Positions 1-64,000 of a stretch of 64,000 bases of DNA are shown here, in pieces; positions within the stretch are counted from its first letter, which is position 1, and each line of letters opens with the position of its first letter. Below the pieces are notes generated by a model. The model ran no database searches, had not been told where the DNA came from, and worked only from the letters and a program-made list of their open reading frames with translations. This stretch comes from a virus (lineage: Duplodnaviria > Caudoviricetes). A program made the translations under genes and the position numbers. The DNA is taken from IMG/VR virus record IMGVR_UViG_3300021964_010723; one strand, 5' to 3'.

Positions 1-328
1 CGTCATCAGCTTCGTCAACTTCTTCATCTTGTTCTTCTTGCAACAAATTTTCATAAATTTGTCTTGATTTTTCTACTACAATCTCATGGAATAGATCTTC
101 TGCTCGTGCTGTATCTTCATTCACAAGATACTCAAGCATTTGTTGAAATTTATCAACTGATTCTTTTTTCATAGGTCCTGATTTTGCTGTAGAACCTGTT
201 TTTTGAGTATCAGCTTTTTCAGCTTGATCTAATTCTTTTTGTTTTTGATCGCTGACCGGACCTTTTTTACTGCCAGCTACTGGCTTTACTGCCTCGTTCA
301 CTCGCTTTCTTGTTCTTTTTTCTGCCAT
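1..328 (-). CDS. Probable prohead core/scaffold protein, N-terminal part only (runs off the window edge; not in the ORF track)
   Basis: ATG at 328 preceded by the SD TAGGAG. Hand translation gives MAEKRTRKRVNEAVKPVAG...DKFQQMLEYLVNEDTARAEDLFHEIVVEKSRQIYENLLQEEQDEEVDEADD, with no stop before position 1. It is acidic and helical and lies downstream of the portal, as T4-like core/scaffold genes do. Confidence 0.6.
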   Translation of the reverse strand, partial: MAEKRTRKRVNEAVKPVAGSKKGPVSDQKQKELDQAEKADTQKTGSTAKSGPMKKESVDKFQQMLEYLVNEDTARAEDLFHEIVVEKSRQIYENLLQEEQDEEVDEADD

Positions 329-372
329 TGATTACTCCTATAAAATTACCAAATGGTAAGGCTGTCATACTA

Positions 373-378
373 TATTTA
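373..378 (-). promoter_or_regulatory. Possible late promoter core (TAAATA); second copy at 383-388
   Basis: TAAATA lies on the minus strand in the intergenic gap upstream of the scaffold-like ORF. The motif is short and common in AT-rich DNA. Confidence 0.35.
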
Positions 379-424
379 CTGTTATTTAATTAAAATGTTA
401 TTAAATAGGTGAAAAAATGTGGTT

Positions 425-949
425 TTATAGATTGAACGTTTGTAAAAAAAAATCTTTTTGCATTGTTTTGTAATTTGTAAATAATTCAAAATCAGGCGGA
501 TTGTATGTATTTGGCTCTATTACTCTTATAAAAGTTATATTTGGATTATCTTTTATTATCATTTTAGTTTGTCTTGACCAATTACCAAAAAATGTAGCTC
601 CGTCGGAACTTTTTTTATAGTTAGGTGTATTTGCATATATATTATTAAATTTTTTTCCGTTATCTAAACCTTTATAATCAAAACCTAATATATAAATTTC
701 AAGAAAATTATGCTGTGTTGCAAGCCATAAAGCTGTAGGACCACTACTCCACCCTTTGCTAGGTTGAAAATAGTTGAAATTATTCATACGCTCAAATGAT
801 CTGTTTGGATTTGTCCAAACAGTGTTACAGTTTTGGTATCCTGATTTGTTTATTTCGAGAATCATTTTTACATCTACTGCAATTAAATAATCTGGAGAAA
901 ACTCTCTGTATAAGGCATTGCAGCCATAAATTGTACCAATACTTTTCAA
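425..949 (-). CDS. Conserved phage protein, DUF115/MAF_flag10-like; the true gene probably begins at GTG 1143 across a frameshift
   Basis: Motifs IYGCNALYR, PDYLIAVD, GWSSGPTAL and IYILGFD. The same frame upstream of 949 encodes AFVLGNGISR, the usual N-terminal motif of this type of protein. Confidence 0.55.
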   Translation of the reverse strand: MKSIGTIYGCNALYREFSPDYLIAVDVKMILEINKSGYQNCNTVWTNPNRSFERMNNFNYFQPSKGWSSGPTALWLATQHNFLEIYILGFDYKGLDNGKKFNNIYANTPNYKKSSDGATFFGNWSRQTKMIIKDNPNITFIRVIEPNTYNPPDFELFTNYKTMQKDFFLQTFNL

Positions 950-1139
950 GACTGCTAAATCTATTCCTTGTCGAGAAATACCATTACCGAGTACAAATGC
1001 TAAATTATGACTCTTATTGACTCTATCTTTTGCATCTAGTTTTATGATTTGAGTTTCTTTTTTTTTTGATTTTTTGCTATTCTACGTTGTTCTTTTATTA
1101 GTTTAAATTCTTCTTTAGTGTATAATGATTTATCAATTT

Positions 1140-1397
1140 TCACACTAACCCTTCACCTGCTGCAGCGGCTTGAGCAGCCATTCCGTACATCTGTCTTACA
1201 AATTCAATCTCATTGGCTTTTTCTTTATCATGGAGTTCTGCTGCTTTCCTAGCACGATTTATCTGTTTAAGGGTTAATCTTGTTTTCCTAGTGTCGTCTA
1301 GATCAACAACAGATTTGTCATACTGTGGCTCGTACCTGTCATCTTCTGCAGGCTCCATAGTTTCTTTATCATAATAAAATAATTCACGTAGTATCAT
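1140..1397 (-). CDS. Small conserved head-associated protein downstream of the portal (positional analogue of T4 gp67/gp68); start corrected to ATG 1397
   Basis: 85 aa, MILRELFYYDKET...TRKTRLTLKQINRARK...FVRQMYG. The longer 1565 start in the track is out-of-frame overlap with the portal C-terminus. TATAAATA sits just upstream of ATG 1397. Confidence 0.6.
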   Translation of the reverse strand: MILRELFYYDKETMEPAEDDRYEPQYDKSVVDLDDTRKTRLTLKQINRARKAAELHDKEKANEIEFVRQMYGMAAQAAAAGEGLV

Positions 1398-1401
1398 ACT
1401 G

Positions 1402-1409
1402 TATTTATA
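1402..1409 (-). promoter_or_regulatory. T4-type late promoter TATAAATA, overlapping the portal stop codon
   Basis: Exact match to the T4 gp55 late consensus, 4 nt upstream of ATG 1397. Confidence 0.7.
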
Positions 1410-3162
1410 CCGTCGGGGCGGCTCCTGTATCTGCTGGGGCGGCTTCGGCTCCTGGTTCAGGAACTGTTGCGCTTGTCGGCGGTTCACCTTCGCCGCCGTC
1501 TTCCATTCCTTCAATATCTGCAATATCTTCTGCACCTCCGACATCTGCAGAAATACCTGCACCACTTATACCAACGCCTCGCATTTCAGCAGCAGCGTCG
1601 CCACCACCTGGTTGTAGAGTTTCGTCATTTTCTTCACGCCATAGCCGTTCATTTTCTGCAATTTCTTCTTCACTTAATCCTAGATATCTTTTTAATGCAA
1701 AACGATTAGCAATAAATGGTATAGCTTGTAATTGTCCAAATGTACCAATCCTTTGGGTGTCAAGTTCAGATTGTCTATATGCTGCAAAATTTTGAGGAGG
1801 ACAAAACTTTATATCAAACATTGCGGTATCTATATTCACGCCCTTTTCTAGTAAATATCTTTTAAATTCTTGATCAAATTCTTCTATTAATAAGTTTTGT
1901 AATCGTTCACAGTAAGTGTTAAATCTCAATTCTTGTATATATGCCGTACCTACTCGACCGTCATTATATTGAGCATTGCTATCGTCGGCACCGGTAGGTA
2001 AATAACTGCTAGGTATACGTAAACCTCTTACTAATTTGTTGGTAAAATATCGCAAGTCATCTATTTCACCTAGGTTAGTTCCGCCTGGAAGGGTTTCAAC
2101 TTTGCTACCTCTGCCTTCGGCTGTTTGAGGGAAAAAGTAATCTTCGTTGATTGACAGAGGATTATAGCTACTGTCTATGACGTTTGTTCCTCCTCCTGTC
2201 TTGGATGGTATTCTCCGCTGATGGATTTCCGTTTTTACACGCTCCACAAACTGCATTGCAAGATGGCTAGGCATGTTACCCACATCAACATAAAAAACTC
2301 TTCTCTCAGGTGCTCTTTGCACCCTGTAAATTATAATTGCGTCTTCTAGTAATTCTTTTTGCTTGTAAACTTTGAAAATACTTTCTAATAAACTGTTACC
2401 GAAAGGAAAATTTTCATCTAATCCTTCGCTTAAACTTATGTGTAGAATATGATCTGCATTTACTGCAATCTCTTCTTGTTCAAGCATAAATCTCGAGCCA
2501 CCTTGTGTTGGATTAGTTGGTCCAACCATTCCCCTAGCTCCACCTGTTAAGTAACCTGTTCCGCCACCAGTTACACTACCATTTGTTTGCAAAGGTTGTG
2601 TTGCAACAAGATCCTTAAAGTTTAATGCTACATCTTGTACGATATATTGTTCAGGTTCTTTGCCTTCACTTTCGTTAACTATTATACGATTTACTTTTGC
2701 AGGATCAACATAAAATAATTTTTTTGTTTCCGGATCTCTTAAGAAAAAAGTATCGCCATATTTGAATGTATTCCTTACAATCCTAAACATTCTAGTTTCA
2801 AATTCTTGTAGTTTATACCATTGTTTTAAGTATTCGCTTAGGATTTGTACTTCGGTGTTTGTAGCATTCTTATAAAATTTAAATTCAAAATGAGTATCAT
2901 TCTTTTTATTTTTTTGCGTACAAAATTCTGCAAGGATATCAAGTGCAGCATTTACTTCTGAATCCATATCCATAGTATTGTACTGTCCGTATCTTTCAAC
3001 TCGATTAGGTGCACCGGTATAGATATCTGGTAAGAATGAATTGTAATTAGATCTTGCTGGACCAGGCTTATTCGAAAATTCTCTTCCGCTTATAGGTCCA
3101 TAATCTTCATTCGTATCCCTGTTTTTTTTTGTTGCAGGTGTAAAATATTTTTTCCAACTCAT
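1405..3162 (-). CDS. gp20: Portal vertex protein (T4 gp20-like)
   Basis: Hallmark motifs MDMDSEVNAALDILAE, KQKELLEDAIIIYRVQRAPERRVFYVDVGNMP, EDYFFPQTAEGRGSKVETLPGGTNLGEIDDLRYF and LRIPSS. Confidence 0.95.
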   Translation of the reverse strand: MSWKKYFTPATKKNRDTNEDYGPISGREFSNKPGPARSNYNSFLPDIYTGAPNRVERYGQYNTMDMDSEVNAALDILAEFCTQKNKKNDTHFEFKFYKNATNTEVQILSEYLKQWYKLQEFETRMFRIVRNTFKYGDTFFLRDPETKKLFYVDPAKVNRIIVNESEGKEPEQYIVQDVALNFKDLVATQPLQTNGSVTGGGTGYLTGGARGMVGPTNPTQGGSRFMLEQEEIAVNADHILHISLSEGLDENFPFGNSLLESIFKVYKQKELLEDAIIIYRVQRAPERRVFYVDVGNMPSHLAMQFVERVKTEIHQRRIPSKTGGGTNVIDSSYNPLSINEDYFFPQTAEGRGSKVETLPGGTNLGEIDDLRYFTNKLVRGLRIPSSYLPTGADDSNAQYNDGRVGTAYIQELRFNTYCERLQNLLIEEFDQEFKRYLLEKGVNIDTAMFDIKFCPPQNFAAYRQSELDTQRIGTFGQLQAIPFIANRFALKRYLGLSEEEIAENERLWREENDETLQPGGGDAAAEMRGVGISGAGISADVGGAEDIADIEGMEDGGEGEPPTSATVPEPGAEAAPADTGAAPTV

Positions 3163-5699
3163 ACTAATTGTGCATCCGGATTATTTTTTTTCTGTTTTGC
3201 TCTAAAAATCTCATTACTCTCTTTATTTACCTCAATAAGTTCTCTCACTGCACTAATAAGACGTCCGTAATCAGATACAGCATTTTGATTATTTTGGCTA
3301 TTAGCTAAATCTCCAATCATTGTAGTCTGCGCTTTTAACTCCGTAAGGATTAAAGTTGGCGTGTTATCAGTGGGTTCAATCCTGTTATTATCATTTTCTT
3401 TAGGTTTGCTAGAGCTAGATGAATTAGTCAAGTGATGAACAAGTTGCATTTGATTTTCGTGCATTTTATTATGACTCATAGTCATTTCTTGTATTGCTGT
3501 AGTAAGAGTCTTATAAATTTCCTCTGCTTTATTTCCAACATTCTCTTGCGCTACATTTTCTTCTTCAGCCTCATTTATGTTTTCTAAGTCGTTTGTTTTA
3601 GGTCCGTTAATTTGAGTTACACCTGCATCTTCTATTTGAGGAACCTTAAGATCTTCTTCTGCCTCATTCACTTTTTCTAAGTCGTTAGTTTTTGGTCCGT
3701 TAATTTGAGTAGCACTTGCATCTTCTATTTGAGGAACCTTAGGATCTGTTTTAAAATCTGCATTAATTTGGGTAGCACTTGCATCTTTTATTTGAGGAAC
3801 ATTAGGATCTGTTTTCAAATCTTCATTTTTAGATTTATCTTCTTTATTGATAAATTGTTGGAGTAATGATTCATTATCACCGAGTAAATTTTGTAAAATG
3901 TCAACTGTACTATCAGATAACGACTGTATCCCGTATTCTAAAGCTTTTAGGTCCTCTGGACTTAAATTTTCTATTTCTCCTAGCTTATCTGCATAGGCCT
4001 GTGCAATTTCCTCATTTTTTTCCTTTTCCAACCTTGCTTTTATTTCTGCTTTTGCCCTACCTGCTCCACCGCCACCTTCTTCACTACTAAAAAATCCTGC
4101 TCCTAATTCTCTACGCAATTTTGCCTTTTCAGACCCAATTTCAGTATTAGCATATTGTTCATATAACTTCAATTGATCATCAGTTATGCCTAAATCGGCT
4201 CTCTCTGTTTTGCTTAATTTCTTTATTTCTTCAAGCAACGCTTTGTCATCGTTTAATTGCAAAATATTTCCTGTTAACTCATCTACTTTTGCTATTAATT
4301 CTTGCGTAAAGTCAGAAGCGGCTCCTTCTTGTACATCTGCTTGAAAGGCTAGCATATCTTGCTCATAATCAACTTCTGCACCAAATGCTTGTTGATTCAC
4401 TGTCCTTTGAGCTTCTACTGTAACATCTGTTTGCGCTTTTTGAGCAGCGCCAATTGTCCTTCGTATTTCTCCACCTTCTGCCATCCCATCAAACTGTGCT
4501 GCAGTTTGATCAGTTGCTGCTTTAAGTGTATCATTCCATGCCTTTAAAAATGTAGCAGTGTCGCCGGTGATACCCTCAAGCCCTTCTATATTTCCTTTAA
4601 CTCTATCTATTATAGGTCCTATTTCTTCAAAGGCATCTGCTTGAGTTTTTGCTACATCACTAACTTGAGCAAGCGCAGCTAATCTTAAACCTTCCTCACT
4701 TTGAGCAAAAGCTGCAGCTTCTGCAGCAGCTTTTTCACTTAATTCTTTAGCTAATGCAATATCTCCTCTTTTTGTAGCTGCAGCAGCTTCTTCTAATAAA
4801 CCATATGTTTCACTATTGAGTGAAGCAAAGTTTTTAGTTGCTTCACTCATAGGAACACCTGTTTGAATTAAATCATCTAATAGGTTTTGAACAACAGGTG
4901 CAGCTTGCTGTAACGCAGCCTGAGCACCTTCATATGCTTTACTTGCTCCTACTGCACCTTGTCTTTCAGCTAACTGTAGAGAAGCTTGAGTGGCGCCAGA
5001 TTTTTTCCTTTGATTAATCTCATTTTGCATATCCTCTGCATTTTTGCCAGTTAATTTGCTGATAATTGTTAAAGATTTTGCGTATTTGGCAGCTTGTTGA
5101 ATTTGTTGATTAGTTGATAGCCCTTGTAATCTCATACTCCTTTGATTTTGAGCAAGATACTTTACAGTAAATCCTGTTAATTCCTCTGTGCTGTATCCTA
5201 ACTCCCTAAACCTTGCGTCTATTCCAGTATCACGGAGTGCTTGACCAATTGTACCAATTGCTTTGGTACCACCGTCAACTCCTCCTGCAAATCTCACAAG
5301 GTCTTTGCTATTGCTGATAACAAGCTCAGCAAAGCCTGCTAATCCCAATCTCGAATCAGTTACAGATGTCCTTAATTGTATTAGATTACCAGATAATCCA
5401 CCGCCTACTTTGCTTAGATGTTCAAACGCAGTAATACCTGATTCAAAATAGGATGCAGCATCTGCTCCTACGTTTGCAAGAGATTGAAAAGTATTTCCTA
5501 ATACAGGAACTACGCTTGCTAGACTTCCAATGCTAGTAATTGTCTGTTGTAAACTTACAGTTCCTTGATTTAAAACTTGTGTGAACGAACCACTTGCACC
5601 TTCTAAGTTTTGAGTAAGGCTGTTGATCGATAAACCTGCTTTTTTTGCTTGTTCGAGCAATGTTTCCACTACTTTATCTAGTTCTTCTTGCGTTGGCAT
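3159..5699 (-). CDS. Tail tape-measure-like protein
   Basis: 846 aa, Ala/Gln/Gly-rich and predicted helical, with typical segments (ELGYSTEELTGF, LSKLTGK-like IISKLTGKNAEDM). It is adjacent to a chaperone-like gp26/gp51 pair and overlaps the portal start as ATGA. Confidence 0.75.
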   Translation of the reverse strand: MPTQEELDKVVETLLEQAKKAGLSINSLTQNLEGASGSFTQVLNQGTVSLQQTITSIGSLASVVPVLGNTFQSLANVGADAASYFESGITAFEHLSKVGGGLSGNLIQLRTSVTDSRLGLAGFAELVISNSKDLVRFAGGVDGGTKAIGTIGQALRDTGIDARFRELGYSTEELTGFTVKYLAQNQRSMRLQGLSTNQQIQQAAKYAKSLTIISKLTGKNAEDMQNEINQRKKSGATQASLQLAERQGAVGASKAYEGAQAALQQAAPVVQNLLDDLIQTGVPMSEATKNFASLNSETYGLLEEAAAATKRGDIALAKELSEKAAAEAAAFAQSEEGLRLAALAQVSDVAKTQADAFEEIGPIIDRVKGNIEGLEGITGDTATFLKAWNDTLKAATDQTAAQFDGMAEGGEIRRTIGAAQKAQTDVTVEAQRTVNQQAFGAEVDYEQDMLAFQADVQEGAASDFTQELIAKVDELTGNILQLNDDKALLEEIKKLSKTERADLGITDDQLKLYEQYANTEIGSEKAKLRRELGAGFFSSEEGGGGAGRAKAEIKARLEKEKNEEIAQAYADKLGEIENLSPEDLKALEYGIQSLSDSTVDILQNLLGDNESLLQQFINKEDKSKNEDLKTDPNVPQIKDASATQINADFKTDPKVPQIEDASATQINGPKTNDLEKVNEAEEDLKVPQIEDAGVTQINGPKTNDLENINEAEEENVAQENVGNKAEEIYKTLTTAIQEMTMSHNKMHENQMQLVHHLTNSSSSSKPKENDNNRIEPTDNTPTLILTELKAQTTMIGDLANSQNNQNAVSDYGRLISAVRELIEVNKESNEIFRAKQKKNNPDAQLV
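3562..3820 (-). repeat. Three imperfect in-frame tandem repeats in the tape-measure C-terminal region
   Basis: Three copies of (N/K)VPQI(K/E)DA(S/G)(A/V)TQIN. Copies 2 and 3 continue GPKTNDLE(K/N)(V/I)NEAEE; copies 1 and 2 are preceded by KTDP. The DNA is near-identical, e.g. gcatcttctatttgaggaacctta. Confidence 0.9.
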
Positions 5700-5736
5700 A
5701 AATATTTTCCTATAAAATTAAATGTTGCATTAATAC

Positions 5737-5743
5737 TATTTAT
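5737..5743 (-). promoter_or_regulatory. Probable late promoter (ATAAATA) for the tape measure-portal operon
   Basis: ATAAATA on the minus strand in the short divergent gap upstream of ATG 5699. Confidence 0.5.
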
Positions 5744-5753
5744 TTGGAGATTT

Positions 5754-6596
5754 ATGGCAAGCTTTCTCAATCAATTTACTCGACAGCCCAAGATATTTGG
5801 AACTTTACCTAGTCAAGGAATCACATATAATCAAGAAGTTATACAAGACATGAATGTAACTAGTGTTCCTATTTTTGGAATGAACACCATGGATGAATTA
5901 ATTTTAAAAACACCTGATGCTTTATTTTCAGGAGAAGCTACAGCTCTAGTTGTTAAAAGCTGCATTCCGTCTATTTTAGATCCTTGGAAAATTTTAACTG
6001 CTGATATGGATTACTTATTAATTGGTGTAAGAATTGCAACATATGGAGATAGATTACCTATTACAACTACATGTCCTAAATGCAAAGCGGATACTAAGAG
6101 TGATCTACATTTACCAAGTCTGTTAGACAATTATACGTCCCAAGAACCTGTAGAAAAAATTACATTTAATGGTTTAGATTTAGATATTGTTCCATTAACT
6201 TATGAAATCTCAACTAAAATATCAAAAGACAACTATCAAATGCAAAGAACACTGTTGCATATTGATCAACAAAAAGATTTATCAGAGGAACAAAAAGATC
6301 TACAAAAACAAACAATCTACAAAAGTTTATCTATGTTAAATTTTGAGACTGTCTTACATCATGTTTATAGTATATCTGACGGACAAAATGTAGAGACAGA
6401 CAAAGAAGAAATTTTTGCTTTCGTCAAAAATTCTGAGATAGGTTTATATAAGTTAATAGAAGATGCTACGAATATAATTTCTAAAAAGTTTGCCCTACCA
6501 AAAGTTGACGTTGCCTGCTCAAGCGAAACATGCAATCATGTTTACAAAAGCGAAACTTCTTTTGATTATTCAAATTTTTTCGAAGTCAGATCTTAA
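5754..6596 (+). CDS. gp26: Baseplate hub assembly / tail assembly chaperone-like protein (T4 gp26-like); start corrected to ATG 5754
   Basis: GGAG SD before ATG 5754. Motifs LPSQG, DELILKTPDALFSGEA, IKSC-like VKSCIPSI, DYLLIGVRIATYG, two CxxC-type motifs (CPKC; CSSETC) and C-terminal NFF. Confidence 0.8.
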   Translation: MASFLNQFTRQPKIFGTLPSQGITYNQEVIQDMNVTSVPIFGMNTMDELILKTPDALFSGEATALVVKSCIPSILDPWKILTADMDYLLIGVRIATYGDRLPITTTCPKCKADTKSDLHLPSLLDNYTSQEPVEKITFNGLDLDIVPLTYEISTKISKDNYQMQRTLLHIDQQKDLSEEQKDLQKQTIYKSLSMLNFETVLHHVYSISDGQNVETDKEEIFAFVKNSEIGLYKLIEDATNIISKKFALPKVDVACSSETCNHVYKSETSFDYSNFFEVRS

Positions 6597-6814
6597 AGCT
6601 CGATAGATCTGGCGTAGAACAATTAATTACTAAGCATGAGCAAGATCAAAAAACTATAAAATATAATATGTATAAGATTGGTTGGTACATGCGCGGAAGT
6701 TTAAGCTATACTGATTTAATGCGAAATATATCGGTTGACGACAAAGAAATAATGAATACAATTATAAAAGAAAACATTGATCTAAGTGTTCAAGCAAAGA
6801 TGCCTCTGCTGTAA
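6575..6814 (+). CDS. gp51-like / GT-like C-terminal chaperone extension, probably reached by -1 frameshift from the gp26-like ORF (not in the ORF track)
   Basis: The -1 frame is open from 6566 to TAA 6812-6814 and encodes FFRSQILKLDRSGVEQLITKHEQDQKTIKYNMYKIGWYMRGSLSYTDLMRNISVDDKEIMNTIIKENIDLSVQAKMPLL. Its first ATG (6668) has no SD. The slippery heptamer T TTT TTC is at 6575-6581. Confidence 0.65.
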   Translation, partial: FFRSQILKLDRSGVEQLITKHEQDQKTIKYNMYKIGWYMRGSLSYTDLMRNISVDDKEIMNTIIKENIDLSVQAKMPLL

Positions 6815-6819
6815 ATTTA

Positions 6820-7851
6820 TTATTTTATATTAGGAAAAAACTTTTGTAATGTTGACGTAATACGTTCAATATCTAGATTCCTAACCATTCTAAGGAAAGT
6901 AGTTAACTTATCAATTACCCATCTATCGTCTTCAGGAACAAGTGCGAGTAATTCTTTTTGCTTACTTTCTAAGAGTGCTGCTGTTTCTTTTCCTTCTCCA
7001 AAAGGTATCATATTGCCAATACCAGAAATTAAAGAACAATCATCCATCAAAGACAACGATGAATAAACTGCAGTTTTACACCAATCTTCAATAGGTGCTT
7101 TAAAGTCTGCTGCAGAGAAAACGCTTTTAACAGCTTCTCCAGTAAGATACCCTCCTGCCAAAGCTACAAGTGCGGTTATTAAAGCTGCAGCTCCTACAGT
7201 TGGAGCTAGACCAACTATAATTGGAGCTAATATACTAGCTGTTATATAGCCGCCACTACCCATAAACAATGCAGTAACTAAACGGTCAATTAACAGTTCT
7301 ACTGATTCATCTATTTTTTTTCTAAAATAAGCAATGTCTACTGCTACCGGTCTTCCTGTATACGGACTAATATTGTTTCTGTTAAGTTTTTCACTACAAC
7401 CATTCAGTTCATAAGCTATTATGTAGCGTCTACTGTAAGTGATTACATCATCAGCAGCAGGAACCGTAATGGCTAATTTGAATAGCCATCCGCCAAACCA
7501 ACTTTTTGACCATTTTCGTGTTTTTTCTACTGCATTCCTTTTTGCCTTTTTTAATTTTTCTTTATCTTTTTGTTTTTGTTTTTTATATTTGTCTTTGTCT
7601 TGTTGCTGATCTTTATCATTATATTTTTTCTTTTTAGTATCTTTAAAACGTTTTTTTTGGTTTTTATCTTCAGCATTTGCAGTTTTTATAAGATTCTTTG
7701 CTTCAATTTTACCTTCATCACCTACAAATTCTTTACTAATATAATTCTTGTTTTCGATATCATATATTCGATAAACTGGTTGTCCTTTATCAAACGTTAA
7801 AGTTTGATGAATTATAAATCTTTCTTCATTTATTATTTGAGATACTAACAT
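6820..7851 (-). CDS. Hypothetical protein, probable head-internal/ejected protein with transmembrane-like helices
   Basis: N-terminal MLVSQIINEE resembles prohead-protease-cleaved leaders ending in I/LxE. It has a Lys/Gln-rich charged tract and a long Gly/Ala-rich hydrophobic segment (ALFMGSGG...LVALAGGYL), and a late promoter upstream. Confidence 0.5.
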   Translation of the reverse strand: MLVSQIINEERFIIHQTLTFDKGQPVYRIYDIENKNYISKEFVGDEGKIEAKNLIKTANAEDKNQKKRFKDTKKKKYNDKDQQQDKDKYKKQKQKDKEKLKKAKRNAVEKTRKWSKSWFGGWLFKLAITVPAADDVITYSRRYIIAYELNGCSEKLNRNNISPYTGRPVAVDIAYFRKKIDESVELLIDRLVTALFMGSGGYITASILAPIIVGLAPTVGAAALITALVALAGGYLTGEAVKSVFSAADFKAPIEDWCKTAVYSSLSLMDDCSLISGIGNMIPFGEGKETAALLESKQKELLALVPEDDRWVIDKLTTFLRMVRNLDIERITSTLQKFFPNIK

Positions 7852-7871
7852 ATAATTTTATCCAATTACTG

Positions 7872-7879
7872 TATTTATA
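7872..7879 (-). promoter_or_regulatory. T4-type late promoter TATAAATA
   Basis: Exact consensus 20 nt upstream of ATG 7851. Confidence 0.7.
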
Positions 7880-7880
7880 A

Positions 7881-16118: not shown

Positions 16119-18139
16119 TGGCATCTACTACTCCGCGAGGACAATTTTCAAGAGGTGCAAGGCCTGTATGGATGAAGGGAGTAGGACCTTATCTAGGACG
16201 GGTAGCAAATCATTTAGATACAGAATATATGGGGAGTATTGAAGTTGAAATTTTAAAAACTACTGAAGCAGGTAGTCCTACTGAATCTAGTGGATATTAT
16301 ATTCCATGTACATATGTAAGTCCTTTCCTTGGACAAACTCCAAGGAAAGGTGTACAAAATACAGACAAATTTGATTATACCCAAAAAAGTTATGGATTTT
16401 GGGCTGTTCCTCCTGACATAGATACAAAAGTTTTAGTATTAATGGCTGAAAATAATTTTGGTTTTGGGTTTTGGATAGGATGTGTTCAAGATAAATTTAT
16501 GAATTTTATGATGCCTGGTAATGCATCAACATCCTACAGCAGTCAACCGGGTGGAGGAAAAGGTGGTGGAGGAGGAAAGTATGCAAATAAGATTGTACCA
16601 GTAGGTGAATATAACAAAGAGATATCAAAAGGCACAGGCAATGACCCTACACAATATTATAAACCAGTTGATACACGGCATGCAGATATTTTAGAAAAAC
16701 AAGGTTTAACTAAATGGTCAGAAAGTATAGTTGATCAAACTAGAGGTACAACTACTTCGAGTGCTCGGAGAGAAGTTCCTAGTATGGTAGTTGGATTAAG
16801 TAGTCCGGGTCATGTTGATAGGAAAGGTCCAACAGTGCAGTATGGAGAAAAGTTTGGACAAACAAATGTACCGTTTAGTAGATTAGGTGGCACAAGTTTT
16901 GTAATGGATGACGGAGATGAAAAAATTCTTCGTAAAAAACCTGCAAACACCGATCCTCCAGAATATGCTTATGTAGAAAAAAAACAATTTGATGGAGATG
17001 TAACATTACCTCATAATGAATTAACAAGATGGCGCACTCGCACAGGACATCAGATTGTAATGCACAATACTGAAGATTTAATTTATATTATTAATGCTCA
17101 AGGTAATGCTTGGATAGAATTAACAAGTAATGGAAAAATTGATATTTACTCAGACGATAGTGTTAGCATACATTCTGAAACTGATTTTAATTTGAAAGCA
17201 AATAGAGATATTAACTTAGAAGCCTCAGGTAATGTCAATATTAAAGCCAGAGAACAAATGCGTTTAGAATCTGGTAACGCAACTCATTGGAAAATTGGCA
17301 CAGCAGAAGTTAAGAAAGATCCTGCGTTACGTCCAGAATTAGGTATTAAAAACGATGATGGTACATGGAAATGGAATAGTTTTGAAGATTTGCCAACAGT
17401 AGCTCAACCAGGTGATAATTTGTATATAGATGTAAGCAGAGACGTGTATTGGAAGGTAGGAACCCATCCTAAACTAGGAGATTTTAAATTAGAAGTATCT
17501 CAAGACGGACATGCAACATTTGATAGAGATTTCTTTTTATTAGCAAAAAAGAACATCCATCAGCATTCAAATAAAGCTACATTCCATGAAGCAGATACAA
17601 CTTTTGATCAAAAATCAGGCAAAGAATTTTATCAATTATCTGGAGCTAACATGCACATAAGGAGTGATAAAGATTTGCGCTGTTATGCAGATGTAAATGC
17701 TATAGTAAAAAGTAAAACAAATTTTATCACAGCAATGAATGCAAATCATATGAAAGCAGCAAATATGAATTTTGTAACTGCAGGATCTAGTAATGAATAT
17801 AATGCTCCTGTTAATAATATGAGTCAAATTCAATATTTCGGCAGTGGTTCTGCAAAAGGTTCTAATGGTACCACTGCCGAAAAAGCCACAGATGCAATAG
17901 ATGCATTGTTGCCAGAGTGTGCTCATCATGCATTCATACCTATTAGGATTCCAACTCATGAACCATATCTTAGTCATGAAAATTTAAAGCCAGAAACTTT
18001 TTATCCTGACAAAACAGATAGTACAATATCAATTAATGACTCGTGTGATTTTGCAATAAATTATGAGCAAGAAGAAATTAAAACGCCTTTAATATTTAAG
18101 GGTGGTGCGCAAGAGGACACATTTAGGAAAGGTAAGTGA
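16118..18139 (+). CDS. gp5: Baseplate central spike (T4 gp5-like: OB-fold plus beta-helix; no lysozyme domain seen)
   Basis: N-terminal OB motif SYGFWAVPPDIDTKVLV, RWRTRTGHQIVMH, and beta-helix repeats GNAWIELTSNGKIDIYSDDSVSIHSETDFNL. Confidence 0.8.
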   Translation: MASTTPRGQFSRGARPVWMKGVGPYLGRVANHLDTEYMGSIEVEILKTTEAGSPTESSGYYIPCTYVSPFLGQTPRKGVQNTDKFDYTQKSYGFWAVPPDIDTKVLVLMAENNFGFGFWIGCVQDKFMNFMMPGNASTSYSSQPGGGKGGGGGKYANKIVPVGEYNKEISKGTGNDPTQYYKPVDTRHADILEKQGLTKWSESIVDQTRGTTTSSARREVPSMVVGLSSPGHVDRKGPTVQYGEKFGQTNVPFSRLGGTSFVMDDGDEKILRKKPANTDPPEYAYVEKKQFDGDVTLPHNELTRWRTRTGHQIVMHNTEDLIYIINAQGNAWIELTSNGKIDIYSDDSVSIHSETDFNLKANRDINLEASGNVNIKAREQMRLESGNATHWKIGTAEVKKDPALRPELGIKNDDGTWKWNSFEDLPTVAQPGDNLYIDVSRDVYWKVGTHPKLGDFKLEVSQDGHATFDRDFFLLAKKNIHQHSNKATFHEADTTFDQKSGKEFYQLSGANMHIRSDKDLRCYADVNAIVKSKTNFITAMNANHMKAANMNFVTAGSSNEYNAPVNNMSQIQYFGSGSAKGSNGTTAEKATDAIDALLPECAHHAFIPIRIPTHEPYLSHENLKPETFYPDKTDSTISINDSCDFAINYEQEEIKTPLIFKGGAQEDTFRKGK

Positions 18140-18588
18140 TGTTTAAAAATAGGTCTATATATAAAGAAATTAATATAAAAAGTAAAAATAATTCAAAAAA
18201 ATTTACTCCTGGATCAAAAGTTTACAGAGGCATAAGCACAGTAAATCCGCAAAATAAAACTACAGTGCTATATGATATAGCATTGATAAAGCAAGATATT
18301 TTTAATCATTTTCATATAAGACAAGGTGAATGTTTAAGTGATTTGCAATTTGGAACGATAGTATGGGATGTTCTGTTTGAACCGCTAACTCCGACGTTAC
18401 GTAACTTAATCATTGAAAATGTTAATGATATAATTAATAATGATCCCCGCGTATCAGTTAGTTCAGTTGTTATAGATGAGTATGAGTCTGGAATACAGAT
18501 TGAATGTAATTTAATTTACCTGCCTTACAATATTCAAGAAAGTATGCAACTAAATTTTGATAGAAACGCAGGGTTTTTTACGAATTAA
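18136..18588 (+). CDS. gp25: Baseplate wedge subunit (T4 gp25-like)
   Basis: LIKQDIFNHFHIRQGE, FGTIVWDVLFEPLT and DPRV motifs. Confidence 0.9.
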   Translation: MMFKNRSIYKEINIKSKNNSKKFTPGSKVYRGISTVNPQNKTTVLYDIALIKQDIFNHFHIRQGECLSDLQFGTIVWDVLFEPLTPTLRNLIIENVNDIINNDPRVSVSSVVIDEYESGIQIECNLIYLPYNIQESMQLNFDRNAGFFTN

Positions 18589-18607
18589 ATAGGTACTTTA
18601 AGTTGAA

Positions 18608-18614
18608 ATAAATA
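18608..18614 (+). promoter_or_regulatory. Probable late promoter (ATAAATA) upstream of gp6
   Basis: In the 52-nt intergenic gap, followed by the SD AAGGA before ATG 18641. Confidence 0.55.
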
Positions 18615-18640
18615 TTAGTTATAGATATAAGGAATAGTTT

Positions 18641-21600
18641 ATGGCATCTACTGATAGACAAAATAGATTGTTAGTAGCCGAAGATTGGAAAAGAATTTAT
18701 CAAACTTATCAGACAGCAGATTTTCAAAGTTATGATTTTGAAAGTCTAAAGAGAGTTATGATAAGTTATATAAGAGAAAATTACCCTGAAGACTTTAATG
18801 ACTATATTCAGAGTTCAGAGTATATTGCTTTAATTGATTTAATTGCATATTTGGGTCAAAATTTGTCATTTAGAGTTGATTTAAATGCAAGAGAAAATTT
18901 TCTTGAATTGGCTGAAAGGCGAGAAAGTATCTTACGATTAGCTAGGTTATTAAGCTATAATCCTAAAAGGAACGTAGGAGCTAGCGGATTATTAAAAATA
19001 ACAAGTGTTAGGACAACAGAAAATGCTACAGATTCAAACAATTTATCATTAACTAACCAAAATATTGTATGGAATGATCCTAGTAATCCTAATTGGTACG
19101 AGCAATTTATTAAAGTTTGTAACCTAGCATTTGACAATATAAATTTGTTCGGATCACCGTTAAAGAAAGAAAATATATCAAACATAGATACATCTGTATA
19201 TAGGGTTAATACGGCTGAGTTAGGAGATTTACCTTTATTTACAATAACAAAAACATTAGACGGGTCAAGCTATGATTTTGAAATTGTGCCAGCAGATATC
19301 AATGGGACTATAGTCGAAGATGCACCAGCTCCAAATAGTAAATTTAAAATATTATACAGAGAAGATGGTGTTGGACCTAATAGTCCTAATACAGGTTTTT
19401 TTTGTTTGTTTAAACAAGGTACATTGGATTATGGCGATTTTGAAGTTACAAATCCTAGCCAAAATCAATTAGTAACTGTAGATGCAATTAATGTTAATAA
19501 CGATGATGTTTGGTTATACAGTCTTAAAAATAGCACAGATATAGATACTCTTTGGACTAAGGTAGATTCAATAGAAGGTAATAATGTAATTTATAATGAT
19601 GTTGCAAAAAAAATTCGCACTGTTTACGGGGTTTTAACAAGGGTAAATGATAGGATTAGTTTAATTTTTTCTGACGGAATTTTTGGAGATTTACCGAAAG
19701 GAAACTTTAGAATTTATTATAGGACAAGTCGAAATCAAAATTTAGTAATCACTCCGAGAGATATGCTAGGAATTGGTTTAGATATAGAATATGTAAGTTC
19801 AAGTAATAAATTAGAAACTTTATCTTTAGTATTAGAATTACAGTATACCATTAATAATAGTTCAGTAAGTGAAGATAATGAGTCTATTAGGAAATTAGCT
19901 CCTATGAATTATTACACTCAAAATAGATTAATTACTGCAGAAGATTATCAAATAGGGCCTTTAGTGTCTAGTAATCAAATTGTTAAAGCAAAAAGTATTA
20001 ATAGAATTTCTAGTGGTATATCTAGATATTTTGATTTGACAGATGCAACAGGTGCTTATAGCAAAACAAATGTCTATGGCACAGATGGTATATTATATCA
20101 AGAATCTTTTGTAGATAAACTTACATTTAATTATAACAATGTGACAGAAATTGAAAATGTTTTGTTTAATGTAATTGATCCACTACTTAAAACGCAAAAA
20201 ATAAAAAATTATTATTATTCTAATGTTACAAGAATACCGTATACTGATCAAGGCATAAGTTGGGTTTCAGTAACAAACGATATAAATTTAAACACTGGGT
20301 ATTTAAAGAACGAAGCAAATGTAAAACAAGTGATAGGCCAAAGTACTACTTCAATTTTGCAGTATATAAAAATCAATACGCATATTAAATTTTATGCGCC
20401 TGCTGGATATTATTTTAACGCAGATAGAGAATTAGTACCTGGAGATGCAAATGTGCCTAATTCAACGACATATTTTTGGGTAAAAGTAATAGCAACATTT
20501 AATGATGGCACAGAATTAAATGAGGACGGTAGTGGACCTATATATTTTAATGATAAAATACCAACTGGGTCAGTATTAGGAGAAATACGGCCATTTCTAT
20601 CAAAAGGTATTACCGAGTCTGTAAAAACCGAAATGATAGATCAAATCACAGCTAATAAAACATTTGGTTTAAGATATGATCGTGTAGCGGATCAATGGTT
20701 AGTTGTTCTTGAAGAAGATTTGAATTTAGATAAACCTTTTAATTTAGGTAAATCTGGAGATACTACGGGTCAGAAATTAGATTCAAGTTGGTTGCTAAAA
20801 TTTTCAACCAATTTAACATTTTATACTGTTGAGTATAGAGCCAGTAGGTTCATATTTGAAAGTAAAAAAGAGGTTAATTTTTACTTTGACAAATCTGATA
20901 AAATTTACAATTCTGTAAATGGTGAAACAACAAAAGATAAAATTGTAGTTTTATCAATCAATACTAAACCTATAACAAACACAGATAATTTATCTTCATT
21001 TACAAAAGATTATGATTGGGCTATAACAAATAATTTTAGAGATCAACTAGGTTATATAACTAGTAAAAAAATCGAAGTAGATTTTTTTGATAGTGACGAT
21101 GACGGTGTATCAGATGATGAAGATTTATTCCAGGAAATTGTACAACCAAACGTAAATGATGAACCGTTTACTTTTATTTTTCAAAAGAAAGTAATTACAT
21201 CAAATGGAGTTGAAACATACAATTATGTTTCAAATGATGAGCTTAAAATAATAATAAAAAAAGGACTAGTTTATACAGGACCATTAAGTCAATATTCAGA
21301 TGGACAAATTGTTTATTTTGTAGCAGAAAATATTTTTCAAATTTTTAATAAAAGCATAAATTCTTTTTCTATAACTAATGATTATAAAGCATTTATAGGA
21401 AGAGATAAATTACAATTTAGATACTTACATGCAGCAGATTATGATAATAGAATAGACCCTAGTATTAGTAATATAATTGATGTTTATTTGTTAACAAAAT
21501 CTTATGATGATGCTTTTAGAGGTTATCTCAGCGGTAATGTTAAAGATGAGCCGTTGGTAATGTCATCTACTGATTTATATCTCAATTTTAGTGGACCATT

Positions 21601-22066
21601 AGAAAAGATAAAATCTGTCACAGATGAAATAATTTATCATCCTGCGCAATATAGAATGCTTTTTGGAAGTTTAGCGCATGCTGATTTACAAGGAATTTTT
21701 AAAGTAATTAAAAATGTTGACCTAGTAATTAATGATAATGATATAAAAGCAAAAGTCATTACTACTATTAATCAATTTTTTAGTATAGAAAATTGGTCGT
21801 TTGGTGAAACATTTTATATGTCTGAATTGACTGCATATGTAATGAAAGAAATGTCTCCTGATATTTCGTCTATAATTTTAGTTCCAAGATCTCCAAATTT
21901 ATCTTTTGGAAGTTTATATGAGGTAAGGGCTGAAGATAATGAAATATTAATTAGTTGTGCAACAGTAGCTGATGTTGAGATTATTGAAGAAATTAATGCA
22001 GAATCTTTGAATAGTGATGTAATTTCTAATGCAACAATACCACAAAATGGAATTCTAACCCAATAG
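18641..22066 (+). CDS. gp6: Baseplate wedge subunit (T4 gp6-like)
   Basis: DFESLKRVMISYIR, EYIALIDLIAYLGQNLSFRVDLNARENFLELAERRESILRLARLLSYNPKR, FSDGIFGDLP and QNRLITAEDY motifs. Confidence 0.9.
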   Translation: MASTDRQNRLLVAEDWKRIYQTYQTADFQSYDFESLKRVMISYIRENYPEDFNDYIQSSEYIALIDLIAYLGQNLSFRVDLNARENFLELAERRESILRLARLLSYNPKRNVGASGLLKITSVRTTENATDSNNLSLTNQNIVWNDPSNPNWYEQFIKVCNLAFDNINLFGSPLKKENISNIDTSVYRVNTAELGDLPLFTITKTLDGSSYDFEIVPADINGTIVEDAPAPNSKFKILYREDGVGPNSPNTGFFCLFKQGTLDYGDFEVTNPSQNQLVTVDAINVNNDDVWLYSLKNSTDIDTLWTKVDSIEGNNVIYNDVAKKIRTVYGVLTRVNDRISLIFSDGIFGDLPKGNFRIYYRTSRNQNLVITPRDMLGIGLDIEYVSSSNKLETLSLVLELQYTINNSSVSEDNESIRKLAPMNYYTQNRLITAEDYQIGPLVSSNQIVKAKSINRISSGISRYFDLTDATGAYSKTNVYGTDGILYQESFVDKLTFNYNNVTEIENVLFNVIDPLLKTQKIKNYYYSNVTRIPYTDQGISWVSVTNDINLNTGYLKNEANVKQVIGQSTTSILQYIKINTHIKFYAPAGYYFNADRELVPGDANVPNSTTYFWVKVIATFNDGTELNEDGSGPIYFNDKIPTGSVLGEIRPFLSKGITESVKTEMIDQITANKTFGLRYDRVADQWLVVLEEDLNLDKPFNLGKSGDTTGQKLDSSWLLKFSTNLTFYTVEYRASRFIFESKKEVNFYFDKSDKIYNSVNGETTKDKIVVLSINTKPITNTDNLSSFTKDYDWAITNNFRDQLGYITSKKIEVDFFDSDDDGVSDDEDLFQEIVQPNVNDEPFTFIFQKKVITSNGVETYNYVSNDELKIIIKKGLVYTGPLSQYSDGQIVYFVAENIFQIFNKSINSFSITNDYKAFIGRDKLQFRYLHAADYDNRIDPSISNIIDVYLLTKSYDDAFRGYLSGNVKDEPLVMSSTDLYLNFSGPLEKIKSVTDEIIYHPAQYRMLFGSLAHADLQGIFKVIKNVDLVINDNDIKAKVITTINQFFSIENWSFGETFYMSELTAYVMKEMSPDISSIILVPRSPNLSFGSLYEVRAEDNEILISCATVADVEIIEEINAESLNSDVISNATIPQNGILTQ

Positions 22067-22085
22067 TTAAAAAGGAAAATTTTAG

Positions 22086-25000
22086 ATGGCTTTTAAAAAT
22101 GATCAGATTGAACCAATTCTTCCTGCAGACGAATCTGAACAAAGGAAATCAGTAAATCATTTACCAAAATATTTTAGGACAGAATATAATCAAAAATTTC
22201 TATCTACAACATTAGATCAAATGATTCAGCCAGGAACAGTTGAGCAAATTAATGGTTTTTATGGTAGAAGAACTGCAAAAGCTTTTGATTATAACAAAGA
22301 TATCTATGTAAATGACATAACTCAAGAAAGGCAAGATTATCAATTAGAACCAGTTACTGTTGTAAAGGACGATCTAAATAATTTAAAGTATTATGCAGAT
22401 TATGTAGATTTTATAAATTACTTGAAAATTAGGAATACAAAAGATATTGATCATGATGTAGCTAACGCTGAAGAATATTACGCATGGAATCCGCATATAG
22501 ACTGGGATAAATTTGTAAATTTTAGAAATTATTATTGGTTACCTAACGGACCAGTAACACTAACAGTTGCAGGGCAAGAAAAAGAAGTTGAAAGCGAATA
22601 TACTATTAGATTACAGGATAATGTAGATAATTTTACATATATTTTTACACCAGATGGGTTAACGAATAATCCTACTATTACTCTTTACAGAGGACAAACT
22701 TATGTGTTTGATATCGATACTCCTAATTATCCAATAGCATTTGTTTCAAGAAAAACTTTTACTCCAGGCAGAGAATATAATGAAGCCACAGAGAATACAT
22801 CGTTGATTTATACAGATGGGCTAGTAAAAAAAGATGAAAATGGAATCATTACAGATGAACCTTTTTTATCAAAAGGTGTATTTGAGTTCGCTATACCAGA
22901 TAACGCTCCTGATGTTTTATTTTATATATCAAAAGATGATCCCAATTTATCAGGCACAATAAAGATTTATGATATTATAGAAAATACAGAAATAAATGTT
23001 GAAAAAGAAGTAATTGGTAAAAAAAATTATAAAACAAGTTCGGGTTGGAAGTTTTCAAATGGTATGAAAGTTCAATTTGCGGGTAATGTTTTTCCAAATT
23101 TGTATGGGGACGGAGAATGGTATGTAGAAGGAGTTGGAACTGCAATTAACTTAATTAATAGTAAAGATTTAGAATTGAATTCGTTATTTGTAGATGATAT
23201 TGAAGTAGAATTTGATAATAAAGGTTTTGATGACATGCCCTTTGATGAAGCCCTTGGTTATCCTAGTAAAAAAGATTATATAGTTATTAATAGGGCAAGT
23301 AATGACGGAAACTTATGGAGCAAATATAATCGTTGGTTTCACATAGATGTAATAGAAAAATCGTTAGAAATAAATCAGCAAATTCCTAGTGTAGATCAAT
23401 TTTCAAGAGCAAATAGACCTATAATTGAATTTGAACCAAATATAAAGCTACACGAATTTGGAACACAAAAAAAGCAAAATGTAAATTTGGTTGATGTCAT
23501 TACTACAGATGTTTTTTCTACAATTGAAGGTAGTATAGGTTATAATATAGATGGTATTGATTTGACTGAAGGTATGCGTATTTTGTTTTTAAACGATAAT
23601 GACATATTTGTTAAAAATAAAATTTTTAAAGTTTCTTTTGTAAACATTAACAACATTGTACAAATAACATTAAAAGAAGAAACAGATGCAGAACCTTTAA
23701 TTAATGAAAATGTTTTAATTACCCAAGGTAATCATAATAAAGGAAAATATTTTTATTATAACGGTCAAACATGGCAAAAAGGTCAGGAAAAGTATAGTAT
23801 AAATCAATCTCCTCTATTTGATATGTATGATGAAGAGGATGTTTGGTTAAAAGATGAATTAAAGTATCAATATAGTCAATTTAATGGAAATAAAATATTT
23901 TCGTATGCTATAGGACAAGGTAATGATGATAGTATATTAGGATTTCCATTACAATATCAAAATATAGAAAATAGCGGAGATATTGTTTTTATCTTTGATT
24001 TGTTAAATACTGAATTTTCATACAATAATAATAATAGTGTTACAATTTACAAAACAGATATTGCATTTTTAAGAAAGTACTATAATAAAGATAATTATGA
24101 ATTAATAAATGGATGGGAAAAGGCAAATACATATAGTCAGCAAAGTGTAATTTTGCAGTTATTGTCTACTAATGATAATATGTATGCCTTGGATATGTAT
24201 GAGTCAATCGACTTAAATGATTTTTGGATAAGGGTATTTGTAGATAATAGTTTGCAAGAGCAAAATATAGATTATAAATTAGTAACCGATGATAATAATT
24301 CTTATTTTTTACAATTTATAAAACAATTACCGCTCAACAGTAACATTGTAATAAAAACAAGATCTAGTAAGCCTAAAACTAATAGTGGGTTTTATGAAAT
24401 ACCGGCTAGTTTAGAAAAAAATCCTAGTAATGACAATTTATACCAATTTACTTTAGGAGAAGTAAATGATCATGTGGGCTCTATTGTAGAAGAACTTTCT
24501 AGTTTTACAGGAAATTTTCCAGGTATAGGAAACTTAAGAGATTTAGGAAATTTATCAAGTTATGGTAAGAAATTTTTGAAGCATTCAGCATTGTACAATT
24601 TGTATTCTTACCATATTTTAGATAAGCAAGCCAGTGTCGTAGATGCTGTCAGTTTTGCCCAAAAAGAATACTCTAAATTTAAAAGATTATTTTTACAAAC
24701 TATTTCTAACATTGGGTTCCAAGGAGGAACCCAACAGACATTTGAAAAAGTGTTGGAAGAAATTGTAAAAGGCAACTCAAAAGATTTGCCTTATTACTTC
24801 AGCGATATGATTGCTTATTCCGGTAAAAGAATAAATTCTAATTTAATTGTAGATGTAGATCAGCAATTTTTTCCTTTAAGTACAGATTTTAATTTAGATA
24901 CTGTGTCTAATAGGGCAGTTTTGGTCTATAAAAATGATATTTTACTTACGTATGGAGTTGATTATGATTTCTCTAATCCAGGATTTGTACGGGTATTTGG

Positions 25001-28000
25001 AAATAAAGAAGTAAATGATGTTATAGATGTTTATGAGTTTGAGAATACTTTTGGAAGCTTTGTCCCTCAAACTCCTACAAAACTTGGCTTATTTCCTAAA
25101 TATGTTCCTCGAATTTATATAGATGACAGTATTGTACGTAAGCAGTTAGATGGTAGTAGCGGGCCATTTAAGATTTATGGATTTACTAAAAAGGAAGGAT
25201 TAGGTTGGTATTATCCAATTTTTACTGATTATGCAGCAGCTGAACAATATGACAAAAATAATAGCGGTGACGGGGAAGTATCTATAGTAAAATTTGACGA
25301 TATTCCTACAGTTTTTTACATGCCTGTGTCAAGTAAAATAATTAGTATGAATGATACTGAACAATTTGATGCATGGTACCAAGACACAGTCGTAATCCAA
25401 GGTCATGACGGTAGTAAAATTAATGCTTTTAAGGATTTTAGAGATACTTTAATTTTAGAATTAGAAAAAAGAATTTATAACAATATTAAAGTAAATTATG
25501 ATAGCGACTTGTTTGATTTACACAAAATTTTACCAAGTTTTTACAGGAAAAATTTAGTTAAAAGAGAAAATTTATATAACGCAATGTTAAATGATTTTAT
25601 AAATTGGAGTAAATTAATTAATATAGAATATGCTCCTCATTTATATTTTGATTTAACCAATCCCTATACTTATAATTATTCAAGTTCTTTTCTTCACAAT
25701 GGAGAAAAAAGTCCAGGTTGGTGGAGAGCTATATATGAATATGTTTACGATACAGATAGACCTCATACTCATCCCTGGGAAATGTTAGGATTTACAGAAA
25801 AACCAGACTGGTGGGATACCGAATATGGGGTTGGACCTTATACTAACAACAATTTACCTTTATGGCAAGATTTAGAAAATGGAATTATTAGAAAACCTTC
25901 TTTTAAAATAGATGTAAGATTTGCTAGACCAGGATTAAGTAAAATTATTCCTGTAGATGAAAAAGGTAAATTACTTAATCCTGCTTTTGCAAATATTATT
26001 AAAGAATATAATAGGCAATCAATACAAGAAAGTTTTAATTTTGGAGATGGTGGTCCTGTTGAAACTGCTTGGAAAAGAACTAGTGAATATCCTTTTAGTT
26101 TATTAAAAGCTGCGATTTTGTTACAACCTGCGTATGTTTTTTCAGGTAGTTTTGATAGGATACAGCAGAAAAGAAATATTGCAGGACAAATAATTTACAA
26201 TGTAAGTAAAAATCATATACAGTTGTCTAGCTTGCAGTTTCCAGATGAAGTAGCTAATATATTTGCAAGTGGATTAATAAATTACATAGTAGAATATCAA
26301 AATAAACATTTTTTAAATAGGTTCAATGATTATGTTGATTGTGTAAAAAATTTAAAAAATCAGTTAGGATTTAAAGTAGGTGGCTTTACTGATAAAAGTA
26401 AATTTAAATTAATATTAGACAGTAGATCACCTCTTAATAAAGGAAATGTATTTGTTCCTGATGAAAATTATGACATTTATTTGAACACAAGTTTTCCTAT
26501 AAATGAGTTTATCTATAGCGGAGTATTAATTACAAAAGAAGCAGATGGATATTATGTTAAAGGTTATGATGAAAATTTTTCTAAATTTCCTTATTATGCT
26601 CCTAGTAAAAAGAATTCGGATACAGTCCTTAATGTAGGAGGAATAAGCGAAACTTTTGTAACATGGGAGGCTGGAAAAACATATTCAAAAGATGTTATAG
26701 TAAGGGTAGATGACGTATATTATAGAACAAAAATTACTCATGTAAGTGGAGATAATTTTGACACTTCAAAATTTTCAAAATTACCAAGGTTACCGATAAT
26801 TGGCGGAGCTGTAGCAAAGTATAGACATAGTTATGATAGTTTTATAAGCTATTTAGAGTACGGAACATTGTTGCCAGAAATACAAGATGTTGTTGATTTT
26901 TTATTAGGTTATGGTCATTATTTAGAAACTGTAGGATTTAAATTTGACAAATTTTTAGAAGATACAACAGAGATAGCAGATTGGGTATACAGCGTAAAGC
27001 AATTTTTGTTTTGGACAACACAAAATTGGGGAGCTGGATCGATTATAACATTGAGTCCGGCTGCTGATGAAATAAAGTTTCATAATGATTATGCAGTTGT
27101 AGGAAACACTTCTGCATCAAGTATAGGATATAGTATTCGTAAAGCTGACGGAACAGTAATTCCTAAAGAAAACTGTAAATTTTTTAGAGATACAGACAAT
27201 TCTTTTTCTGTTAAAGTGATTGATTATTCTGGAGGCATTTATTTTATTAAAATTCCTTTAGTTACAAAGGAACATATTGTTTTAATTGATAATACAACAA
27301 TTTTTAATGATATAATTTATGATCCTACACCTGGGTATAGACAAGAAAGGATAAAAGTAGCTGGGTATAGAACAGCAAGTTGGAATGGGTCTTTAAATAT
27401 TCCTGGATTTTTTTATGACAGAGCAATTGTTAAAAATTGGACAGTTTATACAGATTATAATGCAGGAGATGTTGTTAAATTTAAAGAATTTTATTATACT
27501 GCAAAACAAAAAATATTTGGAAGTGATAACTTTGAATTTAATAAATGGAAAAGATTAGACGAAACTCCTTCAGCCAAATTGTATTCTAATTTTGATTATA
27601 AAATAGAGCAATTTAAAGATTTTTATGATTTGGATAGCGATAATTTAGATACAAATCAACAGCGTATAGCACAGCATTTAATAGGCTATCAAAAAAGGAA
27701 ATATTTACAAAACATTATTAATAGCGATGTAAGTCAATATAAATTTTATCAAGGTTACATACAGGAAAAAGGCACACGTAATGCCTTAACCAAATTGTTT
27801 GATGTTTTGTCTTCTGCAGAACAAGATAGTTTAGAATTTTATGAAGAATGGGGCGTAAGAGTTGGTATTTATGGTGGTAATGAAACTTTTGATGAATTTG
27901 ATTATGTTTTAAAAGAGAAAGATTTTAATTTAAAACCACAACCTGTTTTATTATCAAATACAACTTCTAAAACTTTAGATTATATAAATCGAATAAAAAA

Positions 28001-31000
28001 ATATGAAACTTACAATTTTCCACTTAATTATGATCATAAACCATTTCCTGTGCTAGATAAGCAAAAAATTAATTATAAAACGTCAGGATATGTTTTTTCT
28101 GATGACGTTCAACATATTAAAATTGATTGGTTAGATTTATTACAAGAAGACATAACTTTATATAATTTAAATGATATTATCTGGATAGGTAATACTATAA
28201 AAAATGATTGGGCTGTTTATCAAGTTTCAAAGTATAAAAGAAGCATTGTGCAAGTAATTGAAGGTGAGGTTTATACAGAACTACATCTAGATGGTATGTC
28301 GGATGATTTAAATGTTGATGATATTATAGGAATATACGAAATCAACAGCATAGAATCAGGAATTTCTACAGTTTTTGAAACAAGTGCATTAACAGGTTTT
28401 TTTGTAATAAAACAAATAGATAAATCTGTAATCTCAATTGATGTACCTGTTGCATTAAAAAGTGCTATAAATTACAGTAAGTTACAAATATGCAAAGGTA
28501 TAATTGTAAATTTACAATCTCTTAGGGTAAATGATGTAAACTCTTTAGCTTCGTTTAGTATAAAAAACCCTCAGCATACTCGTTTGTGGTTAGATGACGA
28601 TGGGCAAGGAAATTGGAAGGTCTTAGAAAAGGGTAGCAACTTTGTAGAGAAGCATATTATTTCTAATCCAATTATTGAGTTAAACACAAAATATGGTAGT
28701 TCTTTAGCTACAAATAGTAAAAACACTGTAATTATTGTAGGAGCACCGAACGATGGTGATGGAAAAGTTTATTTGTATAAACGAGATAGCTATGCAAGTA
28801 ATTGGAAATTTTTAGACATATTTGAGCCTGATCCTCCTACTAAAGAAGAAGTAATTGTATTACCGATAGATGGGCAGACTATCTTCGAGATAGAAACAAA
28901 TTTAGTACAACATATTAAACAAATAAATGTAAATTCAATAAAACTAAATAGCACCGAGTATTCATTAGATTTAAATTCAAATCAAGTTGTGTTTGCTAAT
29001 GTAATACCAAAAGATTCTAAAGTTATTTTTGATTTTAATTCTCATACTATTCCTTATCGATTTGGATCAAGCATTGACATTGCAGAAGATGATAATTTTA
29101 TAATTATTGGAGCACCTGATGCATCGAATATTCAAACAAGATATCAAGGAGACTTTGATAATAATACTGCTTACAATGCAGGATCAATTGTAAAATACAA
29201 TGGTTTATATTGGGAAGCTGGCGTTAACATTCCTCCAGGTACTAGTGCGTATATTTTCGAAAGTTTTTTTAGTGTAAGTAATTTCTTAGAAGAAAATAAT
29301 TTAGATAAAGAAAACAGTCCTAGGATTGATATTTTGCTAACTGGAAATTATCCTTACGCTTTTCAACAAGGAGAAGATCCTATAATTACAGACCATTTTC
29401 TTGTAAGATTAAAACAAGATATGTATGATGGAATTGCAAAAAATGATGAAATTATTCTTAAATGGAATAAATTAACTAATGCAAATCAAACACAAATAAA
29501 CCTTACTGCTACAGAACCTTTCGAAAGTAATTTAAAATTTGTAAATGATGATACACTACTATGGAGTGATGTTTTATCAAGGAGACACACTGTCCAGGAA
29601 AAAGTTGATCTTATTGTACAGGTTGATAATGCTTTGTTTACGCCTCAAGTAGGAGATACGGTCACATCTACAACAGGTATAGGAACTATTGTTTACCTAT
29701 ATAGAGAAACTATTACTAGTAATAATTTTTTGCTTTATATTAATGACGTTAGGGGATATTTCGAAACGTTGAGTTATTTAGAAATTAATGCAAATCTTTT
29801 AGGAGACTATCAAAAGGTTACTCCGGAGGATAGCATGAATAGTTACTTTGGCGGTTATGTAATGATATCCGTTGATGAATATTATCTATATCTTACAAAT
29901 AGCGATGCAGCAAAAGGTCTTGTAATAACTGAAACAATCACTGACAGTAGTAATAGTAATCTTTATTTTTATAATATATTAGATTATCCTAGCAATAGTT
30001 TGATTACGATATTAAGTTACAAAGGAACTGAGATTATAGGTTCAGGAAATTATGCTGATATAGATTCAGAATTACGTTATATTGGTATTAGAGCACCTCA
30101 AGAATTAAGTAATACACTAAATGTAGGCGACGGTTTTTCTTTTTATTATAATCAGCTTAAAAAAACAGTTACTTTCCTAAAGGTTAAAAATACAAGATTT
30201 ACGTTTCCTCCTGTTGTTGAAGAAGGAGAAATTATTACACAAAAAAATACTAAAGCTTATGCAACTGTTTCTAGCTCTGAAGTATTAGAAGATCCAGATG
30301 GAGTCACTACAGACTATTTTATTTTACAAGTACAATTTTTAAGTCAAAATGAAAATGGACCAGTATTTAATTTTATAGATGAATTAGTAGGAAGCGTAAG
30401 TGGAGAATTATTTTGCAGAGTAGTAGCTGATCCAGTTGAAGACATATATACTTCTATTAAAGAAATTGGTATACAAGAAGATGATCAATTAAATGCTAAT
30501 GATAATAGTAAGATTGTTTGGAACATATGGGATGGTTTTATTGATTATAACGAAAATAGATTTAGCGAAGAAGGATTACCTTATCAGCCTTATCCGAAAT
30601 ATTATGAAGACGGAACTGGATTTTTCTTAACAGATGCAGGACGTTCGGGGCAAATAATAAGAGAAAAAGGAACAACAAATACAGCAGAAGTAGTTTATCT
30701 ACAGAGATTAAGTCCCACGACTGTTAGAGTATTTGTTGATAATTTACAAGGAGAATGGGGAACTGGTACCCAGATTGAAATGCTTGGTATAACAAGTAAT
30801 ACACCAACTGATCCTTGGAATAGACCTAATATATATTCAGTTAATAGAGAAATAGGAACTTCAATATCTCAATCTCTTTCTTCTAACGCGGTAGGTAAAT
30901 TAATAATGATAGAAAATTCATATAATATTTCTGTTGCTTTTGATAGTACAGGGTTGCCTTTTAGAGAATTGAAAGATCAAGAGTATTGGATATATAAAAA

Positions 31001-34000
31001 TGAAATAGTTGATGGCATAGATCAATTACCAGAAATACCAAATAATCTTAGTAGAGTATGGAATGAAACATATAACATTCCTATAGATAATGCAAATGGG
31101 GCTCCTAGTGCGTTTATCAAAGAAGGAGCAGTATATTTGTATGCCAAAGTTGGTGCACAGTATTTGTTACAAAACACGTCTACATCTATTAACAAAAAAA
31201 ATAATCACAGGTACGGATCTAAAGTACAATTAACAAAAAGCAATGATTTTTATACAGGCTACATACTTGCTTTAGATGGGGATTTTGATTTTGATAATCC
31301 TGGTAAAATTTATTTTATAGGTTATGGAGAGTATGACGGTAGAACATACAATTGGGACTCTACAAAAAATAAAAATTATAGAGGTGAGTTTAATGAATTG
31401 CTGACTTATTTTAAAGGTGATATAGTTTATGTAGATAAAATATTTTACGAAGCAAAAACAAATTTACTTCCTAATGTGTTTAATGTCGTTTTTTGGATTC
31501 CAATAGAAGAATTAATTGATTTTGTAGGTTATATTCCTAATGATGTAAGTTTGCCTGTTACTTTTGATGGAGTAGATATTAGCACAATTCCTTTAACTGG
31601 TATATATGATTATGCAACAAATTTTGCTGTTAGTAAAGACGGAGAAGTTTTAGCTGTTTTTGTCAAATATGATATTGCGAATCCAAATGTAGTTGCAATA
31701 TATAGAAGATATGAAAATACGTTTACATGGAGTCAAAACATTAATGCACAAACTCCTGCATCAGCTTTTGGAGAAAGTTTAGAATTAAACGAAGATGGAA
31801 CTTTATTGTTTATTGGTGCTCCGCAAGATGATTCATTTAGTAATGCTAGTGGAATTGTTTACATTTATAAATTAGATAATTTAGAATTTAGCCTTTATCA
31901 AACTATAAACAGTCCTTATTCCCATGCTCTTGAAATGTTTGGTCATAATGTTAAAGTATCTAATAATATTTTAGCAGTGACTTCATCAAATGGAGACAGG
32001 GTAAAAGAAACAACATTTGATGATAACAATACTATTTTCGATAATAATTTTACAAAAATATCTTATACTGTTGTTGACACAGGTGTAATCCATTTTTATT
32101 CATACATTTTAGATAAATTTGTGTATAGTAATAATATATCCTATGAAGACGGTGTTAATAAAATATACCAAATAGGAGATAGTTTTATTTTGCATAATAA
32201 CTCTTTATTTTTAGGGGTTAATAATTCATTAAATGGGCAGTCCATTGGCAATGTGATCCAATTTGATAAAGGAACTAATGATTTATATAATGTTCTTAGA
32301 GAAATAAAACCTCCTGTCGATGTTAGTAAAATTAAGAAGATTACACTATATGATAAGAGAAAAAATAAAGTAATAACAAATTTAGATTTTATAGATCCAT
32401 TGCAAGGAAAAATACCTGGACCTGCAGAACAAAATATTACCTATAAACTTTTGTATGACCCTGCAATTTATAATGTAGGAAATCTAAATATAGACCAAAC
32501 AATGGCTTGGAATAAAGATCAAGTTGGACACTTATGGTGGGATTTAAGTAATGTAAAATATTATTATCCATATGTAGGAGATGTTGAATTTTCAGCAAAT
32601 TATTGGGGTAAACTTTTTCCTACTCATTCAATAGATATTTATGAATGGGTTGAGTCAGATGTGTTGCCTGAGGTTTGGGATGAATTGACAGGAACTGTTG
32701 ATGGTATAGCTGTTGGTATTTCTGGCACAACAAAATATGGTAGTAGTTCATATTCTACAGGAAGGGTGTATGATAATGTGGCTGGGGCTTTTTTTAATCA
32801 ATACTTTTTTTGGGTAAAAAATAAAACATCTATACCGCAGCTAGATAATAGAAGTTTAAGTTCAGTACAAGTGTCTAATCTTATTAAAGATCCACTCGGA
32901 CAGGACTATCCTTTCATTAGTTTTATTAGTGAAAATGCATTTTCTTGTTATAATTTAGAAAAATATTTAAATGATGACAATGTAATAATTAGCTTCCAAA
33001 TTTACAACGATGCTAAGGTCAAAGATATAAATCAGCATTTACAGTATAAGCTAATTACTGAAAATGATGCACTAAGCTTGCCGAATACACAGATAGAGCA
33101 AAAATGGATTGATAGTTTAGTTGGTTATGATCTATATGGTAGATCTGTTCCAGATCCTTCAGTAAGTGTAAAATATAGATATGGGGTTTTAGATAATCCA
33201 AGGCAAGGAATGTTCAAAAATAGACAAGAAGCATTAAAACAATATATTGAATATATTAATTTAAAATTAAAGTCTACTTTGATAAAAGATAACAAGAATT
33301 TAATAAATTTATATTCTGCTGATGAATATCCAGCAGAAATGCTTAATTTATATGATATTGCAGTAGATTTGCGTACTGATTTAGATAACATAGGTATAGC
33401 TAAGGCAGAGCAAGCTGAAATATCCTTAAAAATTGTAAACGGGATTGTGATAGATTTTACTATTCTACAAGCTGGTAGAGGGTATTTAGTAAAACCTACT
33501 TACGTAGTTATTGGTAAAGGTGAAGGATTAGAAATAGATTATGATTTAAATTCTTTGGGAGGTATTACAAATTTTAGAATTATTAGTGGAGGTGTAAATT
33601 ATAATGAAGGTACATACATAATAATTAGAAAATTTACTGCACTAGTTAAAACTGATGAATCTATACTAGGTAAATGGGCGCTTTATGAAAGAAATTATAA
33701 AGATAACGATTGGGTAAGGATACAAAGCCAAGGATATAATACTTCTTTATATTGGAATTTTATAGATTGGTACGCCAACGGCTTTAGTTCTGATACCAGA
33801 ATAAATTACGCAATAGATTATGCATATGAACTTACTTCTTTGACGGATAATATTAATGATATAATAAAAATTTCAAATATTGGAGATGGTGGTTGGTTGT
33901 TGCTCCGAAAAATTAACAATTTAAATGATGTTGATTATACCGTCAACTATGAAACAGTTGGTCGACAAAACGGAACAATACAGTTTTCTAGAAGATTGTA

Positions 34001-37000
34001 TGATCCTAATGTTGCATTTATTAATTTTGATCTAATCAGTTACGATACGAATTTTTATGATAGTATACCAAGTTTAGAAATTAGAGAAATTGCTAAAGCA
34101 ATTAAAAATGATATTTTTATAGATGATTTAGCAATAGAATATAATAAATTGTTTTTTACAACATTGAGATATGTACTAAGCGAACAATTAAATGTTGATT
34201 GGCTATTCAAAACTAATTTTTTAAAAATAGTACATAATGTAGGAGAGTTAAAACAAGAAATAAATTTTAAAAATGATAATTTAGAAAGTTATGAAGACTA
34301 TGTAAAAGAAGTTAAGCCTTACAAAGTAAAAATTAGAGAATTTGTAAGTTCATATGAAAAGGTAGATGATGTATTTGGAAAAATAGAAGATTTTGATTTA
34401 CCTCCGAGGTATGATAGTGTAGAAAACAAAATAGTACCTTGGAAAATTACTGCTTTCTCAGACGGGTTGTATAATGACGGAATTATAAAAACAAATCCAT
34501 ATAAAAGTTGGTTAGATAATTGCACTTATGAAGTGGTTGCTATAGAAATACACGACGGAGGTTTTGGATATAGTATTCCTCCTGTGTTAAGGTTTGAAGG
34601 AGGCGGCGGCAATGGATGTATTGCAAAAGCTAGAATTGGAGATAATGGTTCTTTAGTAACGGTTGATATAATTAATAAAGGATCTGGGTATTTTTCAGCG
34701 CCTAAATTAATTATAGACGGATCTATAGGAGAAACAGGTCGTCATGCTAGAGCAAGTGTAATTTTAGGTAATGGCTTACCTAGATCAATCTTTACCAATA
34801 TTAAATTTGATAGAAATTCAAAAAAGTATGAAATTTTATCTTTACAAACTACAGAAAGCTTTATAGGAACAGGATCAAAATATATTTTTGATTTATTATG
34901 GCCGTTATCACTAAACAGTAAAAACATTAAAGTCATTGTTGATGGTCAAACTTTGTTAAAAAGTGAATACACTTATCAAAATATATTAAATAACAAAAAA
35001 AAGTATGTTGGACAAATTATTTTTACATATCCATTAGCAAATTATAGTATTATTCAAATTAATTATTTTAAAGACGCAATGTTGCTTAAAGCACAAGATA
35101 GGATAAACCTTTTGTATACTGCTTCACAAGGACAGTACGGTAATGATTTAGCTTTACTTATGGACGGTGTAGATTACGGGGGAGTAGAAGTAAAAAGTTT
35201 TGAATTTGGAACATATAGCGGTTGGGATACTAGTGGTTATCTAGCAAATACTTATGATACATATGATGAGAATTATAATGATACATTTTATCGTATTCCT
35301 GTACATTTGTTAGATATAGATGTGATAGATTATAAAGTTCATGTCAATTTTATTAATATTGCAAATGCAATTAACGCAATAGTCAAGGGCGATAGCACAG
35401 CAATTTTAAAATATCAAAGATTTATAGAAATTTTTAGTGTAGATCAATTAGGTAATGCACTTGATGATTATTTAGACGGTAGCAGTATTTTAAATATTTT
35501 AGATGAATTAGTAGAAGTAATAGACGAAGATGGAAATATTAATTTAGTTTCCGCATTGACTTTCAAAAGTGCAGATCAATTCCAAAAATATGCAATAGGA
35601 ACAGCAGATAGTCTTACAGCAATAACTAATATAGAATTGCAAATTATACCTAAATTAGTGACATTATCGTTAGTTGATGTAAATCAATTGTTAGTAGAAG
35701 GTATTTTAGAAAATTTAATTGTTAAATTTGCGAAACCGTTAGAAAATAATATTTCGTATAATATTTACTATAATAATATACGAATAGATGATCCTAATTA
35801 CATTGATGATCTTACACCTGTTGATAATCCTAATGCTACAATGGCAACTATTATTGGAGATGGAATAACACAATCTGTCAATGTAGAAAATTTAAATATA
35901 GTTCCTAATACAGATGACATTATTATTATTAGGAGCGCATATAGCGATGGTAGTTTTTTACCTACTGATTTAGATTATGATACTTTATTATTAGGCGGAA
36001 ATACTGATTACAGTAATGCTAAAGGTATTAATGCTGAAGATATTATTGTTGACGGAGATAATTTTGTTACACCATTAAATTCAAAAGGTCCTGAAGAGCT
36101 TGTGCCTGGATTAATTAAAGATTCGGTTAGTATAACAGTATATGAAAGACCCACAGCAGGTACAAGCAACATTGTAAGTAGAAACTATATTGGAAATGGG
36201 AACACAACATTGTTTTCTATAGATTTTAGCCCAATAACTGAGTTAACTGTTTTTGTAAAAGTTAATAGAGAACTTAAAAAAATAAATGAAGATTATACAG
36301 TTGATTTTAGGAATCAAAACATATTATTTATAACTGCTCCTCCTGCACATTCTAAAATTAATATTACAACTTTAGACTATAGTGGCTCTAATATTTTAGA
36401 TGTTGATACAATTACAATAGAAGAAAGTTTAGGAACATTTATTGTAAATGCAAGATGGGAAGAAAATCTAAGTAGTCAAGTATCTGTTAACGGACAATTT
36501 TTACCATATGAGCTTGTCAAGGCAGATACAGAATTTTACGATAGTTCAAATAATATTTTAATTAAATTTGCAAATCCTTTACCAGTGGGTTCAGTCTTGC
36601 AATATTTGATTTTATCAGGAGAAGAACAAAGTTACAGTACAGTTTATGTAGATGAATTTATTGCAGATGGTAGTACAAATACTTTTACTTTAGCACAAGC
36701 TCCTTTTAGGCAAAGACCATTAGAATGGCATACAATGGTAATTGTTAATGATAAATTGCTAAATCCTGGTTATGTGGAAACTTTTATTACTACAGATAAT
36801 TTAGAGTATAAATTAAAATTGTATCAAGTTCCAGTTGCTTCAGTAAGTTCTAAGAACATTAGAGTCTTTTTAAATGGTAGTGAATTAGAGTTATTAACAG
36901 AATGGACATTCCTAGCAGCTGATTCATATGACTTGTTATTAGATGCTGATGAACAATTTGGTAGTGCTGTTTTAATCAAAAGAGGAGTAAGTCAACCTGG

Positions 37001-38438
37001 AGATATTTTAAAAGTTTATATAAATGCGTGGGATGATAGCACTGATTCAGGCGGAGACTACAAATTTGGGTATTATGAAGATGAAATTTTTGTAGAAACT
37101 CCTGATACTGTAACTATAAATTTCGATTTGAATATTAGCGATAAAGTTAAAATTTATCAATTTAGTAATCATAATACACAAGACATCGATTGGCAAAGTT
37201 TTGATGTAACAGAAAGAACAAGATTAAGTCCTGGAGTTAACCAAATATCTGCAATTAGGCGGGTCACAAGTACATTTGTTTTAGAATTAGATTTTGAACT
37301 TAATGCAAATCTTTATTATGCTGTTTATAGAAATGGCACAAGAATAGATGACAAAGAATATGGCACACCTAACGCTACAAATCCAAATGCAGAAATTCAA
37401 ACTCTGACAGGCAATGCTACATATACATTAAATTTATTTGATTATGGTATACAGGCAAATGAAGGAGATGTGTTTAAAATAGTTGAATTAGGAAGTAGTA
37501 TTACATTGGATACAGGAGCGGCAGATTGGTATGAACTTAGACAGTTAAGAAATGGCATTATACCACTAAACAAAACAGCAATTGATGATCAATTTGTCTG
37601 GGTAGCAATAAATGGAGTATTGTTGGATCCTAGTGTAGATTATTACGTTATGCAAGATAATATGCATGTAAGATTAAACAATCCTTTACAAGAAAATGAT
37701 AATATCCAAGTAGTACATTTTAGTAATAGTTTACAAAAAAATAAATTTGGGTGGATTCAGTTTAATGATATATTAAATAAAACACATTATTTTTCATTAG
37801 ATGGCAAGCAAAATATTAAATTAGCTAAAGATTTGTATTGGTATGATAAAATAATTGAGGTAGTTGACGGCAGTCTTTTACCTCAGCCTGAAACAAATAG
37901 TAAATATCCCGGTGTTGTGCTGATTCAAGGAGAAAGAATTGAGTTTCGTTTGAGAAACGGTAATATTTTAAGTCAATTAAAAAGAGGAACATTAGGCACT
38001 GGAGTAAAGGATGTGTATCCCGCTGGTTTAGAAATTTATAATCAAAGTGTAGATATGGTTTTGCCTTATAAAGATGAAACGCTTATTACTAGTTTTATAA
38101 GTGATGGGCAAACAAAAGATTTTAATTTAGATTTTGTAGCTAATAGTATAAATGAATTTGAAGTATTTGTAGCCGGTAGAAGGTTAAGAAAAACAGAAAT
38201 ACCGCAATATAACATAGAATTAGGACAAAATTCGCCCAATGCAGATGTTTTAATACCTGCAGAATTTGCATTAGATAACAATATGTTAAATTTATTGGAA
38301 ATACCACCAATAAATCAAAAAATAATGGTTGTAAGAAAAATAGGTAAATTATGGACTGACCCAGGTGTAAGATTAAGTGATAGTGGTAATAATATATCTA
38401 AAAAAATACAATCTGTGCAGGCAGACTTGCCAAGATAA
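22086..38438 (+). CDS. Giant (5450 aa) baseplate wedge/structural protein (gp7-like position) with CBM-like, FG-GAP-like and Ig-like modules
   Basis: Uninterrupted ORF directly after gp6. N-terminal HLPKYFRTEYNQKFL and FVNFRNYYWLPNGP resemble wedge proteins; repeated modules are described in the findings. Confidence 0.75.
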   Translation: MAFKNDQIEPILPADESEQRKSVNHLPKYFRTEYNQKFLSTTLDQMIQPGTVEQINGFYGRRTAKAFDYNKDIYVNDITQERQDYQLEPVTVVKDDLNNLKYYADYVDFINYLKIRNTKDIDHDVANAEEYYAWNPHIDWDKFVNFRNYYWLPNGPVTLTVAGQEKEVESEYTIRLQDNVDNFTYIFTPDGLTNNPTITLYRGQTYVFDIDTPNYPIAFVSRKTFTPGREYNEATENTSLIYTDGLVKKDENGIITDEPFLSKGVFEFAIPDNAPDVLFYISKDDPNLSGTIKIYDIIENTEINVEKEVIGKKNYKTSSGWKFSNGMKVQFAGNVFPNLYGDGEWYVEGVGTAINLINSKDLELNSLFVDDIEVEFDNKGFDDMPFDEALGYPSKKDYIVINRASNDGNLWSKYNRWFHIDVIEKSLEINQQIPSVDQFSRANRPIIEFEPNIKLHEFGTQKKQNVNLVDVITTDVFSTIEGSIGYNIDGIDLTEGMRILFLNDNDIFVKNKIFKVSFVNINNIVQITLKEETDAEPLINENVLITQGNHNKGKYFYYNGQTWQKGQEKYSINQSPLFDMYDEEDVWLKDELKYQYSQFNGNKIFSYAIGQGNDDSILGFPLQYQNIENSGDIVFIFDLLNTEFSYNNNNSVTIYKTDIAFLRKYYNKDNYELINGWEKANTYSQQSVILQLLSTNDNMYALDMYESIDLNDFWIRVFVDNSLQEQNIDYKLVTDDNNSYFLQFIKQLPLNSNIVIKTRSSKPKTNSGFYEIPASLEKNPSNDNLYQFTLGEVNDHVGSIVEELSSFTGNFPGIGNLRDLGNLSSYGKKFLKHSALYNLYSYHILDKQASVVDAVSFAQKEYSKFKRLFLQTISNIGFQGGTQQTFEKVLEEIVKGNSKDLPYYFSDMIAYSGKRINSNLIVDVDQQFFPLSTDFNLDTVSNRAVLVYKNDILLTYGVDYDFSNPGFVRVFGNKEVNDVIDVYEFENTFGSFVPQTPTKLGLFPKYVPRIYIDDSIVRKQLDGSSGPFKIYGFTKKEGLGWYYPIFTDYAAAEQYDKNNSGDGEVSIVKFDDIPTVFYMPVSSKIISMNDTEQFDAWYQDTVVIQGHDGSKINAFKDFRDTLILELEKRIYNNIKVNYDSDLFDLHKILPSFYRKNLVKRENLYNAMLNDFINWSKLINIEYAPHLYFDLTNPYTYNYSSSFLHNGEKSPGWWRAIYEYVYDTDRPHTHPWEMLGFTEKPDWWDTEYGVGPYTNNNLPLWQDLENGIIRKPSFKIDVRFARPGLSKIIPVDEKGKLLNPAFANIIKEYNRQSIQESFNFGDGGPVETAWKRTSEYPFSLLKAAILLQPAYVFSGSFDRIQQKRNIAGQIIYNVSKNHIQLSSLQFPDEVANIFASGLINYIVEYQNKHFLNRFNDYVDCVKNLKNQLGFKVGGFTDKSKFKLILDSRSPLNKGNVFVPDENYDIYLNTSFPINEFIYSGVLITKEADGYYVKGYDENFSKFPYYAPSKKNSDTVLNVGGISETFVTWEAGKTYSKDVIVRVDDVYYRTKITHVSGDNFDTSKFSKLPRLPIIGGAVAKYRHSYDSFISYLEYGTLLPEIQDVVDFLLGYGHYLETVGFKFDKFLEDTTEIADWVYSVKQFLFWTTQNWGAGSIITLSPAADEIKFHNDYAVVGNTSASSIGYSIRKADGTVIPKENCKFFRDTDNSFSVKVIDYSGGIYFIKIPLVTKEHIVLIDNTTIFNDIIYDPTPGYRQERIKVAGYRTASWNGSLNIPGFFYDRAIVKNWTVYTDYNAGDVVKFKEFYYTAKQKIFGSDNFEFNKWKRLDETPSAKLYSNFDYKIEQFKDFYDLDSDNLDTNQQRIAQHLIGYQKRKYLQNIINSDVSQYKFYQGYIQEKGTRNALTKLFDVLSSAEQDSLEFYEEWGVRVGIYGGNETFDEFDYVLKEKDFNLKPQPVLLSNTTSKTLDYINRIKKYETYNFPLNYDHKPFPVLDKQKINYKTSGYVFSDDVQHIKIDWLDLLQEDITLYNLNDIIWIGNTIKNDWAVYQVSKYKRSIVQVIEGEVYTELHLDGMSDDLNVDDIIGIYEINSIESGISTVFETSALTGFFVIKQIDKSVISIDVPVALKSAINYSKLQICKGIIVNLQSLRVNDVNSLASFSIKNPQHTRLWLDDDGQGNWKVLEKGSNFVEKHIISNPIIELNTKYGSSLATNSKNTVIIVGAPNDGDGKVYLYKRDSYASNWKFLDIFEPDPPTKEEVIVLPIDGQTIFEIETNLVQHIKQINVNSIKLNSTEYSLDLNSNQVVFANVIPKDSKVIFDFNSHTIPYRFGSSIDIAEDDNFIIIGAPDASNIQTRYQGDFDNNTAYNAGSIVKYNGLYWEAGVNIPPGTSAYIFESFFSVSNFLEENNLDKENSPRIDILLTGNYPYAFQQGEDPIITDHFLVRLKQDMYDGIAKNDEIILKWNKLTNANQTQINLTATEPFESNLKFVNDDTLLWSDVLSRRHTVQEKVDLIVQVDNALFTPQVGDTVTSTTGIGTIVYLYRETITSNNFLLYINDVRGYFETLSYLEINANLLGDYQKVTPEDSMNSYFGGYVMISVDEYYLYLTNSDAAKGLVITETITDSSNSNLYFYNILDYPSNSLITILSYKGTEIIGSGNYADIDSELRYIGIRAPQELSNTLNVGDGFSFYYNQLKKTVTFLKVKNTRFTFPPVVEEGEIITQKNTKAYATVSSSEVLEDPDGVTTDYFILQVQFLSQNENGPVFNFIDELVGSVSGELFCRVVADPVEDIYTSIKEIGIQEDDQLNANDNSKIVWNIWDGFIDYNENRFSEEGLPYQPYPKYYEDGTGFFLTDAGRSGQIIREKGTTNTAEVVYLQRLSPTTVRVFVDNLQGEWGTGTQIEMLGITSNTPTDPWNRPNIYSVNREIGTSISQSLSSNAVGKLIMIENSYNISVAFDSTGLPFRELKDQEYWIYKNEIVDGIDQLPEIPNNLSRVWNETYNIPIDNANGAPSAFIKEGAVYLYAKVGAQYLLQNTSTSINKKNNHRYGSKVQLTKSNDFYTGYILALDGDFDFDNPGKIYFIGYGEYDGRTYNWDSTKNKNYRGEFNELLTYFKGDIVYVDKIFYEAKTNLLPNVFNVVFWIPIEELIDFVGYIPNDVSLPVTFDGVDISTIPLTGIYDYATNFAVSKDGEVLAVFVKYDIANPNVVAIYRRYENTFTWSQNINAQTPASAFGESLELNEDGTLLFIGAPQDDSFSNASGIVYIYKLDNLEFSLYQTINSPYSHALEMFGHNVKVSNNILAVTSSNGDRVKETTFDDNNTIFDNNFTKISYTVVDTGVIHFYSYILDKFVYSNNISYEDGVNKIYQIGDSFILHNNSLFLGVNNSLNGQSIGNVIQFDKGTNDLYNVLREIKPPVDVSKIKKITLYDKRKNKVITNLDFIDPLQGKIPGPAEQNITYKLLYDPAIYNVGNLNIDQTMAWNKDQVGHLWWDLSNVKYYYPYVGDVEFSANYWGKLFPTHSIDIYEWVESDVLPEVWDELTGTVDGIAVGISGTTKYGSSSYSTGRVYDNVAGAFFNQYFFWVKNKTSIPQLDNRSLSSVQVSNLIKDPLGQDYPFISFISENAFSCYNLEKYLNDDNVIISFQIYNDAKVKDINQHLQYKLITENDALSLPNTQIEQKWIDSLVGYDLYGRSVPDPSVSVKYRYGVLDNPRQGMFKNRQEALKQYIEYINLKLKSTLIKDNKNLINLYSADEYPAEMLNLYDIAVDLRTDLDNIGIAKAEQAEISLKIVNGIVIDFTILQAGRGYLVKPTYVVIGKGEGLEIDYDLNSLGGITNFRIISGGVNYNEGTYIIIRKFTALVKTDESILGKWALYERNYKDNDWVRIQSQGYNTSLYWNFIDWYANGFSSDTRINYAIDYAYELTSLTDNINDIIKISNIGDGGWLLLRKINNLNDVDYTVNYETVGRQNGTIQFSRRLYDPNVAFINFDLISYDTNFYDSIPSLEIREIAKAIKNDIFIDDLAIEYNKLFFTTLRYVLSEQLNVDWLFKTNFLKIVHNVGELKQEINFKNDNLESYEDYVKEVKPYKVKIREFVSSYEKVDDVFGKIEDFDLPPRYDSVENKIVPWKITAFSDGLYNDGIIKTNPYKSWLDNCTYEVVAIEIHDGGFGYSIPPVLRFEGGGGNGCIAKARIGDNGSLVTVDIINKGSGYFSAPKLIIDGSIGETGRHARASVILGNGLPRSIFTNIKFDRNSKKYEILSLQTTESFIGTGSKYIFDLLWPLSLNSKNIKVIVDGQTLLKSEYTYQNILNNKKKYVGQIIFTYPLANYSIIQINYFKDAMLLKAQDRINLLYTASQGQYGNDLALLMDGVDYGGVEVKSFEFGTYSGWDTSGYLANTYDTYDENYNDTFYRIPVHLLDIDVIDYKVHVNFINIANAINAIVKGDSTAILKYQRFIEIFSVDQLGNALDDYLDGSSILNILDELVEVIDEDGNINLVSALTFKSADQFQKYAIGTADSLTAITNIELQIIPKLVTLSLVDVNQLLVEGILENLIVKFAKPLENNISYNIYYNNIRIDDPNYIDDLTPVDNPNATMATIIGDGITQSVNVENLNIVPNTDDIIIIRSAYSDGSFLPTDLDYDTLLLGGNTDYSNAKGINAEDIIVDGDNFVTPLNSKGPEELVPGLIKDSVSITVYERPTAGTSNIVSRNYIGNGNTTLFSIDFSPITELTVFVKVNRELKKINEDYTVDFRNQNILFITAPPAHSKINITTLDYSGSNILDVDTITIEESLGTFIVNARWEENLSSQVSVNGQFLPYELVKADTEFYDSSNNILIKFANPLPVGSVLQYLILSGEEQSYSTVYVDEFIADGSTNTFTLAQAPFRQRPLEWHTMVIVNDKLLNPGYVETFITTDNLEYKLKLYQVPVASVSSKNIRVFLNGSELELLTEWTFLAADSYDLLLDADEQFGSAVLIKRGVSQPGDILKVYINAWDDSTDSGGDYKFGYYEDEIFVETPDTVTINFDLNISDKVKIYQFSNHNTQDIDWQSFDVTERTRLSPGVNQISAIRRVTSTFVLELDFELNANLYYAVYRNGTRIDDKEYGTPNATNPNAEIQTLTGNATYTLNLFDYGIQANEGDVFKIVELGSSITLDTGAADWYELRQLRNGIIPLNKTAIDDQFVWVAINGVLLDPSVDYYVMQDNMHVRLNNPLQENDNIQVVHFSNSLQKNKFGWIQFNDILNKTHYFSLDGKQNIKLAKDLYWYDKIIEVVDGSLLPQPETNSKYPGVVLIQGERIEFRLRNGNILSQLKRGTLGTGVKDVYPAGLEIYNQSVDMVLPYKDETLITSFISDGQTKDFNLDFVANSINEFEVFVAGRRLRKTEIPQYNIELGQNSPNADVLIPAEFALDNNMLNLLEIPPINQKIMVVRKIGKLWTDPGVRLSDSGNNISKKIQSVQADLPR

Positions 38439-38441
38439 ATA
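38435..38441 (+). promoter_or_regulatory. Probable late promoter (ATAAATA) overlapping the stop codon of the giant gene
   Basis: 17 nt before ATG 38459, with the SD AGGA in between. Confidence 0.55.
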
Positions 38442-38458
38442 ACTTAGTAGGATAAAAT

Positions 38459-39073
38459 ATGATTGATAAAATTAATGATAAAAGTGGAACTTTAATACAA
38501 GGGCATATAAAAATATTTGACCCTGAGACGCATAAAATTTTTGTTAATAAACGAAATGCTATACATTATGAAAATATGAGTATAGCAATGGCGCAGTCGT
38601 TAAGCAATTCAGGTACTGGATTTATTTACTCAATGGGGTTTGGTAATGGCGGGACAAGTGTTGATCCTACAGGTATAATTACATATTTGAGTCCAAATAG
38701 TACAGGAATAAATGCAAGTTTATATAATCAAACTTTTGAAAAGATAGTAGATGATCGCAATGTAAATAATGTTGATCCATTTAGAAATAAAACTGAAGTA
38801 AGGCATGTAAGTGGGACTAATTACACAGATATACTTGTGACATGTTTGTTAGATTATGGAGAGCCTGCAGGACAAGATGCTTTTGACACCGCATTAAGTA
38901 CAGAGGATTTATATGTTTTTGATGAGTTAGGATTAAAAAGTTATGATACAAACCAAGAAACTATGTTATTAACACATGTTTTATTCCATCCTGTGCAAAA
39001 AAGTTTAAATAGACTAATTCAAATAGATTATACAGTAAGAATACAAAGCCTGTCCGGCGTTCTTGGAGAATAA
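38459..39073 (+). CDS. Putative virion structural protein
   Basis: Sits between the baseplate and fibre genes behind a late promoter. Motifs NAIHYENMS, FGNGGTSVD, FDELGL and HPVQKSLNRLIQIDYTVRI. Confidence 0.6.
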   Translation: MIDKINDKSGTLIQGHIKIFDPETHKIFVNKRNAIHYENMSIAMAQSLSNSGTGFIYSMGFGNGGTSVDPTGIITYLSPNSTGINASLYNQTFEKIVDDRNVNNVDPFRNKTEVRHVSGTNYTDILVTCLLDYGEPAGQDAFDTALSTEDLYVFDELGLKSYDTNQETMLLTHVLFHPVQKSLNRLIQIDYTVRIQSLSGVLGE

Positions 39074-39076
39074 TAA

Positions 39077-41176
39077 ATGCCTTATCAAATAAATTTTACA
39101 GATGTAGATAATAAATTAGGTATTGTAATAGAAGATGCTACTATTAATCAAGAAACGTCTTTAAAATTACCTGGAAAAAATACAACTGCGTATGGTACTA
39201 TTATAGCAGAAAATTTTTTACACTTACTAGAAAATTTTGCAGCGACATCTGCTCCGTCTACCCCAGTTGAAGGTCAAATATGGTATGATTCTAACCCTGA
39301 CATAGAACAATTAATGGTATATAATGGTGTAAATTGGATACCAGTTAATGGTGTTAATAAATCTATTAATGCTCCGACACTAAAACAAGAAGGAGATTTA
39401 TGGATTGACAGAGAAAATTTACAATTATATATGTATACAGATGCAGGTGGTTGGATTCTAATTGGGCCAGAATACAGTGGAGGAGTTATAACTGGTGCCA
39501 CTCCTAAGGTTGTATTAGGTATAGATGACAAAACTTATAATATATTACAAATAGATGTAAATGGTATACCTGCAGCTTGTATATCAAATAAAGAATTTAC
39601 GCCAAAAGCAAGAATTGATGGATTTGTAACTTTAAAACCTGGAATAAATTTAAGCACAGCAGCGTTACCGGGAGAAAATAAATTAAAATATAACGGCGTT
39701 GCAGAAAAAGCAGAAAATTTAATTATTGGACAAGAAGTTATTGAAGCAGCTAACTTTTTAAGAGGAAACGCAGTAAGTTCAACTAGTTATAAATTAAATG
39801 TTTTAAATAATGATGGTATTGCTTATGGCAGGAATTCAGAATTAACAATTGGTATAGAAGGAACAATAGGGATAATAAAGCATAATGTGGCAGGATCTGC
39901 TATAGATGTCAAAGTTAAAAATGAAGGTATCTTTAAAACTTTGATGCGTTATGATAGTTCTATGAAAGTTGGAATAGGTAAAGATAACCCTGATACAGAA
40001 TTAGATGTTAATGGTGATGTAACTATTACAGTTCCGGTAGACGATGCTTCTAAAGGTAAATTTATTGTCACTAGCACACACGATAGCACACAGATAAGTA
40101 ACGGATCAATAGTTACTGCTGGAGGAATCGGAATTGCGTTAAATGCATCAATCGGTGGCAATTTATACATGAATACCAGCAATAGTAGTACGATTGTAGT
40201 TGATAAAATTTTACCTAATACAGATGCAGATGACATTATCGGTACTGAAAGCACTTATATAGGACAACCTAGTCTACGGTATGAAGGTATTTATTCAAAG
40301 AGATTTTATGGAGATTTAACTGGGACTGTTACAGGATCTGTAACAGGTAGATCAGGTTCAGCAAATAAATTAGCTAAAGCGTCTAGTTTTAAATTTATAG
40401 GCGATGTAGGATTATTAAACAGTACTGCTGTTGAAGAAGGCGTTATAAATTTTACAGGTCAAGGCGAGTTAATCGAATTTGTAACAGAACTAAATCGTGA
40501 TGTTGTAAATGCAAAAAATGAAGTTATAACAACTCAAGTTGATGACGAATTGTTATTGGCTAGGGTTAGAGATGACATTGGTTTGAAAAAAATTACAGTA
40601 GGAAATTTATTATCAAGTGTTCCTGTTATGCCAATTGGCACAGTTGTTCCATATGCAGGAGATGTTGCTCCTACAGGATGGTTGTTGTGTAACGGGCAAG
40701 AAGTTCAAACAGTTGATTACCAAGAATTGTATAGCATAATAGGTTATAGATATAAAGCTGTTGAACTTGTAAAGGTAGGGTTTTTTGCAGTTCCTGACTT
40801 GCGAGGTAGAGTTGCTTTAGGTTTGCATAATATGGGTAATTTAGAGCCTAATGAGATTGTAACAGATGATCCTAATGCTGCAGTTTTAGGAGGAAAAGGT
40901 GGTGCTGATGAAGTTGTATTACAAGAATTAAATCTTCCAGATCACAAGCACGACTTATATTATAATGATACACAATTTTATGCAACAGCCCGTAAAGAGT
41001 TTGAAATTATAGATGAGCAAGTAGAAAATTATCATTTCTATGAACAACAAACAGAGTTTACAGGAGTCGCATTGAAAAATACACAAGGTGTTAAAACTGA
41101 AAACATTCTTAGCACTCCGGTGGATATTTTAAATCCATTCTTAACTTTAAATTATATTATATATGCAGGAAATTAA
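39077..41176 (+). CDS. Tail fibre protein with C-terminal tail-collar domain
   Basis: N-terminal fibre module (LPGKNTTAYG...ENFLHLLENFA...GQIWYD). Collar motif MPIGTVVPYAGDVAPTGWLLCNGQ...FAVPDLRGRV; C-terminal NPFLTLNYII. Confidence 0.8.
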   Translation: MPYQINFTDVDNKLGIVIEDATINQETSLKLPGKNTTAYGTIIAENFLHLLENFAATSAPSTPVEGQIWYDSNPDIEQLMVYNGVNWIPVNGVNKSINAPTLKQEGDLWIDRENLQLYMYTDAGGWILIGPEYSGGVITGATPKVVLGIDDKTYNILQIDVNGIPAACISNKEFTPKARIDGFVTLKPGINLSTAALPGENKLKYNGVAEKAENLIIGQEVIEAANFLRGNAVSSTSYKLNVLNNDGIAYGRNSELTIGIEGTIGIIKHNVAGSAIDVKVKNEGIFKTLMRYDSSMKVGIGKDNPDTELDVNGDVTITVPVDDASKGKFIVTSTHDSTQISNGSIVTAGGIGIALNASIGGNLYMNTSNSSTIVVDKILPNTDADDIIGTESTYIGQPSLRYEGIYSKRFYGDLTGTVTGSVTGRSGSANKLAKASSFKFIGDVGLLNSTAVEEGVINFTGQGELIEFVTELNRDVVNAKNEVITTQVDDELLLARVRDDIGLKKITVGNLLSSVPVMPIGTVVPYAGDVAPTGWLLCNGQEVQTVDYQELYSIIGYRYKAVELVKVGFFAVPDLRGRVALGLHNMGNLEPNEIVTDDPNAAVLGGKGGADEVVLQELNLPDHKHDLYYNDTQFYATARKEFEIIDEQVENYHFYEQQTEFTGVALKNTQGVKTENILSTPVDILNPFLTLNYIIYAGN

Positions 41177-43207
41177 ATGAGTTATCGGATCAATCGTACA
41201 GATGGAGAATTATTAGTAGATCTTATTGACGGCGTCATAGATACTAGTTCAACAGATATTACATTAATTGGAAGAAATTATAAAGGATTTGGTGAGTGGA
41301 TAAACGAAAACTTTGTTAAAATTTTAGAAAATTTTGCAAGCACAAATTCTCCGCCGCATCCGTTGACAGGGCAATTATGGTACGACAAACAGGATGAAAG
41401 ACTAAAAATTTTTAACGGTACAACGTTCCGTTCTGCTACTGGTACTATAGTAAATAGTTTACAACCTACTAATCTAGTTGCTGGAGATATTTGGATTGAT
41501 AATGAAAATAACAGATTGTATTTGTATGATGGTAGCGAATTAACTCTAGTAGGCCCTACATATGATGCAGGGCAAGGTAAAACTGGATTTGAATCAGTAA
41601 GTCAAGTTGATATTAATAATATTACAAGAACAATATTAAAATTATTTCTAGGAGGTGTTCTTGTTGGTATATATTCTCCTGCAGAATTTATTGTTCCAAT
41701 TTCTTTTGCTATTCCAGGCTTTAATGTTTGGAGTGAAGATACACAAACACCTAAAAGGCAAAAATTATATAAAGGTTTTAATATAGCAAATACAGATGCC
41801 GAAACTGGAACAAATGGATTTTGGTATAGAGGAACGAGTGTTAATTCAAAATATTTGCTAGATGATTCGGGGGTTCAAAAAAGTGTAGTAAATTTCCTGC
41901 CTACTGATAATAATGGCGTAACTACTGGATATATTAACATTAAAAATAGTCAAGGATTAATTATAGGAGTTGGAGATAGACCCTTTATTAATACAAAAAT
42001 ATTAGGCTCGACTACTACTATGGACAATTTAGAAGTTGACGCTAATTTTGGTATACGAGTAAAAACGTCTCAATATGCAAATAGTTTTGTAAGTGCTATG
42101 TTTATAGATAGTTCAACGTATACATTAAAGTTTTGGTCAAATCTTCCCCCTTTTGATACAGTAGGTGCTCCTAGACCTAATATTACGTCTCATTCTGATA
42201 TGACTTTAGATGGTAATATGACCATAGGTGGCAAACTTACTGTTGGTGGTGAAGTTACTTATGTCAGTTCTGAAGATCTACGAATAAAAGATAAAACAAT
42301 AGAGCTTGCAATTAGTGAAAATGCTGTTATTGGAGATGATTCGGCAATAGTAGGCGGTGGAATTATTCTTAGAAGTTCCGACGGAGATAAAGAATTTCTG
42401 TTTCAATTAGATGGTAATAGTGGACACGGATCATGGACAATAAACCAAAATTTAGAGTTAACAAGCACAGTAGCTAATTCTAATCCATCTTATAAGATAG
42501 ATGGAAAACTTGTTTTGTCTAATGACGAGCTGCATCCTGTTGTTACAAAAGCGTCTGGTTTAAATGAAATCGGAACATTGATTGAGTTAAACGTAGATAA
42601 TGTTAATATTGACAGTGCAACTATAAGTAGGCAAAATGGCATTGGTCTTGTTATAGATGCAAATGGAACTGCCCAAACTGCTGGAACGGTAAGCTTTGCA
42701 ACTCATAATAGATTAACAGATTTGGCTGATCCTGTTAATTTAAAGGACGGTGCTAATAAAGAATATGTTGATAGGGCAGTCGATGGTAAAGAAATACTTT
42801 TATCCTTAGATATCAACGGATTAATAGCTGCAGGTGATCCTGATTATACACCTTTTTACGCAGCAACTATTGATAATGTACGGACAGTTTTAGAATACAT
42901 GGTGCCTATAGAAGAATCGTTGCCAGGACAAAATGTTAAGATAATGGCTACACGAATTAGAGAGATAGTAGCGGTATTTCCAATTACAGTGTCTGAAGAA
43001 GAGACTGCTGTATTACAAAAATCACGAGTTACTGTAAGGAATTTTGATAATTCTGGCACGGTTGCAGTTGTGCAAGATATTGTAGCTAATCCTGCATATT
43101 CAGGTTCTACAACTAATATAGAATTTACTGTAGATCGATTTGTTTATAAATTTCAAAGTGACGGAAGTTATTGGAATAGCACAGGAGTAGATAGGATAGT
43201 TGTGTGA
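41177..43207 (+). CDS. Tail fibre / baseplate-associated fibre protein
   Basis: Same N-terminal module (LIGRNYKGFGE...ENFVKILENFA...GQLWYD). Fibre motifs LRIKDKTIEL and DPVNLKDGANKEYVD. Confidence 0.7.
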   Translation: MSYRINRTDGELLVDLIDGVIDTSSTDITLIGRNYKGFGEWINENFVKILENFASTNSPPHPLTGQLWYDKQDERLKIFNGTTFRSATGTIVNSLQPTNLVAGDIWIDNENNRLYLYDGSELTLVGPTYDAGQGKTGFESVSQVDINNITRTILKLFLGGVLVGIYSPAEFIVPISFAIPGFNVWSEDTQTPKRQKLYKGFNIANTDAETGTNGFWYRGTSVNSKYLLDDSGVQKSVVNFLPTDNNGVTTGYINIKNSQGLIIGVGDRPFINTKILGSTTTMDNLEVDANFGIRVKTSQYANSFVSAMFIDSSTYTLKFWSNLPPFDTVGAPRPNITSHSDMTLDGNMTIGGKLTVGGEVTYVSSEDLRIKDKTIELAISENAVIGDDSAIVGGGIILRSSDGDKEFLFQLDGNSGHGSWTINQNLELTSTVANSNPSYKIDGKLVLSNDELHPVVTKASGLNEIGTLIELNVDNVNIDSATISRQNGIGLVIDANGTAQTAGTVSFATHNRLTDLADPVNLKDGANKEYVDRAVDGKEILLSLDINGLIAAGDPDYTPFYAATIDNVRTVLEYMVPIEESLPGQNVKIMATRIREIVAVFPITVSEEETAVLQKSRVTVRNFDNSGTVAVVQDIVANPAYSGSTTNIEFTVDRFVYKFQSDGSYWNSTGVDRIVV

Positions 43208-43214
43208 AATACGG

Positions 43215-43220
43215 TAAATA
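43215..43220 (+). promoter_or_regulatory. Possible late promoter core (TAAATA)
   Basis: In the intergenic gap before ATG 43248, followed by the SD AGGGG. Confidence 0.4.
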
Positions 43221-43247
43221 CAACTAACACATTTAGGGGTGATATGA

Positions 43248-44819
43248 ATGGCATATATAATTAATACTTACAATACTGCTCAATTGACAGTAGTTGAAGA
43301 TGGAACAATTGATCAGACTACTGATTTAAAATTAGTAGGAAAAAATTATGCAGGATATGGTGAAATACAGAACGAAAATTTTGTATTTTTACTTGAAAAT
43401 TTTGCAGGCGCAAATGAACCACCGAAAGCCTTACCAGGACAAGCTTGGTTCGATACTAGCGATAGCAAGTTTAAGTTTTATGACGGAAGCAAGTGGAGAA
43501 CTGCTGGTGGTTCTGAAACAGGAGGACAAGCTCCTGCAGGTCTTACCACAGGAGATTTTTGGTGGGATACAACTAACGAGCAACTATACGCCTACAACGG
43601 AACTGAATGGATATTGATAGGACCACAAACAGCAGGAGAGGGCGTAACGCAGTTTCAAAGTAAGGCAATTCAAGATGCAAACGGTGTTAGTCAGTATGTT
43701 ATAGCAAGTGTTGTAAATGATGAAATAATCCATATTATAAGTGGTAGAGATTTTACAATAGGTGAAAACGATCAGGCAAAATATATTGGATTTGATAAAA
43801 TCCATGCAGGTCTTACTTTAAAAAATACTACAAATGCAACTGGGGGAGTAACAAGCACTGAACATCGATGGTGGGGAACAGCTACTAATGCAGACAGATT
43901 AGGAGGTTTAACTCTTGATAAGTTTGTACAATTTGACGAAAACTTAACATTTTCTAGTCAAGTTGGATTTGGAGATACAGGATTAGCTGTAGGCGACAGT
44001 AATGATTTACGTTTAAGAATTATAAACGATAATCAAGCAGTAATAGGAAATGAACAAGGGTATGATGTCTTTTTCCAAGTAAGAGATACTGATAATCAGG
44101 TAAGAATGCCTTTAAGATTAACGCATGATAAAGTATTACCTGGATATCAAACAGTTATAAATCCAGCTAGCACTTCTTACAACACAAATGCGGCTGGTGT
44201 AAGAATAGTTGATATAGGAAGTTCTACGGCAAGTTTTCAAAATGTTTATGCTGATAGATTCATTGGTACAGCAGATAAGGCAGATCAATTAGAAGTTTCA
44301 TACCTTACGGCAGGCAGTACTTTACAAACTGGTTATTTTACAGCAGACACTAGAGCAACGTCTGGTGTGTCTATATGTGTAAGAGATATTACTGGAGATA
44401 TACATGCAAATGTTTTTAGGGGTACAGCAACTGCAGCACAATACGCAGATTTAGCTGAGATGTATTTAAGTGATGTTGAATATGAACCTGGTACAGTCTT
44501 AGTGATAGGGGGTGAAGCAGAAGTGACTCAATCTACTTCTGATTTTGATCACAAAGTAGTCGGAGTAGTATCTACAAATCCAGCTCATGTAATGAACAGT
44601 GAATTAGAAGGGTGTACTGTTGCAGTAGCATTAAGGGGAAGGGTGCCTTGTAAGGTAGTAGGACCTGTATCTAAAGGTGATCTGTTAGTAACTTCTGCTG
44701 TAAGAGGAACAGCGAAAGCAGCTAAAGATTTAGAAAATATTAGTAATTCCTGTATTGTTGGAAAAAGTTTAGAAGATTTTTCATCAGAATCAGTTGGAAT
44801 TGTAGAAATTATTGTATAA
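43248..44819 (+). CDS. Tail fibre protein with C-terminal intramolecular-chaperone (peptidase S74/G2-like) domain
   Basis: Same N-terminal module. C-terminal ADLAEMY...YEPGTVL...GVVSTNPAHVMN...VALRGRVPCKV...KGDLLVTS. Confidence 0.8.
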   Translation: MAYIINTYNTAQLTVVEDGTIDQTTDLKLVGKNYAGYGEIQNENFVFLLENFAGANEPPKALPGQAWFDTSDSKFKFYDGSKWRTAGGSETGGQAPAGLTTGDFWWDTTNEQLYAYNGTEWILIGPQTAGEGVTQFQSKAIQDANGVSQYVIASVVNDEIIHIISGRDFTIGENDQAKYIGFDKIHAGLTLKNTTNATGGVTSTEHRWWGTATNADRLGGLTLDKFVQFDENLTFSSQVGFGDTGLAVGDSNDLRLRIINDNQAVIGNEQGYDVFFQVRDTDNQVRMPLRLTHDKVLPGYQTVINPASTSYNTNAAGVRIVDIGSSTASFQNVYADRFIGTADKADQLEVSYLTAGSTLQTGYFTADTRATSGVSICVRDITGDIHANVFRGTATAAQYADLAEMYLSDVEYEPGTVLVIGGEAEVTQSTSDFDHKVVGVVSTNPAHVMNSELEGCTVAVALRGRVPCKVVGPVSKGDLLVTSAVRGTAKAAKDLENISNSCIVGKSLEDFSSESVGIVEIIV

Positions 44820-44822
44820 ATA
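44815..44822 (+). promoter_or_regulatory. T4-type late promoter TATAAATA
   Basis: Exact consensus overlapping the stop codon of 43248..44819, followed by the SD GGAG before ATG 44850. Confidence 0.7.
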
Positions 44823-44849
44823 AAGCTAGTAGTTTACACGGAGTTAAGT

Positions 44850-45806
44850 ATGGTATCAACAGTTTCGCAAGCTGGATCAATTAATGCACAGGATTATAAT
44901 AACCTGCATAATAAGGTTAATGAGATTTTAGGTCAAGGTTCAGGAGATTATGGTTATGGACAAACGGTAACCAGTAGCCCTGTAACAGCAACAAATTATC
45001 CAACTGTAGACGGGGATTTAGTTACTGCAACACAGTTAGATGCGTTACGGACTGATATAGAGAAATGTTGGAAGCACCAAACAAGTGCTTCTTTTACATT
45101 AGGAGACATAGCTGTTGGAGATGAAATTACAGCAGGTGCAACTACAGGTGCAGATAATAAAACTCATAATCAATATGTAAAGTATGTTAACGATATTGAT
45201 GCAAATAGGCTTAGCATAGATGCAGCAAACCAGTCTACTACTTCATTAGGTAACTCGGCTCAATACACCGCAACATGGGGTGTTGGAGCAGCTGGTAGTG
45301 CAGCAGCCCAAATTAGATATACTGCTAATGTGTCATGGAGTAGTGCAACAGCTAGAAGGCATTATTTCAATGCGGGAGGTCAGATTACAATAGATGCTTC
45401 AATGAACACATCTGAAGGAACAGGCACTAAAAATGGAAATTGGAAAGATTTGCTTAATAGGGCCGGGTTTAATTATGATAAAACAGCTGAGAATACACAG
45501 ACAACAAGCGCAATATTAAGGCAAACTACTTATGGTTCTGCTGGAGTTTACAGCGATAACTACGCAAGAATTTATACAAAAAATCTTAGCAGTACACAAC
45601 TGCAGTGTGTAATAGAATTTATAGATGGTGATATAGGTGACGATACAACTCCAAGCGATGGTTGGAATTACAGGGTAGACGAAGCGGTTACAGGAGATAT
45701 TACTGCAAGTTTAACAGACAGAACAGCTAGCGGATCATTTGTTGCAGTTACTAAACCAACCTATGCTTTTGTAGGATTTTCAACTTTTACTGGCACTTAT
45801 ACTTAA
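44850..45806 (+). CDS. Putative virion structural / short fibre protein
   Basis: Gly/Thr/Ala-rich. YGYGQT at the N-terminus and RRHYFNAGGQI; late promoter upstream. Confidence 0.6.
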   Translation: MVSTVSQAGSINAQDYNNLHNKVNEILGQGSGDYGYGQTVTSSPVTATNYPTVDGDLVTATQLDALRTDIEKCWKHQTSASFTLGDIAVGDEITAGATTGADNKTHNQYVKYVNDIDANRLSIDAANQSTTSLGNSAQYTATWGVGAAGSAAAQIRYTANVSWSSATARRHYFNAGGQITIDASMNTSEGTGTKNGNWKDLLNRAGFNYDKTAENTQTTSAILRQTTYGSAGVYSDNYARIYTKNLSSTQLQCVIEFIDGDIGDDTTPSDGWNYRVDEAVTGDITASLTDRTASGSFVAVTKPTYAFVGFSTFTGTYT

Positions 45807-45818
45807 AAAATAGAATTT

Positions 45819-46172
45819 ATGGATTCTAGATTAATAGATGCACTCGATTTTTCTAATTATCTCTTTTCTTTAACTAAACAAAAAGAATTAGCATTACACA
45901 AATTTGAAGAAAATTTAATTTTCTACAATAACGGCGGAACTTTTGTTATTACTTTAGATCTTATTAATTATTGTCAATTGTTAATAAGTAATGATCAAAA
46001 ACAAATCGTACTAATAGATAAAAATTCTATTCCAATCTTAATTAGTGATTTAACAAACTTTTTTGCAAAATTAGTGCAGCAGTACGAAAGAGCAAAAGAA
46101 AATTATTTTGAAGAATATTCAAAAATTATTAAATCTAGAGCCATAGAACAGATAATAGGTTTAGATGAATAA
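45819..46172 (+). CDS. Hypothetical protein, first gene of the tailoring cluster
   Basis: 117 aa; overlaps the next gene (46165-46172). Confidence 0.6.
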   Translation: MDSRLIDALDFSNYLFSLTKQKELALHKFEENLIFYNNGGTFVITLDLINYCQLLISNDQKQIVLIDKNSIPILISDLTNFFAKLVQQYERAKENYFEEYSKIIKSRAIEQIIGLDE

Positions 46173-46986
46173 AGGTATTTTAGTTTTTGCTAAAAACAAT
46201 AATTCCATCAATTATGTAAATCAAGCTAAATTTTTAGCAAAACAATCACAAAAATATTTAGATTTACCCGTTTCAATTGTTACAGACAATCCAATAGATA
46301 ATAATGTTTGGTTTGATAAAGTAATTTTATACGATAATTATGCAAAGCAATACAAAAAGTATAATGATGGACATTTAGAAGGAAAAGTTGATTATTTTTT
46401 TAATTCTGCTAGACAATTTGCTTTTGAGTTATCTCCATATGATCAAACTTTGATGTTAGATACTGACATTGTTATAATGAATGACAAATATTTACAATGT
46501 TTTGAACAAAGTGATGATTTTTTGATTTATCATGATGCAGTAGATATTGCAAATTCAAGAGATTATTATGAATTTACATACATTTCTGAAGAAAGTATAA
46601 AATTTTATTGGGCTACTGCGGTTTATTTTACAAAATCTAAAAAAAATCAAATTTTCTTTAACTTACTTCAACATATATATGAAAATTGGAATCATTATAG
46701 TTTGATGTTTAAAATTAAACAAAAATATTTTAGAAATGATCATGCTTTTAGTATTGCAATTCATTTATTACATAGCTATACTAAAAGCAGTGTAAAATCT
46801 ATGCCTGGAAAATTATTTTATACTATCGATAAAGATATTTGTGTAAGTATTAATGAAAATAAAATTTTTCTTTTATTAGAAAAATCAAACGAACCTATAA
46901 ATTATTATCCTGTTTCTGTAGGTAATTTAAATTTACATATAATGAACAAGTTTAGTTTAGATAAATGTATTGCTAATATGATATGA
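46165..46986 (+). CDS. Glycosyltransferase-like protein (GT-A fold, GT8-like)
   Basis: KGILVFA start, LPVSIVTD, SPYDQTLMLDTD (DxD), YWATAVYF and RNDHAFSIA. Confidence 0.6.
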   Translation: MNKGILVFAKNNNSINYVNQAKFLAKQSQKYLDLPVSIVTDNPIDNNVWFDKVILYDNYAKQYKKYNDGHLEGKVDYFFNSARQFAFELSPYDQTLMLDTDIVIMNDKYLQCFEQSDDFLIYHDAVDIANSRDYYEFTYISEESIKFYWATAVYFTKSKKNQIFFNLLQHIYENWNHYSLMFKIKQKYFRNDHAFSIAIHLLHSYTKSSVKSMPGKLFYTIDKDICVSINENKIFLLLEKSNEPINYYPVSVGNLNLHIMNKFSLDKCIANMI

Positions 46987-47801
46987 AATTAGGTATTGTA
47001 ATTTGTGCATTTGGAAAAGATTATATAACGCAAGCAGAATTATTTGTTCTTAGCTTAAAATCTTGTAATGTAACTCTTCCTGTTACTTTAATTACTTCTT
47101 GTAAAGAAAATATATCTTTAGATTATTTTTTTGATAATATAATTGAAATTCCTAACAATATAGAGGACACATTTTATCATGTAGATATAAGGTCTAATAT
47201 ATATTTTTTATCTCCTTATGATTTTACTTTTGTCTTTGATACAGATATATTAATTTTAGAGAATTTATATGATAATTTAGTCAACCTTTCTAATAAAGTT
47301 GATATGTTTTATACATCAAAGGTTTTTACCTACAGAGGAGATGAAATAATTAAAGATTGTTACTACCGTTCCGTTTTTTTAGATAATAATCTACCTAATA
47401 TATATAACGGGTTCTCTGCTTTTAAAAAAACAAATAGCAATGATATATTTTTTTCTTTACTTAAGAAAATTAATAAAAATTGGCAAGTTGTATATAAAAT
47501 GTTTTGCCCATTAAATACACCTAAGAATGCAAGTATGGATGTGTCTACTGCAATTGTATGCAAAATATTAGATATTAATCCAATCTATAAATTTAATGCT
47601 AAATTTGTTCATATGAAAGCTAAAAATCAAAATTGGAAAACTAATCCTTATTATTGGCAAGATAAAGTGCAAACATTTTTAACACCAAATTTAGATTTTT
47701 ATGTAGAAACTTTTAAACAAAAAGGAATTTTTCATTATACTGAAAATGCTTTTTGTAACGAAAATATGGTTAATACATATAAAAGTTATTTAAGTTTATG
47801 A
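46983..47801 (+). CDS. Glycosyltransferase-like protein (GT-A fold, GT8-like), paralogue of the preceding gene
   Basis: LPVTLIT, SPYDFTFVFDTD (DxD), LPNIYNG, SMDVSTAI, FVHMK and FHY. Confidence 0.6.
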   Translation: MKLGIVICAFGKDYITQAELFVLSLKSCNVTLPVTLITSCKENISLDYFFDNIIEIPNNIEDTFYHVDIRSNIYFLSPYDFTFVFDTDILILENLYDNLVNLSNKVDMFYTSKVFTYRGDEIIKDCYYRSVFLDNNLPNIYNGFSAFKKTNSNDIFFSLLKKINKNWQVVYKMFCPLNTPKNASMDVSTAIVCKILDINPIYKFNAKFVHMKAKNQNWKTNPYYWQDKVQTFLTPNLDFYVETFKQKGIFHYTENAFCNENMVNTYKSYLSL

Positions 47802-48349
47802 ATTATATATCATTTACTCCGGATAATGGAGAAATTTATAAAATTGCTCCGCATGCACCTTTACAAAAAGAAACATATATATGTGTAAAAACTAGTGAAG
47901 TTGTTCCTATTTTAACAGCTAAGTATCCTGTTTTATATAATTATCATGTTGTATATGATGAAAAGTCCTTTCAATATGTTTTAAAAAAGAAAGATGCAGA
48001 GATTGCAAAAGATAAAAGTCTAGGTAAATTATTTAATATACCTAATAAAAATAGCAATGCTAGCGTACAGATAACTGTAGATAAAGTTTCTAAACAATAC
48101 ATTGTAAAGATAAGTAAAACTGACGCAATAAAAATTTATGAAAAAAAATTATTGTTAAGTAAAACCTTTAGTGTTACAGAAGAAAATAATCCATTTATTC
48201 TTTACGAATCATTTACAGTTTATTTCAATCAAGACAAATTACAAAATACTTATAAAATACCTATTACTAATTTAGATGTATATACAAAGAAAAATTTTAG
48301 TATTTTTACAAAAAAACAATTTAGTTCATATTCTTATAAAATAAAATGA
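47798..48349 (+). CDS. Hypothetical protein
   Basis: 183 aa, overlap-coupled on both sides (ATGA). Confidence 0.55.
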   Translation: MNYISFTPDNGEIYKIAPHAPLQKETYICVKTSEVVPILTAKYPVLYNYHVVYDEKSFQYVLKKKDAEIAKDKSLGKLFNIPNKNSNASVQITVDKVSKQYIVKISKTDAIKIYEKKLLLSKTFSVTEENNPFILYESFTVYFNQDKLQNTYKIPITNLDVYTKKNFSIFTKKQFSSYSYKIK

Positions 48350-50835
48350 AAAATATACTACGTGTAATCGATAATGACGTAATTTTTTTGTCTTACGATG
48401 AACCAAATGCTGAAAAGAACTATGCAGATTTATTAACAAAAATACCCTGGGCTAAACGAATACACGGTGTGCATGGTTCTGATTCTGCACATAAAGAATG
48501 TGCAAAGATAAGCGAAACAGAAAGATTGATAGTTATAGATGGTGACAATATTGTTGACGAAAATTTTGTAAACGAAGAAATAAATTTTATAAAGAATGTT
48601 GATATAACAAAAAATGTAATTAGTTGGCCAGGAAGGAATATTATAAATGGCTTAATTTATGGCAATGGCGGTATTAAATGTTGGGACAAGCAAACTTTGC
48701 TTGATATAAAAACGCACGAAAATGCCGATCCAAATAATATACATGCACAAGTTGATTTTTGTTGGGATATAGAATATATTACAATGCAAAAGTCAATGAG
48801 TGTTGTAGAAAATAACTTTACACCTCAACAAGCATGGCGAGCTGGGTTCCGAGAAGGTGTTAAAATGTGCTTGTTAGAAGGTGTTAAACCGTCTATAGAA
48901 GAATTTAATAAAATACATTGGAAAAATTTGCATAGATTGTACATATGGTGTATGACAGGACAAGATGTGAAAAATGGAATATATGCTATATTAGGCGCTA
49001 GGCAAGGTTTCTACAAAACTATGTGTACTGACTGGGATTTTATAAATGTTAGAGATTTTGCTTATTTAAATACTTTATGGAATGATGAATTAGAAGGTGT
49101 AGATGAAAATAGTGCTGCTGATCTTGCACAACAGTTTGGAGATAAAATTAAACAGCAGTTAGATATACCTATTTCTAGTTTACCATTAAGCATAGATCAA
49201 AGTAAATTCCATAAAACTACATTTACAAATAGCATTAGACCAAAGCATCCTTTGTTAGCTGCGGACAAAGAAACAGCAAGTTATGATATTGTAATGATAA
49301 CATACAACGAATTGAATGGCACAGAAAATTACAATAGATTAAAAGACAGATTTACAAATGTAAAAAGGATTCATAAAGTAAAAGGAATACATCAAGCCCA
49401 TATAGCAGCCGCAGAGATATGTGAGACTGATATGATGTGGGTAGTAGACGGTGATGCAGAAATTGTAGAAGATTTTTGTTTTGATTATATAGTTCCTAAC
49501 AATGAAAAACAGTTTGTACATGTTTGGCGCAGCAAAAATCCTATAAATGATTTAGAATATGGCTATGGAGGTGTAAAATTATTACCTACAGATATGACAC
49601 GTAATATGGATTTATCAAAACCAGACATGACCACAAGCATAAGTAGACATTTTAAGAAAATGGATCAGGTTAGTAATTATACACGATTTAACGTAGATAA
49701 GTTTACTACCTGGCGTAGTGCATTTAGAGAGTGTTGTAAATTAGCAAGTTCGGTAATTGATAGACAAAAACAGCAAGAAACAGATGAAAGATTAGAACGT
49801 TGGTGCAGTGATTATGGAAAAGATAGGCCATTTGGCGAATATGCAATATTAGGTGCAAATGAAGGCAAAGTATATGGTATCGAAAATGCTGGTAATTATG
49901 ATATGCTTGCTAAAATAAATGATTTTGATTGGCTTCTTTCTACATTTAATAATGAGGATACAAGTAATTTAATTAATCAAAATGAAAAAGATTTTGATTA
50001 TGATAAAGTTAATAATATAGAATTTATTCATGGTTTGCATGAATATGCAGTATATAAATCTGAAAAAAATGTAGCAGAAAATTTAGATAATATTTTGAAA
50101 ATACTATATTCTGACAATATTTCTAAACATTTAATTTTAGATGTTTTAATGAATAGTTCAGGTGAGAATACAAGGTATTTTAGATTTGTGAGAGATTTTG
50201 TAAAAAAAGGTAAAAATTTAAAAATTTTGTCCGATGCATTTAGTCGTAGTCAAATGCGTAGTAAAATTTGGTTAGTTGATGAATTAGCTAAAATAATGCC
50301 TAATCCACGTAATGTTGTATTAATGGCAGGATGGTATGGACAGTTAATTGATTTGTTTGGTGACAAAGATATAGATAAAATAACCTTTAGGAAATTTAGA
50401 AATATAGAGATAGATAAAGAATGTTGTATAGAAAGTGATTATAATTTTAATTTACGTAGACTAGAAGAGCATAAAGTTAAAGCAGTAAAAGCAGATATTA
50501 ATAATCTCACCCTACATGAAAATGGATACGAATGGGAAGTGGAAACTTTTAAAACTGGAGAAAAATATGTAGAAAAATTCTTACCAGATTTAATTATTAA
50601 TACAAGTTCTGAACATATGACAACCGAATGGTTTAATCAAATACGTTTTAAAAAATGGATAAAAAAACCTTTGGTTGTAATTCAAAATAATAATTTTTTT
50701 GGAATACCCGAACATGTAAATTGTGTGCATAGTGTTGATCATATGAAAAAAGTATTTCCTATGGAAGAAATATTATTTGAAGGAGAATTACAGCTTAAAG
50801 GTTATAAACGTGTAATGTTAATAGGGTATGCATGA
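48346..50835 (+). CDS. Fusion protein: two tandem glycosyltransferase-like (GT2-like) domains plus a C-terminal class I SAM-methyltransferase-like domain
   Basis: Duplicated domain: FLSYDEPNAEKNY/MITYNELNGTENY, RIHGVHG/RIHKVKG, VIDGD/VVDGD, YGNGGIK/YGYGGVK, AWRAGFRE/TWRSAFRE. C-terminal DAFSRSQMRSKIWL, VLMAGWYG, NIEID and LIINTSSEHM. Confidence 0.65.
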   Translation: MKNILRVIDNDVIFLSYDEPNAEKNYADLLTKIPWAKRIHGVHGSDSAHKECAKISETERLIVIDGDNIVDENFVNEEINFIKNVDITKNVISWPGRNIINGLIYGNGGIKCWDKQTLLDIKTHENADPNNIHAQVDFCWDIEYITMQKSMSVVENNFTPQQAWRAGFREGVKMCLLEGVKPSIEEFNKIHWKNLHRLYIWCMTGQDVKNGIYAILGARQGFYKTMCTDWDFINVRDFAYLNTLWNDELEGVDENSAADLAQQFGDKIKQQLDIPISSLPLSIDQSKFHKTTFTNSIRPKHPLLAADKETASYDIVMITYNELNGTENYNRLKDRFTNVKRIHKVKGIHQAHIAAAEICETDMMWVVDGDAEIVEDFCFDYIVPNNEKQFVHVWRSKNPINDLEYGYGGVKLLPTDMTRNMDLSKPDMTTSISRHFKKMDQVSNYTRFNVDKFTTWRSAFRECCKLASSVIDRQKQQETDERLERWCSDYGKDRPFGEYAILGANEGKVYGIENAGNYDMLAKINDFDWLLSTFNNEDTSNLINQNEKDFDYDKVNNIEFIHGLHEYAVYKSEKNVAENLDNILKILYSDNISKHLILDVLMNSSGENTRYFRFVRDFVKKGKNLKILSDAFSRSQMRSKIWLVDELAKIMPNPRNVVLMAGWYGQLIDLFGDKDIDKITFRKFRNIEIDKECCIESDYNFNLRRLEEHKVKAVKADINNLTLHENGYEWEVETFKTGEKYVEKFLPDLIINTSSEHMTTEWFNQIRFKKWIKKPLVVIQNNNFFGIPEHVNCVHSVDHMKKVFPMEEILFEGELQLKGYKRVMLIGYA

Positions 50836-51050
50836 ATTTAGAAAATTTTAGTCTAAGAAAGCTACAAAAAGAAAGTGCTCGTGCATTAGCTACAATAGAA
50901 GCTACAAACGATAGAATATATCAATTTAATAAGCAAGCGCATCATGACAGTCAAAATTGGTACAAAACTGTTATAACCTGGTATGTAGGTAAATATAATG
51001 GTCTTCCAAGTGAGATAGGTCCAGGAAAGGATATTAAGATAATATGTTAA
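50832..51050 (+). CDS. Small hypothetical protein
   Basis: 72 aa, overlap-coupled to both neighbours. Confidence 0.55.
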   Translation: MNLENFSLRKLQKESARALATIEATNDRIYQFNKQAHHDSQNWYKTVITWYVGKYNGLPSEIGPGKDIKIIC

Positions 51051-51781
51051 ATAAAGTCCCAAACATAATTGTTATAGGCTGTAGTTGGTCTAAATGGGGA
51101 GACAACGATTTTTTCAGCAATTCATCTTTAAAAAAAGATAGTGTAAGTAGTTGGCCATTATTGCTGAGTGAGCAATATGATTGTAATGTTGAAAATTTCT
51201 CGCTATTAGGTAACAGTATAGCTTTTCAGTTTTATACTTTTTTAGAAATTCTAAAAAATTACAAATTAGAAGAAATTGATTTAATAATTTTACAAATAAC
51301 ATCTTTTTATAGGCAATCTTTTAAAATATCAAATAGTAAGTTTCAAAAGACGAATATTAAAGAAGATTTAAAGATTATTACACCTAAATATAGAAGTTTA
51401 AAATGTGATAGAATTGAACATCATAATCCTTATGCTCCGGCAAAATTTTTTAATCTTGGTAATAAGTCATTTTTTAGAAGATTATGTACAATGAATGCAA
51501 AATATTCTATTAATGCTGCTATAGAATTTGAAATAGCATGGATTGATAAAATATTAATTTTATGTAAAGAAAAAAATATACCTTGTCTTCCTTGGCAATA
51601 TAGCAATGGAAATAACTTTTGGGAATATGAAAAAGCTGAGTTTATTCTTGAAAAAGAATTATCTAATAAATTATGGCAAAAGTTTATAGTAGATGAAGGA
51701 AAACATTTTAACACAAAAGGACAACAATATATATTAGATCATTTTTTGTTAGACAGAATACGTAAATATGTACAATTATGA
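51044..51781 (+). CDS. SGNH/GDSL hydrolase or acyltransferase-like protein
   Basis: Block I IVIGCSWS, SWP, block II NFSLLGNS, IILQIT and C-terminal DEGKHFN (DxxH). Confidence 0.65.
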   Translation: MLNKVPNIIVIGCSWSKWGDNDFFSNSSLKKDSVSSWPLLLSEQYDCNVENFSLLGNSIAFQFYTFLEILKNYKLEEIDLIILQITSFYRQSFKISNSKFQKTNIKEDLKIITPKYRSLKCDRIEHHNPYAPAKFFNLGNKSFFRRLCTMNAKYSINAAIEFEIAWIDKILILCKEKNIPCLPWQYSNGNNFWEYEKAEFILEKELSNKLWQKFIVDEGKHFNTKGQQYILDHFLLDRIRKYVQL

Positions 51782-52841
51782 AGATATAAAAACAATTCAT
51801 TTAGAAATAACACAAAATTGTCAAGCTTCATGTCCTATGTGTGATAGGAATCAAAATGGCGGCGCATTAAATCCTCATATTAATTTAGATGAATTAACAA
51901 TAGATGATGTAAAAAATATATTCACAGCAGATTTTATTTCGCAATTATCTACTATGTATATGTGTGGTAATTTAGGCGATCCTATTGTTGCTCGTGATAC
52001 TTTAGAAGTTTTTGAATATTTTAGGAGTAATAATTCTAAAATGTGGTTGAGTATGAATACAAATGCAGGTGCTAGAGATGAGAATTGGTGGCAAGAACTT
52101 GCTAAAATTTATGGCAGGATGGGTGCTGTTATTTTTAGTGTAGATGGATTGCAAGATACAAATCATATTTATAGGCAAGGTGTAGTTTGGGAAAATGTAG
52201 AACGGTCTATGCGTAGTTTTACAGGTGCAGGAGGTAGAGGCCGCTGGGATTTTTTAATTTTTGATCATAACCAACATCAAGTAGAAGAAGCAGAACGGTT
52301 AAGTAAAGAATGGGGTTTTGAAAAATTTATTAAGAAAAAAACTGGACGGTTTGTAACAGCAAATGTTGAAGCAAAGGACACACATCAAGCAGTCAACAAA
52401 AAAGGTAAAAAGACTGCAGAGATAGCAAAACCTAAAGATGAATTTCAAAATATTGCAATTAAAAATTTACCAATATTATTAGAAAAATATGGCACTATGC
52501 ATAATTATTATAATAAAGTACCAATTTTTTGTAAAGTAAAAAAAGATGGTAGTTTATTCATTACTGCAGAAGGCTTAGCATTACCTTGTTGTTGGACAGC
52601 CGGCCGTATGTATAAATGGTGGCATGAAGACCCTAAAATAGAACAAATATGGAGTTTTATTGATAACAAATCTAAAATTAATGCAAAGAATGGGTTACAT
52701 CAAGTATTTGCCAGTGGAATTTTTGAAACTATAGAACAAAGTTGGAAGAAAACTTCTTGTGATAATGGAAGATTAAAAGTTTGTGCAATGAAATGTGGAG
52801 TAGAATTTGATCCTTTTTCCGCTCAATTTATAAAAAGTTAA
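51768..52841 (+). CDS. Radical SAM protein with C-terminal SPASM/twitch-like domain
   Basis: CQASCPMC, MCGNLGDP, TNAG and FSVDG, then C...ITAEGLALPCC...C...C. Confidence 0.9.
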   Translation: MYNYEDIKTIHLEITQNCQASCPMCDRNQNGGALNPHINLDELTIDDVKNIFTADFISQLSTMYMCGNLGDPIVARDTLEVFEYFRSNNSKMWLSMNTNAGARDENWWQELAKIYGRMGAVIFSVDGLQDTNHIYRQGVVWENVERSMRSFTGAGGRGRWDFLIFDHNQHQVEEAERLSKEWGFEKFIKKKTGRFVTANVEAKDTHQAVNKKGKKTAEIAKPKDEFQNIAIKNLPILLEKYGTMHNYYNKVPIFCKVKKDGSLFITAEGLALPCCWTAGRMYKWWHEDPKIEQIWSFIDNKSKINAKNGLHQVFASGIFETIEQSWKKTSCDNGRLKVCAMKCGVEFDPFSAQFIKS

Positions 52842-52857
52842 TATGGGAAAAAAATAA

Positions 52858-54264
52858 ATGACAAATATATCTAAAACATTTTGTGTTTTACCTTGGATAC
52901 ATTTAAGCAGTCGGCCAGATGGTAAAATGCGAACTTGTTGCACGTCTAACGCAAGTTCAGTGCAAAGTTCTGACAGTAGTAAGAAAATTGGAGGAGGAGA
53001 AGTAGGAGTAGTAAAAAATGACGACGGTATACCTGCAAATTTTAATCATACTTCTTTAGAAAATGCATGGAATTCTTCTTATATGCGTAATGTTAGAAAA
53101 AAAATGCTTGCAGGAGAAAAACCTGACAGTTGTTTGAAATGTTACAAAGAAGAAGATGCAGGACATTTAAGTAAAAGAAATTGGGAAACTGAATATTGGA
53201 GTCATAGATATGATATTGGCAAGCTAATCAAGGATACTAATGCTGACGGAACCATACCTACAAAAATTAGATATATTGATTTACGTATGGGTTCAAAATG
53301 TCAACTTGCTTGTGTTATGTGCTCTCCGCATGATAGCTCTGGATGGATAACTGATTGGCAATCAATATATCCTAAAATAGAAAATAAAAAATTAAAAAAT
53401 ACAAGTCAATGGAAAAATAAAGGACAAGTTCACGGCGCAAGTTATAATTGGCATAAAAACAATCCTAAATTTTGGAAAGAATTAATGGAACAAGTTCCTA
53501 ATATGTATCAGTTGTATTTTGCAGGGGGCGAAAGTTTAATAATTGATGAGCATTATGAGCTATTAGAAGAATGTATTAAAAGAAATTATGCAAAAAACAT
53601 TGAATTAAGATATAATTCTAATGCAGTAGAATGGAGAGAAGATTTATTTGATTTGTGGAAGGAATTCAAAAGAGTTAGATTTCATTATAGCATAGACGCA
53701 CATGGAGAGCAAAATGATTACATACGATTTCCTAGTAATTGGACGCATCAAGAGAAAGTGTTTCATTTATTAGATAATTCTCCAGATCAAGTTGAAGTTA
53801 CCACAGCTACTACAATATTAGCTTTAAATATTGCTTATATTCCAGAATTTGTAAAATGGAAAGTTTCTCAAGGATTTAAAAAAATCAATCAATGGCCATT
53901 AGGTGCAGGAGGAATAAATATGCATTTTGCTTATTGGCCTCCTCAATTAAATGTTAAAGTTTTACCAAAAAATATTAAAAAACAAATAACTGAAAAATAT
54001 GAGAAAGAATTTTATCCGTGGATAGATGAAAATTGGAATAAATTTACTGGAGTAGCAGAAAACAATATTTCTTATGATGAATTTCAAAATGCACCATACG
54101 GTAAAAAAAGATTCAAAGGAATTATAAATTTTATGAATGCTGAAGATTGGAGTGAAAGGCTACCTGAAACAAAAGAATATTTAAATTTAGTTAACGAACA
54201 AAGAGGATGGACTAACAAATTTTTACAAGTATTTCCTATTTTTGAGGAGATAATATATGGGTAA
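52858..54264 (+). CDS. Radical SAM protein with N-terminal twitch/SPASM-like domain
   Basis: FCVLPWIH...TCC...CLKC precedes DLRMGSKCQLACVMC; FAGGESL, YNSN and SIDA. Confidence 0.9.
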   Translation: MTNISKTFCVLPWIHLSSRPDGKMRTCCTSNASSVQSSDSSKKIGGGEVGVVKNDDGIPANFNHTSLENAWNSSYMRNVRKKMLAGEKPDSCLKCYKEEDAGHLSKRNWETEYWSHRYDIGKLIKDTNADGTIPTKIRYIDLRMGSKCQLACVMCSPHDSSGWITDWQSIYPKIENKKLKNTSQWKNKGQVHGASYNWHKNNPKFWKELMEQVPNMYQLYFAGGESLIIDEHYELLEECIKRNYAKNIELRYNSNAVEWREDLFDLWKEFKRVRFHYSIDAHGEQNDYIRFPSNWTHQEKVFHLLDNSPDQVEVTTATTILALNIAYIPEFVKWKVSQGFKKINQWPLGAGGINMHFAYWPPQLNVKVLPKNIKKQITEKYEKEFYPWIDENWNKFTGVAENNISYDEFQNAPYGKKRFKGIINFMNAEDWSERLPETKEYLNLVNEQRGWTNKFLQVFPIFEEIIYG

Positions 54265-55435
54265 GGATATTTGCTCTGCAGTTCATCATGGTTTATGTAT
54301 CACTGCTTACGGCGCAGTAAATCCTTGTTGTGCTACAACACAAGATTTTTCTAATTTAGAAAATACTTCAAATCTTGTTGATTATTTTTATAATGATGTA
54401 GAATTAGAAAAAGCTAGGAAAATAGAAATCGAAACCGAAGAATGGTTAGAAGCTTGTAAAGGTTGCGAAATAAAATCAAAATCTGGGCTAGTATCTCGAA
54501 AAGATAAATTTTCTAATTGGTACAGATTCGTAAATCCTAAATGGACAGCAGAAAACAAACATGAGATACTTCATATGGATATAAGTTTTGGAAATTCTTG
54601 TAACCAAAAATGTATTATGTGCAATAGCAACTTTTCAAGTCAATGGTTAGATGATGATTTAGAAATGAAAGAAACTGCTCCATATATAAGGAATTGGAAT
54701 GGACTTAAATTAAAAAATTGGAGTTTGACATATGAGTATTTAGATCAAATTGCACTATTAGTAACAGATAAAACGCAAAAAATAGAAATTAAGGGCGGGG
54801 AACCTTTATATGATAAGAGATTTGAATATTTTGTATTAAAAGTTTTAGAGGTTAATGAGAATGTTATGTTTAATGTTAATACAAATGGTACACATTTTAG
54901 TATGAAAAATATAGAAATGCTGAATAAAATTAAAAATATTAACATTGATATTAGTTTTGACGGTATAAACAAAATATATGAATGGATAAGGGGGACTGAA
55001 TGGAAAAGGTCAGAAGAAAATTTCCAAACATACCTGCAACATTGTAAACATTCTTGCAACTTAAATTATACCACTAGTATGTATAATATAGATCATTTTG
55101 AAATTTTTTACAATTGGGCAGCAGATTTATCCGAAAAATATAAAAAAGCTGTTCCTTGTCTTTTTACCCAAGTAGTTATGACTCCATCTTTTCAACAAAT
55201 TATGTACGCTGATAAAAGAAGAATACATCAAGGCTTAGAGCAGATAGAGCGTATTAAATACGATCCTCGAGGAACGCAATCAAGTACTAATTTATTTAGA
55301 CCAAGATTAGAAATTATTCAAAAATATTTAGAAAATCAATTATCTAAAACTGCTGATATTAACATATTTGAAAAAGCACATAATCATTTTGTAAAAATTA
55401 GGGGCTGGGATATAAGAGATTATGTTAACTTGTAA
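54257..55435 (+). CDS. Radical SAM protein with N-terminal twitch/SPASM-like domain
   Basis: ICSAVH...PCC...CKGC; SCNQKCIMC, KGGEPL, NTNG and SFDG. Confidence 0.9.
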   Translation: MGKDICSAVHHGLCITAYGAVNPCCATTQDFSNLENTSNLVDYFYNDVELEKARKIEIETEEWLEACKGCEIKSKSGLVSRKDKFSNWYRFVNPKWTAENKHEILHMDISFGNSCNQKCIMCNSNFSSQWLDDDLEMKETAPYIRNWNGLKLKNWSLTYEYLDQIALLVTDKTQKIEIKGGEPLYDKRFEYFVLKVLEVNENVMFNVNTNGTHFSMKNIEMLNKIKNINIDISFDGINKIYEWIRGTEWKRSEENFQTYLQHCKHSCNLNYTTSMYNIDHFEIFYNWAADLSEKYKKAVPCLFTQVVMTPSFQQIMYADKRRIHQGLEQIERIKYDPRGTQSSTNLFRPRLEIIQKYLENQLSKTADINIFEKAHNHFVKIRGWDIRDYVNL

Positions 55436-56582
55436 GGTACCTTGGATCTCAATTACATTAAGCGGTAATGGAGACATTAAGCCGTGTTGTGTGTTTAAAG
55501 GAGGAGAGCATAGTATTCATAAAGGAGATACGCTTGACTCGACGTGGAAAGATTTTGATAAACTTCGTGAACAATTTATTAAAGGATATAAACCTGATAA
55601 ATGTAATCAATGTTGGAAAAGAGAAGAAACATTAGGATACAGTAGAAGAACATGGTATGATGATAAAATAAAAATTTGGCCAGAAACTTTTGATTTAAAT
55701 CCTACAATGGAATTACGACATATGGATTTAAATTTTGGAAATACTTGTAATTTAAAATGTCGTATGTGTGGTAGTTGGGGCAGTACTGCATGGTTTAAAG
55801 AAGAAGAAAAACTAATGTCTTGTAATCCTGCATTACAAAGAGGAGTATCAAATCTTAAACCTACAATAATACCTGCTGATTATTGGGCTGATAAAAAAAC
55901 GATGTTTCGATTTTTAGAACGAATAGATTTTAAGGGCGGAGAACCGATGATGCAAGAAGGTATGTATGATTTCCTTGAGTATCTTGTTTCATGGGGATAT
56001 GCATCTAACATAACTATTGCTTATACAACAAATGGTACTAAAACTCCTGAAAGGTTAAAAGAGCTTTGGCCAAAGTTTAAGAAAGTAAAATTAGTAATAA
56101 GTGTCGAAGCAACTGGTAAATTGTATGAATATATTAGAGGCGGCGACGTTCAATCTATAGATTCCTTAAAAGATAACATACATTGGTTTGATCAATTTAA
56201 TAATTTAAATGGTAGTTTTAACAGTGCTATACAAATTTATAATATATTTGCTTTACCAAAATTACTTGAATGGTTTAGAGATACTGTAAATGCTAGCAAA
56301 AAATGGCACACAGATCCAAATACTTTTAAATTTGATTGTTTAGTAGTTAATCCGCCGTATTTAGATATAAACATTATGCCAAACAGTTTAAAGAACAAAG
56401 CTATCTCAATAATAGAAGAAAAGAATTATAAAAGCCTTGGTGTTATAAAAAGTGCATTACAGAAAAAAAATACTTTTAATGATTATAACTGGAAATTGTT
56501 TATAGATTTTACCAAACAATTAGATAAAATGCGGCATACAGATATTAAAGAAGTTGTTCCTGAGTTACAGGAGTATTTTTAA
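55422..56582 (+). CDS. Radical SAM protein with N-terminal twitch/SPASM-like domain
   Basis: CKVPW...PCC...CNQC; TCNLKCRMC, KGGEPM, TTNG and SVEA. Confidence 0.9.
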   Translation: MLTCKVPWISITLSGNGDIKPCCVFKGGEHSIHKGDTLDSTWKDFDKLREQFIKGYKPDKCNQCWKREETLGYSRRTWYDDKIKIWPETFDLNPTMELRHMDLNFGNTCNLKCRMCGSWGSTAWFKEEEKLMSCNPALQRGVSNLKPTIIPADYWADKKTMFRFLERIDFKGGEPMMQEGMYDFLEYLVSWGYASNITIAYTTNGTKTPERLKELWPKFKKVKLVISVEATGKLYEYIRGGDVQSIDSLKDNIHWFDQFNNLNGSFNSAIQIYNIFALPKLLEWFRDTVNASKKWHTDPNTFKFDCLVVNPPYLDINIMPNSLKNKAISIIEEKNYKSLGVIKSALQKKNTFNDYNWKLFIDFTKQLDKMRHTDIKEVVPELQEYF

Positions 56583-57796
56583 TGTTTACTTTGAAAAATA
56601 GCTGTGTTTATATGAATAATTTTCCTTTCATTAATAATAAAGGACAATTAAAGCTTTGTTGTAAAAATAATACGTATACAATGGAAGGAAATATCAAAAC
56701 TCATTCGTTAAAAGAAATGTATTTTAGTTCTTTATACAATGAGTTAAGGGATAAAATGTTAGCAGAAAAGGTTATAGAAGGATGTGATATTTGTTATTCA
56801 CAAGAAGCTCGTAACGAAGATAGTTTTAGAATTAGAGCTTTGACAAATATTACTAGAGAAGATAGAGATAAGATAGTTCCCTTTCCAAAAGTAAAGATAC
56901 AAAATTTAGATCTAAGGATAGGTTCTACTTGTAATTTAATGTGTTCAATGTGTCATCCTACAGATAGTAGTAAATGGTATGCAAATTATGAAACATTTGC
57001 AAAAGAAGTTCATAATAAAAGTGACAATCATGTGAACATTATTAAATCAACAAATATTCCAACTGATTTAAATTGGGCAACATATGACGAAAGTTGGGAT
57101 AATATTTTTAAAAGTATTGATGATGAATTAAATTTTGTTTACATTGCGGGAGGAGAGCCTTTTTATATTAAAAAATTTCCTGAGTATTTAACACATTTAA
57201 TTGAAAAATCTCCTAATGCAATAATTGAAATAAACACCAATTCAACTGCTGCTATTCCAGAAAAGTATTTAGATAAATTAAAAGGAAAGTTACAATTACG
57301 TATTAGTATAGATGGTTTTAGAAAAACAGAAGAATATCAACGTGCAGGTACAAATTGGAATGAGAAAATTAAGATAATTGATTCATATTCAAAATATTTT
57401 GAAATTAAATGTTTTGATATTACTCTAACAAGTTTTACTATTAGATCTTTGCCTTCTCTTGTAAGTTTTTTAGAAAATAGATATCCAAAAGTTCGTTTTT
57501 TATTTAGACCTGTTGTAAATAGGCAAGGTCAAGATATTAGAAGTGTACCTAAAAAATTTTTAAGTCATGTAAAAACATTTTGTAAGGAAAAACAAGAAAT
57601 AATTAATGAAAATAAGGAAATGCGCTGGCATTATAACAATATTAATCAAATTTTAAATTTTTTAAATCAAGATTATATTGATGAAAAAGAAACATTACAA
57701 AAACTTGTAAAATATTGGGATGATTTAACAGGAATACATTTTAAATCTTTTGATACAGAATTTGGAAATTGGATAAATGAAAACCATAGCAGTTGA
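56582..57796 (+). CDS. Radical SAM protein with N-terminal twitch/SPASM-like domain
   Basis: SCVY...LCC...CDIC; TCNLMCSMC, AGGEPF, NTN and SIDG. Confidence 0.9.
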   Translation: MFTLKNSCVYMNNFPFINNKGQLKLCCKNNTYTMEGNIKTHSLKEMYFSSLYNELRDKMLAEKVIEGCDICYSQEARNEDSFRIRALTNITREDRDKIVPFPKVKIQNLDLRIGSTCNLMCSMCHPTDSSKWYANYETFAKEVHNKSDNHVNIIKSTNIPTDLNWATYDESWDNIFKSIDDELNFVYIAGGEPFYIKKFPEYLTHLIEKSPNAIIEINTNSTAAIPEKYLDKLKGKLQLRISIDGFRKTEEYQRAGTNWNEKIKIIDSYSKYFEIKCFDITLTSFTIRSLPSLVSFLENRYPKVRFLFRPVVNRQGQDIRSVPKKFLSHVKTFCKEKQEIINENKEMRWHYNNINQILNFLNQDYIDEKETLQKLVKYWDDLTGIHFKSFDTEFGNWINENHSS

Positions 57797-58523
57797 GCAT
57801 AGTAGTCCTAATCAAAGTAAAATTTTTAAAATAGAATGGAATTTAGGAAAACGTTGTAATTTTAATTGTAGCTATTGTGATGAATATACTCATGATAATT
57901 ATAGTAAGCATATACCTTTTGATATAGCAAAAAAAACTATAGATAAAATTATGGCTAAAACGCAAAATAAAAAAATTAAAATAAATTTAACAGGCGGAGA
58001 ACCTACGGTAAATCCTGATATTGAAGAAATAATTTCTTATATGTATGATAATAATATAGATATAGGAATAACAACAAATGGAAGTAGGAAGCTAAATTTT
58101 TATCAAAAAATACTGCCAAAATTAGCAAGCTTAATATTTAGTTATCATATGGAATATCATGCAAGAGAAGTCCTTCCGGAAAATATTGTTGAAATATATA
58201 ATCTTGCTCAACAACAAAAAAAATATATTCACGTGCATGTTCATATGATGATGCTACCTACAAAATTTGATGAAGCAATTAATGCGTTTGATTTTTTTAA
58301 ACAGAATTCAGTTCCTGTTGTCATGCGCCGAATTAGACCAGCTTACAAAAAGGATAATGATGCAATTTATGAAAATAAAAAACTTATAGCTGGTAATATT
58401 GCAAGGCCTTTTTATGACGGTGTTGTTACATTGAAAATGACCCCAAATGGACCAGATTATTCAGGTGCTGATGATTATTATAGTAATGATGAGATAACAT
58501 ATTTAGAAAATAACAATGTATAA
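57777..58523 (+). CDS. Radical SAM protein, core only
   Basis: WNLGKRCNFNCSYC, LTGGEPT, TTNGSR and FSYH; no Cys-rich auxiliary domain in this ORF. Confidence 0.9.
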   Translation: MKTIAVEHSSPNQSKIFKIEWNLGKRCNFNCSYCDEYTHDNYSKHIPFDIAKKTIDKIMAKTQNKKIKINLTGGEPTVNPDIEEIISYMYDNNIDIGITTNGSRKLNFYQKILPKLASLIFSYHMEYHAREVLPENIVEIYNLAQQQKKYIHVHVHMMMLPTKFDEAINAFDFFKQNSVPVVMRRIRPAYKKDNDAIYENKKLIAGNIARPFYDGVVTLKMTPNGPDYSGADDYYSNDEITYLENNNV

Positions 58524-58905
58524 AATACTTAAAAATCAAAATAAAGCAGGTAGTTTTACGAATGTCGCTACTATAAGAAAAGATGGAAATGATATTTTTT
58601 ATGTAGAAGAAAATGTAAATGATATCACTGTAAGGCGAGAAAATCAGTATAAAGGTTGGTTGTGCTGGTCAGGTATCGAAAGTTTAATGATAGATGCAGA
58701 CGGAAATGTTTTTACTGCAACTTGTAGGACAAAAAAGTTAGGCAACATATATACCGAGTTTACTCTACCCGATGAACCCATTATATGTACAAAAAATTGG
58801 TGTGCTTGTGCAGCCGATTTAAATACAAGTAAAGCAATTGATATAGAATCAGCAAAATTATTAAGGAGGGCTAATAATGCATATTCTCGAACGTTGGGAA
58901 GCTAG
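58516..58905 (+). CDS. Stand-alone SPASM-like Fe-S domain (probably the split C-terminus of the preceding radical SAM)
   Basis: KGWLCWSGIESLMIDADGNVFTATC...LGNI...IICTKNWCACAAD. Confidence 0.75.
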   Translation: MYKILKNQNKAGSFTNVATIRKDGNDIFYVEENVNDITVRRENQYKGWLCWSGIESLMIDADGNVFTATCRTKKLGNIYTEFTLPDEPIICTKNWCACAADLNTSKAIDIESAKLLRRANNAYSRTLGS

Positions 58906-59482
58906 AAGAACAGAACGATGGTTTTCAGATACACCTATAGAAGAAGAAAAAATTAAAATATTATGTAATATTATACCGTGTATTCCCGCTCAACAAGGAG
59001 AAGCAGATCATTTTTGGTTTTGTATTTCACGTAAAGAAATAAGACTTAGAACTTTTATTTCCGTTAATGTCTTTCAAAATAATAACGAAGATGGAAATTT
59101 TGGTTTTGGATCTGTTTATTCAGCTCCTTTTATGTTTCTCTCATGTGATAATCAAGCCAGTAGTTGTAATAATGCTTGTTTAAATATAGGGCTGCATACA
59201 GGCGTATTGCTTTCTGTTGCGCTTGAGCTAGGTTTAGATGTTGCTACAATAGGATGCACGGCTGGTTTTAATATAGATAAAGTTTCAGAGTTTAATACAC
59301 TCATAAGGCAACGTAGATCTATACCCGGAGCTAAAGAATTATATCCTGTTACAGCAGTTTGTGTTGGTTATAAAGATAGGAAATATGCTAATAGAAATTA
59401 TATTCAGATACATGGAAAATATGTTGCAACACAGTTATCTAAGCCCTATCGAAGGAAACCTAACAATTTTATAGGAAAATAA
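58877..59482 (+). CDS. Nitroreductase-fold (FMN-binding) protein, divergent
   Basis: RRTERWFSDTPIEEEKI resembles RxSxRxF. Also IPA (PS-like), GVLLSVALELGLDVATIG and VCVGY. Confidence 0.55.
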   Translation: MHILERWEARRTERWFSDTPIEEEKIKILCNIIPCIPAQQGEADHFWFCISRKEIRLRTFISVNVFQNNNEDGNFGFGSVYSAPFMFLSCDNQASSCNNACLNIGLHTGVLLSVALELGLDVATIGCTAGFNIDKVSEFNTLIRQRRSIPGAKELYPVTAVCVGYKDRKYANRNYIQIHGKYVATQLSKPYRRKPNNFIGK

Positions 59483-59483
59483 A

Positions 59484-60773
59484 ATGGATTATAAAGAAAA
59501 AGCATTGTCTAGTAGTACATTTTGTCTATTGCCTTTTATACATATGGCAACAAAAACTGACGGGGACTTAAAGTTATGTTGTAGAAGTTGGCCAATTGGT
59601 AATATATCTAAACAAAGTATAAAAAGTTTATGGAATGGTAATACATACAAAAGGGTAAGGATGCAAATGTTAAACAGTCAACGCCCTCCAGAATGTGATG
59701 CATGTTGGCGTCATGAAGACATAGGTGTCAGAAGTATGCGACAAAGATACAATAAATCAAGATCAGAGCAATACCTAAATACCTTAGATAATTTGTCAGA
59801 TAATTATACAATGCCTTTACAAATTCCTATAATAGAAGCCAAATTAAGTAACTTTTGTAATTTAAAATGTAGAATGTGTCATCCATTAGACAGTACAAGT
59901 TGGAGTAAGGATTGGAAAGCAATTGAGCATTTGATGAAGGATGCAAATGAAAGCACATATAAAAAAGTTATAGAATATGATTTAACAGAAAAACCTTATA
60001 TAAATGCTTATGAAAATAATAATGAATTTTGGAGTGAATTTAAAGAAATTGCTCCGTTTTTAGATAGGATAGAATTTGCAGGGGGAGAACCACTTATTGA
60101 TCCCGTGCATTATAAAATTTTACATATACTTAAAGATTATGGAGATAATATAGAAATTAAGTATTCTACAAATTTAACTAGATTGAATTACAAGAAAGAT
60201 GATGTAGAAGTGCTTTGGAATTACTTTAAATGTATTGATTTAAATATTAGTATTGACGGTATATATGATGTTTATAATTACATAAGACAGTTAGGTGATT
60301 ATAATATTGTAAAAGAAAATATAAAAAAAATATCTAATCATAAAAAATTGCGTTATATAGGCGCAGCTATTACTTTACAAATTTATAATAGTTTTCAAAT
60401 ACCTGCCATGTTTGACGAATTTGTAGAGGAATGTAATATTGACATACATACTCATAGAGTAAATTATCCTAAATTTTTAGATGCAAGGGTTATACCACAA
60501 GATATACGAAATAGTATTATAAAAGATCTAGAAAAATATATACATACTGTATCACAAAAAACCCATACAAATTGGACAAAAGAAAGGAAAAATAAGGCTA
60601 TATCTCATTTAGAGGACGCAATAGCTATGTTTAAAGGAGGAGATATGTCAGCGCAAATAAACAATTTTATAGAATTTAGCGATATATTAGATAAAAAACA
60701 AGAGGTTAAAAAGACGTGGAGAGAATTGCTGCCAATATTAGTAAAAGGTATTAATAAAAATGATCACAGCTAA
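59484..60773 (+). CDS. Radical SAM protein with N-terminal twitch/SPASM-like domain
   Basis: FCLLPFIH...LCC...CDAC; FCNLKCRMC, FAGGEPL, STN and SIDG. Confidence 0.9.
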   Translation: MDYKEKALSSSTFCLLPFIHMATKTDGDLKLCCRSWPIGNISKQSIKSLWNGNTYKRVRMQMLNSQRPPECDACWRHEDIGVRSMRQRYNKSRSEQYLNTLDNLSDNYTMPLQIPIIEAKLSNFCNLKCRMCHPLDSTSWSKDWKAIEHLMKDANESTYKKVIEYDLTEKPYINAYENNNEFWSEFKEIAPFLDRIEFAGGEPLIDPVHYKILHILKDYGDNIEIKYSTNLTRLNYKKDDVEVLWNYFKCIDLNISIDGIYDVYNYIRQLGDYNIVKENIKKISNHKKLRYIGAAITLQIYNSFQIPAMFDEFVEECNIDIHTHRVNYPKFLDARVIPQDIRNSIIKDLEKYIHTVSQKTHTNWTKERKNKAISHLEDAIAMFKGGDMSAQINNFIEFSDILDKKQEVKKTWRELLPILVKGINKNDHS

Positions 60774-62124
60774 ACAACAAAGAGAAATTTTGCAATTTGG
60801 TTCTGTTGCTGTAACCTATGTTGCAGAAAAAGAACATAGATACAGTGATAAAGTTTTTGCCAGACTTTGTAAAAATGTGGCAGAATATGATGTTATTCAT
60901 CTTATAAAAAATGGAATTGCAGCGTCTATAGAAAACAGTTTAGTAGATAGTCTAAAATTTGCAAAAGCATATGACAAAAAATTTCTTTTATATTGCCAAG
61001 TAGGAAATTTAATTATTTGGGAAGAGATTGCAGAGCATTTAAAAGAAATTTTATTATTAAATCCTACGGTAAAATTTATAGGACATATTTTACAGCATAA
61101 TAATAAAAGTTTTTATATTCATCCTCAATTTTTTTTAATAGATGTGAAATGGGCTATTAGTAACAAATGCGTTACCATTTGTAATGAGCATTCGGATATT
61201 AAGTGGGAAGGCCCGTTATTAAGCAGGAGTAAAGAAAATTTTCATGATAATTACACTCCTATTTGGGTGCAGGCTACAGGTAAATATAAAAATTTTGTTG
61301 GAAGAGGTAAAGGAGCAAATATTATTGATATATTGGCACGATCTGCTGCAGATTTTATGCCTTGGCAAGTGAATGTTAGAAAAAATAAAAAATTTTTGTA
61401 TCCTACAGTAAAACAAGAATTAATTAAACAAAAAAATGAGATTTTTGAGGAAATGTTGTTTACTAGACCGTATGTTGCTAATACAGAAAATATTACACCT
61501 AAAGCAATGTTATCAAACATAAATCCAAAAATAAAGTTTAATATATCTTTTTCTCCTGCTAGTGGAATATTTTGGTTTTTATTACCTTATTACTTAAAGG
61601 TCACGTCGTTTGTTTATGATTCGTCGCCATATGCACTACGTATGGTTGAAAAAATTAGAATGGATTGGAATGGTAGGAATTATAAAGAGTTTGTAATTAA
61701 AAATTTTTTAAACGAAAGTCCTAATATAGGTTTGTATGCCGCTCATACAGGACCATTTTTAGATCAAGCAAATGATCTGATTGATTCTTTAGGGGAGGAT
61801 TTTGTTAGATGGTGGCATAAAAATAATAAAGGTCCTTTACGACAAGTTAATTTATGTAATTTTTCTAATTTTCAAAGATTATTAGTAGATGATCATAAAA
61901 ATTTAAATGTTTTTTTTAATTTTTCTAATATTTTTCATTTTAGACCAGTAGCTGTTTTTAATAGTTTACAAGAAAGGGTTAATTTGCTGAAGGAGATAAG
62001 AAATTTTATGTTAGAAAATTATAAATTTGTACATTTTCTTGGTACATCTCCTATTGGAAAAGACAAGATAGATGGAGATATAATTGATGGAAAATTAGTT
62101 TGCCCCCTAAAATTATTCGAATAA
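60760..62124 (+). CDS. Hypothetical protein in the tailoring cluster
   Basis: 454 aa, overlap-coupled to the upstream radical SAM; no motif I can name with confidence. Confidence 0.55.
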   Translation: MITAKQQREILQFGSVAVTYVAEKEHRYSDKVFARLCKNVAEYDVIHLIKNGIAASIENSLVDSLKFAKAYDKKFLLYCQVGNLIIWEEIAEHLKEILLLNPTVKFIGHILQHNNKSFYIHPQFFLIDVKWAISNKCVTICNEHSDIKWEGPLLSRSKENFHDNYTPIWVQATGKYKNFVGRGKGANIIDILARSAADFMPWQVNVRKNKKFLYPTVKQELIKQKNEIFEEMLFTRPYVANTENITPKAMLSNINPKIKFNISFSPASGIFWFLLPYYLKVTSFVYDSSPYALRMVEKIRMDWNGRNYKEFVIKNFLNESPNIGLYAAHTGPFLDQANDLIDSLGEDFVRWWHKNNKGPLRQVNLCNFSNFQRLLVDDHKNLNVFFNFSNIFHFRPVAVFNSLQERVNLLKEIRNFMLENYKFVHFLGTSPIGKDKIDGDIIDGKLVCPLKLFE

Positions 62125-62127
62125 ATA
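62121..62127 (+). promoter_or_regulatory. Probable late promoter (ATAAATA)
   Basis: Overlaps the stop codon of the upstream gene; 6 nt before ATG 62134. Confidence 0.5.
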
Positions 62128-62133
62128 AAATAT

Positions 62134-62853
62134 ATGGATAAAAATATAATAGATTTATTTGAAAAGAACAAATCAATTGGTCATTATTCTAAAGGTGTGC
62201 CTGCCTTGCCAAAAGAAATGATTCCTTGGCAAGGCAATTATGATCAAGCTGCAATGTGGATATTAAAAAATAGTTATCTACCTACTTTACTTTTAGATTT
62301 AGAAATCCCATTTAATGAAATGCTTGCAGAATCTGTAACCAATGACGAATATTACGTAAAACATAGAGGTAATAGATCACCTGGGTGGTATAGCATGGCC
62401 ATACATGGAACTGCAGTTAACCATACCCAACCTGCAGAATATTATTACAAAAAAAATAAACCTAAATATGATTGGACTGATTTAGCAGAAAAATGTCCTA
62501 TTACAAAAGATTGGTTAAAAAGTTTAGAATTTGAATCTTTTAGTAGGGTTAGATTTATGAAATTATCTCCAGGAGGATGGATAGAACCACATCAAGATAC
62601 ACATATTGCAGGAATTCAGGCATGGAATGTTGCTTTGAATCATCCCCCAGGACATGAATTTGTAATGGACAATTATGGATTGGTTCCTTGGCAAGAAGGG
62701 CAAGTTAGAGGAATAGATATTAGTTCTTTGCACAGTGTAAGAAATGTAGGAAAAAAGGATAGAATACATATAATTATTCATGGCAGTATTGGAGATAAAT
62801 TTAAAAAGATAATTTGTAAAAGTTATTTAGATCTGTATGAAAAAACCTATTGA
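62134..62853 (+). CDS. 2OG-Fe(II) oxygenase, aspartyl/asparaginyl beta-hydroxylase-like
   Basis: SRVRFMKLSPGGWIEPHQD (HxD), then LHSVRNVGKKDRIHIIIHG (distal His and Arg). Confidence 0.8.
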   Translation: MDKNIIDLFEKNKSIGHYSKGVPALPKEMIPWQGNYDQAAMWILKNSYLPTLLLDLEIPFNEMLAESVTNDEYYVKHRGNRSPGWYSMAIHGTAVNHTQPAEYYYKKNKPKYDWTDLAEKCPITKDWLKSLEFESFSRVRFMKLSPGGWIEPHQDTHIAGIQAWNVALNHPPGHEFVMDNYGLVPWQEGQVRGIDISSLHSVRNVGKKDRIHIIIHGSIGDKFKKIICKSYLDLYEKTY

Positions 62854-64000
62854 TATTGTGTTGTTAAGCACACCAGTAATGGAAACAAGAGTGCCTGCGC
62901 CTGCAATTTATTATCTAAAAGGCGCATTAAATCCGCATGGATTTAAATCTCGTTGTTTTGACTTAGTAAGAGATAGTGAAGAAAAATTTGGTGTAGAAGA
63001 CAATAAGAAAATAAACAGTTTTTTGTTAGCTAATTGGCATGCTGGAATGCTTGTTGATGAAGATGATAGAAGTATTTATAATAAAATTTTTCAATATTAT
63101 AGAGAATATGTAAAAGAAAAAATATTATGTTTAAATCCTAAATACATTGGTGTGAGCGTTTTCAGTCAAAATAGTCAAAAATCAAGTCACATATTATGTA
63201 AAGCTTTGAAAGAATTTTTACCGCATACTAAAATTATTTTAGGAGGAACTGGGTTAGGTATTTCTATGGGCGGAAAAAAAGAGTTTGGATCTAATTTAAT
63301 CGATCAAGGCTTAGCTGATTATTTTATTGACGGAGAAGGCGAAATTGCTTTAGTTGAACTATTAAAAGGTAATTTAAACTATCCGGGAATAAATTCTACA
63401 GTCTATAAACAAATTGATAACATAAATGATTTGCCTTTTCCTGATTATAGTGATTACATGCAAGATTACGGTAATATTAATAAAATTACTTTGACAGGAT
63501 CTAGAGGGTGCGTAAGGCGTTGTAGTTTTTGTGATATAGGAGCATTTTGGAAAAAATTTAGATATAGATCTGGTGAAAATATTGCTGAAGAAATTATTAG
63601 AAATAAAGAATTGTATAAATCCCGAACGCACTTTTTTTCAGACAGTCTTATAAATGGAAGCATGAAAGCATTTAGAGATTTTTGTAATGTTATGGCAGAT
63701 TATCATAAAAAGTATCCAAGAGGGAAGGACCGAATTAGATGGGGAGGACAGTTCATAATAAGGAGTGAAATGCAGAGTCCTGCAGAAGATTATGAATTAA
63801 TGCGTAGAGCAGGTATGTCTTGGGCTAGCATAGGAATAGAGAGTGCAAGTGAAAAAGTTAGAGATCATATGGATAAACAATTTAGTAATACAGATATGTA
63901 TTTTAGTATTGATAGATTAATAGAGAATGACATACCTGTTACTGCTATGTTTATAGTAGGCTATCCTACAGAGACTGAGGAAGAATTTAAAGAAAATATA
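62837..64000 (+). CDS. Cobalamin-binding radical SAM protein (class B methyltransferase-like), truncated by the window end (not in the ORF track)
   Basis: ATG 62837 gives MKKPIDIVLLSTPVMETRVPAPAIYYLKGAL..., then IGVSVFS, IILGGTG, DGEGE, DLPFPDY, TGSRGCVRRCSFCD (CxxxCxxC), FFSDSLING and IGIESAS. No stop to 64000. Confidence 0.85.
   Translation, partial: MKKPIDIVLLSTPVMETRVPAPAIYYLKGALNPHGFKSRCFDLVRDSEEKFGVEDNKKINSFLLANWHAGMLVDEDDRSIYNKIFQYYREYVKEKILCLNPKYIGVSVFSQNSQKSSHILCKALKEFLPHTKIILGGTGLGISMGGKKEFGSNLIDQGLADYFIDGEGEIALVELLKGNLNYPGINSTVYKQIDNINDLPFPDYSDYMQDYGNINKITLTGSRGCVRRCSFCDIGAFWKKFRYRSGENIAEEIIRNKELYKSRTHFFSDSLINGSMKAFRDFCNVMADYHKKYPRGKDRIRWGGQFIIRSEMQSPAEDYELMRRAGMSWASIGIESASEKVRDHMDKQFSNTDMYFSIDRLIENDIPVTAMFIVGYPTETEEEFKENI

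Follow-up and report, generated by a model that had tools for sequence, protein, structure and literature searches.

A probable programmed -1 ribosomal frameshift in a baseplate-hub assembly gene of a RaK2/Atu_ph07-like jumbo phage

Introduction

The textbook cases of recoding in tail-assembly genes are G/GT of lambda and E/E+E' of P2. We know of no described counterpart in T4-type phages, and what gp26 and gp51 do in T4 has been unclear for decades. In the tail assembly chaperones lambda gpG/gpGT and P2 E/E+E', the two forms are attributed to a -1 frameshift that is conserved (Xu, Hendrix and Duda 2004, as cited in PMC9024508). The two T4 proteins are counted among the hub assembly chaperones; T4 cannot do without gp51, which is missing from the particle, and the presence of gp26 in the hub is disputed (PMC3004832).

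Here we analyze a locus in the window (the whole 64,000-nucleotide stretch of DNA under study), which comes from an uncultured, AT-rich (~30% GC) jumbo myovirus. Its closest named relatives are Atu_ph07, Phosso, GAP32, RaK2, CBB and related phages (24-30% protein identity). The original prediction was that a programmed -1 frameshift fuses a gp26-like and a gp51-like ORF at this locus. Comparative evidence strongly supports that core, and we consider it very likely that a baseplate-hub assembly gene of this RaK2/Atu_ph07-like phage is recoded in this way.

Results

The features of the locus are collected in Table 1. The 0-frame gp26-like gene closes with TCA AAT TTT TTC GAA GTC AGA TCT TAA, giving a protein that ends in ...SNFFEVRS; when the sequence was reread, the original description of this 280-aa ORF and its 3' end was exact in all its coordinates and numbers. 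The short form scores 34.5 bits against Pfam PF12322 (cut-off 24.5), with residues 54-276 aligned to positions 38-218 of the 219-position profile, and it also matches phrog_150 "baseplate hub" (E = 2.8e-9). It carries two cysteine pairs, C107/C110 and C255/C260, the latter accompanied by H262. An AlphaFold model of the short form has a pLDDT of 91.2, falling to ~54 over the last 10 residues, which are the 0-frame tail after the FF pair. Searches of the PDB for a relative of the short form, by sequence, Foldseek and exhaustive alignment, returned helical-hairpin matches only (best Z 7.8).

The window shares with GAP32 and RaK2 a run of genes in the order T4-type portal, virion protein of 720-846 aa, divergent gp26-like gene and gp46/gp47 nuclease genes. 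The same stretch was seen again in estuary, salt-marsh and marine metagenomes of many studies. Compared at the DNA level, the locus had no match among GenBank phages, and relatives were reached by protein comparison only.

Table 1. Features of the predicted frameshift locus and its neighbors in the window
Feature	Coordinates	Strand	Basis
T4-type portal gene, after the 846-aa gene	1405-3162	-	Portal_T4
Divergent virion structural protein, 846 aa, possible tape measure	3159-5699	-	phrog_14121
Shine-Dalgarno GGAG of the gp26-like gene	5746-5749	+	Read off the sequence, 4 nt before ATG
0-frame gp26-like gene, short form of 280 aa	5754-6596	+	PF12322 T4_baseplate (gp26/gp51 family) body
Slippery heptamer T_TTT_TTC (X_XXY_YYZ, 0 frame)	6575-6581	+	Read off the sequence; relatives aligned
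-1 frame continuation (CGA Arg ... TAA), 77-aa C-terminal extension	6581-6814	+	Open frame, homologous in relatives
Candidate stimulatory hairpin, 9-bp stem 6585-6593/6605-6613, 11-nt loop	6585-6613	+	Folding

The heptamer lies, in frame, exactly where it had been predicted, and a second heptamer, A_AAT_TTT, overlaps it at 6572-6578. On T_TTT_TTC, both tRNA-Phe could re-pair one base back. The heptamer was invariant in 63/63 unique aligned sequences, and the FF pair was written TTT TTC in all 66 unique sequences compared, in genes whose overall phenylalanine usage is TTT 579 : TTC 102. The wobble base preceding FF was likewise T in 66/66, across eight different codons (AAT, GAT, AGT, GCT, ACT, TCT, CAT and CGT). 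Other invariant residues in the same genes (D, E, P, G and C) vary synonymously. Because TTT TTC and the preceding T are fixed while these other residues vary, the alignment indicates that the constraint on the heptamer is at the nucleotide level and is more than the protein alone needs. The run is also held at exactly six T plus C in 160/161 loci; HTVC008M has T8. The proposal that the terminal FF marks the slip site fits the comparison well, since the heptamer is invariant there and the -1 coding signal begins there.

We then examined the -1 frame. It is closed by TGA at 6563-6565, is open from 6566, 9 nt before the heptamer, and stops at TAA 6812-6814, which gives 79 codons counting from the first Phe; these figures, too, had been read correctly. 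The predicted fusion computes to 353 aa, against an original estimate of about 353 aa versus 280 aa, and its junction would read ...SNFF/RSQILK (slash at the change of frame). The tryptic peptide expected across the trans-frame junction is SETSFDYSNFFR, and its 0-frame counterpart is SETSFDYSNFFEVR. The first ATG, GTG or TTG of the -1 frame is ATG 6668, at codon 31, with no Shine-Dalgarno motif before it, in line with the claim that the first 31 codons have no start backed by such a motif. In the 66 unique sequences, the position of the first start-type codon varies widely, between codon -20 and codon +38. An SD-like motif before any start-type codon was absent in 55 of these 66 sequences, and in 20/66 the first start-type codon was the conserved Met within a WYMRG motif. 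The original prediction called for homologs whose -1 frame is open and has no conserved start of its own; the frame indeed has no conserved start.

The extension is conserved from the residue directly after FF, and FFR is nearly invariant. Entropy in the -1 frame at codon positions 1/2/3 was 1.29/0.94/1.63 over codons 1-35, with the same pattern over codons 36-60. This pattern of conservation shows that the -1 frame codes for protein from the predicted slip site onward. A model of the extension (79 residues, from a 62-sequence alignment) gave a four-helix domain with a mean pLDDT of 89.9. A BFVD fold search with this model gave no match at E below 2; a PHROG scan of 62 extensions returned no consistent family, and none for the extension alone.

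An in-frame heptamer together with a -1 ORF reaching 62-75 aa beyond the 0-frame stop was found in 81/81 homologous loci (24-49% protein identity), a set made up of 76 IMG/VR loci, Atu_ph07, GAP32, RaK2 and the window. The heptamer at the FF codons had been expected to persist in homologs, and it did so throughout this set. The IMG/VR scan itself found 80 loci at 32-49% identity; 77 had a complete gene end, and all 77 had the heptamer and the -1 frame, with the contig ending before the -1 stop in 3 of them. The 0-frame stop fell 1-14 codons after FF in every locus, and in most of the 81 the +1 frame ended less than 10 aa beyond that stop. The comparison indicates that the pairing of heptamer and -1 ORF is more than chance, because all 81 loci keep it while the +1 frame mostly ends within 10 aa. 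The homologs in Atu_ph07, GAP32 and RaK2 carry the same TTTTTTCG; their -1 frames open 1-3 codons upstream, run for 73-81 codons and encode mutually alignable peptides. Phosso and Turkey5 have the same arrangement of heptamer and -1 ORF.

Strain variation at the locus was also analyzed. Contigs from three other metagenome studies cross the T run without insertion or deletion. Upstream of the heptamer, 18/25 strain differences are synonymous in the 0 frame; downstream, 3/3 (6586, 6709 and 6766) are synonymous changes at codon position 3 of the -1 frame. A single contig from an RNA library (run X18) spans 6520-6830 with no indel, although contigs drop rare variants and this one is no proof of transcription.

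The candidate hairpin that follows the heptamer has modest support in the window and clear support across the family. Its core, CAGAUCU/AGAUCUG, begins 5 nt past the heptamer and its outermost pairs 3 nt past. In the window it folds at -11.9 kcal/mol (z -2.04), with 9/200 shuffles equally good. In 63 unique relatives, the folding energy of the 55 nt that follow the heptamer averages -11.3 kcal/mol, compared to -6.5 kcal/mol for 775 control windows from the same genes, a comparison between related sequences whose p-value overstates their independence. A sliding folding profile across the family has its minimum exactly at the slip site. The 5' arm always begins 5-8 nt past the heptamer, and the distance to the 3' arm differs by clade. 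In each of two clades, the stem is 11 bp long and includes 3-4 compensatory pairs; a consensus fold of the window's 20 closest relatives gave no single shared structure. The strain variant 6586 T>C changes a U.G pair of the stem to C-G. No Rfam family was found within 6400-6900.

A search of 1.84 billion representative proteins with a profile of the extension gave 447 matches, mostly short ORFs with arbitrary starts. Among the best 150 of these 447, ~25 were proteins of 319-351 aa from uncultured relatives that carry the extension in frame at their C-terminus. Their junctions, such as NNFRNQIL, SSSFRSRIL and SELFRNKIL, are collinear with the predicted NFFRSQIL and follow the pattern D-x-x-x-(N/S/L/M)-F-R-x-(Q/R/K)-(I/L)-L across the predicted shift point. 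Since these long forms are contiguous across the junction, the predicted trans-frame junction is ordinary sequence in relatives. One in-frame long form aligns to phrog_150 as far as position 270 of 282. At two such loci that we examined, a separate short PF12322 gene lies directly upstream, ending in ...NFFTDNK or ...DFFAK; judged by its sequence, this upstream gene is a stand-alone short form. The natural in-frame long forms show that a fused protein is viable, and nothing more. At L087 and L088, both two-gene loci, the short gene reads AAT TTT TTC and GAT TTT TTT, respectively, with no homologous -1 ORF after it, so that FF and AT-rich codon use can evidently keep such a T run without frameshifting.

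We next compared the locus with T4 and its other relatives. T4 gp26 (208 aa) and gp51 (249 aa) belong to the PF12322/phrog_150 family, as does the protein of the window. T4 gp26 ends in ...KEFFELL, that is, FF plus three residues, with PF12322 reaching residue 206, and resembles the window's 0-frame product. In T4 gp51, PF12322 coverage stops at residue 201 and ~48 residues follow, resembling the predicted frameshift product of the window, whose extension is ~25 residues longer than this tail; newer Pfam gives gp51 homologs a second family, PF28602. T4 has two divergent paralogous genes with FF codons TTC TTT, which are not slippery, whereas the window has a single gene with TTT TTC. In addition, T4 makes gp26' from an internal start.

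KVP40, Syn9, P-SSM2 and HTVC008M each have one PF12322 gene ending in T_TTT_TTC (T_TTT_TTT in HTVC008M), followed by a -1 ORF of 70-73 codons, and the same heptamer and -1 ORF were present in 79/79 complete cyanophage loci of IMG/VR. In the cyanophages, an ATG stands 5 codons after FFR. The "gp26" gene of KVP40 and the cyanophages and the small "gp51 baseplate hub assembly catalyst" (phrog_634) correspond to the window's gene pair: the heptamer is identical and stands at the same FF codons, and the small ORF is likewise in the -1 frame. In the records, however, the small ORF is a gene of its own, 47-57 aa long, and the window's extension is of the longer RaK2/Atu_ph07 type. The KVP40 record itself notes the similarity of its small ORF to the C-terminus of T4 gp51. 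All seven public records compared (GAP32, Atu_ph07, Phosso, Turkey5, KVP40, Syn9 and P-SSM2) annotate separate small ORFs and none joins them to gp26; public records in general differ on the start of the small ORF or leave it uncalled. A search of the literature on gp26, gp51, the baseplate hub and frameshifting, with few subscription journals covered, found no report of the slip.

As for the label "gp51-like", homology to the T4 gp51 C-terminus is clear for the -1 ORF found in KVP40 and the cyanophages, with an alignment from the F-(R/K) junction (hhalign probability 95.7%, E = 8.8e-9). The extension of the window matches the RaK2 type at E = 3.5e-19; the window/RaK2 type, in turn, aligns with the gp51 tail or with the KVP40/cyanophage type at E = 0.008-0.04 and low probability, the window's extension matching the gp51 tail at E = 0.02-0.04. 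The label is sound in substance, firmly so for the KVP40/cyanophage ORF and by a weak sequence link for the window. These weak alignments of the window with gp51 are always collinear on one motif (S-Y/L-x-x-L ... M-x-x-x-E/D-R). A fusion HMM gave marginal scores against the single T4 gp26 and gp51 sequences, and full-length hhalign against the gp51 family matched the N-terminal body (E = 1.3e-5), with an alignment that drifted toward the C-terminal end. A common origin of the window-type and gp51-type extensions is nevertheless probable, because the bodies are homologous, the slip codons are identical and the position is identical.

Discussion

We infer the slippage itself, its efficiency and its function, and the events would run as follows. 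Most ribosomes would read 5754-6596 and release the 280-aa short form. A fraction would stall over 6576-6581, the P site occupied by UUU and the A site by UUC, and the hairpin at 6585-6613 would probably hold them there. The two tRNA-Phe would then slip back by one base, the next codon would be CGA (Arg), and reading would continue to UAA 6812-6814. The product would be a long form of 353 aa that carries an additional four-helix domain of 77 aa. Short and long form would correspond to the PF12322 members that T4 encodes separately as genes 26 and 51, and, by homology with T4, both may help to assemble the central hub and the tape measure. A short:long ratio fixed by the slip would parallel lambda G/GT.

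The same open frames could be expressed in other ways. Two separate genes would suffice if the downstream ORF used an internal start or termination-reinitiation and the T run were kept for FF and for the Arg codon of the other frame. The seven GenBank records above do annotate the small ORFs apart; in the cyanophages, the ATG 5 codons after FFR may permit coupled re-initiation, and the short genes of the two-gene loci keep the T run with no -1 ORF behind it. However, the window offers no ATG, GTG or TTG for 31 codons and no Shine-Dalgarno motif, the starts in relatives are scattered, and the annotated starts cut into the conserved domain. Separate translation also leaves aside that conservation, both of the sequence and of codon periodicity, sets in with the first codon after FF, that the wobble T before FF is invariant over 8 codons and that the in-frame long forms are collinear across the junction. 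Taken together, these observations make independent expression of the small ORF highly improbable.

Slippage of RNA polymerase on T6 could equally yield both proteins from one gene, if some mRNAs lost one U or gained two. Bacteria and phages are known to show transcriptional realignment at A/T runs, the site here is a homopolymer run, and HTVC008M has T8. Such slippage usually needs runs of about 8-9 or more, though, and the six T fall below that length; the run is exactly six T plus C in 160/161 loci, with no drift to longer runs. The structure 3-7 nt downstream, with its compensatory changes, is a requirement of ribosomal frameshifting but not of polymerase slippage, and the one RNA-library contig crosses the site with no indel, with the reservation that contigs drop rare variants. 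We regard this explanation as quite unlikely. Homopolymer runs are also error-prone in some sequencing chemistries, and the broken frame might be an assembly error or a recent frameshift mutation in a decaying gene. However, 81 plus a further 83 independent loci, the genomes of cultured phages and contigs of three other studies all show the identical arrangement, with the 0-frame stop always 1-14 codons past FF. Recurrence across independent loci and in the contigs of other studies effectively refutes an artifact or gene decay, to which we give a negligible probability. Programmed -1 ribosomal frameshifting on T_TTT_TTC is the reading that we prefer.

On a broader scale, the distribution of one-gene and two-gene loci is compatible with a history that we put at even chances. 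The ancestral state would have been one gp26 gene with a -1 product, "gp51", as proposed here across the jumbo RaK2/Atu_ph07-like phages, the cyanophages, pelagiphage HTVC008M and KVP40; T4 and some uncultured lineages would have split it into two paralogs, and PF12322 would have converged on the logic of G/GT. If so, the T4 superfamily would be no exception to the rule of frameshifted tail chaperones, and the unrelated PF12322 family would share a fixed short:long chaperone ratio for assembly of the tape measure and hub.

If the frameshift is real, gp26 and gp51 would be simply related, as the short and the long form of one chaperone. The annotation of hundreds of phage genomes, in which a small "gp51" or hypothetical ORF is start-less or mis-started, would be corrected. 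A further prediction is that assembly of the hub and tape measure is sensitive to the short:long ratio. The series from one frameshifted gene to two genes would be a natural one for studying the gain or loss of recoding, and these ideas are testable in cultured phages, e.g., KVP40, RaK2, GAP32, Syn9 and T4.

How far does the likeness to lambda and P2 extend? The original prediction placed the gene pair next to the tape-measure gene. An 846-aa virion gene does adjoin it, but on the opposite strand, and this gene is tape-measure-like by weak evidence: the only named clusters among its nearest neighbors in a protein atlas are tape-measure families, with a language-model score of ~0.91 that serves as a lead only. 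The 846-aa protein showed no similarity to T4 gp29 or to the KVP40 protein downstream of gp51, and no PDB match. The window thus differs from lambda in that its gene diverges from a weakly tape-measure-like gene and no tube gene is adjacent. Its body of 280 aa has zinc-ribbon-like Cys pairs, whereas lambda-type chaperones are small and helical. Pfam and PHROG scans of both frames for a tail-assembly-chaperone family returned only PF12322 and phrog_150, and the confident models had no clear relative among BFVD or PDB entries, lambda-type chaperones included. The description "G/GT-style chaperone" consequently survives for the short/long architecture at the level of sequence and fails for family membership and for gene order in the window.

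We infer the chaperone role of both products from published work on T4 gp26 and gp51, and the comparison with G/GT, as an analogy only, describes a possible way of working and not family membership. As in lambda and P2, one start would serve both a short form and a C-terminally extended form, by slippage into the -1 frame shortly before the upstream ORF ends, which is here predicted from sequence; the slip would occur on a U run, as in P2, and within a tail-assembly gene, as in both. In KVP40 and Syn9, moreover, the order of a tail-tube-family gene (phrog_45), gp26, the (-1) gp51 and a large unassigned protein mirrors that of tube, G, T and tape measure.

Variation at the Probable Slip Site and Short-Form Paralogues

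Across the 161 window-clade and cyanophage-type loci that we compared at the slip site, the final C of the run was absent from only one, that of Pelagibacter phage HTVC008M (NC_020484, 16557-17228 region). This phage has a T8 run, with the 0-frame stop coming immediately after the Phe-Phe (FF) codons (AGT TTT TTT TAA). In the two-gene loci L087 and L088, which carry a separate short-form gene upstream of an in-frame long-form gene, the FF motif is still found at the end of the stand-alone short-form paralogues, which also retain a T run. The Cys pairs (zinc-ribbon-like motifs), which are kept in the frameshifting genes and in the long forms, have been lost from these paralogues.

Other Genes of the Window

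Pfam and PHROG scans of the ORF beside the frameshift gene returned no family. Further along the window, the product of the longest ORF listed below is presumably a giant baseplate or fiber protein. The density of the radical SAM cluster is unusual among phages; one gene of this run additionally matches a QueE-like family.

Features of the window and of the compared loci
Feature	Location	Strand	Size	Remarks
ORF	window 6820-7851	-	343 aa	between frameshift gene and gp46/gp47-like SbcCD nuclease genes
gp5-like hub/lysozyme gene	window 16118-18139			precedes 5450-aa ORF
gp6-like baseplate wedge gene	window 18641-22066			precedes and adjoins 5450-aa ORF
Single ORF	window 22086-38438	+	5450 aa	directly 3' of gp6-like gene
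Radical SAM gene run	window 51768-60773	+	at least 6 genes	matches phrog_14086, phrog_21308
Short-form paralogue, stand-alone	L087 411-1295			two-gene lineage
Short-form paralogue, stand-alone	L088 4931-5890			two-gene lineage
Syn9 gp14	L178 7388-10723		1111 aa	immediately after gp26/'gp51' pair

Comparison with T4 and Syn9

Since the FF codons of phage T4 gene 26 are TTC TTT, there is no slippery site before the gene 26/25 overlap. With respect to gene 26, T4 gene 25 begins in the -1 frame, and its start overlaps the gene 26 stop (TAATG; 3801-3805 of the T4 locus, L004). In cyanophage Syn9, the N-terminal part of gp14 matches PHROGs annotated "endolysin," and a match of this type would suit a tape measure bearing a lysin domain.

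What the first reader, a model, noticed from the sequence alone, without database searches (positions are those of the whole stretch)
45819..64000. Phage-encoded ~18-kb radical-SAM/glycosylation tailoring cluster continuous with the tail-fibre genes
Seen: directly after the fibre genes come at least 19 same-strand, mostly overlap-coupled ORFs. They include 2 GT8-like proteins, a GT-GT-methyltransferase fusion, an SGNH enzyme, 7 CxxxCxxC radical SAMs, a split SPASM domain, a nitroreductase-fold protein, a 2OG-Fe(II) hydroxylase and a B12-dependent radical SAM. The promoter-like motifs I noticed at its entry points are late-type (TATAAATA 44815; ATAAATA 62121). Known: radical SAM/SPASM enzymes modify peptides and proteins (RiPP maturases, anSME), class B radical SAMs methylate, and GT8/GT2/SGNH enzymes build and acylate glycans. 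Inference: this is a dedicated late pathway that makes an unusual glycan or modified residues and installs them on the virion (fibres, the giant baseplate protein or capsid), or alters the host surface or phage DNA. Eight radical SAMs in one viral operon suggests uncharacterised chemistry.
Basis: partly seen in the sequence, partly recalled or inferred. Interest (0 to 1): 0.88.

Follow-up and report, generated by a model that had tools for sequence, protein, structure and literature searches.

The report
Phage radical-SAM and glycosyltransferase island
An uncultured estuarine giant phage carries, right after its tail-fibre genes, a long late-type operon of sugar-transferring enzymes and many intact radical-SAM enzymes of a family nobody has studied; it most likely decorates a sugar-containing product, perhaps on the virion, but the chemistry and the target are untested.

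Summary
From 45819 to 64000 there are 19 same-strand ORFs, and 15 of the 18 junctions overlap. Eight have intact CxxxCxxC radical SAM cores.

Five of the eight are full members of NCBIfam NF033640 (N_Twi_rSAM), which has the auxiliary 4-Cys twitch domain before the core. That permuted layout is catalogued, but I found no member studied biochemically.

Fold models support two retaining GT8/GT6-like GT-A enzymes and a GT-A/GT-A/methyltransferase fusion. The SGNH and nitroreductase calls rest on weak evidence.

A 99.6% identical IMG/VR contig shows the island running to about window coordinate 78.7 kb. It then holds 14 radical SAMs in all and meets a mirrored minus-strand fibre-plus-tailoring unit.

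A core is kept in at least 76 of 79 other viral loci, in Bdellovibrionia and other aquatic genomes, and in cultured Ralstonia phage RsoM2USA. The core is GT-A, methyltransferase, a 72-aa protein, a 357-aa rSAM and a 468-aa N_Twi rSAM. The other paralogs vary.

No island protein on the operon strand is membrane-bound, and no RiPP-type precursor is evident.

Best reading (0.42): a soluble, late, sugar-centred tailoring pathway, probably acting on virion proteins. Direct protein modification is the main rival.

This scan found the same kind of island before in another jumbo phage.

The parts
44815..44822 (+). TATAAATA late-type promoter-like motif, overlapping the stop of the 523-aa fibre gene and 27 nt before the ATG at 44850
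   Evidence: the motif is depleted (17 found against 65 expected for ATAAATA), and its plus-strand copies sit upstream of genes
44850..45806 (+). 318-aa Thr/Gly/Ser-rich protein (14% Thr), first gene behind the late motif; structural-looking, function unknown
   Evidence: no Pfam or PHROG hit; composition and G+C resemble the fibre genes
45819..46172 (+). 117-aa conserved unknown protein; left edge of the cassette shared with RsoM2USA
   Evidence: 39% identical to RsoM2USA ORF354, which also lies between a fibre-like gene and the GT8-like pair
46165..46986 (+). 273-aa retaining GT-A glycosyltransferase, GT8/GT6-like fold, DxD at 99-101
   Evidence: pLDDT 92.7; glycogenin, alpha-3-GalT, GlyE; no Pfam hit
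46983..47801 (+). 272-aa paralog of the GT8-like enzyme (27% identity, DTD motif)
47798..48349 (+). 183-aa unknown protein; RsoM2USA has a 184-aa ORF at the same position with no detectable similarity
48346..50835 (+). 829-aa fusion: GT-A domain A1 (about residues 7-260), GT-A domain A2 (about 305-535) and class I methyltransferase B (about 610-828); these are separate genes in bacteria and in RsoM2USA
50832..51050 (+). 72-aa uniformly conserved small protein, translationally coupled on both sides; partner of unknown role
   Evidence: present in 64 of 79 viral loci; 21 invariant positions
51044..51781 (+). 245-aa SGNH/GDSL-like candidate; an accessory gene missing in some population variants
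   Evidence: joints 50975/50987->51768 in runs X3 and X12
51768..52841 (+). 357-aa radical SAM with a conventional C-terminal SPASM-like Cys module; core gene
   Evidence: 25 of 30 genome loci; 78 of 79 viral loci
52858..54264 (+). 468-aa N_Twi radical SAM (T468); core gene, 68-82% identical across 282 IMG/VR contigs
   Evidence: (414 bits)
54257..55435 (+). 392-aa N_Twi radical SAM paralog
   Evidence: (175 bits)
55422..56582 (+). 386-aa N_Twi radical SAM paralog
   Evidence: (287 bits)
56582..57796 (+). 404-aa N_Twi radical SAM paralog
   Evidence: (198 bits)
57777..58523 (+). 248-aa radical SAM core without an auxiliary domain (first half of a split enzyme)
58516..58905 (+). 129-aa Cys-rich twitch/SPASM-like module (second half of the split enzyme)
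   Evidence: STM4011 C-terminus; one 328-aa ORF in L007
58877..59482 (+). 201-aa candidate nitroreductase-fold protein (under threshold)
59484..60773 (+). 429-aa N_Twi radical SAM paralog
   Evidence: (330 bits)
60760..62124 (+). 454-aa protein of an unnamed family; its homologues elsewhere are fused to Asp/Arg hydroxylase, radical SAM or B12-binding domains
62121..62127 (+). ATAAATA motif in the 9-nt gap before 62134; a possible internal late promoter, but only 6 nt from the ATG
62134..62853 (+). 239-aa Fe(II)/2OG oxygenase of the Asp/Arg beta-hydroxylase family (PF05118)
   Evidence: 48 bits
62837..64000 (+). Class B (B12-type) radical SAM, cut by the window end; 495 aa in the 99.6% identical contig

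Best explanation
The stretch is the first half of a roughly 33-kb late operon of a Rak2/Atu_ph07/PA5oct-like jumbo myophage. The operon runs from window coordinate 44850 or 45819 to about 78.7 kb.

It encodes a wholly soluble tailoring pathway built around a conserved kernel. The kernel holds two GT-A glycosyltransferase domains, a SAM methyltransferase, a 72-aa partner protein, one conventional rSAM/SPASM-like enzyme, the 468-aa twitch-first rSAM and, further on, a 371-aa rSAM.

Around the kernel sits a variable panel: seven more twitch-first rSAMs, three B12-type rSAMs, five or six Asp/Arg-hydroxylase-type oxygenases, two GT8-like transferases and an SGNH-like enzyme.

I infer the following. 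The radical enzymes each perform one hydrogen-abstraction-initiated change (oxidation, epimerisation, deoxygenation or C-methylation) on a sugar or sugar-nucleotide unit, or on the growing glycan. The GT-A enzymes transfer these units to a soluble acceptor. That acceptor is most probably a virion protein made from the same late transcripts, meaning the fibres, the 318-aa Thr-rich protein or the baseplate.

Shown: gene content, intact motifs, conservation, synteny with fibre genes, and the lack of membrane proteins.

Inferred: the sugar substrate, the virion target and the late timing.
For: Glycosyltransferase content. Four GT-A domains head the operon, and two were verified at fold level.

Linkage of the twitch-first rSAM to GT-A and methyltransferase genes. 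This linkage is almost invariable: 76-77 of 79 viral loci and 12-19 of 30 genome loci from four phyla. In RsoM2USA the single N_Twi gene sits between the two GT-A genes that are fused here.

Twitch module. It matches BtrN's twitch best; BtrN acts on an aminocyclitol.

Sugar-type neighbours. Related islands carry an NDP-sugar epimerase/dehydratase, Nucleotid_trans, a NodU-type carbamoyltransferase, an FkbM methyltransferase and an APS kinase.

No RiPP signature. The 72-aa protein is uniformly conserved with no hypervariable core. The Pfam and NCBIfam scans reported no RRE-type, protease or transporter family.

Soluble pathway. No plus-strand island protein has a transmembrane segment.

Late and virion link. 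A depleted ATAAATA motif is retained before 44850, before other structural genes and before the mirrored minus-strand fibre gene. The island follows the baseplate/fibre module on the same strand in four related jumbo contigs and in RsoM2USA.

Functional constraint. The eight paralogs share 18-33% identity with every Cys ligand and the GGE motif intact. The island is present at 70-95% of sampled words in metagenomes of at least 13 other studies.
Against: No member of NF033640 has a known substrate. Most characterised SPASM/twitch rSAMs act on peptides or proteins (own knowledge; CrpC acts on a whole protein, PMC13692751).

PF05118 enzymes and class B rSAMs also have well-known protein substrates. 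The closest sub-threshold NCBIfam hits of the B12 enzymes include RiPP C-methyltransferases.

The island has no sugar-nucleotide synthesis genes of its own within the window.

Fibre homologues lie within 10 kb in only 7 of 79 viral loci, though many of those contigs are short.

Timing rests on a motif only. The Bdellovibrionales islands show few recognisable sugar genes beyond the GT-A and methyltransferase pair.

Earlier checks within this scan priced the claim that each enzyme changes a sugar at about 10% for similar arrays.
Confidence: 0.42

Rival explanations
1. The radical SAMs, B12 methylases and Asp/Arg-type hydroxylases act directly on amino-acid residues, as in proteusin/polytheonamide-like or CrpC-like maturation. 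The reactions would be epimerisation, C-methylation, beta-hydroxylation or cross-links. The substrate would be a protein: a fibre, the 318-aa Thr-rich protein or the 72-aa protein. The glycosyltransferases would then add sugars to the same protein, as lysyl hydroxylase plus GT-A enzymes do on collagen.
For: Most studied SPASM/twitch rSAMs serve peptides or proteins (own knowledge; PMC13692751 shows a whole-protein substrate). PF05118 is the Asp/Asn beta-hydroxylase family. The best, sub-threshold hits of the B12 rSAMs include RiPP C-methyltransferases and the MCR Gln C-methyltransferase. The top fold hits of the 829-aa and 273-aa proteins include protein-glycosylating enzymes: R699 and LH3 on collagen, glycogenin, and GlyE. 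The 72-aa gene sits directly before a conventional rSAM/SPASM-like gene in 64 of 79 viral loci. Fibre genes flank the island on both sides.
Against: The Pfam and NCBIfam scans reported no RRE or PqqD family, and the N-terminus of the N_Twi enzymes is taken up by the twitch module. No leader/core pattern is seen: the 72-aa protein is conserved along its whole length. The structural proteins have no Cys-rich or repeat substrate (0-0.8% Cys, no collagen repeats). The core rSAMs are 58-83% identical between phage and bacteria of different phyla, which fits a small universal substrate better than a lineage-specific protein.
Confidence: 0.22
2. The island makes or remodels a diffusible small molecule, such as an aminoglycoside- or nucleoside-like natural product or a peptide-derived glycosylated cofactor in the manner of mycofactocin. 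The molecule would be used during infection and would not become part of the virion.
For: The kernel of GT-A, methyltransferase, small protein and rSAM/SPASM recalls mycofactocin-type logic (own knowledge). rSAM, B12-rSAM and GT sets are typical of aminoglycoside and nucleoside antibiotic clusters: BtrN, BlsE and KedN5-family hits appear. The same kernel occurs in free-living bacteria without phage genes.
Against: No scaffold-forming enzyme (cyclase, NRPS/PKS, peptidase) and no exporter or resistance gene was found. The position inside the late structural region is conserved in jumbo phages.
Confidence: 0.12
3. The island is an auxiliary pathway that supplies modified sugar nucleotides to host glycan assembly. 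It thereby changes the host surface (LPS, capsule or glycoprotein) during infection, for example to block superinfection.
For: Arrays of the same families occur in bacterial genomes, with up to 11 or more copies each. Earlier scan reports place similar arrays inside surface-glycan export loci. The phage pathway lacks its own export machinery, so it would have to use the host's.
Against: A late-type promoter and a position behind the fibre genes leave little time for surface remodelling before lysis. Four transferase domains with no membrane step suggest a soluble acceptor.
Confidence: 0.1
4. The enzymes hypermodify phage DNA, by glycosylation plus radical tailoring of a base.
For: Phage-encoded glycosyltransferases are known to decorate DNA (cited in PMC12619734). 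The genome is reported to hold a DpdA-like system elsewhere (an unchecked first-reader note).
Against: No hydroxymethylase, DNA-binding or base-flipping domain lies in or next to the island. The late-type motif and the fibre linkage argue against it. The same kernel occurs in many bacteria.
Confidence: 0.04

Closest known systems
NCBIfam NF033640, N_Twi_rSAM (twitch domain-containing radical SAM protein)
   Same: Five in-window proteins, and two more beyond the window, pass the curated cut-off over the full length. They have four invariant N-terminal Cys, then CxxxCxMC and GGE.
   Different: The family is only a catalogue entry, and I found no biochemical study of it. Here eight old paralogs (18-33% identity) sit in one viral operon.
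BtrN (butirosin 2-deoxy-scyllo-inosamine dehydrogenase), the founding twitch rSAM
   Same: The N-terminal 4-Cys module aligns with BtrN's twitch domain, residues 166-237. BtrN acts on a sugar-like small molecule.
   Different: In BtrN the twitch follows the barrel, whereas here it precedes it. The similarity is weak (E about 1e-3) and limited to the module.
Virus-encoded glycosylation machineries: Mimivirus fibril and collagen glycosylation including R699, and mycobacteriophage virion glycosylation (Freeman et al. 2023, cited in PMC12619734)
   Same: Virus-encoded GT-A enzymes sit next to structural genes. R699 is the top fold hit of the 829-aa protein.
   Different: To my knowledge none of these systems includes radical SAM enzymes. 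TM-scores are low because only domains match.
Proteusin/polytheonamide-type and CrpC-type radical SAM maturation of peptides and proteins
   Same: Several rSAMs, B12-dependent C-methyltransferases and an Fe/2OG hydroxylase act together on one product. CrpC shows that a whole protein can be the substrate (PMC13692751).
   Different: No leader peptide, RRE, protease or Cys-rich substrate was found. Glycosyltransferases are constant partners here.
Ralstonia phage RsoM2USA ORFs 347-355 (all annotated hypothetical)
   Same: The order is syntenic: fibre-like gene, p117 homologue, two GT8-like genes, a small ORF, GT-A, N_Twi rSAM, GT-A, methyltransferase. Identities are 24-41%.
   Different: It has a single radical SAM instead of fourteen, and the GT-A and methyltransferase genes are not fused.

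Membership tests
Radical SAM superfamily (PF04055) | CxxxCxxC cluster motif and a Pfam score over the gathering cut-off | tested here: met
   Eight in-window proteins score 29.5-68.8 bits against a cut-off of 29.5, and all carry the motif. Two sit at or just above the cut-off.
NF033640 N_Twi_rSAM | Full-length HMM score of at least 170 bits | tested here: met
   52858 scores 414 bits, 59484 scores 330, 55422 scores 287, 56582 scores 198 and 54257 scores 175. Two more beyond the window pass, and one does not at 131-144 bits.
NF033640 N_Twi_rSAM | Auxiliary 4-Cys twitch module N-terminal to the rSAM core | tested here: met
   C9, C27, C92 and C95 are invariant in all 8 paralogs. Pfam SPASM maps to residues 4-96, before Radical_SAM. 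The module matches BtrN's twitch.
Class B (cobalamin-dependent) radical SAM | N-terminal B12-binding domain (PF02310) plus an rSAM core | tested here: inconclusive
   For 62837 the core is clear at 68.8-75 bits. PF02310 scores only 17-18 bits against a cut-off of 32. All best NCBIfam hits are class B families, but far below their cut-offs.
CAZy GT8 / Pfam Glyco_transf_8 | Family HMM match | tested here: not met
   No Pfam or NCBIfam hit for 46165 or 46983, even at E 5.
CAZy GT8 / retaining GT-A fold | GT-A fold with DxD, closest to retaining GT8/GT6 structures | tested here: met
   The model has pLDDT 92.7. Glycogenin, alpha-3-GalT/ABO and GlyE match at probability 1.0 and TM 0.43-0.45. D99 and D101 are invariant.
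GT-A glycosyltransferase plus class I methyltransferase fusion | Two Rossmann-like GT-A domains with DxD and a C-terminal SAM-methyltransferase fold | tested here: met
   Fold hits include K4CP, R699, LH3 and many methyltransferases. DGD motifs lie at residues 65-67 and 368-370. PF00535 is precomputed in two homologues.
SGNH/GDSL hydrolase | Family HMM, or blocks I-V with Ser, Gly, Asn and His | tested here: inconclusive
   No Pfam, NCBIfam or PDB hit. A language-model neighbour cluster is named GDSL-like at score 0.96. By eye, GCS resembles block I and DEGKHFNTKG resembles block V.
Asp/Arg beta-hydroxylase (PF05118) | Pfam score over the cut-off | tested here: met
   48 bits against 22.6 for 62134. 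By eye, an HxD motif (HQD) and a distal His are present.
RiPP biosynthetic cluster | Precursor peptide with a conserved leader and variable core, an RRE, and a protease or exporter | tested here: not met
   The 72-aa protein is uniformly conserved. Pfam and NCBIfam report no RRE, PqqD, peptidase or transporter family. No plus-strand island protein has a membrane segment.
Wzx/Wzy- or ABC-dependent surface-polysaccharide locus | Initiating lipid-carrier transferase, flippase, polymerase or exporter | tested here: not met
   No plus-strand island protein has a hydrophobic 19-residue window typical of a membrane helix. Only one minus-strand protein beyond the window does.
Nitroreductase (PF00881) | Pfam score over the cut-off | tested here: inconclusive
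   18.1 bits against 23.5; PDB 5j62 at E 0.006.

The most novel reading that the evidence does not exclude
The phage matures its own tail-fibre or baseplate proteins in the way a RiPP is matured. A battery of radical SAM enzymes, B12 methylases and hydroxylases would rewrite residues, and the glycosyltransferases would then build unusual glycans on them. The result would be a chemically non-canonical adhesin surface. The variable enzyme panel would diversify host range or protect the fibres from proteases and host defences.
Probability: 0.15. Interest if true: 0.92.

Novelty: new variant of a known kind. Interest (0 to 1): 0.72.

Why it matters
If the product sits on the virion, this would be the first case I know of where radical SAM chemistry shapes a phage particle. 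The variable enzyme panel would then be a new axis of host-range or defence-evasion variation in abundant estuarine and marine jumbo phages.

Whatever the target, the conserved kernel is widespread and functionally blank. It comprises GT-A, methyltransferase, the 72-aa protein, rSAM-357, T468 and rSAM-371. T468 relatives occur in 282 IMG/VR contigs, and the N_Twi family passes its cut-off in 46 of 151 sampled genomes of one bacterial class.

The cultured phage RsoM2USA carries a one-rSAM mini-version, which gives a tractable system for finding the first substrate of the N_Twi family.

Tried and rejected
- Megablast of the island against 50,697 phage records found no match.
- Protein searches against the same records found only RsoM2USA, Vibrio phages K566/K567 and one marine viral fragment.
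- Pfam, PHROG and NCBIfam gave nothing for 45819, 46165, 46983, 47798, 48346, 50832, 51044 and 60760.
- PDB sequence searches gave nothing useful for rSAM-371, the 245-aa protein, the hydroxylase or the 454-aa family profile. The ubiquitin hits of rSAM-357 are spurious low-complexity matches.
- Literature searches for an N-terminal twitch/SPASM family returned no study of it. A search for radical SAM in marine jumbo phages found nothing on such an island.
- The complex prediction of the 72-aa protein with rSAM-357 gave no verdict (score 0.09 against a mark of 0.32). It counts neither for nor against binding.
- The 72-aa protein as a RiPP precursor was rejected as the main reading, because it is conserved along its whole length.
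- Collagen-like or Cys-rich substrates were looked for among the structural proteins, and none was found.
- A TSP3-repeat protein beside the Bdellovibrionales arrays looks like an outer-membrane protein and is absent from phage loci.
- The window has no Rfam family and no tandem repeat of note. Terminator-like sites do not exceed chance.
- The RNA library X20 holds only 150-370-nt contigs from the island. This cannot be told apart from DNA carry-over, so I do not count it as expression.
- No whole genome is held for this window.

Full report
**What the window is.**
The left and middle of the window encode T4-type replication and repair genes and a baseplate/fibre module. The module includes a baseplate hub, a 1141-aa wedge protein and a 5450-aa giant ORF. 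Three fibre proteins share one N-terminal domain. The wedge protein is 34-39% identical to those of Atu_ph07, SCTP-2 and PA5oct-like jumbo phages. The sequence is therefore a low-G+C (about 30%) jumbo myophage. No whole genome is held. IMG/VR contig IMGVR_UViG_3300021425_004041 is 99.6% identical over the overlap and extends the sequence by about 25 kb. Its coordinate equals the window coordinate minus 3500.

**Check of the observation.**
- From 45819 to the window end there are 19 plus-strand ORFs. Fifteen of the 18 junctions overlap.
- Eight proteins carry CxxxCxxC and pass Pfam Radical_SAM.
- In five of them Pfam places the SPASM module before the core. NCBIfam identifies these as full-length members of NF033640, N_Twi_rSAM, at 175-414 bits against a cut-off of 170.
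- An alignment of all eight twitch-first paralogs of the island shows 18-33% pairwise identity. Four N-terminal Cys, the CxxxCxMC motif and GGE are invariant. These are old, intact paralogs and not decaying copies.
- The N-terminal module aligns with the twitch domain of BtrN.
- The 248-aa rSAM plus the 129-aa Cys-rich ORF correspond to a single 328-aa ORF in a relative, so the enzyme is split.

**The proteins without HMM hits.**
The two "GT8-like" proteins and the 829-aa protein match nothing in Pfam, PHROG or NCBIfam, so I folded them.
- The 273-aa protein (pLDDT 92.7) matches glycogenin, GT6 alpha-3-galactosyltransferases and GlyE. Its DxD motif is invariant. The 272-aa neighbour is its paralog.
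- The 829-aa protein (pLDDT 83.7) matches tandem GT-A enzymes (K4CP, Mimivirus R699, LH3) and class I methyltransferases.
- The hydroxylase is a clear PF05118 member.
- The SGNH, nitroreductase and B12-binding calls are plausible but under threshold.

**Promoter-like motifs.**
ATAAATA is strongly depleted: 17 copies against 65 ± 8 expected. Five of its seven plus-strand copies lie just before genes, including 44850 and 62134. This behaviour fits a T4-type late promoter, which is inference from the motif alone. The copy at 62121 is only 6 nt from the start codon. No terminator signal exceeds chance.

**True extent.**
The operon continues beyond the window. It adds three more N_Twi genes (one under the cut-off), a 371-aa rSAM, and 608-aa and 519-aa B12-type rSAMs. 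It also adds three more PF05118 proteins and unknowns, and ends near window coordinate 78.7 kb.

There it meets a minus-strand unit. That unit starts with an ATAAATA motif and an Mtd_N fibre gene. It continues with a further PF05118 protein, weak (under-threshold) sulfotransferase-like and aminotransferase-like genes, and unknowns.

In total the island holds 14 radical SAM genes. No plus-strand protein has a membrane-type hydrophobic segment.

**Conservation.**
- The 468-aa N_Twi protein (T468) has 4221 relatives at E ≤ 1e-10, many at 70-83% identity in marine and estuarine assemblies. It also has 282 relatives in IMG/VR.
- In 79 viral loci, rSAM-357 accompanies T468 in 78, the GT-A domain in 76-77, the methyltransferase in 76 and the 72-aa protein in 64.
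- Orthologues of the individual other paralogs occur in only 0-9 loci.
- Loci of at least 18 kb hold a median of six N_Twi genes and three other rSAMs within 10 kb.
- In species-representative genomes the same kernel occurs in Bdellovibrionales, Crocinitomicaceae and Acidimicrobiaceae MAGs. Single genomes hold 10 or more copies.
- 46 of 151 sampled genomes of the Bdellovibrionia class have the family over the cut-off, against none of 14 control genomes.
- The "Gammaproteobacteria MED685" contig with the closest island carries ThyX and DUF2201 and may itself be viral.
- The wedge gene and the island lie 44-50 kb apart on the same strand in four related jumbo contigs.
- Cultured Ralstonia phage RsoM2USA has a syntenic mini-cassette directly after a fibre-like gene, downstream of its baseplate genes: p117, two GT8-like genes, a small ORF, GT-A, one N_Twi, GT-A, methyltransferase.
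- The stretch is present in estuary, seawater and plankton metagenomes of at least 13 other studies. One population variant lacks the SGNH-like gene.

**Interpretation.**
- The constant partnership of the twitch-first rSAM with GT-A and methyltransferase genes points to a sugar-containing product. In RsoM2USA the N_Twi gene sits between the two GT-A genes.
- The four transferase domains at the operon head point the same way.
- So do the sugar-nucleotide-type neighbours in related islands.
- The absence of a RiPP signature is consistent with that reading.
- The absence of any membrane step argues for a soluble acceptor.
- The late-type motifs and the fibre genes on both flanks make virion proteins the most economical acceptor.

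None of this is shown biochemically. Precedent for SPASM/twitch, PF05118 and class B enzymes leans towards protein substrates, for example CrpC (PMC13692751). I therefore hold the sugar-on-virion reading at 0.42 and direct protein maturation at 0.22. The small-molecule, host-surface and DNA readings rank lower.

**Additional points.**
- The 454-aa family is fused elsewhere to PF05118, Radical_SAM or B12-binding domains. That ties it functionally to its two right-hand neighbours.
- The 72-aa protein looks like a folded partner and not a precursor. A complex test with rSAM-357 gave no verdict.

**Earlier work in this scan.**
The scan had already reported the same kind of island in a freshwater jumbo phage, and similar arrays in Omnitrophota and DPANN genomes. 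My results agree with those reports.
- fold-level checks of the transferases;
- the promoter-motif statistics;
- the mirrored architecture;
- the RsoM2USA cassette;
- the co-occurrence counts.

**Verdict.**
This is a real, conserved and widespread island whose function is unknown. The domain permutation is catalogued, so the open questions are the chemistry and the target.

Noticed in passing
window 22086-38438 (+): A single 5450-aa ORF lies between the baseplate wedge gene and the fibre genes. RsoM2USA has a 2541-aa structural protein at the equivalent place.
   Followed up: no
window, whole; plus-strand copies at 5698, 12583, 18608, 38435, 44816, 53914, 62121: ATAAATA is about four-fold depleted (17 found against 65 expected). 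On the coding strand it is kept almost only just upstream of genes, as expected of a late-promoter core that selection removes elsewhere.
   Followed up: partly
window 46001-48000: G+C drops to 23% over the two GT8-like genes, against 36% in the adjacent fibre genes. The island is compositionally uneven (23-31%), which suggests acquisition in pieces.
   Followed up: no
window 50975-51768: Contigs in two independent metagenomes (X3, X12) join about 50975/50987 directly to 51768. They therefore lack the 245-aa SGNH-like gene, which matches the gene order in other viral loci.
   Followed up: partly
window 60760-62124: The 454-aa protein belongs to an unnamed family (224 representatives at E <= 0.001). 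Some members are fused to PF05118, Radical_SAM or B12-binding domains.
   Followed up: partly
L038 2766-10370 (Ralstonia phage RsoM2USA, MG752970.1, ORFs 347-355): A cultured jumbo phage carries a nine-gene mini-version of the cassette with a single N_Twi rSAM. All nine genes are annotated hypothetical.
   Followed up: partly
L040 17413-21143 (NZGL01000008.1, 'MAG: Gammaproteobacteria bacterium MED685'): The contig with the closest island also carries ThyX, a DUF2201 protein and many small unknown ORFs. It may be a phage contig binned with a bacterium.
   Followed up: no
L002 11766-13349 (-), about window coordinate 81765-83348: A second fibre gene (Mtd_N domain) lies on the minus strand with ATAAATA 26 nt upstream. 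Minus-strand tailoring-type genes follow it, mirroring the plus-strand unit.
   Followed up: partly
window 55513-55663, 56867-57096, 61685-61840, 63174-63340, 63837-64000: Short contigs of a metatranscriptome library (X20) match the island with 0-1 differences. DNA carry-over cannot be excluded.
   Followed up: partly
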